64,000 nucleotides of DNA from Epiperipatus broadwayi (GCA_028023455.1 JAQFVV010000005.1:930001-994000), one strand, 5' to 3'; shown: positions 1 to 64,000, numbered from the stretch's first letter. Made by a program: numbers and translations. The notes: generated by a model from the sequence alone, not told the origin.

Positions 1-2780
1 CATTAACAACTCCATATCTTTTACATAGCTTCTAAAAAAAAATACCATATCATCTGTAAGAAAGAAAGTTGCCATATTATATACATTCCTACTTATCATT
101 ATGGAAATCCCTATTCATAGTCTCTGTACGTCAACACCCAATTCTTTTAAGAACAAAATAAATAAAGGTGACAAGACATATTAAGTCAACCAATTTCCCA
201 TTTAATTTCCAATGCTTCCATATTTCCTAATTTGTATTTATAAAACTATTTTTGTAAATACCTTTTGTCATTCTTAATGTCCATAAATCTATTTTCAAAT
301 TTTTATTTCTAGCCATTATCACACTAGGCTTTTCTATATCTAATAATACAAAAAATAATAGTTTATTTTCTTTATAAAACATTACAATTAAGTCAGATAC
401 TATGAATAAATTATCTATTCCCTTGAAAAAGATTTGGTCTGAATTCTTTAAGATTTTCTAATCAATCTCCAGTCTATACAACTGGTCTATAACTACTTAA
501 ATGTTTTCTTCTTTTATAAAATAATCCCATTCACATACCTTTCTGATTATCTGGCATCTTATTATCAGGTATAAGTTTATTTAGGCTTTTCTTTTAAAAC
601 AGCTACTGCTTATCTTCTCATACAGATGTTTCTGCTACCACACTATCCAATCCTTTTTCTTTTTTTAAATTTATGTATCACTTCTGATGCTTAATCTTCT
701 TATGAAGTCCAGAGTATGGAACCATTTGATTATCTATTAATCTAGAAGATGTTCTATTCAATTTTGAATCTATTACTCTGTTCATAATTTATATGATCTT
801 AGCTTTTCAATGAATCATGTTCATTTACTAACTCTTCATCATTCAGGATTTTTTTCTACCCTCACATTCATCTTCCCTCTGCATTTGTAATATAATAGCA
901 TTTTCTTTCTTATTTATTTTCTTCATATATCACCAAAAATTTTCACATTTTTCTTTTCCTGTGCTATTAATTTCCTTAATATAATAATCAAACTAAATAA
1001 AATTGAAACAAACAACAAATTATATTTACAATTACTTAATTATTAACCTGACTTTCTTCTCTTATTGAGGCCATTTCAAGATATAGTTTTATAAATCACA
1101 TGACCTATTAATTACATATACTCCACCTATTGGACATTATTTTATCTTCAACAATATAATTACACATTATACATATAAACATATAAATAAATGACAAAAT
1201 AAAAAATACATAATAATAATTTTAAAACCATGTACATATATTTTTATATACCTATAAAACTAAATATTCTATTCCCCCTCCCCTTTTATAAACTCTCATT
1301 CACAATTCTACTATGATTTTTTTTACCATAATTTTTAAATCTTCCAATTATCTAATAATGCCCATTTCCCACCTAATTTTGCAATAACAACATTGTGGAC
1401 AAATAATTATTTTTATATTGGATATTTGACCATTGTATATATTAATTTCCTTGTTCAATTTATTATTAAGTTCACCTCATTTTTATGTTATCTCTATTGT
1501 AGCTGTTTAATTTTTTTTAATAACTATACCATCTGATCATTATTTCCTCTCTCAAATGTTTCTTAGTAGACTCTTCATACTACTTACAAACTTTTTTTCT
1601 CTATACTTTTTATTGCATTTGCCCATATTTTCTTATTAGTTTTATTAATTGTAAATGAACATTCATTTGCAACATTCTCCATTTCATTCTTCCACTATTC
1701 TTAAGTATTTGTAATATTGTGGGTGAAACTAATCTTCATACGTGCACTAGAATTGAGACACATTCACTCCCATCAACAATTGTTTTAAAATCATAGGTGG
1801 TCTGTCTATGGTTAAAGCTTATTCTTTAAATAAACTAACAATTGCTGACCATGTTTGAATTTATTATTATTCTGATTATTAAATCAGCATTTTACTTGTA
1901 CAAATTCACGGGGAAGAGAAAGTTTCTTATTTTTAACTACCAACAACACAGAATCTTATTAGTTTATATAGACATGAAGAAAATTCCACAATATTACAAA
2001 TATATAAATTGCTATATTATTAATCATTACATGTTCTTAAGTATTAAATTCACCATCTTTCACAGTTCTTTCCTTATTAAATCTGTTATATTTTATTCAC
2101 TACCCATACCTATTAATCCTTCTACAATACTTCTAAAATCATGATCATAATAACATTTTTTTTTTCTTTTTCGTCAACTATCTTAATTCAGGTTATCTTC
2201 CCCAGTTTTACTTCATCACACATAATGATTGTTATACTTCATATTCTTCCTTATCATTTGTTATTCAGATTTCCAATTTTCATTTGATCTCTCTCATACA
2301 TACTTTTCTATAATATCGTCAATATGAATATTTTACATACATATTATTTCTAAATTCATCAGCATGTATAAGTAATCATTTCAAATACTCTCATTTCATT
2401 TTTTTTTAATCTTGCTCCATTTCTAGTAGCTAAATACAGTAAACTACTCCACATATCCATTTCTCTCTCATCAATTTCAATTCCAGCGATTGTTTTTGGT
2501 AAAATATCCATTTGAATAATAAGTACTATATCCCTTTGATTCTAATCATTACTACATCTACTTTTATTCATCTATTTATCTTGTTCTATTCATATTTCTG
2601 AAATATGATACTATTTTAATTGATCTCTCAAATATTTCTCTGCTATTGTTAAGAAATTTAATTTTTTCTTCTATGAAAATATCCTATATTTTTTCCTTTT
2701 AATTCACATATCTATTGCTTTGCATATTTATAAAACTGAATCTTAAATTAATATCATTTTAAATAGTATTTTCATACTAT
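1..2780 (-). mobile_element. Heavily decayed LINE (APE endonuclease + RT), running off the left edge
   Basis: Minus-strand motif remnants in the expected order: IIM(C)D..KLG (GDFNA-like, ~2190-2235), SDH-like (~1845), LLDIEK (~320-345), G.RQG.LSPLLF-like (~160-205), FL-TDDMV (YADD-like, ~40-70). Many stops and frameshifts. Confidence 0.6.
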
Positions 2781-3092
2781 TGTTTCCAGAAAACATAGCT
2801 AATACTTCATTTTCATCTCATATTTTATTTTATTGATACATAATTATTTCTAATGTTCATCCTTTTCATTTCTACCCCCCCCCCCCTTAATGATGGCTAA
2901 AATGCTGTGATGTGATGTCCTATGACTTCTTAAATGGAGTCAGGAATCTTTCAGCACCTATGCCCAGAGAAACCTGTTAGCCATTTTACCTTCCCTTTCC
3001 ATTCCCCCCCCCTAAGTTTTTCCATAATATGCTCCATCCTATTTCCACAACATAATCTTTGTCAACTCTATGACTTTTATATCTAAATCCCC

Positions 3093-3250
3093 CTTATCTT
3101 TTCCAAACCCAGCATAAAAACTAATAACCCACTGTCTGTATAATCACTTTGTTCATATTTATTCTTTCATCCTTCTTATCTTTTCCAAACCCAGCATAAA
3201 AACTAATAACCCACTGTCTGTATAATCACTTTTGTTCATATTTATTCTTC
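3093..3250. repeat. 82-bp tandem duplication
   Basis: cttatcttttccaaacccagcataaaaactaataacccactgtctgtataatcac... starts at 3093 and again at 3175, nearly identical. Confidence 0.95.
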
Positions 3251-4167
3251 CATAACTTCATTATTTATACCCTTTCTGCTTTCCAGCATTTACATTCAAT
3301 TAACAGATGCCTAATAATTTCTATGCCTTCCTTACATAATTTGCAGACTAAATCACCCATATGTTTCCATTTACATGTATATTCTTCTACAAATAAGAAC
3401 ATTTAAGCACCCTCTAATAATTTATTGTGAAAATAAGATATAGATTTTTATAAAATTTTCCTACTGGAGACAAACATATATACTAACTGATGTTTTCTGT
3501 TATGTTATAAACATATAATTAACAAAAACATTTTCAGTTTCAACTTTGTTCTGTGCTTGCCTAATTTGTTTTTTGATATGTTTACTTAGCTGTTAAATTT
3601 TAAATTGTTTGTTAAAAATTAATTTTCTATTCTCCAATTCATTCTACATAATTATAAATCAATCATTTTTAACACTGCAATTAGATTATTGACAAGTTCA
3701 CAGATAGTAGTCAGTGATCTGCAGATGTGAGGGCTGACTGGAGTTGACCAATAAACAGTTCCTGAACAAAATTATCTCCTGCTTCCTTATAGGATATATT
3801 AGTTCATCAAAGAGCAGGTATTGTTTCCAATACAGTTTTATATCCCCTCTTTTTCTTACTGACTTCTGGTACTTACCCTAGGGTTTGGTTATCAAGAGCC
3901 CGCCCTTTCAGCAGCTATCTCCCTATATTATGATGATTTTTGAGATTGTGTAATGGCAACCATATTTCCATTCTTTAACCAGATACACAGTACTTCTGAT
4001 TCTTTTTTTTTTATTTTTTTGCATGAGCCTTATTATGAAAGTAATGACAGAAATAGGTTTAATTGGGTTGATCATTATTGAAAGTAATAGATGCTAGAAT
4101 TAGATTTAGGATAAAAAAATTTGATTTTAGCAAAGATTGTATGTTTAGATAGTCTTATTTATAGGTT

Positions 4168-4410
4168 AATAAACAAGGCAAAACTCACTCCATACAGTAG
4201 TGCCACCCTGTGCCAATCAGAGTAATCAATGGACGCCAGAAGGCTTGTGCATAAAATCCCAATCTAGTGCCTACTCATCCAATATCCCCAAACTAGTTTC
4301 TGGCTTGTGGCCTTCATCAGTGAGGAGCCTTGGATCTGAGAGCACTGCACCTAGATCTTAGGATCTAATGCAACCCTCCAGCAAACACCTTTTATCTCCA
4401 CTTACCACAG
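4168..4410 (-). mobile_element. Retrozyme-like element, partial monomer with intact HHR core
   Basis: Matches the 23.3-25.0 kb array unit. Minus strand reads ctcctca CTGATGA aggccacaagcca GAAA CTAG TT tgggg. Confidence 0.9.
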
Positions 4411-5755
4411 AAATGGAAAAATTAGAAAAGATGGTCTCAAAATGACCTGTTACACAGTCTGATGAAGTTATTGTATTTAATGGATTACTCATTAAAAAGA
4501 TAAAAATAAAATCAATTTCTTAGTGATTAAAACGAGAAGCAAGAGTAATAAATAATTAAGTACTTTAAATTTTTTTTTTTTCTTTTAAACATAAAATATG
4601 AGAACTCTACTTGATACAAATTCTTTAAGACCTGAATGCAAAAAAGTACTTGTATCTAAGTGGCTAGGATTAATGAGTGAAAAGAAAATGTTTGGTTTTG
4701 GATTCTCTTCAAAGTCTAAAGCAATATCTTCTGCTCTTGGAATTTCTTAATGTATCAATAAAAGGGCTAGTAGTACTAGAATTTAATATCTGGGCTCTCT
4801 GTAAAAATTAATGTATATGCTTCATTACCAGATTAAGAAGAAAGCTTTTATTCAATGTTGGATAACATTACATACCATTAAAATGGTGTTTTTCCCTTCT
4901 TGGAGACTTTAAAGCACACATTATTACAAATAATAAAAGTGCAGTCAAAAGTTGTTGGAAATAATGGTATTGCTATTGGAAACTCAACTGATCTTAAATG
5001 TTTGCATAACACATGTATTGATTATCACAATTATTTTACTTAAACATAAAGATTGCCATAAAGGAACATGGATGCATCCACACTCAAAACAGTGGTATCT
5101 AATAAACTACATCCTAGTTGAAATTAAATACAAAAGTTCATCAGCCCATAGAAATTTAGAATGCTGGTCACATCATAAACTAGTACAATTCAGAAATAAA
5201 ATGATAGATGAATTAAAAATAGATCTTATTCCATCCATCTTTACAAGAAACTTGATATTCATTTTTTAGAAGTATGTACTATTCATGCTAAATTTTAAAT
5301 ACTAAAACTGCTAATTTGCATTTTCAAGATTCTTATGCTATTGACATATGGGAATCTTATGGTGTATATAATGGATACAGATAAAAATATCCTTGCATTC
5401 ACTTAAAGAAAAGGAATCTTGACTGTTTTTCTGACAAGGATCTGATAAATAATGGCTTGATTAAAAGGAAACGTGGTATTTTCTGATTAGCAGAATGTAG
5501 AATTGAATGTATAACTTCATAATTAATATAGATATTTTAAGCAGGAGTTTAGTGATTGACAAGCAAGCATAAAAATAATAGATTATTTCAATCAGTTTAG
5601 ATCTTTTTAGATGTAATGAAAGAAATATGGGTCTAAGAAATATTAAAATTGTGTTGAATCTCTCAATGGTATTCCTTTACATGATGACAATATTTCAAAC
5701 AGTTGGAGGGAATCTTAATCAACTTTTGAATAATGACACAAGAATTGAAATAAGA

Positions 5756-6560
5756 TTTATTGGCTTAAAACCAATCCTGCCTAATGTTATTAAAGAACGA
5801 GACACCAAAATGTAAAGGTACTGAACTGAGTTCAGACCTGTATGACTATACAAGCTGATCAGCATGGATTGAAAATAGTTTTTTCAATTTAAGACTCACA
5901 GTTTTGTAGTTAAGTATAGATAAAAGATGGCTGCTAAAAGGTTGCATACAAGGTCTCTCACTGACAAAGGCCACAAGCCAGAAACTAGTCTGGGATATTG
6001 GATGAGTAGGCACTAGATGGGGATTTTATGCACAAGACTTCTGGCATTCATTGATTACTCTGGCTTGCACTGAGTGACAATACTGTATGGATAGTTTTGC
6101 CTGTTTTAATAACAGTTATAAGCAAGCATAAGAAAGGGTGATCATGAGATGTTTATTGGCTTAAAACCAATCCTGCCTAATAGGATAGTGGTGGCTATGG
6201 GTATTAAAGAACCAAAGACACTAAAATATATAGGTACTGAACTGAGTTCAGACCTATAGAACTGTATAAGCTAATGAGCTTGGATTGAAAATATTGTTTT
6301 CAATTTAACACAGTTTTATAGTTAAGTAGAAATAAAAGATGGTTTCTGGAGGGTTGCATTAGATCCTAAGATCTAGGTGCAGAGCTGTCAGATCCAAGGC
6401 TCCTCACTAATGAAGGTCAAAAGTCAGAAACTAGTCTGGGGATATTGTAAGAGTAGGCACTAGATGGGGATTTTATGCACAAGCCTTCTGGCATCCATCG
6501 ATTACTCTGGCTTGCACCGAGTGGCAATACTGTATGGAGAGTTTTGCCTGTTTTAATAAC
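5756..6560 (+). mobile_element. Retrozyme-like element, ~1.8 tandem monomers (older subfamily, HHR cores mutated)
   Basis: tttattggcttaaaaccaatcctgcctaat at ~5757 and ~6152. Cores read CTGACAA (~5961) and CTAATGA (~6406), each followed by cagaaactagtctggg. Confidence 0.9.
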
Positions 6561-7129
6561 ATTTTATGGGATTGTTCAAAATTAGTTGGTCATCTGCCAA
6601 AATTTTATTCATATTATGAAACTTCTACATGATCAAATGAGGGGAAGTTTTATTACTTGGCAGAAAATCTAAGGCATCTTAAATGAAAACTGCTGTTAAC
6701 AAAGATATCTACTTGCTCCCTCCAACATTAGCAGTCTTTGGAATTGTTTATAGATAGCTTAGTGAACCAAAAATAAAGATGGGATACAGATTTGACAGTG
6801 GAATTTTTAATTGGAACTAAGTAAAAACAAGAACCTTATTTTCTTGGATTCTGGATTTATAGGAAGCTGATGATAGTACTATTTTTGCCAGTTCAAAAAT
6901 TGAAATTCTTTATCAGCCAGTGAACAAGAATAAATCTTCAACAATATTTGGTTTGACTGATTATCAACTTTAGAATATAAATTGACTTATCATAACCAGT
7001 ATTTATAATTAGATAGATAGATTTGGATGTTGAGATTCAGCACAGACTCCAATGTGGTGCTGCTGCTTTTAAGTAGATAAAAGGTGTTTCGTTACAGAAA
7101 AATAACTTTTACAATATTACACAGATGAT

Positions 7130-7795
7130 AAACTCTCCATACAGTAGTACACTCAGTGCAAGCTGGAGTAATCAATGGATGCAAGAAACTTGCAACATAA
7201 AATCCCTATCTAGGGCCTATTCATTCATATCTCCAGACTAGTTTCTAGCTTGTGACTTTCATCAGTGAGAAGCCTTGGATCTGAGAGCACTGCATCTAGA
7301 TCTTAAAATTTAATGCAACCCTCCAAACAGCCACCTTTTACCTTATTAGATAACTATAAAGCTTTGAGTCCAAAATGAAAACACAATCATGTTTTCAATT
7401 CAAGCTTATTAGCTCGTATTTTGTATATAAATCTGAACTCAGTTCAGCATCCGCACTTTTTAGTATCTTTGGTTCTTTAGTAACCACAATCACCATAATC
7501 CTATTAAGTAGGATGTTTATTAAGCCACTAAACATTACATGATCACCATTCTTTTTGCTGACACAAGCTCAGTGCAAGCCAGAATAATCAATGGATGCAA
7601 GAAGGTTTGTGCATACATCCCTATCTAGTGCCTACTCATCCGATATCACCAGACTAGTTTCTGGCTTGTGGCTTTCATAAGTGAGGAGCCTTGGCTTGCA
7701 CTGAGTGGTGCTACTGTATAGAGAGTTTAGCCTTTGTGCAAATAGCTCGTGTAAACAAAAAAATAGTGATCATGTGATGTTTAGTGGTTTAATAC
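7130..7795. mobile_element. Retrozyme-like fold-back insertion (antisense ~1.3 units + short sense arm)
   Basis: Antisense copy 7130-7694, then sense cttgcactgagtgg...gatcatgtgatgtttagtggttt. The switch occurs at a tgg microhomology (~7692-7694). Confidence 0.85.
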
Positions 7796-8594
7796 AATGA
7801 TATTAGTTGTATATAGAACTGCTATTTTATTTAATTATGTGGAAGTTACTCTCTGACAACTTATTGATACTATGTAAAGGCATTAAAAAAGATTCATTTA
7901 AAGACATTTTAAAAATACAATGGCAAGATCATAAGTCAATCAGTAAATAAAATCTGTTATTGTAAACCCACATTTTCATTGGATTGGACTTGTAAAGTGA
8001 ATGAACAACAGAAAATTTCCTAAAACGATTTATTATGGTAGACTTGTACATGTTTTCATGGGAGTGGCTACCCTGTTTACGTTACTAGGATTATCTTAAA
8101 AACATTCTAAAGAAGTGCAGTTTTGATTATTTTCATTGGAAAAATGTAACAAAAAATCAGATACATTTGCAGGGATGTAGTTAGCTGTGATGTTGAAATA
8201 TTTTATAAAAAATAGTTTTCTATGAAAAAGGTTAAAAAAGGGCACCACAAAATATCAAATAAATGTAAAAGACGGATCAGAATGTTCTATATGTGGATGT
8301 ATTTGTGGTTCACAGATAAGTTCGTATAGTCATCACAAAACTTATCTCTAGTTTTTTTCTTGAAGTTGAAATGACCATACTCAGTTACAAATGGCTGTGC
8401 TACCTTTGCCCATTTAAAGGAGAATTTACAGAATGTGAATAATGTGTTCAATGCAATATATAGTCTTTGATTTAACAATTAATGTCAGAAAAAACAACTC
8501 CTTTATGAGCCATTTTTGCTTGAATGGGTTATTAACTCGAGAATGTGAATCAAATGACTATAAAATCTACATTAATTGCATTTAGAGTTATTAC

Positions 8595-8985
8595 ACCTGT
8601 GCAGTTTGGCACAGTAGGTAAAGCATCAACCTTGGGATCATGAAATCATACTATTGATTCTGGTGCATACAGCTCTGGTTTTGAACTTGAACTCCTGAGT
8701 AATAAAGACTTATGCCTTTTTTTATCCTGTGCAGTTTGGTGCATTTGGATAGAGCATCTTGGGATTAGGAGGTCCCAAGATTGATTCTGGTGCTCACAGT
8801 TCTGGCACTCAAACTTACGAACTCCTGAGCAACAAAGCTTTTAATTTTTTTTTTTTTTGCCCTGCATAGTTTGGAACAGTTGGTAGGATATCTGAATTGG
8901 GATCATGGGGTTTCAGGATCAATTCTGGCACTCAAACTTCTTATGAACTTCCAAGCAATAATGCCATTAGCATTTTTTTTATTTC
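8595..8985 (+). mobile_element. Tandem trimer of a ~130-bp tRNA-derived SINE-like unit
   Basis: Three units start cctgtgcagtttgg / cctgcatagtttgg at ~8596, 8727 and 8860. Each has an A-box-like D arm, ttggga anticodon-like loop, a B-box-like attgattctgg / gatcaattctgg, a shared gaactcctgag tail and a T-run. Confidence 0.65.
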
Positions 8986-8999
8986 ACCTAATTTATGAT

Positions 9000-9430
9000 A
9001 TAGAAGTGAGATTCTGCATCTATAGATGCAGGATAAAACGTTAGAAAAAATTTATTTAAGAATGCTTCGTAAAATTCTAAAAATACAATGGCATAATAGC
9101 AGCAATATATTATTCATTTTGTTTGATGAGAATATAACGGCTGCTATTGTAAAATCACATCTTCATTGGATTGGACAATTGAAATGAATGAATGATAAAA
9201 AATTATTCTATAAGGAACTGGAGTAGGTTTTTCATAGAAGAGGTAAAACCCATTTAACTATGAAGATTATCTCAAAAACATTGTAATAAAGTAAAATGCT
9301 GATTACCTTCTATGAAAATATGACTGATGATAGGATACAAGGAAGATCTGTAATTAGATAAGATATTGAAGTAATTAAAAAAAAAGTTTGCAGCGGAGAA
9401 AATTAAATTACGACATCATAAAATATCAAA
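9000..9430 (+). mobile_element. RTE family B 3' fragment
   Basis: Homologous to 7865-8280 (aaaatacaatggca..., cttcattggattggac = LHWIG). Confidence 0.75.
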
Positions 9431-9999
9431 TAAATAGAATAAAGAATCAACACATATAAAAAACTCTGTTATTGTATTTGTGGATCAAGAATTGGTTTAC
9501 ATAGATGCAGTAAAATTCATTTTTAGTGTATATATATATTTATATTTTTCTGCGAGTCTGAATGGCCACACTTATTATGAGGAATACTGAAATCTACTTA
9601 CCGATAATTATCAAGTAATTCTTAGTTACAACCTGCATTTGGAAAGAACATTTTTTGTTATCTGGCTGTAGTCAAATTCTTGTGAAAAGCATATTTGAAA
9701 AACAAAACACTTTTTTTAAATTCTAACTGCGCATTGTATTTATTTAATAAAAATAAACATACTTTTAAACTAAAAAATTATTACTTTAGGTAGTGTTTAC
9801 TATTTACATCAATATTGCATTACACGAGTGAAGAATCATAAAATAATTTTGTAAACTGATACTAGAGGGCACTTGTTTTAGTATTTGAAAACGAATTTTG
9901 TGTGAATAAAAAATATTTTTTAAAAGATTTTATTTGAATAATAAGACACTGGTATGTAAATATTCTAGATATAATATATAATAAACCATTAGTGGATCT

Positions 10000-10330
10000 C
10001 AAACTGCATTAAGGGATGGTCATAACAGTGAAAACAAATTGATAAGTAAGATAGAACAAAGAATATAAGATTATATAAACGCAAAAAAAGATTTGAGAAA
10101 ATTATAAATGTAGCTTTGTGAAATTCACAAGAAAAAAGACAGTTTGTTAAACAAAAATATGTTATAATAGTCAATGCAGCTAATATGAGAATAATGCATC
10201 ATTTGAGACACCAGTACTAGAATAATTATAGTTGGTATGACTTAAATAGGATAAAAGATTAAAGAAAGGAAGAGGAATTCATTTTATATTATTGGTTTTG
10301 AATGAAGGTTATATATAACAAAAATTGGAA
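10000..10330 (+). mobile_element. Decayed LINE RT C-terminal fragment
   Basis: Remnants resembling I..RI...W...K.K.Y...V and ..MR..LR. Very degenerate. Confidence 0.35.
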
Positions 10331-10455
10331 TTAACCATATAAAATTTAATATTTATCAAAAATAAAATCTATAATTAAATCTTTAATATGTATGCTATTC
10401 TCAGTCACATTTTACAGTTAAAATTTAAATTAATATAAATATGAATTTAACTCTA

Positions 10456-10999
10456 CTCACCAATTCTTATACTTAAGAAGGTTGTTAAAACAGTAGTGAC
10501 TCTATTACAATAATGCTATCCACTGTATGGAGAGAGTTGGTACTGTTTTAACAGCCCGTGTAGCGTAAAAAATGGTGATTGTGATGTTTTAGTAGTTTAA
10601 TACCAATCCTGGTTTAAGGATGATGGTGACTATGGTTATTAAAAAACCAAAGACAGCAAAATGTATAAATAATTAAGTGAGTTTAAATCTATATAACTAT
10701 ATAAGAAAATAAGCTTAGATTGAAAACATTATTGTATTTTTATTTCGGACATCTAGTTTTATAGTTAACTAAAAAGTAAAGATGGTTGCTGGAGGGTTGC
10801 ATTAGATTTAGTAATGCCAATGATACATCCTTGTTTGCTCAGCTATGCATTTCACTAATGAGGGCCACAAGCTAGAAACTAGTTTAGGGATATTAGATGA
10901 ATAGGCATTAGATAGGGATTTTGATGCACACATCTAGCATCCATTGATATCTATAGCTTGCATTGGGTGTCACTACTGTATGAAGAGAGATGCTACTCT
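10456..10999. mobile_element. Old, diverged retrozyme-like fold-back insertion
   Basis: Short antisense arm 10456-~10505, then ~1.1 sense monomer with mutated core CTAATGA..gaaactagtt. Flanked by tttaactcta at 10446-10455 and 11000-11009. Confidence 0.75.
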
Positions 11000-12170
11000 T
11001 TTAACTCTAAATTCTACTGGAAAAGGTATACAAATCCTAAGCTTCCCTAAAGTTAGCTTTATTTTATAGATTTTACTTTAGATGTATTGAATTTTATGAT
11101 TGATTCCAAATTTTATTTATATAAATTTTGGAGCAGTGAAATTTTAATGTACAAACTTTCTCAGCATTAACTTCTTAACAATAATATATTATGTATATAT
11201 AGATCTTGGAAGACTAGTCATTGCAAAATATATTACACAATATTCAGTGTTGTAAATTTTGAACATTTTATATATGTATATATTTAAAGGCCTATAGTAG
11301 GTAGTCCTTCAAATCTATGTCTTTCTTTGATATCATTTCCCATAATTCTAATATTTTGTAAACAGTGAATGTGGGATAGCAAACAAGTAAACTTGAATAA
11401 GAACTTTATTCTTACTGAACAGTGTTAAATGCTAGTTTAAAACAATCTCCAGAACATTCAAAAATTTACTTTAGCCAATAATTGATGGAAAGGTTCTTGT
11501 ATTATTGATGATCTTCAGAATTATTAGAGGTCTTCAATTGTAAAAGATGCTTTGTTGTTGATCACATTAGTTTTACAACATCCATTGAAACAAAATATTT
11601 CAATATATTGTATATTAGCTTTTGGGATATGAAAATATCAAACCAAAAAATCATTGTGATCATTTTTAAACATTGTTGATTCTTTGTAGGATAAAGGTCT
11701 CTCCAAGTTCAATCCATCTTCTCCAATTTTTAGTCTCTCTTCTCCACATCACCTCAGAACACTTCCTTGTTTTCTTGTCCATCTCACATATGGTCTTTTT
11801 CTAGGTTTTGCTTGGAATTCAGTTTAAACAATCACCTGCCCATTTATTATTATCTCTTCTAAAATTATGTCCAATCCAGCCCTGCTACAGTCAATTAATT
11901 GTTTCAATGATATCAGTGATACATGTTTGTTCTCAAACCCATGTATTTCACTTTCAATATCCTCATATTTCATTGAGGGACAGATTTCTCAGTTCCATAA
12001 GTAAGAATTCATTCTTTCAAAACATAGGCATATTTCTTTTTAATATTAGATTATTTTTACCAAAAGTATTCCATCTTAATTTAATTCTACAATTAATTTA
12101 ATCTATATTAAACTTTTTATTAATATATTATGCTTTCACCTGTATTATTAATTTAACCACGATATTTGTA

Positions 12171-12353
12171 TTTAAAACAGGCAAAACTCTCTATACATAT
12201 TGCCACTCAGTGCAAGCCAGAGTAATCAATGGATGCCAGAAGGCTTGTGCATAAAATCCCCATCTAGTGCCTACTCATCCAATATCCCCATACTAGTTTC
12301 TGACTTGTGACCTTCGTCAGTGAGGAGCTTTGGATCTTAAGTAGTGATCATGT
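12171..12353. mobile_element. Short retrozyme-like fold-back insertion inside RTE-A
   Basis: Antisense arm with CTGACGA core and GUA triplet, plus a short sense gtagtgatcatgt arm. 10-bp TSD gatatttgta at 12161-12170 and 12354-12363. Confidence 0.85.
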
Positions 12354-13603
12354 GATATTTGTAATCGTTAACTTCTTCTAATTCATGATTACCAATGTTT
12401 ATTTTCTTCTTCTGAAAAAATCCAGTGGACATTACTTTGATCTTTTTAACTTTTTTTTTTAGTTCTACTTTTTTACTTTCATCTGATAACTCTTACATCA
12501 TTTCCTGAAGCTCAAAAACCTTGTTTGCAAAAACATTGTGTGCAAAATCTAGATGATTTAAATAATCCCCATTTATTTTTGCACCCTTAGCACCCCATTT
12601 TAATTCACAAAATACATGTTGTAGAAATGGAATAAATAACCTTGTTATTTTCTCAATGATTTCTTAGTATCACCATGTAATTTAATCATATCTGCTGCAT
12701 TCTGATAAAGATTTTTCAGAATAATATCCGGGGTCTATATCTTGATGATTCAATGCTTTAATAACAGCAAAAATGCTTATAAAATCAACTGCCTTTTCAT
12801 ATCTACAAATTGAAAACATAATAACTCATATTCATTGGTCCTACCTATTATTTCTCTTAATATTTGGGTCTGACCAACTGTACTAAAATCATTTTTAGAT
12901 CCAGTTTGTTCTTTTTGGTTGGTTAGAATCCAAAATTTGATGTAAATAAATGGTAAAGATTTTGTATAGAACTGACAGAGAATCTACAAGTCTGCAATTT
13001 CTATGATCTTTATCACCTTTCTTAAATATCAATATTTCAATGGCATTTCTTCCAATTATTTGGTATGTCTTTATCATTCAAATATTTTATATAGAATTTT
13101 GCCAACTGTTTTTTTTTTTTTTAATTTCTTCAGCTGCTTCTTTTAAAATGTAGACAATTCCAACATTTCTTGGAGCTTTTGCCTTCTACATAAATTTAAT
13201 TGTATGTTTCACTTCTTTTAAAATGCTGGTCAATTTGAAAGATGTAATAACTGTAGGGAGTGTTTTGTTTTCTTATTCTTTATTGCTATACAATTTTTTA
13301 ATAAATTCTTCCATCCAATTCATGATGTCATCCTCTTTTTAGCAATAAAGACATCTTTTCTTTATATTATAGAATAACTTTTCTTCCAATACTAAGATAT
13401 TTTTCTGCACTTTTGAGACTTTTATTCATTTCTATAACTTTCCTTGCCAATTCACAATTATATTTTATATCATTAACTTTTTTTCATAGTCTTTTTAATG
13501 GATCATTAATTTTTTTTATATATTCTTTTTTTTCCTTCAATATCCTTGTCTAAATAGAAAATTTACTGGTACTATTTTATAAAATTGTAGATATTCTATT
13601 TTT

Positions 13604-13854
13604 AAGCCAATAAACATCACACGATCACCATTTCTTATGCTTGCTTATAACTGTTATTAAAATAGGCAAAACTCTCTATACGTATTGCCACTCAATGCAA
13701 GCAGAGTAATCAATGGATGTCACAAGCCAGAAACTAGTCTGGGGATATTGGATGAGTAGGCACTAGATGGGGATTTTATGCACAAGCCTTCTGGCATCCA
13801 TTGATTACTTTGGCTTGCATTAGTGGGAATAGGTATAGAGTTTTGCCTGTTTTA
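13604..13854. mobile_element. Retrozyme-like fold-back insertion inside RTE-A
   Basis: Antisense arm 13604-~13718 and sense arm ~13719-13854. Perfect 13-bp TSD atattctattttt at 13591-13603 and 13855-13867. Confidence 0.9.
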
Positions 13855-14849
13855 ATATTCTATTTTTCTTTATGGATTATTTTTTTAAACATTTTATATT
13901 GCTTCTTTTCTTCAAAAATTCTTGTCTAAATAGAAAATTCACTGGTACACAGCTGTTTTTTTGTACCATCTACTTTTTTTTGTAGTTCCTGAGTATTAGT
14001 TAACTTTATCATTCTTAATGATTATAATGAAAGCTGAACCATCTTCAAAATCTGTTAATATTTTAAATGATTTGCAAATTCATGAAGGTTAGGAACACTA
14101 ACTGTTGTTATTAATACTATCTTTCTTAATAGATATTGTCTCTCTAATTTTGCAATTATACTTATAATCACTAATCAATAATCATTTCTTATGTGTATCT
14201 TCAAATACATATTGTCTGTTAATTATAATATAATCAAATTCTGCTAGATCTTCATTTGAATTCTTCTATATCCATTTTTTTTTCAATGAAAGACTTCATA
14301 TAGTTTTTTCCTGAAAATTCCACAAATCTTTGTCCTCTATCATTTCTGCCACCATATCCAAATTTATCCATAGCACTCTCATTTTTTGATCATTTATCAA
14401 TTCTAGCTTTAAGATCCCTATAACAATTTTAAAATGTTATCTGATCAAAAACATTTTATATATCCATATAAAAATCCTCTACTTCTTTAATACAATGAGA
14501 ACTTATTGGAAAATAATCTTGAATTATCTGCATTTAGAATCTTCCATTAATTTGAATAATAAACTACTCTTACCATTCTGTCTGATATCAATATTCACAT
14601 TGTTGTTCTTCCACATTTTATTTATAATAAATCTACTCCACTTGTGCTTCCAATATTTGCACCTTTGTAGTAAAGTAGTCTTACTTTTTAAATCAATTTG
14701 TCTCTTCACCTTATCTTCTAGTCTTACAAAATCCAGTAATGTTCTATTTAATGTTTTCAATTCTTTCAATCTTCTTTCATTTGAAAGTGATCTGCAGTTA
14801 TAGGAAGCTAAATAAAAGGCAACATAAAATGGCAACCTGGGTCAATAAT

Positions 14850-15572
14850 TGTTATATCTCACCTTGCCCTTAGAAGTGGACTAGCTCAGATCCTGTCCTT
14901 ATCTGATCGGATTGAGCACTCATTGCCATTAACCAATGTGTAAACATGTGGATAACCAAAGTGTAAACATATAGCCAATGTGTAAACATGTGGATAAATA
15001 TCAACCATTGATTAGTATGTACCAATGGGCAATGATGCTTTCTGAATCTGATTGCTGTCAATAAGGTTGGAGATCTGACAATAAATAGTTAGCCTTTTTG
15101 GAGACAAGGGGGAGAACATCTGTCTAACCTGAAACGATAGAATGCATTCTCAATTGAAACCACTGCTAATAGTGAACATTTCTATTACTCTCATTATGCT
15201 ATAAGTCTATGCAGTGAGGCAAGTCCACAATAGGATTGGAAGCTGCAAAGATTAGAACCTACTCAAGGTAAGCTGTCTAGTATTGTTGGAAGAGTCATTG
15301 AACAAACTTGAGGCAAGCCATCTATTACAGCCAGAAAAGTCATTGGACAAACTCACGAGACAAGCTATTATATTATATACAGCTGGAAGCGAGTCCAGTC
15401 ATTTGGGCACTACCCGCCCAGCATTAATGAAATTCAGATATGTGGAAATACATTTATTGATTGTACATTATGTAAATATATTTAATACTAATAAATCAGA
15501 TTAAGTGAACTTCAAGTTTTCGTAATTTTTATAACTATTGGTTGGAGTCTGCAATCCAGACCAAACACAACA
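14850..15572. mobile_element. Solo LTR (723 bp) inserted in the 5' region of RTE-A
   Basis: Begins TGTT and ends AACA; 5-bp TSD ATAAT at 14845-14849 and 15573-15577. Removing it restores ggcaacctgggtca-ataat-catggatttt, collinear with 36100-36135 of the other RTE-A copy. Internal short repeats (ccaatgtgtaaacatgtggataa) and aataaa near 15490. Confidence 0.85.
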
Positions 15573-16623
15573 ATAATCATGGATTTTTTTAGGACTCACT
15601 CCCACTTTTGCCACCAAGACAATACACAATTTAGTTTTGTTTGTCATGATTGCAAATATCTGTATAAAAACATTCTTCATATACATATTCATCCTGCCTT
15701 CAAAAAAATTCAAATGATAATAAAATCATGCAGCTGAGAAGGAAGACTGGTATTTCTTGATGTTAAATTCAGAAATGAATAACCAGTAAACTCATTTTTC
15801 TGGCTGATATATATATTAATAGCACATCCTTATTTACTTATTATATGGATAAACACATAATAACAACAGTTGCAATGACAATAATATCTGGAACAGACAT
15901 TAAGAATTTGCCCCATTCAGGTCCTAAGATCTCAAAAAGGAATCAAAGGATTTCCTTTCAGTCAATAGCAAATATCTTTCTGCAACCAATTAGAAAAATG
16001 TATTAAAATAAAATTAATCTTGCATAGGATTGTTATTCCATGACCTTATAAATTAGCCAATGCAACTAATTTAGAAGCAAATATTTTAGCAGAAGCAAGA
16101 AAATTGGTAAAATGTAGTTGGCAAACATTTTTGTTGTAAGTTTCAAATTCAAAGTAAGTCCGAAAAAGTATGAAACTGTTCTATCTACTCAAGATCCACC
16201 TATCAAAAGGCTCGACTAAACAGTAAATACTGAATAATATTGCTATCATATCTATATCCCTAATCTGGCTTATGGATTTTATTAATTGATACTGCAAAGC
16301 ACAAGAGAATGTGTATAAATATGGGTCTAAGAGACCTTTTTATTATTTATACATATTCGAAAAAGAGCCCTTTTTGAAATTTTGCATAAGGACCCAAAAA
16401 TTCTAGTTAAGTTGTTATACAGCTTCGTTAATTATGTACAAAATTCAAGCTTAGAATTAAGTCCCTATTTTATAATTTAAACATTTCACAACAAATAAGC
16501 ATTTTATATGCCATTAAGTTAACAGCTTCTGAAATTAAAAATATCTCAAAGATTTAAACCCAAAGTTACTTGCTTATGTAATTATAGAGAACTATACTAG
16601 GCCAGCAACCATGATGTTTTAAA

Positions 16624-16836
16624 TGAATTTATCCATTCTACTCTGAACACTTTTTAGCAAAAAAATCTTTTATTGTACATATATGAATATGTTTCGAGTG
16701 TCATACAGTCTTCTTCAAATCTATGATATAATGAACAAAATAAAATACATAACTATATAAATAATATCATAAAAATGTAAACAATAAGATTAATAAAATA
16801 ATAAAAGTGTTCAAAGTAGAGTGGATAAATTGCATT
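16624..16836. repeat. MITE-like element with ~32-bp terminal inverted repeats
   Basis: atgaatttatccattctactctgaacactttt (~16624-16655) is the inverse of aaaagtgttcaaagtagagtggataaattgcat (~16803-16835). Confidence 0.7.
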
Positions 16837-17337
16837 TATATAAGTTATTACAGCAAAATCAAGGAAGTGGTGAATTGTTTTACTTGTGAATTGTCAGAAT
16901 AAATCTTTAGCATATAATAACAACATTTCATTCTTCTTACACTTTAAAGCAAAATATATTTATTTATTCTTTACAGTTTCGACTGTTCCTGGCAGTCGTC
17001 AGATCTACAGAATTTAGACATTATATCAATACAACCACATTTCATACATATGTCTATTATAATCTTACAATTTTATCAACTTAATTATTAAGAATATAAA
17101 AAAGATAGAAGAGTTATATAAAAAAGAGGGAAAGGAGGAAAATAAAAAGAAAAGAAGGAATACATAGGAATAAAAGTTATGATAGTAGTATAGTAAGGGG
17201 AATTAATAATATTATTAGAAAAATTATTAAAGAATTTTAAAATGATATTAAATATAAGGTAGTGAATAAAATGAAGAAAAATGTAATGGATATTTTAGAT
17301 AATAGGGTATATAAGTGGAGAAAAGAAATATATAAAT

Positions 17338-17632
17338 GGGGTTTATGAGATAGAATGTAAAAAAATGTAAGGATAAAGGGATTACAAATAAATATGTAGG
17401 TGAGATGAAAAATTCAATATATACTACATTAAAACAACATAAATATGATAGAGAATCAGCGGTATATATGCATTTTATGGAGACAGGTCATAAACTAGAA
17501 AAAGAGAATATTAGAATGATAAGTTGTGCAAGTAGTAGAAGAGATAGAAAAATAAGGGAGACAATTTTAATAAAGAAGATAAAACCAAATATTAATAATA
17601 GAGAAGGGGGTTTAAAAACAATTTTAGTATAA
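17338..17632 (+). pseudogene. Penelope-type GIY-YIG endonuclease domain (frameshifted)
   Basis: GVYEIECKK/(+1 frameshift in A7 run at 17359-17365)CKDKGITNKYVGEM..TTLKQH...SAVYMHFMETGH.L...I.MI.....R.RKIRETILIK..KPNINNREG. This matches the PLE GIY-YIG pattern (GVY..C.C..YVGET..R..EH..SA..H..GH..R..E..I..P..N). Confidence 0.9.
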
Positions 17633-18243
17633 AAAATAAATATTAAAAAATGGTAAAAAATAAGTGAAAAATAATAAAAAAAATAAAATAAATAAGTAGT
17701 TTGTACAATAGATAAAAGAGGGAATGGTATATAAATATAAAAAAAGGAAAAGGAAGTACAAAGTATGATGGGATAGAGAAAAAAGTGGAGGAAAGAGAGA
17801 AAAAGTAGAGAATAAGGTAAATAAAAACTAAAAATACATATAAAAATAATTTATAAAATTTAAGTAAATGAAAGAAGCAGGAATAAAATATGGATAAAAA
17901 AGAAATTAAGGAATGGAATAAGATAATAAAAAAACTAAGATAATATGTAGAAATAAGTGAAATGAAAAATAAGGTTAAATATATGAATATAGTAATATAA
18001 GAAAGTTTTTATAAATATTACATTGAATTTCTAAAATTGTGGCAAAAGTAAAAGGTAAATAAATATAAATATAATTAAGAATAAAAAATAAATAAGAAAA
18101 ATAAAGGATAAAATAGAATTAAAAAGTTATAGAATAGTAAGTTTAATTAATAAAGTGACATTAATAATTAAGTTGATAAAATTTTAAGATTATAATAGAT
18201 ATATGTATGAAATATGGTTGTATTGATATAATGTTTAAATTTT

Positions 18244-18290
18244 GTAGATCTGACGACAACTGCTAGGAACAGTCGAAACTGTAAAGAACA
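18244..18290 (+). ncRNA. Hammerhead-like motif in PLE pseudo-LTR
   Basis: CTGACGA (18250-18256), caACTG ctaggaa CAGTc, GAAA (18275-18278), CTG TA. Stem III is minimal and the proximal stem I is weak. Confidence 0.55.
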
Positions 18291-19179
18291 AATAAATATA
18301 TTTTGCTTTAAAGAGTAAGAAGAGTGAAATGTTGCTATTACACGTTATATAAAAAAGCAAAAATAAAGAAGGATAGAGGAAGAGAAAATATTGAAGAAAT
18401 CTTAGCATAGAAAAGATTGAAGATTTAGCACGTCAAGACTTAAATTCAAGAAAATATTCTAACTTAAATCATGTAAAATACAAAGCAACAAATTTATAAG
18501 AAGTTTGTCCAAAAAACAATAAAAATTCTTCCAAATAGATAAAAAGAAAATCAAAGTCTGCAGATAGATACGAGTTCAGAATAATTGAATTCAGAATAAC
18601 TATTTTCATTCAGATCAGTTCTTTCAAACCTAACTATTTCTACAGTGAAGACTAGTCTCAATTCATTCCTGCATCTCCATCAGCAACAATAGATCTTGCA
18701 AAAACCACAATTAAATTTAGCTTCACCCTAGAATTTCTAAATACAACAAAGTGTATGTCAATTACTGAATACAGTACTAAGCCTATAAAAAAAAAAAAGA
18801 CATTAAAAAAAAAAAAATCAAAAAATTAAAACAAGGACCTCTTCACCCAAAAGTTGCGGAACATGCAATTTCATTCAAAAATCAACTGCAATTACTTAAA
18901 AATAAATATATTGCAGCCAGCAACATTTAGTGCAGTAATAAACTTAAGAACTGAAGATTCCTAGTGATTGTCAGTTGAAAGACTGAATGAAACTTTTGAG
19001 CTTAACCTCCCATTTTAGATCTCAAACATCACTTAAATTCTCTTGAGCAACTAACTATATATCATTTCGAGTGTCATCTGATTTCTATTTTCCTAAAACA
19101 GTCAGTGCTATGATTGCTGCATTTAATAGTAATAGTAAAGAACAGCCACTCACAAGTGAATATGGCCAATTCTATCCTC

Positions 19180-22100
19180 CTTCCCCCAAGGCAAAAAACT
19201 ACTCTAAAAATGTTTGTGATAACTATACAAACCAATGTGTAAACCAAAAATACATTGGCATACAGAACATGCTGGTCATTTTTTCTGTTTACTACGTTGT
19301 CTTTTAGAAAAAAAACTTTTCTTTCTGAAATACTTCATGTCTAATGTAGCTCAACAGTATATTTTATTCTCTGCCATGTCTTACCAATGGAAACATTAGT
19401 GCACTTCTTTTAAAATATCTTTGAAATAATCCTTATAACGTAGATGGCCTCCATGAAAAAAACATGGTAAGTTCATCATAAAATATTCTTTTAGGAAGTC
19501 TATTCATTTGTTATATATGTCTAATCCAACAAGGGTGTGATTTTACAATAGTGGAATATACAGTATCACATTCAGAAAATTAAAAAAACATTGATTGGTT
19601 TTATGATCTTGCCATTGTATTTTTAAAATTGTACAGTGCATCCTTAAATGAAACTTTTCTAATATCTTTACATTGTGCTGATAGGATGCCAAGTTTTACA
19701 TTCTTACAATAAAGTAAAATAACAGCTTTATATTATCATCATCATCATTTTCAACCATTATTGATCCACTGCAGGATGAAGATCTTTCCAAATTCAGTCC
19801 ATCTTCTCTGATATCTAGCTTCTTTTCTCCACATTATCCCAACACATTTCATTCATCCATCTCACATGAGGTCTCTTTCTAGGTCTTTTACACTTTATTA
19901 ATATTCAGCATCATTTTCAACTATTATTGATCCACTGCAGGATGGTCTCTCCAAGTTGTCCATCTTCTCTGATCTCTAACCTCTCTTCTCTACATTACCC
20001 CAGCACACTTCCTTATTTCATTCACTATCTCATATGTGGTCTCTTCTATGTCTTTTAAATCTCTTGGAATCCAATTTACGATTTTTCTTCTAGAAATATG
20101 TTCAGCCTAACATGACTTCAGTCGTTTAATTCTTTCAATGATGTCAGTAGCACGTTGTTCTTTTACCCTTGTATTTTGTTTTCAAATTTTTTTGTATATT
20201 TCTTTGAGTTGTTTGAAATTTCTGCATTGTTTTTATGTTAAGTGTCCATGTCTCAGATGCATAAGTAAGAACTGGTAAAACACATTTATTAAAAACCTTC
20301 CTTTTCAAACACAGACATATTTCTTTTTAATATTAAATTATTTCTACTAAAAACACTCCAACCAAGTCTAATTCTATGATTAATTTCATCCATTATGTTT
20401 CCATCTGTAGTAATAATCTGACCAAGATATTTATAGTTGTTAATTTCTTGTAACTCATCATTATCAATCTTTTCTTTTTACTAGTTATTTTAGTTGCAGT
20501 AATTATTTCCATATGATCAAATACTCTGTCCTTTAACTTGTTAAAAGTAGCACAGCCCCTTAAAGCCTTAATATCTAAGTCCCCCATTCTATTTATAAAA
20601 CTACCAAAGTACTTTAACAAGTTTGCATTTTCAAGCTGATAATCATTCAAACTAAAATTTGTTGAGAATTTTTATTCTGTTAATGGCTGGTAGAGACTTT
20701 GAGTTTTATGAATATTAATTAATAAACCAGTCTTTATGTGTTACATTCAAGACATTAAGAACATTCTGTAAATCATCTTTTGAACAAAAATAGAACAATC
20801 ATCAGTATATTATAAATCCAGAATCCAAAAAGATGTTGGAGCAAGTACATAATCTTGTTTGACAGTAGTTTTATTTCAAATGCCTAAGATTTTCCATCCA
20901 TAATAATACCATTTCCTCTCATTCTATCATGTAGAAGTTGTATAATAGGAATAAATTTTGGTACAAACAATACCATGGATCTAACCTACTGACTGAATCA
21001 AATGCCTTGACCAAATCAATATATAAATCACTCTTTCGTTTACAAGACGTTTTTGTATTTACATGACAACAAAAGTCATGCTTATAGTGCTTCTTGATTC
21101 TCTAAAATTACATTATGTCTCCAGTAACCATTTATCTATGATTTGAAGCAATCTTGTTAACAAAATTCTTGAAGGTACATTTGCAGTAGTAGATGATAAT
21201 GATATTCAATGATCATTACTTTAAATTTCTCTATTTCCTTTGTTTTTAAAAATTAGAACTATAAAAGTATCTTTAAGATTGGATAGCACAACATCATGGG
21301 TCCATATATTCCTAAAAAATTCCAATATTTTTGGAGCTAACATATATTTTAAAACTTCTCCAGGTAATTTATCAGGACTTGTAGTCTACTTTTTACACTG
21401 TTTTGATTTCACTAAGCTGGATATGTTTATTTAAATTAAAGGAATAAATAAAATAGATATAAAATTAAAAGTTGCGTCAATTCTTGAATCATTATTCAAA
21501 ATATGATAAAAATATTCCTTCAACCTGTTAAAAATATCATTATCATCATATAAGAGAGTTGTTCCTTGCTGAATTTAACAGGACTGATACTATTTTTCAG
21601 GTCCTTATATTGCTTTCAATGCATCAAAAAAAGATCTAAAATGACTACAATCAATGAATATCCGAATCTTCTTTACAGTTTTAATCCACCAATCATTTTT
21701 AAATCCTATGGTCAATCATTGAATTTTTGCCATTAGATCTCTAAATTTATTATAAAGTTTGACAATTAATCTATTATTCTGTCATGCAAAAATTGCCATA
21801 TTTCCTTTTAATCAAATCACTAGCTAAAAAAAATAATTATTAGAAAGTCCATCATGATTCTTCTCTTTACTAAACATAAGAATAGATTTCCTTGTATCCA
21901 CAGTACACAGTTTAAAAGAATTCCGTACTTCAGTAATATGACAATCCTGAAAATCCAAATTAGAAGTATTAATGTATAATAGCTGTTGAAATTTAATGTA
22001 TGAAAATTCTTTTAGAGAATAAACAAAAATTTTCTACAAATATGATTGAAATATCTGTTTTTTAATGCATCTATCATTTTAATGTTGGAGTATACAAAAT

Positions 22101-22300
22101 CCATTATCTAAAAATCTATGCTTGTAAATGAGCTTGCATTCAAATTCTTAACTATAATCTATTAAATGCTATTGTTTTGAATGTGGATGCTTTCATATTT
22201 CTTTCTGGTGTTTATCTGTCATTAAAGCTAGCCTATAGTACTTAGATTTCTTATCTAGTTGCCCATCTAAGTATGGAACCTAACATTGCTTGATCGAATG
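19180..22300 (-). mobile_element. RTE family B copy, split by an RTE-A insertion at 19735-20475
   Basis: Minus strand: SPDKLPGEVF (~21355-21385), ISLSSTTAKV (~21180-21210), LYIDLVKAFDSVSR (~20990-21030), VKQDYVLAPT (~20835-20865), KYFGSFI..F.KL..RVF (ORF 20393-20650), CSVCQCIFG.HIGLYSYHK (~19215-19270). The reading ..ATKI | YKAVIL.. resumes across the insertion. Confidence 0.85.
19735..20475 (-). mobile_element. 5'-truncated RTE family A insertion with two tandem 3' ends
   Basis: (ATC)n tails plus atccactgcaggat at ~19738 and ~19910; body aligns with 33308-33920. Confidence 0.85.
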
Positions 22301-23391
22301 AGAACCGATGTGTTCAACATATGCTCATATATAAATAATATAAAAAAAAACTCTGTCAGATAGTGAAAATTATTCTACACGAATAAAGTGTGATAAACAA
22401 GCACAAAAACATTAATTCTCTCTCTCAAATACATATATTTAAATGCTACAAATTTAAAAAGAATTGTTTTTTAAAATAATTTTTCAAATTATGATGTACT
22501 GAAGCAAAAGACTAATTACAAACAGGCATTGCAAACTGGAATCATGTAATCTAGTAATTGTATTTGTCTGAAATACTTGAAGTTAAAAATGAATTCATCT
22601 TTAACTTAATATCCAAGTTCTTATTCGAATTGTAAATTAGTCAATAATATACATGTGTGCCCTCCCATAAGAAGCTATAGATTTTAAATAAATAAATTTT
22701 TAATATAGCCTTGCTAAAACAAATGTTTCTCCAAGGCATTGTGACTGAGTCATGATACTAATAGAAAGCGACAGAAAAATCAAGAGAAAAGACATGTGCT
22801 AACTCTTGCAGAATTCCTGCTCTGAGACACCATCAGGCTAAGTTATGCTACCATGATCTAGAATTTATTAACATTTTTGTAAGCATTCTGGCTAATCATA
22901 CTAGAAATATATAATCCTTATAAGTTGAGTGTTACTTATAACAACCAACATTTTGCAAGTTCTGTATTTAATTAACATCTTAATTAAATATTTGATTATA
23001 TTGTCATATTCTTTTACTTTAGTTCCAGCTCATCTGAATTTCTTATAATAAATCACTATAACATTTTTTAATTATATATTTAAAAGACTGTAGCCAATGA
23101 TCAGTACATAGCCCAGCATTCCATGGATTAGTTAAAATTTACATAGAAAATTTTCATTCATAGTTGAGGATTTTTAAGATATTTTGGTAAGTTAGTCAAT
23201 CCATAACTAACGATAATAATATTAATAATTTTTGAAGCTATTTTAAGGTGGAACTGGTTAAGTATTTATTTGGTATTACTATTAATGGAAATAAACAAAG
23301 GCAAAACTCTCCACACAGTAGTGCCACCCTGTGCCAAACAGAGTAATCTATGGATGCCAGAAGGCTTGTGCATAAAATCCCTATCTAGTGC

Positions 23392-23460
23392 CTACTCATC
23401 CAATATCCCCAGACTAGTTTCTGGCTTGTGGCCATCATCAGTGAGGAGCCTTGGATCTGA
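23392..23460 (-). ncRNA. Type I hammerhead ribozyme (intact)
   Basis: Minus strand: atccaa ggc TCCTCA CTGATGA TGGC cacaa GCCA GAAA CTAG TC TGGGGA ta ttggat. Confidence 0.9.
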
Positions 23461-23850
23461 GAGCACTGCACCTAGATCTTAGGATCTAATGCAACCCTCC
23501 AGCAGCCACCTTTTAACTATACTTTACTACAAAACTAGGAGAATGAAATTGAAAACATTGTTAATATGTTCAATCTAAGTTCAATAGCTTATATAGTCAT
23601 ATAGGTCTGAACTCAATTCAGCACCCATACATTTTGGTGTCTTTGGCTCTTAAACAACCATAGCCACCACTATCCTATTAGGCAGGATTGGTGTTAAACC
23701 ACTAAACATCACATGATCACCATCTCTATACTAGCACATAATTGTTGTAAACAAAGGCAAAACTCTCCATACAGTAGTGCCACCCTGTGCCAAACAGAGT
23801 AATCAATGGATGCCAGAAGGCTTGTGCATAAAATCCCTATCTAGTGCCTA

Positions 23851-23920
23851 CTCATCCAATATCCCCAGACTAGTTTCTGGCTTGTGGCCATCATCAGTGA
23901 GGAGCCTTGGATCTGAGAGC
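23851..23920 (-). ncRNA. Type I hammerhead ribozyme (intact)
   Basis: Same core as 23392-23460, in the second monomer. Confidence 0.9.
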
Positions 23921-24814
23921 ACTGCACCTAGATCTTAAGATCTAATGCAACCCTCTAACAGCCACCTTTTAACTCTACTACAAAACTAGGAGAATGAAAT
24001 TGAAAACATTAATATCTTCAATCTAAGCTCAATAGCTTATATAGTCATATAGGTCTGAACTCAATTCAGCACCCATACATTTTGGTGTCTTTGGCTCTTA
24101 AACAACCATAGCCATCACTATCCTATTAGGCAGGATTGGTGTTAAACCACTAAACATCACATGATCACCATCTCTATACTAGCATATAATTGTTGTAAAC
24201 AAAGGCAAAACTCTTCATACAGTAGTGCCACCCTGTGCCAAACAGAGTAATCAATGGATGCCAGAAGGCTTGTGCATAAAATCCATATCTAGTGCCTACT
24301 CATCCAATATCCCCAGAGTAGTTTGTGGCCCATCATCAGTGAGGAGCCTTGGAGCTGAGAGCACTGCACCTAGATCTTAGGACCTAATGCAACCCTTCAG
24401 CAGCCACCTTTTAACTCTACTTTACTATAAAACTATGAGAATGAAATTGAAAACATTGTTAACATCTTCAATCTAAGCTCAATAGCTTATGTAGTCATAT
24501 GGGTCTGAAATTCAGCACTCATACATTTTAGTGTCTTTGGCTCTTAAACAAACATAGCCACCACTATCCTATTAGGCAGATTGGTGTTAAACCTCTAAAC
24601 ATCACATGATCACGATCTCTATACTAGCACATAATTGTTGTAAACAAAGGCAAAACTCTCCATACAACCCATATGACTATACAAGCTATTGAGCTTAGAT
24701 TGAAGATTTTTAACAATGTTTTCAATTTCACTCTCATAGTTTTGTAGTAAAGTAGAGTTAAAAGGTGGCTGCTGGAGTGTTGCATTAGATCCTAAGATCT
24801 AGGTGCAGTGCTCT

Positions 24815-24880
24815 CAGATACAAGGCTCCTCACTGATGATGGCCACAAGCCAGAAACTAGTCTGGGGATATTGGATGAGT
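24815..24880 (+). ncRNA. Type I hammerhead ribozyme (intact core)
   Basis: Stem I TCCTCA (24827-24832) / TGGGGA (24863-24868); CTGATGA 24833-24839; stem II TGGC/GCCA with CACAA loop; GAAA 24853-24856; palindromic CTAG; GUC triplet with predicted cleavage after 24862. Confidence 0.9.
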
Positions 24881-25029
24881 AGGCACTAGATAGGGATTTT
24901 ATGCACAAGCCTTCTGGCATCCATTGATTACTCTGTTTGGCACAGGGTGGCACTACTGTATGGAGAGTTTTGCCTTTGTTTACAATTATGTGCTAGTATA
25001 GAGATGGTGATCATGTGATGTTTAGTGGT

Positions 25030-26480
25030 ATTAACGGAATTGTCATTCATCTGCACGTGAACAACCTCATCAAGAGAATTTCCCCAATAATCATTAATTG
25101 CATGCAAAGCACATGGTTTATTTTTACTGTTTTACAATATATTTTTGTGAACGGAATTTACTTTTATGTCTTTTTTAATGCGTTATTCAATAGATTTTAC
25201 GAAATAAAAAAAAAAATTTTTTTTCAAGACGCTCGATAACTTAGAAGTCTTTAATACAAATTCCTAATTTTCTACATTTGTTGCTAATAATTCGAGATAT
25301 CAGGCAGCATATCGAATAATTAAATATTGCATTAAGAATTAAAGCGGATATTTTAAAGAGTAAGAAAATTAAAACTGAATAGTCTATTGGTAACATAAAA
25401 AAACTGATTTCCAAATAAGTCACGATATACATATAAAATATGCATTCAGTACATTCTAAATTAAAACCTACTGTATATGGTCAAATATATAAATGTCACC
25501 GGAGCTCTGTGGCAATGTCAAATAAAGATCAGATAAATAAATTTCTAAATAAAATACATTTATTATTTAAACATATATACAGTATATTCTAAATTAAAAC
25601 CTATTGCCCAAGGTCAAATGATCACGTGCAAAATTGTAAAGAAATGTCACCGGAAAAAGAAAGCTATGTCAAATGAACGGAAAATAAAAATTTCACAATG
25701 CGCATGTTCTTTATCACTTCGGTCTGTGACCTTGTATGAGATAGGGGAGAGAGACGTGATTTTCTACTGGTTAGTTCTAATAATTTATATTTCACTTTAA
25801 TAGTTCACTTTAATATATAGAATGTGATTATTATCGGTTTTAATGTAATTAATAATATAAATTGTTTTATTTTTCAAATTTATTAATTTTGGTATAAACT
25901 GAAAGATAGACTTATGTAGGTTCAAGTTCAATTAAAAAAATTATGTGCTATATGTTAAAGAAATTTACTGTGATTAAATTTTGATTTATTATTTTATTTA
26001 AAATAGTTATTATGTTTGCGTATGTCCCAATAATTTGTTTAAGTCCATAATTCATAAAATTGTATGTGCATTTTTGTATAATGGGGAATACGTTGACAAA
26101 AAAGCGTTAATGGTTATGTTACCGGCTTTACCAATTTTTCAAATGTTTATATTTTTAAATGCAAGCTTAAAATTATAGATTCTTTAAAAATGCGCATATG
26201 TAGAGAAACCCTTTTTTTTTTTTTATAATTTATAAAAACTTGCCCTATTTTCATCTAAATTATGAAAAGTGACTTAGGGGAGGGGGAAGGAAGGTATGGT
26301 CGCTACGCATCAGTGCATTAGTATTTTGTATTTTATTCCAATTAAAAAAAAAGGTATGTGTAAGAATTATACGATTAATGTTAATAATGCTAAAAATCAA
26401 TTGGCCACGAATTGAAACGTAGATATTAAAACTGATTTAGGGGGGAGGGAATTCATTAATCATCATTATTTTAAAATTAT
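25030..26480. promoter_or_regulatory. Locally CpG-retaining region (candidate unmethylated promoter, or young DNA element)
   Basis: About 30 CpGs in 1.45 kb by eye, against only a few per kb elsewhere. Contains a duplicated module attctaaattaaaacct..ggtcaaat..aaatgtcaccgga (~25453-25503, ~25587-25655) and a G-rich tract at 26277-26300. Confidence 0.4.
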
Positions 26481-26539
26481 TATCGAACCACTGTTAGATT
26501 AAGACATCCAAATTTAAACTAGTTTCTCTGTTTCATAGC

Positions 26540-29230
26540 CTTTCCATCATTTCACTACATTAAACTTTCGCATTCCATCCATGCCACATCTTTCTAGGGC
26601 TTCATTTACAAAAATTCAATTTAAGATTTAAACTATCAATTTGTTATCTCTTCTATCAATTTGTCAGACTAAAATCCACTTCAGCCCCTTCTTTCAATGA
26701 AACCAGTAATACCTGTTTTGTCTCATCTAAATATTTTGCTTTCATTCCTTGTATATCTCTCTTGTCTGTCTTCTGCTAAGTTATCAAGTCTTGGATCTAT
26801 AAGTAAGAACTGGTAAAATACATATATAAAGAATACTTTCTTTTCAAGCATGTAATCATATTTCCTTTTAATATTATTTTTTGCCAAAAATACTCCTTAC
26901 ACATTTAATTCTATTATTAATTTCATCCATTATGTTTTTTTTCAATATTAATAATCTGTGATCAAGATATTTATAGTTGCTAACTTCTAATTTATGATTA
27001 TCCTTTATTTATTTCTGAGAAAATCTATTGAACACTATTTAGATTTTTTAACATTTATCTTTAGTCCTTTGATGCTTTTATCTGATAAGTCTTGTAATAT
27101 TTCTTAAAGCTTTGAAATATTTGCAAAAATAGTCACATCATTTGCAAAATCTATCCAAGTATTTTAATCTCTATCTTCACATTTTAATCCTCAAAATACT
27201 TCATCTTAAATGTCTGTAAAAAATTTGGAAATACTGATCCACCCTTTTGTATACCATATCAATGCTAATTTTAGTAATGCAATGCGATTTGATGGATAAA
27301 TGTTCTTCAGAATATGACTATCTTTGGTCTACATCTAAATGGTACAAAACTTTAATCTCGCTGGAAATACTTAGACAATCTTTTCACAATCATTAAATAC
27401 AAAGCTTATAATAACTTACGAATTGATCATTTTGTGATCTGTACTAAGAGAACTTTTAAATCCAGCTTATTTTTGTAGTTGGTTTGAATCCAAATTATTT
27501 TTGTAAAGAACTTACTTTTATCTGGTACATCTTTATCACTTGAATATTTCATATAATTTTGGTAACAATTTTCTATTTCTTTACCTGTTTTTTGTTAAGA
27601 TACCAATAACAGTTCCATTTCTTGGAATCTTTCTTATTCTTGCAAGTTTAATTGCATTTCTTATTTCTTTATTTAAAATACTTGGCAATTTAGAAAATAT
27701 ATTTATAGAATTTTTTTATTTTTTATTACTATATAGTTTTTGATATAATGCCACATATTTCTTGATGTCATTCCTCGTTTTAATAATGGTTTCATGTTTT
27801 TTTTATTGATGAAACAATTTTCCTTCCATTATCAAGACTTTACTTAATTCTTTTGAGTCTTATTCTCTTCTGAAATTTTACTAATTAATCGATGGTTATA
27901 TTTTTTTATATCACAATTATATTTTCTTGTATCATCTTTCTTTTTGATCCTTACAGAATTTCATATACTCAATTTTTAATGTATCATTGTAATTATTTTT
28001 ATATTCTTTTATTTCTTCATACATTGTCCTGTGTTGTTTAAAAATTTACAAATGAATTGCTTATTTTTTATATTGTCTGTTTGTGGAATAGTTCTTTATA
28101 GAATATCAGTTATCTTATTGATCTCAGTCAAGTCTGAAATGTGTTCAAAGCCTGTTAATATTTTAAAATTATTTGCAAGTTCTAATTTAAATTCATTGGA
28201 GTGTTTTTGAAATTGGAAATATTAACTGTTAATATTGTCTTTCTTAATTATTTTCATCTCTAGTTTTGATTTAACATGTATCTTACATCTCGTTAAGCAA
28301 TCATTCTAGCCTTGAAATATATATTTTCTGTTAGTCAAAATATAATCCAGTTTTGCTGTATTTTCATTTGGAAATTTTGAGGTCTACTTCCATTTGGTGT
28401 TTTCTTCAGTTTCATAATGTACAATTATTCTTTTCTATAAAGTCCACAAGTCTGTCTTCTCTCATTTTTATCACCATAACTAAATTTAATCACAGCACTT
28501 TAATTGTTCATTTGTTTTCCGTTTCTAGCAGTAAAGTCACCCATGAATATTTTAAAATATTTGGTTTGATCAAATCTAATTTTATACATCTCTATGAAAA
28601 TCTTTTATTTTTTCATCACAATGAGAACTTGGGCCATAAATGTGAACTTGCTGCTTTCAATATCTTACATTAATTTGAACAACTAATTTTGTCACTCAGA
28701 TATTCTCTCAATTTTCACAATATTGTTCTTACATTGTTTACAAATAATGAATCCCATTTCACTTGTGTTTACAATATTTGTGACTTTAGTAAAGTCATGG
28801 TCATTTTTCAGATTATTTGTTTCATCTTTTTTATCTAAATTCACAAATTCTAACAATGTCTCATTTAATATTGAATAATTATTTTTCCAGTTCATATAAT
28901 ATTATGCAACTTGAAAGTGATCTGCAGTTGTGGTCATTAAATGTAAACTTGGGTTTACATCAAGAGATTTATAGCAATTGCCAACTTTGGTTACCAATTG
29001 CTGTCTTGTCTGACAACTTAAGCCCTGTGGGAATGAGGACCATAATTTAATTTTGTCAATCATAATTGTATAAGAAAAATCATTCAATCATGCATTCATA
29101 TTTTTTCAATTTTCAAAGAAACTCATCTGATGTTTCGATTAAGAACTATTAAGCAACAGAATAAATACATGTTTCTTGGTCTTAAATTAAAGGTAAAAAG
29201 CCAGTAAACTCTCCAAACTGGCTGATAGGA
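26540..29230 (-). mobile_element. RTE family A, decayed copy
   Basis: taagtaagaactgg (YGSETW region) at ~26800; SDH/IDYIL region at ~28290-28360; gaaagtgatctgcagttg (NCRSLS) at ~28914; 5' homology at 29165-29230. Confidence 0.8.
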
Positions 29231-29464
29231 ACATGTAGAGGATCCTTTAGAAATATTTTCTCTTCCCATGAAATTTGAAATTTTTGTTAGCTAATCATTT
29301 GTTTGCTATGCTCTCATTTCACTGCTGTCCCATATATTTACTATTGTAAGATGTGAAGATAAAAAAACGAACATATAGAAGAATCACCACAAAATAAATA
29401 TGTAGATCCTTTTAATGAAAATTTTTTATAAGTGACACTATAAATTTGAATATTATCAACCTTA

Positions 29465-32400
29465 TCATTTTCAACCATTATCATTCTGCCACAAGTGAAA
29501 GTATCTCCAAATTTTATCAAATTTCTGTGATCCATAGCCTCATCACATTACACCAGCAACTAAATCTTTCTTTGATCCATCCATCTTTCATGTAATGGCT
29601 TTCTAGGTCTTACAATTTTCTGATCCAGTTTAAGGTCTCAAATATCAGGCTGTTATAACCTCTTCTAGCAATATTTTTTGCCCAGTTCTCTCCATTTTAG
29701 TCTCTTAATTCTTTCAAGGATTCCAATCAGTAATATCTTTTCACTCATCCAGATTTTTCATTTCTAAATTTTGTTACTCCCAACATAATTCTCCATACTA
29801 CATTGAGAGTTTTGAAGTCTTTGTATTGCTCTTCTGTAAATGTCAAGTCTCACATTTATAAATAAGAACTGATAAAATACATCAATTTAAGAAACCTTTT
29901 CAAATACATATGACTATTTCTTTTCAATATTAAATTATTTCTACGAAAGCAACTCCATCCAAGTTTAATTTTCTGACTAATTTTATCAATTATTTTTCAA
30001 CCGTTATAATAATCTTGATCGAGGTATTTTGTAATTGTTAACTTCTAATTTATGATTTTTTTTCTGCCAAAATCCATCGAATATTATTTTAGTCCTACTA
30101 GTATTTAGTTTTAATGTTACGTTCCTACTTTCATCTGATAATTCCGTCAACATTTCTCAAAACTATAAAGTATTATTTGCAAAATGATTAAATAATCTCC
30201 ATATATTTTTATTCCTAAAGCTTGCACAAATTTCTAAAACTACTGTAAAAAAGTTTGGACCTATGGATTTGCCCTGCCATACACATTTATCAGTATTAAA
30301 TCTTCCTGGTGTTACTATATAATCTAATCATTGCTATTACATTTTGATATTCTTCCGACAATGACATTATCTTTGATCACTGGAGAAATGTTTATGGAAT
30401 TAAATGGCCTTTCATATTCTGCAAATTGAATAATATAATAATTCATATTCTGTGATCCTTTCTATAATTCTTCTCAATATTTGGATGTGGTCACTGTGCT
30501 GAAAACCATTTAATCCCGCTTGCTTTTTTAATTCTGTTCAATCAAAAATTTGCTGCAGAAAAATTGTCATTATGTTGGAAAAAAAAAAAATCTTATATAG
30601 AACTAATAAGAAATTGATAGATCTGTATTATCTGATTTCTTCATTATTGCCTTTCTTAGATATTAATATTGCTATTCCATTTTTCCAATTTCTGCTGCAT
30701 GCTTATTTAGACTGACTTTTGGAATATAGTTGTGCCAACAATTTTTTTTATTTTTTCTGTTGCTTCTCTTAAGATATCAACAATTATATCATTTCTTGGA
30801 GCTTTTCCCATCTTCATAGATTAAATTGCTTATCTCCTTCATGCTTGGTGATTCAAAAGCTGTATTAATTATAATGGTTACTTGTTCTTATAATTACTAT
30901 GTGATTCTTTGCAGAACTCTTCCAAATATTTTAAGATGTCGGCTTTTTTAACAATTGTAGTTCCCATCTTGTTGCCAAAACAATTTTTTTTTCCGATATT
31001 AAGATGTTTTCTATTTTTGAAAATTTCATTTTCCTCTATAACTTCTCAATTTTTAATTTTATTTTCTTAAGTCATTATTAACTTTTTTTTAATCATTAAT
31101 ATTTCTTCACATGATCACTATCTCTTATATTAGCACATAATTGTTATTAAACAAGAATAGTGGATGGTTATGGTTGTTAAAGAGGCAAATACACCGTGTG
31201 TGTGCTGAACTGAGTTCAGACCCATATGACTATATAAGCTATTGAGCTTAGATTGAAAATATTATTGTGTTTTCAATTTCATTCTCATGGTTTTGTAGTT
31301 AAGTAGAGATAAAAGGTGGTTGCTAGATAGTTGCATTAGATCCTAAGATCTAGGTGCAGTGCTCTCAGATCCAAGGCTTCTCACTGACGAAGGCCACAAG
31401 CCAGAAACTAGTCTGGAAATATTGGACGAGTAGGCACTAGATAGGGATTTTATGCACAAGCCTTCTGGCATTCATTGATTACTCTGGTTGGCACAGGATG
31501 GCACTTCTGTATGGAGAGTTTTGCCTTGTTTAATTATTATTTCTTAATGCATCATTTAAAAATATTTTTTCATGTTAATTTCTGCTTTTTTGAATCAGCT
31601 ATTCTTATTACAACTTTTTATTGATCAGTTAAATCTGAACCGTCTTCAGTCTATCAGTATTTTAAAATGGTTAATGATCTCTAATTTTAATTTGATTGAA
31701 ATGTTTCTGAAGATTAGGAATATCAACTATTAATATTGTCTTTCTTAAGAGTTTTTGTTTCCTTATTTTTGCATTAATTTGTATCTTACACTTCACTAAT
31801 TGATCATTTTATGTGTAGGATCTTTTCAGAACCTTATAATCTTGAAATACAGTACATATTTTTTATTAATCAAAATATAATCTAATTCTGTTATATCTTC
31901 ATTTGGATACTTCCATGTCCATTTCATTTAGGATTTTTTCCTTGAAAGAGTTTATAATAAACAATTTTTTTTGCGAATTTCACAATTCTGTGTCCTCTTT
32001 TTGTCAACATAAATAGTAATTTATTTTTCTATTGTTTTCTAATTCTAACATTATTTTCTCCGATGACAATTTTAAAATGTTTGGTGTGATCAAAATCTTT
32101 CTGTACATCTATAAAAATCCTTCACCACATTGAGCATCTTAATTATCTGCATTTGATATCTTTTATAATTTTAAATTGCGCAACTAATCTCACCACTATA
32201 ATGTATTTCCATAATGTCATTCTATCACTGTTTATAACAAATCCCATTTTATTTGTGCCTTTGTAGTAAAATACATATCCACATTATCTCTTATAATTTC
32301 ATTAACTTACAATAATCTCCCATTTAATGTTAAATAATTTTTTCATGTAATCTTTCTTCACTTGAAAATGATTTGCATTTCTCTTTTTGCATGTGCAATA
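29465..32400 (-). mobile_element. RTE family A, decayed copy with a retrozyme insertion
   Basis: 3' end tcattttcaaccattatc at ~29465; GKAPRND at ~30795-30815; APE start at ~32360-32380. Confidence 0.8.
31108..31532. mobile_element. Retrozyme-like fold-back insertion inside RTE-A, with intact HHR core
   Basis: Antisense arm 31108-~31155, then sense arm with CTGACGA (31384-31390), GAAA CTAG TC (31404-31413). TSD attaatatttctt (31095-31107) / attattatttctt (31533-31545), 12/13. Confidence 0.9.
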
Positions 32401-33307
32401 TTTTTTTCTAGACATATTTAAAAGTTACACTCCACCATACATTCTCAAAACATATGATTAAAAATATCTGAAAAAGTTAAATGAGTCTTAATTTCATCTC
32501 ACTGTTGACTTTTCTTATGAACCTGAAGGTTGAAATTTGTGAAAGTGGAATATTTGTAATTTTTGGTCAAAGGTGGGAAGAGTGAAGATCAAATAGTTAG
32601 GATGAGATCTAAAGTAGGGTCTTTGGTAATCTTACTTTATGTTACCTATTTACATTTCTTCGCCATTGTAGGACAAAGGCCTTTTCAAAAAATGATTTAC
32701 AATCAAATAAATACAAAATTTATGTAAAAGCAAAATAATCTTTAATTAGCCTATTGCAGGTCCTCTTCAGTAGCCCTTTTTTCATTCATTCTTCCTCTGT
32801 AGAGGAGTAGTGATTGATGATATTTAATCAGATTAGTCACATGCTGTGTGTTTGTGAGGGTTTACATTTTTTTAAAAATTTATCAGATAACAAAGAATAG
32901 TTAGGCCATTGTCTACTGACCAATAATTAATTGGCTAGCTAAGAGGACTAGAGATCGGCTACAGGAAAAGAAATTTCTAAGCTTGCTTGAAAACTGGAAT
33001 AATTTTAAAGTACAATCTGGATTTGAATTCTATGTCATGTGCATTGCAGGAAGAATTGATTTAGAGATACAGTATATAGTTATGTAATTTATATATATAT
33101 ATTAAAAAATTATAAATAGCTATCCTGTAAACAAAAAATGACCAAAGAAAATGAAGATTGTTAATAATATTGATAATATGAAAGAAAATAATATTGCTAA
33201 TAGAGTAGCATTTTGCTTGATTATTGACTATTGTTCTATAACTCAATTGGTGTTCTTTTGGTTTCTATGACATTGTGAAATGCCTTTATCTTTATTTTAT
33301 ATATTAG

Positions 33308-36300
33308 TCATCATCATCAACCATTATCAATCCACTGCAGGATGAAGGTCTCTCCAAGTTTAATCCATCTTCTCCGATCTTTAGCTTCTCTTTTCCACAT
33401 CACCCCTGCACATTTTCTTAATTCATCCATCCATCTCACATGTAGTCTCTTTCTGGGTCTTGTACAATCTCTTGCAATCTAGTTTAAGATTTCAATTGCC
33501 ATCTATTATCATCTCTTCTAGCAATATGTCCAACCCAACTCCTCTTCAGTCTTTTAATTTTTTCAATGAAGTCAGTAACACCTGTTTATTCTCTTACCCA
33601 TATAGTGCATTTTCGATCTCTTCTTGTTACTCCCAACATACATCTCTCCATACTTCTTTGAGTGGTTTGAAGTCTGTATTGCTCTTCTATTAAGTATCCA
33701 AGTCTCAGATCCATAAGTAAGAACTGGTAAAACACATTTATTAAAAACCGTCCTTTTCAAAAACATAGGCATATTTCCTTTTGATATAAAGTTATTTCTA
33801 CCAAAAGCACTCCAACCAAGTTTAATTCTATGATTAATTTCATCCATTATATTTTTATCTGTATTAATAATCTGACCAAGGTATTTGTAACTGTTATCTT
33901 CTTCTAACTCATCATAATCAAATCTTTATTATCATATTTTGAGAAAATCCATTAAACATTACTTTCGTCTTTTTAACTTTTAACTTTAGCCCTACTTTCA
34001 TCTGATAACTTCCGCAGCATTTCCTGCAGCTCTAAAGTCTTATTTGCAAAACAACTACATCATCCATTTACTTTCACTCCTTTAGCTTCCCATTTTAATC
34101 TACAAAATATTTTTTGCAGCACTGCTGTAAAAAGTTTTGGAGATATGGAGTCATCCTGTCTTACACCCTTCTCACTGTTGACTTTAAACCACTGAGTTTT
34201 GCCTGTTTCAATGTCACTTTCCTAGTATCATTATGTAATCTAATTGTTGCTGTTGCATTTGTATAAATATTCTTTAAAATATGACACTATCCTGGATCTA
34301 TACCTTGATGATCCAATGCTTTAATCACTGAAAAAATGTTTATAGAATCAAATACTTATTCATAATCTACAAATCCAAAGCATAATGGCAACTCATATTC
34401 ATTTGTCTTTTCTATAACTTCTCTCAATAGCTGGATATGATCTACTGTACTAAAACCACTTTTAAATCCAGCTTGTTCTCTTCATTGGTGGTATCCAATG
34501 TTCTGCTGTAGACGAGTTGTAATTATTTTGGTAGAAATTTTGTATAAAACTGCTAAAAGGCTGATATGACTGTAATTTTTAATATCTTCATCACTTTTTT
34601 AAAATATTAATATTAATACTGCATTCTTCCAATCATCTGGTACATCTTTGTCATTTAGACATTTGGTATATAACTTTGCTAAAAAAATTTTTATTTCTTC
34701 ACCTGCTTCTTTTAATATATTAATTAAATTCCATTATTACCTGGAACCTTTCCTTTCTTCATAAATTTAATTGCATGTCTCCCTTCATCAAAATTCTGGG
34801 CAATTTGGAAGATATAATACATATAGGAAGTACTTTTTCTTTATTATTATATAATTGTTGATAAAAGTCTTCTACCCATTTCATGATGTCATCTCTCTTT
34901 TTAGTAATAATTCCATCTTTTTTTCTTATTGCAGATATAAATTTCCTACCAATACCAAAATGTTGTTTTACACTCTTGAGACTTTTATTCTCTTCTACAG
35001 CTTTCATTGCTAGTTCACAGTTATACTTTCTTATATCATTTTCAATTCTTTTCTGCACCATTTTGTAAAATTTGAGATATTTAATCCTTTTTAATACATC
35101 ATTTTTGTATATCTTCATATTCCTTTTTTTTTTCAAAAATTCTCTAGTCTCAGTAGAAATTATATTGGTCAATTGCAATTTTTAAAAGTGTATCAGTTAT
35201 TTTCATATTACTTTCATTCAAATCTGAATCATGTTTAAAATCTACTAACACTTGAAACCTATTTGTAAGTTCCAATTTAAATTCATTAGAATGTTTCTGA
35301 AGATTAGGAATATCAACTGTAAATATTGTTTTTCTTAATAATTTTTGTCTCTCTAGTTTTGCATTAACACGTATTTTACATCTTATTAATCGATGATCAC
35401 TTCCTGTGTTAAATTTATTAATAACATTACAATTTTGAAATATATATTTTCTGTTAGTCAAAATATAATCCAATTCTGCTGTACCTTCATTTGGATGCTT
35501 CCATGTCCATTTCCTTTTAACATTTTTTAAAAAAAAAAATATTCATAATATAAAGTTTTTCTTTTTCCACAAACTCCACAAGTCTGTGTCTTTTCTTATT
35601 TTTACTACTATAACCAAAATTACCTATAGCACCTTCATCTTTCATTTGTTTACCAATTCTAGCATTAAAGTCTCCCACAACAATTTTAAAATGTTGTTTA
35701 CTCTGATCAAAAGCCTTTTAAACATCCATATAAAAATCTTCTACTTCATCACTATGAGAACTTGTTGGGGCATAAACCTGAATTATCTGCATTTGGTATC
35801 TGTTATTAAGTTATATAACTAATCTTCCACTCTGTCCGATACACCATCAATCTCCACAGTTGTTCTTCCACATTTTATTTATAATGAATCCTATTCTACT
35901 TGTATTTCCAATATTTGTGCCTTTATAGTAGAGTACATGCCCAGTTTTTAAATCAGTTGTCTCTTTACCTTTTCTTCTAATTCACAAAGTCCAACAGTGT
36001 CCCATTTAATATAAGACAGTTCTTCTAATTCATGCAATCTTCCTTCATTTGAAAGTGATCTGCAGTTGTAAGTATCTAAATAAAAAGTTGTCATCAAATG
36101 GCAGCCTGAATCCACAATCAGGGAATTCTTAGTACTCTCCGCCTTTGGCCACCAACCGTTGCTTTGGTTGGTGACTTTAAAGCCTCCTGGGAATAAGAGC
36201 CATGATTTATTTTTGTGTCATGATTGTATATATCTATTGGAAAAAAAATATTTACCATTTACACATACATTCATTCTGCCTTATCAGTCAACTGAGAAGA

Positions 36301-36545
36301 AAAACCATGGTGTTTCTTGATTTTAAACTTTTGAGGTAAAAAGCCAATAAACTCACTGCGCTGGCTAATGTGTGTTGGTAAGCAACCATCCATGTTCATA
36401 TACTATATGAACAATCACATAGTAATAACAGCTGCAACAACAAGGAACGTATGGAGTGGACATTAGAAATTTGTCCTGCTCAGTTCTTTTAAGACCTCTA
36501 AGAGGAATTGTCTCCTTTCAGTTAATAGCAAGCTCCTTTCTGTAG
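33308..36545 (-). mobile_element. RTE-clade LINE family A, best-preserved full-length copy (single APE-RT ORF, disrupted)
   Basis: MTTFYLDTYNCRSLSNE..KWDTVGLCE from 36094; ORF 35150-35473 DYILTN..GSDHRLI; EQAGFKSGFSTVDHIQ (~34430-34480); FVDYE*VFDS; GVRQDDSISPKLF (~34130-34170); ORF 33572-33847 EINHRIKLGWSAF..CVLPVLTYGSETW; (GAT)n tail at 33308-33320. Confidence 0.95.
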
Positions 36546-36639
36546 CCCAGATATTAGTATTGTAATATAAATAAAACAATGAAAATGTCACTCACACAGC
36601 CATCTATTGTAAGATTGAGAATCAATGGGCTGTATGTTA

Positions 36640-38250
36640 ATACGATTTTAATATTCAATTCAGAAAATGTTTGTTGATAAATGAATGTTTAGCTAAAGAA
36701 TCAAAAGTGATTAAGACAGTATTAACAAGAGATATTCTAACATTCAGAAATCTCCAATGAATTTAAAATAAAACTTGCAGACAATGGTGGCCTAGACTTG
36801 AACAAATTTATCAAAATGATAACTTTCACGATGATAGAAAAAGATGATAATTTACTAATAAATTTTTAACTGAAATGAGACAATGCATGAAGAAAATAAG
36901 AATATATTAAAATTTAAAATGCTTTATTTAGAATAATTGTCCATCTGGAAAGCAAATTCCACAAAACACCAACATCATGAAGTAACTGGAAGTTCTACAA
37001 AGAACTATATAGTAATAAAAAATAAGCAAACAAAGTAATGCCTATGATTACATCATTTGAAATAACTAGCATTTTAAATAAAGGTTGAGACAAATTAAAT
37101 CAATGAAGAGTGGAAAAGCTCTAGGAAATAAGGAATTATTAGTGATATCTTAAAAGAAGTAGGTGAAGAAATAGAGAAATTGTTGGCAAAGTTATATACT
37201 AAATATTTAAATGATGAAGACATAGCAGATAGGAATGTAGCACTGATTGATATTTAAGAAAGGTGAAAAAGAAATTAGAATTTACTGACCAATCAGTTAG
37301 ATACAAGATCTTTATTAGATTTTCTACAATTTACATACAGAAAATTTTGAACTCAAACCAATGAAAAGAATAAACTAGATTTAATGATTTTAGTGCAATG
37401 GTTATATCCAAGTGTTTAGATAAGTTATAGAAAAGATCAATGAATAAAGTTGCTGTTATGTTTTGATTATTTAGATTATTAAAAGATACTTGATTCTATG
37501 ATGATTAAAGCAGTGGAATATCAAGATAAATCTCGAATTTTATATTATTTAATGATACTAAGGTTGACATTGAGAAGGATGTATGACAGTGTGATATCAT
37601 ATTTCCAAAACTTTTTATAACAGATTTGTGGCCATTGTTTAGAATCTAAGGAAATAAAAAGTAAATAGAGAATATTTGTGTAGATTTAGCAGATATTGCA
37701 GTTGTTTTTGAAAATAATACAATAGATCAGATAAAAGCAAAAAAAAAAAAAGGATTAAAGATTGGTGCTAAAAAGATTAAAGTAATATTCTATGTCTTTT
37801 GGAAAAAGGCTAAAGATACATAAAGTTATAAATTAGATAAAATTGACAGCAAATAAATACCAAGTTGTAGTGATGAAATTAATTATAGAATTAAACTTTG
37901 TTTTTGGTAGAAATAATATTAATAGAAAATATGCCTGTGTTTGAAAAAGTTCTTTAATACATGAATTTTAACAAATCTGAGATTTGGATGTTTAATAGAA
38001 ATGAAATAGAGCTCAAACCCCGAAGCAAAGTATAGAAAAAGATATACTAAGAATAACAAGTAGGAATTGAAAGTGAAAAAAATGGCTGAGAGAACAACTG
38101 TTGCTATAAGAGATGACAGTAGATGATAGACTTCCTAGAGATTATAAAAAATCCACAAAGAAACCTTATGAAATGAATGAATGAGATAAGAAAGTTTACT
38201 GGAGTTACATGAAGTGGTGTTATGGTTGGAGAACTAGATCAAACTTGTAA
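36640..38250 (+). mobile_element. RTE family A, decayed plus-strand copy (head-to-head with 33308-36545)
   Basis: gagtggaaaagctctagg (GKA.G) at ~37108; body aligns with the reverse complement of 33330-35450. Confidence 0.75.
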
Positions 38251-38455
38251 AGACAATCAACAATTAGATGGTGAAAATGTTATTGAACTTGGAATTTTGA
38301 ATGAGACAAATTACAGTATTTTGAAAAATTATAAATTTACTCTTAAGTGTGTGTTGACAATAATAATGGAATAATATATTGATAGAAAATGAATTTGCAA
38401 AAAGTTCTCAAGTCAATTAGTTACCAAAAACAAAATTCTATTATATAAACTGCTT

Positions 38456-38520
38456 CCAGAAACTAGTCTGCGAGCACTGTGGCATTCATTGATTACACCT
38501 GCTTGCATGAATGGCTCATA
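38456..38520 (+). mobile_element. Deleted retrozyme-like fragment
   Basis: ccagaaactagtctg joined to ggcattcattgattac..gcttgca. Confidence 0.6.
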
Positions 38521-39082
38521 AGTAATGATGTAAATTGCTTCTCGTAAAAGATAATTATTGATATTTCATATTTTTGGCAAAAAAAAAAAGTACAGTATAA
38601 AAGTTTTTTAAATAATACTTTTAATTTACTCATTGTTTTTCTTTACTCATTTGAATTTATCATTTTTATACTACAATTATTTTTTATTGTTCTCTATGTA
38701 TGTTTTTATGTATCAGTTACACATGTAACATATATAATACCAAATATATGTAATAAGATAATACCGGAATTAACTTTATATACTAATTAAATAAAGAAAT
38801 ATATTATAGCCAGCTTATGCCATATCCACTCTTTTCGTCTGAAATGGCAGACACATTATAGGTCAGCTATAACTTTTATATAATTAATATTATTATAGAA
38901 ATATTTTTAATTCCAGTTTTGTTTTATATTTATATAACATCAAATATTATGTGTCTTTGTAAAAATGTTTTAATATATATAAAAAAAAGCATTATTGAAA
39001 ATTCTCTTTTTCTCAGACATTTTTTTTTTTTAAACTGTAAAAAATTTATCTGGGTGGATTTTTATAAATTGTCTATATATAA

Positions 39083-39600
39083 TACAGAGGATTTGAATAC
39101 AGACTTTCAAGCTCCTTCAATCATCCACTGTATCTCATACAACCTATACACATGACCATACATGTGAAAAAGATGAATGAATTTCATGTTTCGTGTTGGT
39201 ACAAATCATCATCTCCTGCACACATATACCAATCTACCCTACACTTCAACTCTTCAGTCATCCATATCATTGAAAATCTGATGATGGAACACCCAAATCT
39301 TTTGTTGGAGGGTAGAGTAGATTGAAGTCTGTCCGTTAAAGTGTGAAGATTTGCTATCTTAATATAAACAGTACTGATTATATATAGGTGTGGGAGATTA
39401 TGATCTGGACCAGCTGTTGAGTGCTGGTTCAGCACGAAATACATATACGTATTGGAGATCATTTATCTTTTTCACATGTGAGTTGTCATGTGTATTGGTT
39501 GTATGAGATAGAGTGGGTGACTGAATGAGCCTGAAATTCTGAGTTCAAATCCCCTACATTACATCTAGATTCTAGGTTATATAAAATATACTTGTATTTA
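39083..39600. mobile_element. Third HHR-bearing element, fold-back insertion
   Basis: Inverted arms ~39085-39240 and ~39375-39558. 17-bp TSD aaattgtctatatataa at 39066-39082 and 39601-39617. Confidence 0.85.
39400..39462 (+). ncRNA. Type I hammerhead relic (A6>U core change)
   Basis: ATGATC tgga CCAG / CTGTTGA / GTGCTG gtt CAGCAC / GAAA / tacatatac GTA / TTGG a GATCAT. Stem I with an internal loop and a perfect 6-bp stem II. Confidence 0.75.
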
Positions 39601-42349
39601 AAATTGTCTATATATAAAAATGAACCAGTACTAGTGTCACATGACTTTTTGTACATGCTTATCTCACATTTCCAAGAGCAGTTATATAAAGACTTAACTG
39701 TTAGCTTAAGTAATCAATGAATTCCAGATGGTATAGGTTCATAATATTCCCAAATTAGTTTTTAGTTTTTGCCAGCATCAGTTAGAACTAGGATTCAAAC
39801 AGGGACTAATGCATTTATGCTTCTAACAATCATATTTTACTCCTTTATATTATTTAAGCTTATATGCTAAAATTCAAAAAAGTTCTATCGTTTTGGCGTT
39901 TTAATTATAATTTTTTTTTGTCCTTATTAATTTGATCTCTAATGGTGATTCATTTTATGTAAAATATTTATTGGTAATTTTGTATATTATGTGAGGATAT
40001 TTTTTTGTATTCAAAAAGAATATTTCTGTGTTATATGGAAAACAGATTGAGTTAATAGAAAATTAGTGGTGTTAGATTTGATTATTTAATATTCTTTTAA
40101 TATAATTTATTCTACCATGTCAATATTTAGAAATAGATAATAAACTTAACAAGCCCTTTGCATTAAGCTTACATATAATAATTATAAAGAAATGACATTC
40201 TCAAATGTATTAAACATATAAATCATAGAAAATCATTGGTTAAGAAAATGTGCAAAATGATTAAAAAAATACTTCATCAGAAATATATGTATGCATTTTT
40301 ATTATAAAATTTGTAAAGTTTGAATGGCTTTATTTGATTCTGTTCTAACTTCATATTGTGTTTATGCAAGTGCATGTGTGTAGATCTTTTGTATGTGTGC
40401 ACAGATTTTGTATATATAAGAAAATACAAATGTAATGTCCTTTTCCTCCAAATAGATATCCTTAAACCTCTGCCAGACGCATTTTAAAAATTGTCTGAAA
40501 AAGAAATGAGGTTAATTGCAGTTTTAAATTAAGGAAACTACAAACTAATAATTGCAGTTTAGTTCTATGAAATTAGGAAAAAAAAAGTTTAATTTATTGA
40601 GAGAAAAGAAGGCAGATACTTAATACTATATTTTAATAATGTATTATTTTATAATAATAGCTTTAAATTGGAGATTGGTAGAATAAATTAAGGCTGTGGC
40701 AATCAATGATAGGCAAGCATCTATTTAGCCCAATCACCTTAATGATATGTAGTTAATTAATATTCAAGTTAATTAATAAAGTTGGATTTCTTAAAAATAA
40801 TTTTTTACCCCAAATATTTAGTAATCTGTAAATGATAGATTTATTATTTTCTGAGTAGCTGTTAACCAACAACAAAAGAAGTTTGTAAGTAATAGTTTTT
40901 AATCATAATCTTTGATAATATGCAATCACACAATAATGTAATTCCTCATATCAAGAGATAATGTATAATAAGTTGTCTACTGGAAAGCATGTTAGCAATA
41001 AGCATTGGGATCAAGCCAGAAAGAATAACCAAGATAGTAATTTGGCATTATAGTCCCCTAACTCATTTGTTCAATTAATATGTTTTCAGTAAAATTGATT
41101 CCAAGGAGTCTACTTAATAAGTAATAAAAAACTTCTTAATTTTAATGGTAATATGATATATATAAATTGTCATAGTTAACAAATGTGAATTTTTTAAATT
41201 TATTTTTGAGTAAAGCAGATAATCTTTGTATAAAATAAGATTTTATTTTAATTTATGGTTAGTAATGGAGACAACTGTCAAGGTTCTTTTTTTTTTAATA
41301 CTGATCTCATAAACTTTGTCATAGCTTACAATTCAGAAATTGGTTGCTATTTACACATTAATATTTTATTTCATATAGAATTCACTAAAGTATTGATGTG
41401 CTTTGATTACTATATAACAACAAAAATTCTAACATGTACCATTCAAGATTTAATGCATTATAATAAATATTTGGAATAAAAACTTTTTATCTTACTGAGA
41501 CATTTTAAATACTAGAAAGACTGACGAAATTCTCAGTATAAGATTGTACGTTGCCTAGTAGGAATCTAATTACTTGATTGACTCTAAAGTTAATCTTTTG
41601 TTAAGGATTACAAATATTTGGTTGTAAATAATTGTTTTTCATTACTGGCAGCTAATACTTTATGATATTAAATGCAGATGTTTGTAAAGAATGATGCTAC
41701 TTTGCCATAGTATAGTGCAGAGCATCTGGTATTCAAAAGTTATTTAAAGTAATTCAGGAAAACAAAAGATGGAGAATCATGTAAACATTTGTTATGGATA
41801 GATAAGTGAGAATAAATACATCAGTTTTTGAGAGAATTAGCAGAGAGGAGAAGAGGGAGTCAAACTATAACACTTTTACAACTACCAAGTCTTCGGGCTA
41901 GGCTTGAGTTTTTGATGTTATGATAGTCAGGTCTTTGTCCTTTTGTATCGCCATAAAATGGTAATTTTTCAGAATATCCTATGATATGCTTGGCTTTTTC
42001 CTTACATTTACCACAATGCATCCATGTATTTTGTTGCTGATCTAGTCATTTAATCCTTAATCGTAGTCTTTCTTAATAAAAGAAGTCAAACTTTAAATTA
42101 GAATGAATTGGTCATTCGAATTTCCAAGATCATGTGTTTTACTTACTTAGTTATTTTATTTACTACCTAAGATATTCTTAAAAACCTTTACTAAATCATG
42201 AGATATGGTCATTTTATTTGTTATCTAAGATATTTTTAAAAATCTTTAATAAATCATGGCAACTAAACCTCTATTGAATTTTTTTATTGCATTATTTTTT
42301 TCCCCATAGATTTGTATAGAATATATTAGCCTGAACAATTCTTTGTTCT

Positions 42350-42740
42350 TAATGATAACTTTGCAGAACTGTCCAAATATTAAAAGGTTAAAAGTAATAA
42401 ATTTATATAACAAATTCTAATTTACTGAGCACTAAAAAGCCAAAACATAATTTTCTTCAACCATAATTAGGGATATTTATATTTAACTTCAAATAAAAAT
42501 ATGCGTATGTCCAGAAATTAATTAATTTAATCACTAATTTTTACAAGTAATCGAATTAATTAAATTCTGGACATTTCATACATTTATTTCAAGTTAAATA
42601 TAAAAAACCCAATTTTTGGTTGAAGAATATAATTATTATTTTTTTGCTTTTTAATGCACAATAAATAAAAAAAAAGATTATAAAATATTTTATAAATATA
42701 TTTTAACTTTTTAGTATTTGCACAATAAGTAAAATTATTT
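42350..42740. repeat. ~390-bp imperfect palindrome (fold-back/MITE-like)
   Basis: ttcttcaacc..atttaactt.aaataaa..tgtccagaa.ttaattaatt mirrored by aattaattaaattctggaca..tttatttcaagttaaatat..ggttgaagaa. Centre ~42540. Confidence 0.8.
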
Positions 42741-45700
42741 GTTATATATTATTTTTAATTTATTAGTATTGGGATATTTTTCATAATTATTTCAATTTTA
42801 ATTAAAATGAAAAAATAAAAACAATGACACAGGGGTGTATAATATTTGAAAGAAAATTGTGCATTAAAATTTAATTCCAATATTATTTTGTTTATGGAAG
42901 AGCATTTTTACATGTTCTTATTTTAGTAGCTACAAAATAACTTATTTTGAGGTGATTTGGGTTTTATAATGGCACTGCTATTGTTTTTGGATTTTCTTCA
43001 CAATTCTGTGGTTATCTATAAGTTAATTTATCGTACAGAGGGGTTTTCTTTTATTGCTAGAAGTCATTATTTAAATTAGTTAAAATTAAATCTGAAGATA
43101 TTAGTATTATATAGACTTCTAGAAAATCAGAATGTTAATTTGCATATAAAACAAGGCAGCAGGCACCTATTTTGATCTCAACACAAGCGACAATTTCTGA
43201 TTTGTAGATTGTTTGGCCTGAAGGCAAATTTTGAACATATCTTTTTGGGGAAAAAAATTTGTAATTTTCAGTAATTGTTCACATATTTAAGCTTATTTAT
43301 ACAAAATATTTATTTTAAACCAAAAAACCTACATGAATACAATCAGATTTTATCTAAAAATATTTGTTCTTAAGATGACAAGTCATAAAAAACTTAATTA
43401 TGGCTAAGTGGAAGCAATTTTTACTGGCTAATGAGAATGGCCTTTCTTGTAAAATTTTAATATAATAAATTAAATTTTGAATTTTAAGATATATTTAAAT
43501 TTTTTTTACAATGTCTAAGCTAAAATTCATTTCTCTTTTAAAAATGGAATCAAATAAATATTTTTTTTCTACAATTTTTATGAATTGACAACATTATGTC
43601 CAATAACAAAAAGCATCATTGTTGTAGCTAAGAACTATGTTTAATACTTCATTTTTCTATTTTGGAAAGTTCAGATATTAATTTTTAGAATATTTATTGT
43701 TTGAAAGCTTATATTTGTAATAAATAATCTAAAGAAGATCAATATATGATATAAAAAAGAGGTTTAATTGTAAAAATAAGATTTTGCAAATATGGACATT
43801 CTCACTGAGGTCTTTCAAATAAGGGACGAATTGAATCCGGAACTGGCTAAAAAAGAAATTTTTACAATCAAGAGTAATTAAGATTTGTTTTTATTTCTAT
43901 TAGAATTTATATATATTTTAATATATTGCCCTTATACGCATTATTTCAACATGCTTGAAATGTAGTCCATTAACACAATTGCAATAAATAAATAAGGGAA
44001 CTATCCTGAAATATTTTATTGTCATATTACATTGTCATCAATTTTTAACTTATTTACAAAATTTGAAGGAAATTATTTGATAGAAGTATGCTAAACTTTA
44101 GGCTGATATTTGAATGTAATATAAAATTTATTCTAAATGAACAAAGTGTCTAAGTTTAATAAAAGCATTTAATAATAAAATTGCATATCTTTTAATTATA
44201 GATTTATATTTTGATTATATTTAGTCTCATTTAAGACATTGATGTAAACATAATTATCAATTACAATCACAATGTATGTTATAATGCTAACGGAGCATAT
44301 AAAATCTTTGGATATTATTTGGATTTAATGATCTTCATAGTGTTTCTTTTTTCCTCATAAAGATGGCCAACTTTTCACCACTGACAAGATAACAAAGATG
44401 CTGGTATTATAAGCATCTTTATTATTTAGCAGATAAGATTATATGAAGTGCCTGCATTGAACACTTAATAGAAGATTGGACTAAAGATACTTAGAGAACA
44501 TTAGAAAGAGATACAGCTAAAGGGCTGATAGAAATGGAAAAGCTTTCAAGTGATAAAGGAAGGAGGGAACTATTAAATTTTTTAAATTAATTACTTAGCA
44601 TGAGATGTGTGTAATGCTTTATCTTTTTATTCATTTGCATCCCTCTTGGCATCATAACTTATGCTAATTCCTAGCATGTTTAGTGTGATGATGAAGTACC
44701 AGACTCAAGAATTAAAGATCTGTTGTTCAAAATTTAATTCTGGCCTTTCAGGTACTCATACATTATATGACCTAAAACAACAAATTATTTGATTACCTAC
44801 ACAGTTCATTATTTCTTTAACCAGTATTGTGAATTTAATTTCCTATTTCTATTTTGTCTAAAGGATTTTTAAGACCTAGAAAGAAATGATGCAGGCAGTT
44901 TGTGTAAGAGATTGAGATGTTTATAATGCTTTATTTTCTCATTATCATTTGTATTTGCTTCACTTTCTTATATAATTTTTTCAATTCATTTTCTTTTCTG
45001 TTCTTTCATCTTCAGACAAAATTCTTTTTATTAAGAAGATTGGAAGGAAAAGGTGGGATGGGCAGCTTTTATGTTTAATTTTTTATTTGAATAACTTTAT
45101 TATAAAAATAAGGATTTAACATGCTTTATTTCTCTGCCTTTTTATTAATGGTATAAGTGAGATATTTGCACTTATTATCTGATGAGGTTTGAGCAGTTTT
45201 CCATCTTTGTTTTACCTTTTAGTAAAAAATAAGTAGATATCTATTTATCAACCAATATAGTTTTATTGGATTAACTATAGTAGCTAAAGAAAAGTCCAAG
45301 GCCTGTGATAATGGATGAATAAATGATCAATTATTGCATGTTTTCATTTGTAGTATCTGCCTGTGCCATAGACATGGAGACCCAGTGCCTTATTTGCATT
45401 GGCAGATTTGTTTTGTAGAGAAAAATAAATGGTTTGGTTTTTGAAATAAGCTAAAGTGGGCTAATCTCCACCTAACAATAACCAGATACTTATTTTCAAC
45501 CATTGAAGAAATAATTGAATGGTTAGTTGCTCAGAAGGTCATTCTACCATTGCACTAAACTGCAAAGGGTTTTATGACTATTTACTGTGGTTGGTTTTGG
45601 AATGGTGAATACCTGAAATTCTCAATTGTATGGCTTCAGTCCAGATTTGAACCTTAGATTGTGGACATAGCGGATATATACTACAGGCATATGTATGCAT

Positions 45701-45980
45701 ATAATGTTTGTGAAATATCTAATTGTTATATCATATTGAAAATTTTACTGATTTGGAATTTGTGCATAGACAGTTTTCAGCTTTTATTATGAAATTTGAG
45801 TAAGGTATATTTTTGTTCAGTTTTACAAATTAAAAGCTGTTTTTTTTTCTTCTTTTTTTTTTTTTTATGCAACCCATCTGTTATTTTATCAAAATAAAAT
45901 AAGTTGACTTTAAATTTGTTTATAAAGTTATACTTGACTAAAAATGGAATCTATTTATTACTGTTTGTTTACTATTTCAG

Positions 45981-45999
45981 GAATATAAAGTACATATCT
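45981..45999 (+). other. Candidate 19-nt micro-exon
   Basis: ctgtttgtttactatttcag | GAATATAAAGTACATATCT | gtaagt. Splice-signal match only. Confidence 0.3.
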
Positions 46000-48424
46000 G
46001 TAAGTATTGTACAATTAAGAGTAATCGAAAGTGGTTAAAAGTAAATATTTTGCCTTAACATATAAGAGCCAAATGATGCTGTGAACCTTCATTTACTAAA
46101 ATTCATAAATTGGATTTATTATTTTTTGTATGTGCATGATATACATATGTTTATATGTGGGTATTAAAATTAATTTTTGTTAATGAAGAAACTAATCCAG
46201 AAAGTCTTACATAATCGCTTACTATTAGAATTTATTGCAAGATGTATACTTTTTGAAAATGTCTTCCATTATTAATTAAATAATGTGGATAAAATTCTCA
46301 TTAAGCATTCAAGAGAGTGTGGCTAATTTGGGATTTTATATCCATTCCTTCCACTAACTACAGAAATGCGTTTGGAAGCTAGATATTTAGCATAATTAGT
46401 AGATAGATTGACTGAAATAGAAATATATACCAATGTAATATTTTTTCGTTATATTGATAAAGTTCCAAGGAAATGGATACGAATATATGATAGCTTGTTG
46501 ATTGTTTCATAAACCTGTGAGGAGAAATATTGGTTTTATCTTAGTTTAAAAGGATTCAAATTTATCTAGAGTATAGGACTCCCAAACTTGTGAAATGTTT
46601 CAAGATTGATATTCTTAAGGAAGACGACTATATTGTCTGAAATTGGGAGAATGATAATTTAGAAGAAATGATGATTGGAAATCAGTGCTTTTTTAGAGAT
46701 TTATTGACATTATAGGCATTTATAATCAAAAACAAAATCATCTCAAATATCTATAGGAATCAATGCAGTTTGAATATTTTATAAAAACATTCCATTGTGA
46801 GCATGCAACAATTTTACATCAAAAATAATAAAAAATTAAGGAGTATAATGTTACCAAGTATTTATTAGAACTTTATGATATATTTGCAATTTTGCTATTT
46901 TCTGGTTTGATGTATAATTGGGGGGGGGGGGCAAGAGAATAAGATTTGGTAGATAGTTGACTGGAAGTTTGTCATACTGACAGATGAATTGACATGTCCA
47001 CAGTCATTGCAAATGTTTAATTTGTATAATCATTAGGGGGTGGGACTGCCCTCTTTTAATTTTACACGATGAGATTGTAATGTAAAGTTGTTTTTAATCT
47101 GTGTCTGGCAATTGTTTTTCAAAGTGCACCACAACTATAGACTATGAATATTTTTGATATTATATTTATCCCATGATGCAAATATTGTCATTCAATACTA
47201 GTTTGTCAAGATGATAAAGTTCCAATTTCATTCACCCCATGTTTTGAAAAGCATGAGAATGTTACCCCCCAATCTCTCTTGGCCTATTCAATTACCTAAT
47301 TTGAATATGATTTTTGTAACTGTGTGGTTAAATCTTTGAGATTTTTCTCTGCAAAGAATAGTTAATTTATTCCTCTAGATTGTTCAAATGTTACGTAATT
47401 CCATTCCAGAGTGTCTGTTGCAGTTAGTGACCCTACATCGTAATGAGATATCACATGAAGACTATTTTATCCGACCCATGTATATGCTTCACATTACATT
47501 AGTTTTATTAATAAGTTTGTATATAGATACTTTGCTACTACAATCTTTCTATTCAACTATGTAAAATTGTATAAGTTAGTGGATACAAGATGGTAATGCA
47601 GACTCGTGATAAGTTTATCAAATCGCTTATTTTATAATAGTAGTTTGATGGAATGAAGTGAAAAATAATATTGCTCACGTGATTGGAATAATTATAGGGA
47701 ACACATGTTTATTTTGTGTTAAATGGCCTATTCTGCTTTAGTAAAAATTGAGGAACCGTTTCTGTTTATAAAAACTATATCTTAAACTATATCCTATCTC
47801 ACAATTAAGGTAAAATATCTTTGTTTTTGTTTGATTTTGTATAAAGTTTCAAAACAATTACTCTTTGTAAGAACAAGTGAGTAAGAACATGTGAGTTTTA
47901 AGAAAATGCTGCGAACAGTAATTGAAGATTAAAATTCTGCAAAAATAATTGTTTCACTATAGGAACTTCTTAAAACCAGTTTTTATCTTTTTGAGAAAAT
48001 AATTTTTTTTATTCCTTTTAGATGAGATGAAATGGCACTTAATCCATGTTTCACTTTTTTTTTTTTTAAAAAAAAACTAGTCTGATTTTAAAAGAAAAAA
48101 GCAAATGAAGTTTTTGTTAGAGCATTTTTTTGTTTTAATTGCGTTTTATTTGCCCACTAAAAACATAACAAAACAACACATTATTTTCTATAATATAGTG
48201 AATACATATTGATTTAATATTTTTTTTTTTTTTTTTTAAAAAGGGAAGAACATTGTTGAAAAAAATTAGTAAAGGAAAGAGGTTAAATGAAAGTGGAATT
48301 TGATTGGGCATGTACTTAGAATTCATGAAACAGCTAAAAATATAGAGAAGCTATAATATGTTATGGGAGAGTGAGGTATAAGTTGTAGCAAATTACCATC
48401 AATAATAAATAAAAATAATTGAAT

Positions 48425-48532
48425 GGTAAGCTCAGGAGTTCATAAAAAGTTTGATTGATAGAACTGGACTGTGATTCCAGAATCTTATGAACCAGTCCGC
48501 TACTCTTGTCAATGCACCAAACCACACAGGGC
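48425..48532 (-). mobile_element. tRNA-derived SINE-like copy (same family as 8595-8985)
   Basis: Minus strand reads cctgtgtggtttggtgcattg...ttatgaactcctgagc. Confidence 0.6.
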
Positions 48533-49206
48533 CCCATCAATTATAAGAATGTGTACTCATTTAATAATATTGTGTTGCTTTGCTATGTCCACTTTATTTT
48601 GCATTGGAAAATGAGAGGGTCATTAGAAGAGATAAAATAAACAAAAAGTTGATTGGTGATCATTAGAAAAGGAATATTTGAGTGTTTGAAAGACTAAGGC
48701 ATTTTGATTGATGTGTGGGACTTATGTTTGAGCAGACACCTAATGATGATGGATGTTATTTAACAATGTACAAATTATTCTGTTACGGAAATTTATTATT
48801 TACTAACTTATATCAAAAAATGTAATAGACTTAAGGACAGTTTGGTGCAGCGGTGGGCTTCATCTAAAGATCCATATCAGTGCAGCGGAATTATTTCATT
48901 TTTGATGATAAGACTTTTTATAAACTCTTAAGCAATAAGTTATTTGATTATACTTTTGTAAAATATTGATAATAGCAGTTGAAAAGCATAAGATATCTAT
49001 TATATAAGTATATTCATGACTCAAGTTCATTAATGGGAAAAATATCATATAATAGTGGTACTTATAGAGAATTTACTGCTGTTGTGTGCAGATACACAAA
49101 TATATTTCAAAGGACATTTATATTTTTGTTAATATATTTTTATAGGAAGTGTTAAGATTTTGTTAGTAAAACAAACTTATTATAAATCTTTCCTATATTT
49201 TGTAAG

Positions 49207-49290
49207 ATACCATATAATACTCAATTGTCCAAGCACTTTACTAATGGTAAAAGTAGTAAAGTGCTTGGACAATTAAGTATTGTATGGTAT
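49207..49290. repeat. 84-nt near-perfect hairpin
   Basis: 37-nt arms 49207-49243 and 49254-49290 (one G-U pair, one mismatch) with a 10-nt loop. Confidence 0.9.
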
Positions 49291-49886
49291 ACATTTGGCA
49301 ATGCAATAAGGAAAGAGTAGTTATTTTGTAAGATGTAAGCTGTGATCTTATTCCTGTAATAGAGTTTTTTTTTTTCAGCAAGGTGTTGCTTGTACGTAGA
49401 TTCTTATTTTTTAATGTAGTTTATTTTTTTCAAATGAAAAGGAACTTTGGGTTATATGAATCTTCAATTCCTTAAGAAACATTCATTTTGTCAGTGTTCA
49501 GATTTTTAAAAGTTATTGTAATAGCAAATTATGATGTCGATTGACTGTCACATAATAGTTCTGATGAATAGCATTTGATCATCATAATTTGGTTATTTGC
49601 AATCTCCTTAACACAATTCTATCTTAGCATATTTAGTTACTAAATTATTAAGATCCACTATTAATACTCTATCATAAAATAATACATTCACAAATTGTTA
49701 TCATTATTTTTAAAAAAAAAAAAATTGAATATTTTTAAGCCCCCCCCCCCTTTTTTTTTTTAAAAAAAAGTTTTTTTAATAAAATTATTTATATAAAATA
49801 AAATGCTTAGAAAAGAAATATTTATTAGCACAAAGAATATTTGAACCACAGATATTCAAATTCTTATTGCAATGATATAATATCTT

Positions 49887-50976
49887 ATAAACAAAGCAAA
49901 ACTCTCCATACAGTATTGCCACCCTGTGCCAACCAGAGTAATCAATGAATGCCAGAAGGCTTGTGCATAAAATCCCTATCTAATGCCTACTCATCCAATA
50001 TTGCCAGACTAGTTTCTGGTTTGTGGTCATCGTCAGTGAGGAGCTTTGGATCTGAGAGCACTGCACCTAGATCTTAGCATCTAGTGCAACCCTCCAGCAC
50101 TCACCTTTTATCTCTACTTAATATGAGAATGAAATTGAAAACACAAAAAATATTTTCAATCTAAGTTCAATAGCTTATATAGTCATATGGGTCTGAACTC
50201 AGTTCAGCACCCATACATTTTGGTGTCTTTGGCTCTTTAACAACCATAGCCACCACTATCCTATTAGGCAGGATTGGTGTTAAACCATTAAGCATCACAT
50301 GATCACTATCGTATACTAGCGCATAATTGTTTATAAACAAAGCAAAACTCTCCATACAGTATTGCCACCCTGTGCCAACCAGAGTAATCAGTGAAATGCC
50401 AGAAGGCTTGTGCATAAAATCCCTATCTAATGCCTACTCATCCAATATCCCCAGACTAGTTTCTGGCTTGTGGCAATCTTCAGTGAGGAGCTTTGGATCT
50501 GAGAGCACTGCACCTAGATCTTAGGATCTAATGCAACCCTCCAGCACCCACCTTTTATCTCTACTTAACTACAAAACTATGAGACACCAAAATGTATGGG
50601 TGCTGAACTGAGTTCAGATCCGTATGACTATATAAGCTGTTGAGCTTAGATTGAAAATATTTTTTGTGTTTTCAATTTCATTCTCATAGTTTTGTAGTTA
50701 AGTAGAGATAAAAGGTGGGTGTTGGAGAGTTGCATTAGATCCTAAGATCTAGGTGCAGTGCTCTCAGATCCAAAGCTCCTCACTGACGATGGCCACAAGC
50801 CAGAAACTAGTCTGGGGATATTGGATGAGTAGGCATTAGATAGGGATTTTATGCACAAGCCTTCTGGCATTCATTGATTCTGGTTGGCACAGGGTGGCAA
50901 TAGTGTATAGAGAGTTTTGCTTTGTTTATAAACAATTATGTGCTAGTATAAGATAGTGATCATGTGATGCTTAATA
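49887..50976. mobile_element. Retrozyme-like fold-back array (~1.55 antisense monomers + sense arm)
   Basis: Unit starts at 49889 and 50335; switch at ~50583 (aga microhomology). Intact sense HHR CTGACGA 50783-50789, GAAA CTAG TC 50803-50812. Perfect 12-bp TSD atataatatctt at 49875-49886 and 50977-50988. Confidence 0.95.
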
Positions 50977-51029
50977 ATATAATATCTTCTGAATAAATAA
51001 TTGAATGGATATATTGCTCAGATCATAAA

Positions 51030-51120
51030 TAATTTGAATACCAAAAGTCATGGAATTTTGGGTCTGATCTATTGATATTAAGTCTTAAAATCTCCCACTC
51101 TACCAATGCACCAAACTATT
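51030..51120 (-). mobile_element. Decayed tRNA-derived SINE-like copy
   Basis: Minus strand reads atagtttggtgcattggtagagtggga..., matching the 8727 unit head. Confidence 0.45.
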
Positions 51121-54100
51121 TGTTAGCTATAACAAGAAATCTATTTCCAACTTTTGATGCTCTAATTTTATATTCATTTTGTAATTTTTATGATACGTTT
51201 GTATTTAATATTAATTATAATATATTAAGCCTTAAACCCTTATGTAGATTCCATTATTTTAGGACATCTTAGATTTTTTAATAATGACTTGCACCATATT
51301 GAAATAAATTTAATTATCTTATGTGATTAGACATGGTGATACTAATAGATTAGAGATCTAAATGTTACTGAATCAAGACTTGAATGTTAAACTCCTGAAC
51401 TAATCATCTTTTGTTTTGTAAGAATGAGATGTTAAACTTTTGATAGAAACATGTTTAGCTGTTGAGTTTTTTCATAAAGAGATATGAATTGAAATTTTTT
51501 TTTTAACTATTTGATGGAAAAGTCACATTTAATATTAACTGTAGACTATTATGTAAAAATTATAAAACCTTTAAACTGTATTAAAGAGCCTATTAGAAGG
51601 AAAATGTATGAAACACATTAAGTACAACAAACATAATTGTATAATTTATCAATTGGTTTAACTAATAATTGGCTAATGAAAAATTAATAGAAAATTATAT
51701 ACATGGTTTTTTTCTTTGTACATATTGTAGTATTGTTATAATTGGTGATAGTTAATTTTATATGTAAAAAAGATAGATGTTGCTATGTATTCAATGTAAA
51801 TTGAAGATTTAAAATCATTCCATCTCATTGATAAGAGCTAAAAAAAAATTTGCCAGAAAAAGCTTTTCTGTATTATTTTTATTATATATACATATATAAT
51901 TATTGCTGATATATAATTATATTTTATTTTATGTTAAGTGATTTATTTAAATGTATGAAAAAACAGCAATAATGGATTAAATTTCTTTCCAGTTTTGATA
52001 CTTAAAATGATACATTGTTTTAAGAAGATAGTTGAACTTGTAATATGAATCTTTATTAATAACAGATTTATTGTTTTAGCATTAATTAGCAAATTTTAAT
52101 AGGAATTGTTGAATCTTATAGATGCAAATGTTAAAATTTACTATTTATTTTATTAATATATATATGTGCTCTGCGCACAGATAATGAAGCTATTCAATGT
52201 ACGTAAAATTATCAAAGTTACTGCCAAGTGCTTTTGGGACAGTTTATAGTTTCATATTCATGGCGACTTGTATTTGGTTAAGAACTGTAATGTATTTTAT
52301 TGTGATTTTCATTTTACAGTTTTAACTGTCTACCAGTCTTTTTCAGAGTTTTGCCTTTTAACTAGTGAAATTATCTTAAAATTACTTTAATTAATTTTGT
52401 TCACATAGAAATGTGGTAAAGAATGAATATTTCTAACAATTTTATTTTCTTACTAACCTAAAACAAATTTTCCTTTCAAGTTTTTCAAAATATTAGTATT
52501 CATAACAATGAAGTCATCAGCAATTACTTTTTAATACATTGATTAGTGATATAATTATTTCTGGTTTTAAATAAACTTCGTATTCTCAGTGCAATGAAAA
52601 TTTTAGGTTTTTTTTTTTGATTTGAATATGCTTAATCACATATATCTCACTATATGAAATTGGAAAATTTCAATATACCTTACAGAATATTTTCTGAACA
52701 TTTTAAAAGTCAATATAAATATATTAGTATATAGAAAGTCAAAATAATAAAGCATTCAGATATGCAGATTTTAGCACATTCTTAATAAAGTCATAAGGTG
52801 ACTTCCAGTTAAAAAAAATTGGACCATCCATCTTCCATCATACACATTTTAGATGAAACTATCTTTGCCAGATAGAACTTTTTGAACATTGATCAATACA
52901 CTAGAACTCAAATCTTAATATTTAGAAAATTATGATATCTGCTGTCCTTATGGAATTAAGTAAATAAGAAAGAAATTGTCTGTTGTGGAGAATGTGTGCT
53001 TTATGTCATAATAGTGACTGAAAACACTGCAAATACATTTGTTTATGTCCGTTGCAATCGGTCAATATGCTTTCTAAAATTGAAGCTGATAGTTATGATA
53101 TTTTAATCAGAATTCACCTCTCACCTGCCTAATAGAATATTATTTCACTTGAAATAAAAATTTTGTGGAATAGGAATATGGTATCTTGTTTTTTTAGCTG
53201 GATTTTGACTTGTGACCGTATAGTTTTACATTTTTCAAGAATGCATTAAAATCTGGATTTTTGGTTGGTTATATATATATATGTGTATATATATATATAT
53301 TCTGTTTCTACTGAAAAATTGATGAATATTTTAAGAGAGTAATTGTATAGATAAAGAACATTACCATTAATCCAAACACTATGAATTCAAAAACTTCAAA
53401 TATTGTTTTGCTTTATTAATTTTAATTACTGCTATATAAAAATATGCTGATATAAATGTAAGCATATTTTGTATTTTAGTGTCACATTGTTATTATTAAA
53501 ATAAATTTATACAGTTTTAAAAAAAATATTTCAGTGTATATCAGCCATTGATAGTAAAATTAATATCTATTTAAATTTTCATCAGTTTGAATTTATAATA
53601 AAACGATTGTTGTTGAAATCCAAAAAATTCACAAATTCAAAAAAAGCACTGGAACCAAAAATTTTGGATTAAAGGTGGTCTACAGTGTATTATTATTTTT
53701 ATGGTTATTGTCTCATAGTTCAATGACTATTTTAAGACACCTGTGTACATTTTTTGAAAACAAAGGCAATAGATAGTAAAGAAGAGAGTTGCCATCTTAA
53801 CAAGTGTATTAATGTGAGATGGATTTATCACTATTTGATAGAATATATAGATTTAAACTGGGTAAAAAAATAATTTATAATTCTTAACATATCAAAAGAT
53901 GAAAACATTTTTTAAAAATCAATATATGAAAATTAGATCAAACTATCATTATGTCTGATAGATTATATAGATTTAAGTTTGATAAATAATTTATAACTTA
54001 TCATATCAAAAAATTAAGTCTGTGTACTGTGTATATATTTACTTTTTGATTGTCCAAATCTTGATTTATTATTTTAGTAAAAAATTTTAATTCTCAAAAA

Positions 54101-55305
54101 CCATTTTTATCGCTTCTTTTACTAAAAAAAAAAAAACTTTATAAGTAATCCTCATTTCTTGCCTCATTCTCTCTTTTTTTCTACTTCCTCTTTAGTCAAA
54201 CTAGTAAAGAAACTGGTTTCATGAGTCTCTCATGCCATTACTAATTGACACTCATTATGACAATGGGATTGTATATATGTGCAACTGCGTTTTCATTTTT
54301 TAATCATATATGTGCCAATTTAGATTCAAGTCTTTTTTACTTTTAATTGTCTGTCTTGCTTGTTATTTATTTTTCCGGGAGTGGAAACGGTTTTAAACAT
54401 TTATGAATTTTTACTAGAGATGATGATAATAAATTAACTTTTATTTTTTGTAAATTTTTATTCTTGCTTTCACTTCTTCATGAAATGTCTCATTCTATTC
54501 TAATCATCATTTCTCATTTTCTTCATAATCTTATTCACACTATCTTCTAATTTTAATGTAGTATTGCTTGTTTAATTTTTTTAAATTTTTTTATATGGAA
54601 ATCTGTTTTCCTTTATTCAGATGATTTTCTAAATCAGGTTGGCACTCCCATTCACTATGGGATTAATTTTGTAGTTTGCATATCTATTATGTAGATCATA
54701 CAGAGAATGTGGTGGATCTTGCCTAAACCAAACCAACAACCTCTTTATTTTGGATCTAATTTTACAGTTAGTATAATCACCATGTAATAGATAAATAATA
54801 CAGTGAATGTGATGATTTTTCTAAACTTAAATCAGTGACCCATTTTATATATTATTGAACTAATTTTGTAATTTGTATGTATAAAATGTAAAGCATACAA
54901 AGAACAACATGTGACTTGTCTAAATCAGATCAGCAATCTCTTTTCATTTTGTATTTAATTTTATATGACCATCATGTAATATGAAGATCATATAAATAAA
55001 AGAAAAAGTTTGATAAATGAAGTTTTGAACTTTGCACAAAATAAAATCTAAATGCTATTTTGATATTACAATACAAGTAAATGGTACAAATTACTGTTGA
55101 CAACATAATGGTAATATATCACACACATAATCTGAAAATTGTCTCAGATCAAGAAAAAAAATAACTGTCTTAAATATAAACACAAAAAGGAATTATTTAT
55201 TTTTAAAATTCTAGATTATTACTTTACAGTTAGTTATTTTTACTGGCTACCCTCAAATGTTTGTTACTCTTTCTGTGATTCGTGAATTATAAGTTGCTAA
55301 TTCTT

Positions 55306-55424
55306 GGTTTAAACTGTGTAAGATGCCATTTTTGTATATTCATTATCCAGTATATTTTTACTAATGGTTTAAACTGTTTAAGATGCCATTTTTGTATATT
55401 CATTATCCAGTATATTTTTACTAA
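55306..55424. repeat. ~60-bp tandem duplication
   Basis: tggtttaaactgt(g/t)taagatgccatttttgtatattcattatccagtatatttttactaa occurs twice. Confidence 0.95.
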
Positions 55425-55717
55425 TAGACATATTTTACAACTTTGATTCATATAATATAAATAAAGATATAAAATAAACCAGTCTTTTAAATAACATCCT
55501 CAGGGCGAGCATTTTGTCAAAGAGGAATAATGAAAGCAGTTCTCGCAAGGCTTGACATTTATGGGCTAATGAAAGCTTGATGCGTTTTTTATTTGATGGA
55601 AGATCAGCAAATACTGATCTATATTGTTTGTTAAAGCAAATTGTTTTTTGTCAATAGAGATAGTCGTTTTATTTATCTATGTTTGTATGTTCATCCATCT
55701 GTCATTCCATTCACATG

Positions 55718-56925
55718 CAGGGCTGGTCTGAAGTTACAGCAAAACAAACAAGGTGCTTGGGCAGCAAAAATTTGAGGATGGCATGTTGATTTTGAATATG
55801 GGTTTCTATTATCGTTTCCTCTGAATTTTTTTTTTTTTTAATAGTATAGATGTTGATACTTAAAACAGTTTATTCTTAAGCCATAAAAATATATTATTTT
55901 TTCAAAACAATCATGTTTAGTTAATTAAATGCTGTGCATTATATTTTTTCTATCAAAAATAAACTTATAAATTATGAGAATATTGTTATGAATCATAACT
56001 GATCAGTTTAAATTCACCAGACAGTTAGCACTAGATTACATTTTAATTTATTTTAGAAAATAAACAATGATAATAATATTGAAGTTTCGTTTTTTTAACA
56101 AACTGCAACAACTTCAGACCAAGACAGTTTAATTATGAATCTGAAGATAATGTTATTATTAATCTGAAGGAGAAATTCAAAATAGAATAGTTCTTTTACA
56201 TATTGGACATTGTTCACAGATCACAGCAGTAGAAGAAAGATTTTATCAATTAAATGATCATATTGATAAATTCAATTTTTTTATGTGACATTGGAAATTT
56301 AAATAAAAGCTTTACAAAACAACAGCTTCTCCAACACTACCAAGATTTGTATTTAGTTTTGAGTGATGAATACAGACTTTGATAACTTTGCGATGAATTG
56401 TTAGCTTCAAGGGATCATATCTCACACCAAACATGCAACTAATAAATATAATTGTAATTTATTGTAAAAAGTAATTTAGCGCTGAATGTTGCTGTGATCC
56501 TAATAATTTTTTTTAACAATATCTGTGTCAGCATCAGGAGAGAGAAGTTTCTCCAAATTGAAAATAATAAATTATTTGAGAAGTACAATTTATCAAAGTT
56601 AATTGTCAGGACTAGCTACAATTTCAATTGTCAAATAGCTAAAACTCTCAATTTTGCATAGCTATTGGTAGATTTTGCATCGAAGAAAACTAGATGTTTT
56701 TAAAATCTTTATTTTACTTTTTTATTTTTTAATTATATTTTCATATATATTTATACTTTATTCTTAAATAATATACACTTTTTTTTTTTCTAAATAAAAA
56801 AATTTGGAATCTACTTAGAGATCGTTTATTTCAGACAAATTTAGATAAAATTTTTCAAATTTTAATAATCTGATATAAGTACCAAAAGTTTGCTTGAAGC
56901 AGCTAACAAATTCAGGCCAGACCTG
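55718..56925 (+). mobile_element. hAT DNA transposon relic (internally deleted)
   Basis: TIRs CAGGGCTGGTCTGAA (55718) and the reverse complement of TTCAGGCCAGACCTG (ends 56925), 13/15. hAT dimerisation motif TISVSASGERSFSKLKIIK..LRST..LSGLA.ISI at 56516-56630. Flanking 8-mers ttcacatg / tttgcata may be a CpG-decayed TSD. Confidence 0.85.
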
Positions 56926-57754
56926 TTTGCATATTTGCCTTAATAATTAAGAAATGGTTATACTTGAAAGAAAAGTCTCAAATCTGGAAAAAATTTTTTT
57001 TTTTTATCTTGGCCTGAATTTGAATCCATTCATAGGCATTTAGTACATTGGATAAAGCACAGTTAATCTGATGACACTCTTGATTCCCTAATCTTTCTAT
57101 ATTAACAGTTTTGCCAGATTAGGAAGATGCAATAATAATATCAATAAAACATCTTCCCATGTCTTTAAATCATCACGTGAGCGAAAATTCTACAGATATT
57201 AGATATAAAATATTGCTAATAATAATAATTTTATTATTCACATATTCATTTACAGTATTTTTTCTTAATTAAACACTCAAATTATAACAAATTATCAGAA
57301 AAAAAGTATAGGAGAAAATTAATTTCCCTCCATAAGTGATACTATAACCTCATTTAAACAAAAGGTAAAAATTTCAAAATATAACCCTTTGGTTATATAT
57401 GTGATATGGAAAACATTGGTAATTCACAAATATCAATATTTGATGATAAAATTTGTAGATGAAAGAAAACTATGGATAGTGGAAGTTTTAAACATAGAAA
57501 ATTTCAAATTGTAATAAGGTTGGTTGCCTTTAAAGTGATGTAATGAAGTGGCAGTATTTAGAACTACAGTACATAAAACATTCAAAAAATGTTAGATATA
57601 AAAATTTTAAAATTTAGCAATTTTGTAGAATATTGAATTTTAAGGAATTATATATTAATGTCATAAAAACAGACTTATTTTGGACATTGACTTCAAATAA
57701 AGTTGTCAAAGAAAAAATAAATATAGAATGAAATTAGAATTTAATTGAATACAG

Positions 57755-59370
57755 TCATTATCATCATCATCATTTTAAAATATCGATCCACTGCAGATTG
57801 AAAGTCTCATCAAGTTTAATCCAATGTTTCCACTCCCTAGCCTCTCATCTCTACAACTTATCAAAAAATTTCATTATTTCATCCGGCCATCTCTTGTGTT
57901 ATCTCTTTCTAAGTTGTTTATAATCTCATGAGATTCAGTTTAAAACTTCAACTGTTTATCAAATCATCTCTTCTAGCAATATGATTAGCCATCTCCATTT
58001 CATTTCATTCTTTAGTATCACTGATGTTTTTTCTCTCACACATCTGATTTTTGATCTCTTGTTATTTCTAGCATGTGTCTCTCCACACTTCGTTGAGTAG
58101 CCTGAAGTCTCAGAATTTCTCTTCTATTAAGTATCCATGTTTTAAATCCATATATAAGAACTGACAAATATTCATTTTGACATATTTTCTTTTATTATGA
58201 AATTATTTCTACCAAAAGCCCATTCAAAGTTAATTCTATGATTAATTTCATCCATTATGTTTCTATCTGTATTAACAATCTAACCAAAGTATTTATAGTT
58301 ATTCATTTTGTGTAATTCATTATTATCAATCTTTTTCCATCTTCAATCTCCTGGATAATCCTTGATACTTGAATCGGCACTTATTCTATTATTTAATCAT
58401 TCACTTGTAAATTCCAATAGTATATCCTCTCCATTATTTGATCTATCTATTAATATTCCTCTTGAATAATACTCTGCATCTGATACATAACATCTGCTAC
58501 ATTTCTCCACTTTCATCCACACTTTTGAGTGTTTTCTTCTGTTCTTTTGTCTTGCTCTTTCTTTTACCATTGTTCAGGTAATATTTTGGAAAGCTTCCTG
58601 ACTGATTTAGTTCATTTTTTGTCTATTACTCTTGTCTGATTAACTTCCTTCATTTTAATCAACCTTTTTGATTGTTATATTATAGTTTTCTTATCTGCAT
58701 CTTCTGAGAAAATCCCTTGAATATTATTCTAGTCTCTGATTCATTATTTGCATAAAACAACTCTATCATCAAAATCTAAATGTTTGAAATAATCTTCATT
58801 TATTTCTTTTAGAACTTCCTATTTTAATCTATAAAATATTGTAACAATGCAGTAAAATGTTTTGGGGATATGAAATTGCCCTGTTATTTACCTTCATCAA
58901 TGTTAATCAATCTTCTTAAAATCTTCATCCAATTTAATGCTGCATTTTCAGAAATATTTGTCAGAATATGATAATAGCCTGGGTCTATAGCTTGATGATT
59001 CAATGCTTTAATCACTGTAGAAATATTTATGGAATTAAATATCTTTTTATAATTTACAAGCTTAATGGCAATTCTTATTTTTTAACCCTTTCTATGACTT
59101 CTCTCAATACTTGGATGAGATTTACTATACTAAAACCATTTTTAAATACAGTTTGTTCTTTTGGTTGGTTATAATTCAAAGGGATAAGTTATAATTATCT
59201 TAGCAAGGATATTGTATAGAATTGATAAAAGATAGGTTTGTAATTTCTAATATTTTTATCATCTTTCTTAAATATCAATATTACAACTATTATCTGATAC
59301 ATCTTTATTATAACTTTAGCAACAATTTGTCTATTTCTGCACCTGTTTCTTTTAAGATGTTGATTACATA
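57755..59370 (-). mobile_element. RTE family A 3' half, with another LINE fragment nested at ~58345-58680
   Basis: (ATC)n tail plus atccactgcagatt at ~57757-57800; body aligns with 33308-34740. Confidence 0.8.
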
Positions 59371-60305
59371 TTCCTTGCAGTGTTATATTTTTATTTCATG
59401 TGTTTTATTGTGGATATGAATTATTCCAACTCATTGTGAGATAAAAATTAAGATATTGATTTATTAAACATTATATATATGACTGATAAAATTCATACCT
59501 CTAAAACAAGTCAAAATCAAAACATAAATAGAAAATCATTGAGTGAATATGCAGGTGCTTAAATTTCTAACTTCTTTGACAATTGATAATGCCCATGAAA
59601 TACATGTACAGTGAAAGAGATTGGTCTGGGAAATTCTACACTGGACGATAGCACATGATTTAATTACAGGATTTGGAAGAGGGCATTCCAGGTCTGATTA
59701 GTTACAATTATATGCTAAAAATTGTCTTATTAATTAATCACTGCATGTGCTATTAAATGTCATAGTAAATGCATGTCTTTTTACTTGAAAAAACATTTTA
59801 AATATTGAAACACTTATATAAAGTAATAAATAGTTATAAAAATTGGAGTTGCAAAAACAATTGTTTTTTAATAAGCATTTAATATTTAAATGGTTTCCTG
59901 TTGATTTCACTTTTTTAAAATATATTGTTAAAATAGAGTTTGTTGTTTACTTTAATGACTTATTTTTAACTTTTGCTACAGTATAAAATTACTAATACTG
60001 TAGTTTTTCAAAAGTAAAAGAAAAATGCACAAATATATTTTAAAGTAAAATTAAGAATTGTAAGATAAAAATGAATAATGTTATTAACATAGATCACTAG
60101 AAAATTTGAAATTATAAGAATTTTATGAAATAGCAATAAATGGTTGGAGAAGTAAATTGGCCTAGATTTAAAATATGTAATAGAAATGAAGATGTTTGAT
60201 GAATGGACATATCAAGTACTTCTCATTGATGAAGACCCAAAAAGCAGAAAATATTTGGATGTCTAGTTGGTACTACCATCTGATATCCATTGATTACTCA
60301 TACTT

Positions 60306-60643
60306 GTTACTTTTGTATAAATCTCCTCATATACACTTTAGTGCAATTTTTATACAATTCTTCCTTTATCTTTCTAACAGTTTTGACTGTCCTTCAGTCT
60401 TCACCAGAACTACAACATTTAAACATATAATCATATAACCATTATTTTATATACATATTTTACATTATTATATGATTAAATGTTGTAGTTCTGATGAAGA
60501 CTGCAGGACAGTCGAAACTGTTAGAAAAATAAAGGAATTATATAAAAACTGCATTAAAGTGTATATAATATTTATAAAAAAGTAATGCACATGAATATAT
60601 GAAGAAAAATACAAAAAAAGTAAAGAAGATATAAGAATAATAA
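60306..60643. mobile_element. Penelope-type pseudo-LTR fold-back (no ORF) with a hammerhead-like core
   Basis: Inverted arms ~60306-60437 and ~60467-60586, similar to the 18161-18347 pLTR around the core. CTGATGA 60491-60497, A, GACTG cagga CAGTC, GAAA 60514-60517, CTG TT. Perfect 11-bp TSD tactcatactt at 60295-60305 and 60644-60654. Confidence 0.8.
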
Positions 60644-60799
60644 TACTCATACTTACATATAGGCTTTAAAATATTGTTCTATATTATTGTTAATATGAAT
60701 GATAATAAAGAAATTATACTAAAAATGGCAGTGCTAAGAAGATTTGTAGCTTTGTAATGGGGATTGAAGTTTATTTTGTGTTTCTTATTTATTTAATTA

Positions 60800-61800
60800 G
60801 AATATGATTTTTTTTTAAACATCATAAAGAAATCTATAAAGATTCCAAGTAGTAAATAGATAGACTAGTGGTTTTATTAACTTTTTTAGTTCTGCCACTT
60901 ATCTTCATAGACTGTAGTCATTGATTGTATGATTCATGAGTTGTGCTTTCTGTAGAAATTCTAACTAGTAAATAGATTAATGGCTTTATTGGCTTCAATT
61001 GTGCTAGTTTTCATAGATATGTTTGATTATGCCGACATAGATTAGAGGACAATTCCATTTATGAAGCAGATGAGCATATCATCTGTGGATGATTCTGAAT
61101 CTGTTTCCAGTAATATTCTGAAAAATTTAATCCTGTTGGTTCTATATTGAATCGGGGTGGGGGTGGGATATTATATGGAATCCCAAAAAGAGTCTATTGT
61201 TTACTTGATAATTCATCTGTTACTTGAAGAAATTCTAAGTTGAATATCCAGAAAGAGCATCTTGACTTGAAATAATTCTTAAGTAGTGAGTAGTCAATCT
61301 TATATACTTAACTTTTTATCCATTTTATATAAGGCTTTTTATATTTAGAAGAGAAATATGTGACCCCCTCCCCTCACGAAACCATTACACGGCAATAGAC
61401 TTGAATGTGGCAGGAATATTTCTCATGATAATATTTGAATATAATGGATATTTTTACAAGTACATATTCTTCAAACAGGTAACAGTATTATCTGTAGATT
61501 CATTGAAAATAGGTTTATGAAATACTCATCAAATTTTGTTTGAATCAGAAGTTTGGTTGATTAGAGAAAGAGGAAAAAAGAAAGATTAGAGGCTTTAGAG
61601 ATGGGGGATTTGTAGAGATTAAAGAAGATAAGTTGTAAGAATAGGATATAAAAGTTAGAAATGTTGAAAATTAGTGAAAAAATGAAAGATGAATTTTAAA
61701 AAATGGAAGAGAAATTGAATGGACATTGTAGAGACCCATTAATGTCTATTGTGATGGTAATCATCAATAAATTATTATTGAATATAATGTTTTAACTTTT
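60800..61800 (-). mobile_element. Highly decayed L1/Tx1-like RT fragment
   Basis: Minus-strand remnants resembling Q.GF..R.I.DN, QG..LS..FNL and TDDMLI (~61070-61095), in the expected order. Confidence 0.35.
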
Positions 61801-63543
61801 AATAAACTAATATTGTAGTTCAAGTAAAATATTTTGTCATATAATTTGATCAAGTTGCAGATTGAAGAGCCAAAGGTTCTTGTGTTGAATTCCCATTGAG
61901 AAAATAGTGTTACTTCACTTAACAGTCTATTATATTGACGTTTAACAATGAGTCATCTTTGAAACAGTTAACCATATAATGAATAAAAAAATGATAGAAT
62001 ATATTTTATTTTAAAAGTTTTTTTGAATAGAAATGTCATTTCAATTGAGTTTTGAAATGTCATTGATTGATATAAGTATTAGTGGTGAATTCAGATAAAA
62101 AAAAAAAATCATATTTTTTAATGTACCCATGAATTTCTTTGTCTTTTCCTTCACTGTCTCTCATTGGAGTTATTATCCTTGATCTGTAGTGGTCTACTTA
62201 AGGGCTTTTGTATTTTTCTCTTACATTTTTATCTTATATACATTATATTTGAAAGTAGAAATTAATCTTTATTTCTGCTTGTTAGTTTTGTTGTTGTTGT
62301 TGTTGCAAAACAATTAGCTATTAATGAAATGGGTTTTTTTGGGGGGAGGGGGGATCTTTAAAAAAATCATTTAATTAAAATTTATCATAGACAAAAATTA
62401 GAAATTAGCTCCCTTGTTTATGTGAGTAGATTACATCTGTTCATGGTGTTGAATTTGTAATTTTATTTTAGAGGAAATATTTGTAATTTTATTTTAGAGG
62501 AAATATTTGTGTTTCTTGATATATATATGTGAGGTTAAAAAAAATAAAAGCCTTAGACTGCTACAGGAAAATGACTTTTCTAGCATATTTTCACAAAAAA
62601 ACCATCTGAAGTGCATTACTTTCAGGCTAGTCAATTTTTGATTGGTGAAAATACCACAATAATCTGTAAATAACTGGCTTATGTTATGGACTTTGTGAAA
62701 AAAAAATTAAGCTTGCTTAGATATTTTCAGTTACCCAAAAAAACTTCCAAATCCTCCCAATTAAGAAATTTTTCTTTAAGAAGATTAAAAATTATGGTCA
62801 AATCACTATTTTCTTTTTTAAAAAAATCTTAATCAAAAAAACCATTTTGATTATTGTTCCCAATATTTCAACGCTTTATTGTCTTTTTTTTAAGGGTGCA
62901 AATAATATAAAACTGGAAAGAAAATATTAGGTGTAAATTAATGGGGGGGGGGTGATATTAAAATTTTCAGAAGTATAAATGATACATGTTACATACAATT
63001 TTTTTTTTTTAAAATTAGTATATTAAAAAGCAACTTAGTTTATTCTTTTTTTACAGAAAAAAAAAAAATCTTTAAAATAATTAAAATTTTTTAAAAACAT
63101 TACCATGATTTATATTTTTCCAAACCATTTTCTCTTTTAAATTTAATGCCTATTATTAAAACTTCCAATAAATTAAAAATCCAATCACTCATTATCTACA
63201 TATACAATTTTTTTTTAATTCTATAAAATAAGCAATTGTTAATAAATATTAAAATAAAATTATTTCTGATAAAGATGTGGATGTGAATACATGAATAAAA
63301 GCAGCTATCTTCTATAACTAAATGAATAATAATGAAGCTTCAGATGGCTTTAAAGAATGGATTATCTAAAAGATAATCTAGAGTCTAAACAACGTAAATT
63401 CCATTGTTCATTTAAAAAAGAATAAGCAGGATTAAAATACTTGTCTTTAGCAATTACTTACCTCTCAATAAGAAGGAAGTATGATCAAATTACTGAAAGA
63501 ATAGGTTAAGCAAACCATATTAGAAGTGCTAATATCAGTGATA

Positions 63544-63625
63544 ACCAATAAAATATCACATGATCACCATTTCCTATGCTTACACAATCTGTTATAAACT
63601 GTACAGAGAATTTGCTACTGTTAAT
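63544..63625. mobile_element. Minimal retrozyme-like fold-back (terminal arms only)
   Basis: Antisense accaataaaatatcacatgatcacc..gttataaac plus sense tgtacagagaatttgctactgttaa. TSD tatcagtgata (63533-63543) / tatcaatgata (63626-63636). Confidence 0.7.
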
Positions 63626-63766
63626 TATCAATGATAGTTAATTAGCAGTGAAGAGAAATAGTCTTGATTTAATATTTTTGGTTTTGTCCATTAGGAAAGA
63701 TTTTTGTTTGCCAAACCATATCTTCACTATTTTTTTAAGTCTTTCTATTCATTTACTTTATTTTAG

Positions 63767-63809
63767 ACTCTTAGAATTATTATGCAGTACTATTTTTCTA
63801 TGCATTTCG
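63767..63809 (+). other. Candidate 43-nt coding exon of an unidentified host gene
   Basis: Long pyrimidine tract plus ttttag acceptor and CG|gtgagt donor. Open in two frames (TLRIIMQYYFSMHF or LLELLCSTIFLCIS). Confidence 0.35.
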
Positions 63810-64000
63810 GTGAGTTAAAGCATGTATATACATGCATTATCTGGGAAAGACTGAATGCATATTGTTCATGCAATTTTCAGCATGTTGCCAAGAATTACCC
63901 TACTATTCCAGTATGCAGTAATCAGGTATTTTTTTTTATAGTGATAAAAGACATCAAGCCTACTGCAATTTATAAATGGATGTTAGTATAACAAAAATAA

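Follow-up and report, generated by a model that had tools for sequence, protein, structure and literature searches.

Insertion Footprints Support Mobilisation of a Hammerhead-Bearing Repeat by Penelope-Like Elements in Epiperipatus broadwayi

A 456-nt non-coding repeat carrying a hammerhead ribozyme (HHR) occurs at ten loci in a 64-kb stretch of the Epiperipatus broadwayi genome (the window, that is, the whole stretch of DNA analysed), and its insertions have the same anatomy as the Penelope-like elements (PLEs) of this genome, an anatomy that recurs with great regularity genome-wide: two inverted arms with their 3' ends outward, enclosed by a target site duplication (TSD), and a tail at one end only. 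The repeat is probably a non-autonomous non-LTR retrozyme, or a pLTR-like non-autonomous Penelope element, copied by the reverse transcriptase (RT)/GIY-YIG protein of PLEs.

Mobilisation of the retrozyme by PLEs is well supported, and the idea has already been published: PLEs were named a strong candidate mobiliser of retrozymes in 2020 (Cervera & de la Peña, NAR; PMC7229834), and a 2026 preprint (Li et al.; 10.64898/2026.07.22.740005) argues, from cross-species co-occurrence and from pLTR homology in Xenopus, that retrozymes are PLE derivatives hijacking PLE enzymes. The preliminary description of this DNA, which held the mobilising partner to be unsettled, understated this literature. The preprint contains no TSD, fold-back or tail analysis and places invertebrates outside its scope by its own statement, while the combination of fold-back and one-sided tail is absent from PMC7229834 and from the 2020 review; the evidence here is the insertion footprint (fold-back, TSD and one-sided tail), which supports the published idea.

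The repeat unit and its ribozyme

Intact CTGATGA...GAAA...TC motifs of the retrozyme are spaced 456 nt; unit positions are numbered from the HHR cleavage site, between ...CTGATGAtggccacaagccaGAAActagTC and TGGGGA, the sense reference being the reverse complement of 23412-23867. The ribozyme is a minimal type I motif, with a helix III of 1 bp (a lone A:U pair closing CUAG) and the 6-nt palindrome ACTAGT, which fits dimer formation; it does not have the real helix III of a classical type I HHR and conforms to the minimal PLE-type HHR described in PMC7761336. The motif went undetected in an Rfam search of the window, where its core is enriched (9 matches vs 2.06 expected). Among the genomic copies, identity is 98-99.8% in the HHR and about 96% across the whole unit, and the strict motif is kept at 50 of about 81 HHR sites. 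The monomer folds much better than shuffled sequences (z = -4.8), the unit contains no CpG, and the arrays hold no ORF of at least 110 aa; having neither coding capacity nor RT nor GIY-YIG, the unit can only be a non-autonomous dependant.

Insertions in the window

Eight of the ten loci are fold-backs whose left arm is antisense and whose right arm is sense, as previously described. The outer 3' end of an arm is either short (unit 113-126 past the HHR cut, with three outliers at 105, 108 and about 100) or long (unit about 152-184, mostly 158-178). The loci are as follows.

4165-4422 (-): retrozyme copy, short end at left; neither a second arm nor a TSD detectable
5751-6567 (+): 1.8 retrozyme units, running from a 5' end at unit ~160 to a short 3' end at unit 128; inverted arm not detected
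7130-7795: old fold-back, ~76% identity to the reference; (-) arm 7130-7694 with its short end at unit 108; (+) arm 7698-7795 with its long end at unit 177; TSD decayed only, ACA(G)ATGATA
10456-10994: old fold-back; diverged (-) arm of ~115 nt, ~10456-10571, with its long end near unit 152; (+) arm 10572-10994 with the short end; flanked at 10446 and 11000 by the exact 10-bp TSD TTTAACTCTA
12162-12360: fold-back; (-) arm 12162-12337, short end; 17-nt (+) arm 12344-12360, unit 148-164, long end; exact 10-bp TSD GATATTTGTA, in part overlapping the element end
13600-13857: fold-back; (-) arm 13600-13726 with its long end at unit 174; (+) arm 13721-13857 with the short end; flanked at 13591 and 13855 by the exact 13-bp TSD ATATTCTATTTTT
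23291: fold-back; left arm 23291-24666 (-), three tandem 456-nt units, outer 3' end at unit 120 (short), intact minus-strand HHRs at 23441-23412 and 23897-23868; right arm 24667-25035 (+), unit 262 to 175, long end with tail, intact HHR at 24833-24862; 11-bp TSD with one mismatch, TATTAATGGAA / TATTAACGGAA, at 23280-23290 / 25029-25039
31107-31534: fold-back; 48-nt (-) arm 31107-31154, long end, unit 159; (+) arm 31154-31534 with its short end at unit 120; TSD of 13 bp, one mismatch
49877-50975: fold-back; (-) arm 49877-50584 with the short end; (+) arm 50582-50975 with its long end at unit 165; flanked at 49875 and 50977 by the exact 12-bp TSD ATATAATATCTT
63538-63626: small old fold-back; (-) arm 63538-63599 spanning unit 177 to 116, with the long end; (+) arm of ~27 nt from ~63600, unit ~95-121, short end; weak TSD, TAAT(T)ATCA

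TSDs of 10-13 bp had been claimed for seven retrozymes; they are solid in six of the eight fold-backs, and the old copies at 7130 and 63544 keep only decayed repeats of about 9-10 bp with an indel. Among 2000 random position pairs, an exact repeat of at least 10 bp was found in 0.8%. Most inner junctions show overlaps of 1-6 nt; microhomologies of 1-3 nt had been reported for several of them.

Regularity across the genome

Outside the window, the antisense-left/sense-right polarity is found in 26 of 27 independent retrozyme loci of the 5.6-Gb genome, a sample made up of the best full-unit matches and thus biased to young copies of at least one unit. TSDs are present in 23 of the 25 assessable loci, with mode and median at 13 bp; over 28 insertions the median is 13 bp and the range 10-17 bp, nearly all of them perfect and all exceeding the 4 bp of plant LTR retrozymes. 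The targets have an A+T content of 79%, and nearly every outermost TSD base is A or T; in a genome that has about 72% A+T to begin with, such a preference for AT-rich targets is weak evidence for PLE-type integration.

A trait absent from the preliminary description is the pairing of the ends: each complete insertion has one short and one long end (8/8 in the window, 25/25 in the genome), and 33 of 33 insertions of this kind would have a probability of about 0.5^33 if the choice were independent. The one-sided tail of about 50 nt (~45-55 nt) thus belongs to the long-end arm only, and coverage along the unit drops at about 120 and about 170. The arms themselves are unequal, from 17 to 1659 nt and up to 3.6 units long, their inner ends lie at arbitrary unit positions, and partial tandems (pLTR-like head-to-tail copies) with variable 5' truncation are present; at none of about 66 retrozyme ends is there a (GAT)n or poly(A) tract. 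The TSDs flank the whole structure, in the window as in the genome, so that each fold-back represents a single event, and, the inner junctions being different at every locus and none common to two, each was formed afresh on insertion.

Penelope-like elements and RTE-like LINEs of the same genome

The same polarity had been noted in a GIY-YIG-bearing PLE, in a PLE pLTR fold-back and in a third HHR element; all three indeed have it, and all are flanked by TSDs.

16915-18397: degraded PLE fold-back; antisense arm 16915-17091 vs inverted 18161-18340, 92.8% identity; sense arm with a frameshifted GIY-YIG remnant at ~17330-17632 (GVYEIEC...YVGE, read from the translation), a degenerate HHR at ~18250-18290 and a 57-nt tail at 18341-18397, which the left arm does not have; TSD AATCTT(T)AGCATA at 16902-16914 and 18398-18409; Pfam search of its 75-aa ORF without match
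39083-39600: third HHR element; inverted arms 39072-39180 and 39459-39569; mutated HHR (CTGTTGA...GAAA) at ~39409-39455 (+); tail of ~41 nt on the right arm; exact 17-bp TSD AAATTGTCTATATATAA at 39066-39082 and 39601-39617
60306-60643: PLE pLTR fold-back; left arm with an antisense HHR-like motif, right arm with a sense HHR (60491-60520) and an extra tail of ~55 nt; exact 11-bp TSD TACTCATACTT at 60295-60305 and 60644-60654
33310-36108 (-): APE-type (RTE-like) LINE; 3' end a (GAT)n tail, 33310-33318; ORF fragments with endonuclease motifs GDFNARIG and SDHRLI and an RT C-terminal motif, recognised by eye; Pfam search of the fragments without match

A sub-threshold Rfam match to MIR7723 at 60306-60643 is merely the hairpin of the PLE fold-back.

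The genome contains at least 10,240 GIY-YIG candidates, with open frames of up to 901 aa, and in 20 of 20 adjacent inverted GIY-YIG pairs the orientation is -,+, that is, with the 3' ends outward. Some genomic PLEs are very young (arms 99-100% identical), and their fold-backs have TSDs of 9-12 bp and one-sided tails of 53-87 nt, as in L059, L046 and L039; in L055 the TSD is 11 bp, the one-sided tail 71 nt and the arms 100% identical, while L060, with a 12-bp TSD, has the same tail on the opposite arm. In the loci sampled, retrozymes and PLEs agree in polarity and have similar TSDs (13 bp vs 9-12 bp). A sensitive blastn comparison of the retrozyme unit with 30 PLE loci found no PLE with a homologous pLTR or 3' region, the only matches being incidental retrozyme insertions in L059 and L036. 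The nearest Atlas clusters of the PLE protein are most often molluscan.

The APE-type LINE 3' ends at 19735, 33310 and 57760 carry (GAT)n tails, and none of these three copies has an adjoining inverted arm, in keeping with the preliminary description.

Alternative explanations

The use of PLE RT and endonuclease rather than RTE machinery, proposed earlier, is supported by these structural comparisons, the PLE protein presumably acting in trans on retrozyme RNA. It might nevertheless be supposed that an APE-type LINE, of the RTE family or another, mobilises the retrozyme and that the fold-backs arise by L1-style twin priming, which would also place an inverted and a direct arm inside one TSD; RTE-like LINEs do occur in the window, and the 30 PLE loci include no partner sharing sequence with the retrozyme. 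Twin priming, however, concerns a minority of L1 insertions, and its inverted arm starts at arbitrary internal sites, whereas here fold-backs make up 26 of 27 loci and the start of the second arm is never more than about 10 nt away from one site. The retrozyme ends also lack both poly(A) and the (GAT)n in which RTE copies terminate, the three RTE copies have no inverted arm beside them, and the footprint is that of this genome's own PLE copies, all of which makes mobilisation by a LINE very improbable. A SINE-like element dependent on an APE LINE was likewise rejected, the retrozyme ending without the partner's tail and the fold-back being the rule and not the exception. Inverted arms flanked by TSDs are also the appearance of a TIR transposon, and the fold-backs could in principle be DNA-level products, either of a foldback or TIR transposon or of palindromes arising after insertion through hairpin formation or replication errors; yet the two arms of every locus are unequal in length, no inner junction recurs or is mirror-symmetric, and the two outer ends, short and long, are unlike in sequence. 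It follows that no fixed element moved and that a snap-back hairpin is excluded, while TSDs enclosing the whole fold-back rule out later rearrangement; a DNA-level origin is therefore refuted for practical purposes, its probability being close to nil.

A different question is what the PLE enzymes would have copied. Cervera & de la Peña (2020) proposed rolling-circle reverse transcription of a monomeric circular RNA, reporting abundant retrozyme circRNAs in other animals; the strong fold of the monomer (z = -4.8), the conserved HHR and RT starts internal to the unit, as a circle would allow, all agree with it. Tandem units should in that case start identical, but adjacent units within one arm differ by 5.4%, nearly the 7.5% found between loci (both values being inflated by assembly errors and indels), and about a third of the within-arm differences (31%) are variants common to at least two other loci; moreover, the unit has no CpG to generate recurrent mutations, and nearly every TSD is perfect. 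Switching of the template from one circle to another may account for the unit differences, and a circular template is on balance unlikely. As the units of a single insertion already differed, copying probably proceeded from multimeric RNA that had not been processed, or from several RNAs, and not from one circular monomer.

Relation to known systems

The repeat resembles metazoan non-LTR retrozymes (PMC7229834) in its non-coding tandem units each with a type I hammerhead, its low GC, its TSDs longer than 4 bp and its coexistence with PLEs; it differs from them in unit length (456 nt vs the quoted 170-400 nt) and in having the minimal PLE-type HHR instead of the classical type I. PLE hallmarks, according to Craig et al. 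2021 (PMC8557442), include an inverted 5'-truncated copy and a one-sided tail of 30-40 bp. In the experiments of Frangieh et al. 2024 (PMC11167929), a purified PLE protein cut both target strands and extended them, preferred AT-rich DNA, used unprocessed multimeric RNA and began RT at two neighbouring internal sites, which set the limits of the tail. With PLEs, as described in these two studies, the retrozyme shares 5' truncation, partial tandems, the adjoining inverted 5'-truncated copy, the tail at one end, an HHR upstream of the RT start sites and AT-rich targets. The two internal initiation sites, and the extension of both strands (PMC11167929), are here read from the structure of the insertions. 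Unlike PLEs, it has no RT/GIY-YIG ORF, its tail is longer (~45-55 nt vs the published 30-40 nt), its start sites lie about 120 and about 170 nt past the HHR cut (~85-92 nt in the Anolis PLE), and each insertion pairs strictly one short with one long end.

The non-autonomous PLE derivatives described by Craig et al. (2021), MRC1 of Chlamydomonas among them, have 3' sequence in common with an autonomous family and lack canonical HHRs, whereas the retrozyme has an HHR and no 3' sequence shared with the 30 PLE loci. The conclusion is the same as that of Li et al. 2026, reached here from the insertion footprint in one animal genome; they report pLTR homology, and none to PLEs was found here among those 30 loci.

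A model of insertion

If the enzymology described in the literature for PLEs applies to the retrozyme, the PLE protein would cut the two strands of AT-rich DNA at positions staggered by about 13 bp, and both exposed 3'-OH ends would prime reverse transcription on retrozyme RNA. Priming would be internal, at two defined sites past the HHR cut (about nt 113-126 and about nt 158-178), one start site per target strand being used in each completed insertion. The two cDNAs would then extend toward each other over variable distances, often several units, and be joined head-to-head; the position of the joint would be random, and 1-6 nt of microhomology would often be present there. The predicted product is an antisense arm followed by a sense arm, both with the 3' end outward, enclosed by a 13-bp TSD and bearing a tail of about 50 nt on one side only.

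More tentatively, and with a probability somewhat short of even, it can be proposed that completed integrations use the two internal PLE start sites, which are separated by about 50 nt of RNA, in a strictly complementary way, one per strand, and that the arrays derive from heterogeneous multimeric RNA. In vitro, Frangieh et al. (2024; PMC11167929) found start-site use to be alike on both strands, and, there being no strand difference in that system, a strict one-of-each rule needs an additional explanation. If true, strict complementarity would mean that the two strands are primed together, in a single event, by a coordinated RNP, probably a dimer, and not through two independent choices; the ORF-less 456-nt retrozyme would then serve as a compact natural reporter of the second half of PLE integration, which is still unsolved.

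The Repeat Unit and Its Hammerhead Motif

Self-comparison of the window, which is AT-rich (about 28% GC) and almost devoid of long open reading frames (ORFs), revealed a repeat with a period of 456 bp at about ten loci. The unit of this non-coding retrozyme, for which the reverse complement of positions 23412-23867 was taken as the sense reference and numbered from the hammerhead (HHR) cleavage site, has 40% GC and zero CpG dinucleotides. Each unit carries the HHR core CTGATGA-tggccacaagcca-GAAA-ctag-TC, which ends at the cleavage site, with a helix I of 6 bp and a helix III consisting of a single A:U pair around CUAG; because ACTAGT is a palindrome, this hammerhead belongs to the minimal, dimer-forming type I, which has been associated with Penelope-like elements (PLEs; PMC7761336). 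The window yielded no Rfam match to a hammerhead, at gathering or E-value thresholds; Rfam being blind to the minimal HHR, the latter was located by pattern search. A simple HHR descriptor overlooked the atypical HHRs of PLEs. Among the genomic copies, the HHR core is the most conserved part of the unit (98-99.8% identity) and positions 286-360 the most variable; the monomer folds far better than shuffled controls (z = -4.8).

Retrozyme Insertions in the Window

When every window copy was placed onto unit coordinates, all eight loci described as fold-backs proved to be such, the left arm being antisense and the right arm sense, with both RNA 3' ends pointing outward. The second arm can be very small (17 nt at 12344-12360, about 27 nt at 63600-63626), and the arm at 10456-10571 is diverged; in the copies at 4165-4422 and 5751-6567, a second, inverted arm was not detected. 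The 5' end of the copy at 5751-6567 lies at about unit position 160, within the tail region defined below, and might represent an RNA 5' end or a coincidence. Target-site duplications (TSDs) of 10-13 bp had been attributed to seven loci; six could be retained, four of them exact (13, 12, 10, and 10 bp) and two with one mismatch each (11 and 13 bp), while those of the oldest copies, at 7130 and 63544, have decayed. An exact repeat of at least 10 bp occurs by chance in 0.8% of cases (2000 random position pairs, same treatment).

The preliminary description overlooked the asymmetry of the fold-back ends. In every window fold-back the outer ends are unlike: one arm stops at unit 105-130 (...GCCTTTGTTT; the short end), the opposite one at unit ~152-177 (...CATGTGATGTTTAGTGG; the long end), so that a tail of about 50 nt is carried by one arm only.

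Retrozyme Insertions Genome-Wide

A one-unit search of the 5.6-Gb assembly returned at least 1883 candidates, of which 30 loci were taken, 27 being mutually independent and distinct from the window. The antisense/sense polarity is found in 26 of these 27, and in all 25 loci with both ends assessable one end at or below 126 is paired with another at or above 159; with the window, the rule of one short and one long end holds in 33/33 complete insertions. Two drops in coverage along the unit, near 120 and near 170, fit the existence of two classes of ends. A TSD is present in 23 of 25 loci (22 exact at 10 bp or more; median 13 bp), and the target logo displays AT-richness alone. The family was also found, at 85-99% identity, in contigs of uncertain kind (RNA or DNA) from runs X1-X15, representing at least nine organisms (A-I), where contig break points coincide with the same two termini, at about unit 113 and about unit 174; the retrozyme family seems common to related species.

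The inner junction is common to no two genomic loci; the junctions overlap by 1-6 nt in most cases and are not mirror-symmetric, and the arms are of unequal length. Taken together with the enclosing TSDs, these properties indicate that each fold-back is made anew in a single integration event, which led to the rejection of a mobile element with terminal inverted repeats and of a later rearrangement; indeed, the claim that TSDs enclose the fold-backs, now checked genome-wide (23/25), rules out post-insertion rearrangement. A snap-back hairpin was likewise rejected, the inner junctions lacking mirror symmetry.

Adjoining units in one arm of TSD-flanked insertions differ by 5.4%, almost as much as units of different loci (7.5%), and for 31% of the within-arm differences both alleles occur in at least two other loci, although assembly errors and indels may inflate these values. 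With no CpG in the unit, repeated mutation at such sites cannot give the false appearance of variants in common; the TSDs are nearly all perfect. The differences within insertions, the shared variants, and the near-perfect TSDs imply that the units were already unlike at insertion, which is more in keeping with multimeric transcripts, or with a change from one RNA to another, than with a single circular monomer copied by rolling circle.

Penelope-Like Elements and LINEs

PLEs, which encode a reverse transcriptase (RT) and a GIY-YIG endonuclease, were identified by PF01541 profile matches, motifs recognized by reading, and Atlas neighbours. The GIY-YIG profile search of the genome gave at least 10,240 candidates, in open frames of up to 901 aa; adjoining matches in opposite orientation follow the order -,+ in 20/20 cases and, the endonuclease being C-terminal, the PLE 3' ends therefore point outward. 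One PLE ORF contains the YVDD and GVYIIKC...YIGN motifs, and the Atlas neighbours of this YVDD-bearing ORF, which Pfam hmmscan failed to recognize, carry HTH_animal, RVT_1, and GIY-YIG and are most often molluscan. The three PLE or HHR remnants of the window, to which a like architecture had been ascribed, do possess it, each with a TSD and a one-sided tail (3/3).

Fold-backs of PLE or HHR elements, in the window (positions) and elsewhere in the genome (loci)
16915-18397: PLE remnant with a frameshifted GIY-YIG remnant; TSD AATCTT(T)AGCATA; tail 57 nt
60306-60643: PLE remnant; 11-bp TSD; tail ~55 nt
39083-39600: HHR remnant; 17-bp TSD; tail ~41 nt
L055: clean young PLE fold-back, arms 100% identical; 11-bp TSD; 71-nt tail on the right arm only
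L060: member of the L055 family; 12-bp TSD; tail as in L055, on the opposite arm
L059, L046, L039: PLE fold-backs; TSDs 9-12 bp; tails 53-87 nt

Among the 30 PLE loci compared, none has sequence in common with the retrozyme. The young L055 family has no more than a degenerate HHR-like motif (CTTGAAAAAGACTAT...ATAGTCGAAAC), located at L055:2080-2125, about 80 nt upstream of the short end of the family; in its 3' half the motif is similar to the HHR of the window PLE (CTGATGAAGACTG...CAGTCGAAAC), but the CUGAUGA box is lost. Sub-threshold Rfam matches in the window were discarded as artefacts: those to snoRNAs are due to chance, and a microRNA gene was rejected at 60340-60555, where the MIR7723 signal (both strands, 64 and 55 bits against a gathering score of 200) reflects the long hairpin of the PLE pLTR fold-back.

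Pfam hmmscan was silent, even at E = 1, on the long, extremely K/N/I-rich PLE ORFs L050:91-1773, L060:580-1773, and L041:1591-3207, whose GIY-YIG domains lie above the cut-off in the genome-wide profile search, and gave no match for the LINE ORF fragments and the GIY-YIG fragment of the window. The failure on K/N/I-rich PLE and LINE proteins is probably due to composition; in the long PLE ORFs, real domains are masked by the compositional bias of this AT-rich genome.

The (GAT)n-tailed repeats of the window are judged to be APE-type LINEs, since they show GDFNARIG and SDHRLI together with a motif of the RT C-terminus. As stated earlier for the RTE LINEs, they have no adjoining inverted arm, among only three copies; the 3' end of the RTE-like LINE occurs as a tandem duplicate (19722-19890 / 19890-20057), with a related copy at 33290-33466. 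Repeats unrelated to the retrozyme are an 84-bp palindrome (88% identity, 49207-49290), a 60-bp tandem duplication (98%, 55305-55425), and an 85-bp tandem repeat (93%, 3087-3264).

Mechanism of Insertion

The hallmarks of PLE insertions are 5' truncation, partial tandems, an adjoining inverted 5'-truncated copy, and a tail of 30-40 bp at one end only, and are not seen in target-primed reverse transcription by LINEs (Craig et al. 2021, PMC8557442). It has been shown that a purified PLE protein cuts and extends both target strands, using AT-rich targets, unprocessed multimeric RNA as the main substrate, and two adjacent internal RT starts downstream of the HHR, the tail being the sequence between them (Frangieh et al. 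2024, PMC11167929). The retrozyme insertions agree with this purified system point by point. They are best read as the product of dual target-primed reverse transcription, in which a PLE ribonucleoprotein (RNP) would act where the two strands are cut about 13 bp apart, priming at the short site on one strand and at the long site on the other, and the two cDNAs would be joined head-to-head. The proposal that retrozymes are mobilised by PLE machinery is thus well supported by the matching insertion footprint, the genome-wide polarity, the TSDs, and the tails.

The strict one-of-each rule is not predicted by an independent choice of start sites and is absent from the in vitro result, which suggests that the start sites are coupled inside one RNP. 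A hairpin-based account of the two sites is unsupported, local folding of the tail region being without significant structure (z = +1.6). Twin priming on the same RNA predicts that the arm with the long tail is not much longer than the short-end arm; arm lengths agree with it in only two-thirds of the insertions, the long-tail arm being longer in about one-third, so this model is not supported.

Significance

PLE mobilisation of animal retrozymes was put forward by Cervera & de la Peña 2020 (PMC7229834). A 2026 preprint (10.64898/2026.07.22.740005) argues for it on the grounds that the two kinds of element co-occur across species and that homology to a pLTR exists in Xenopus; it contains no footprint analysis and states that invertebrates were not examined, whereas the present footprints come from one animal genome. 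Earlier arguments on what moves animal retrozymes relied on co-occurrence and, in frogs, on sequence homology; here the insertions themselves bear the PLE signature (priming of both strands, two internal starts, one-sided tail, staggered cut of about 13 bp), at almost every retrozyme locus, in a host genome containing thousands of copies and young PLEs. The footprints are an independent line of support for an existing hypothesis: they bear out and extend the initial observation and lend good support to the PLE reading, which is already published; no new class of element is established. The 456-nt element is a good further representative of a known kind. It brings two testable refinements: every insertion pairs the two start sites, each on its own strand, and the units of a single insertion were heterogeneous beforehand, which speaks against a simple rolling-circle origin from one circular RNA.
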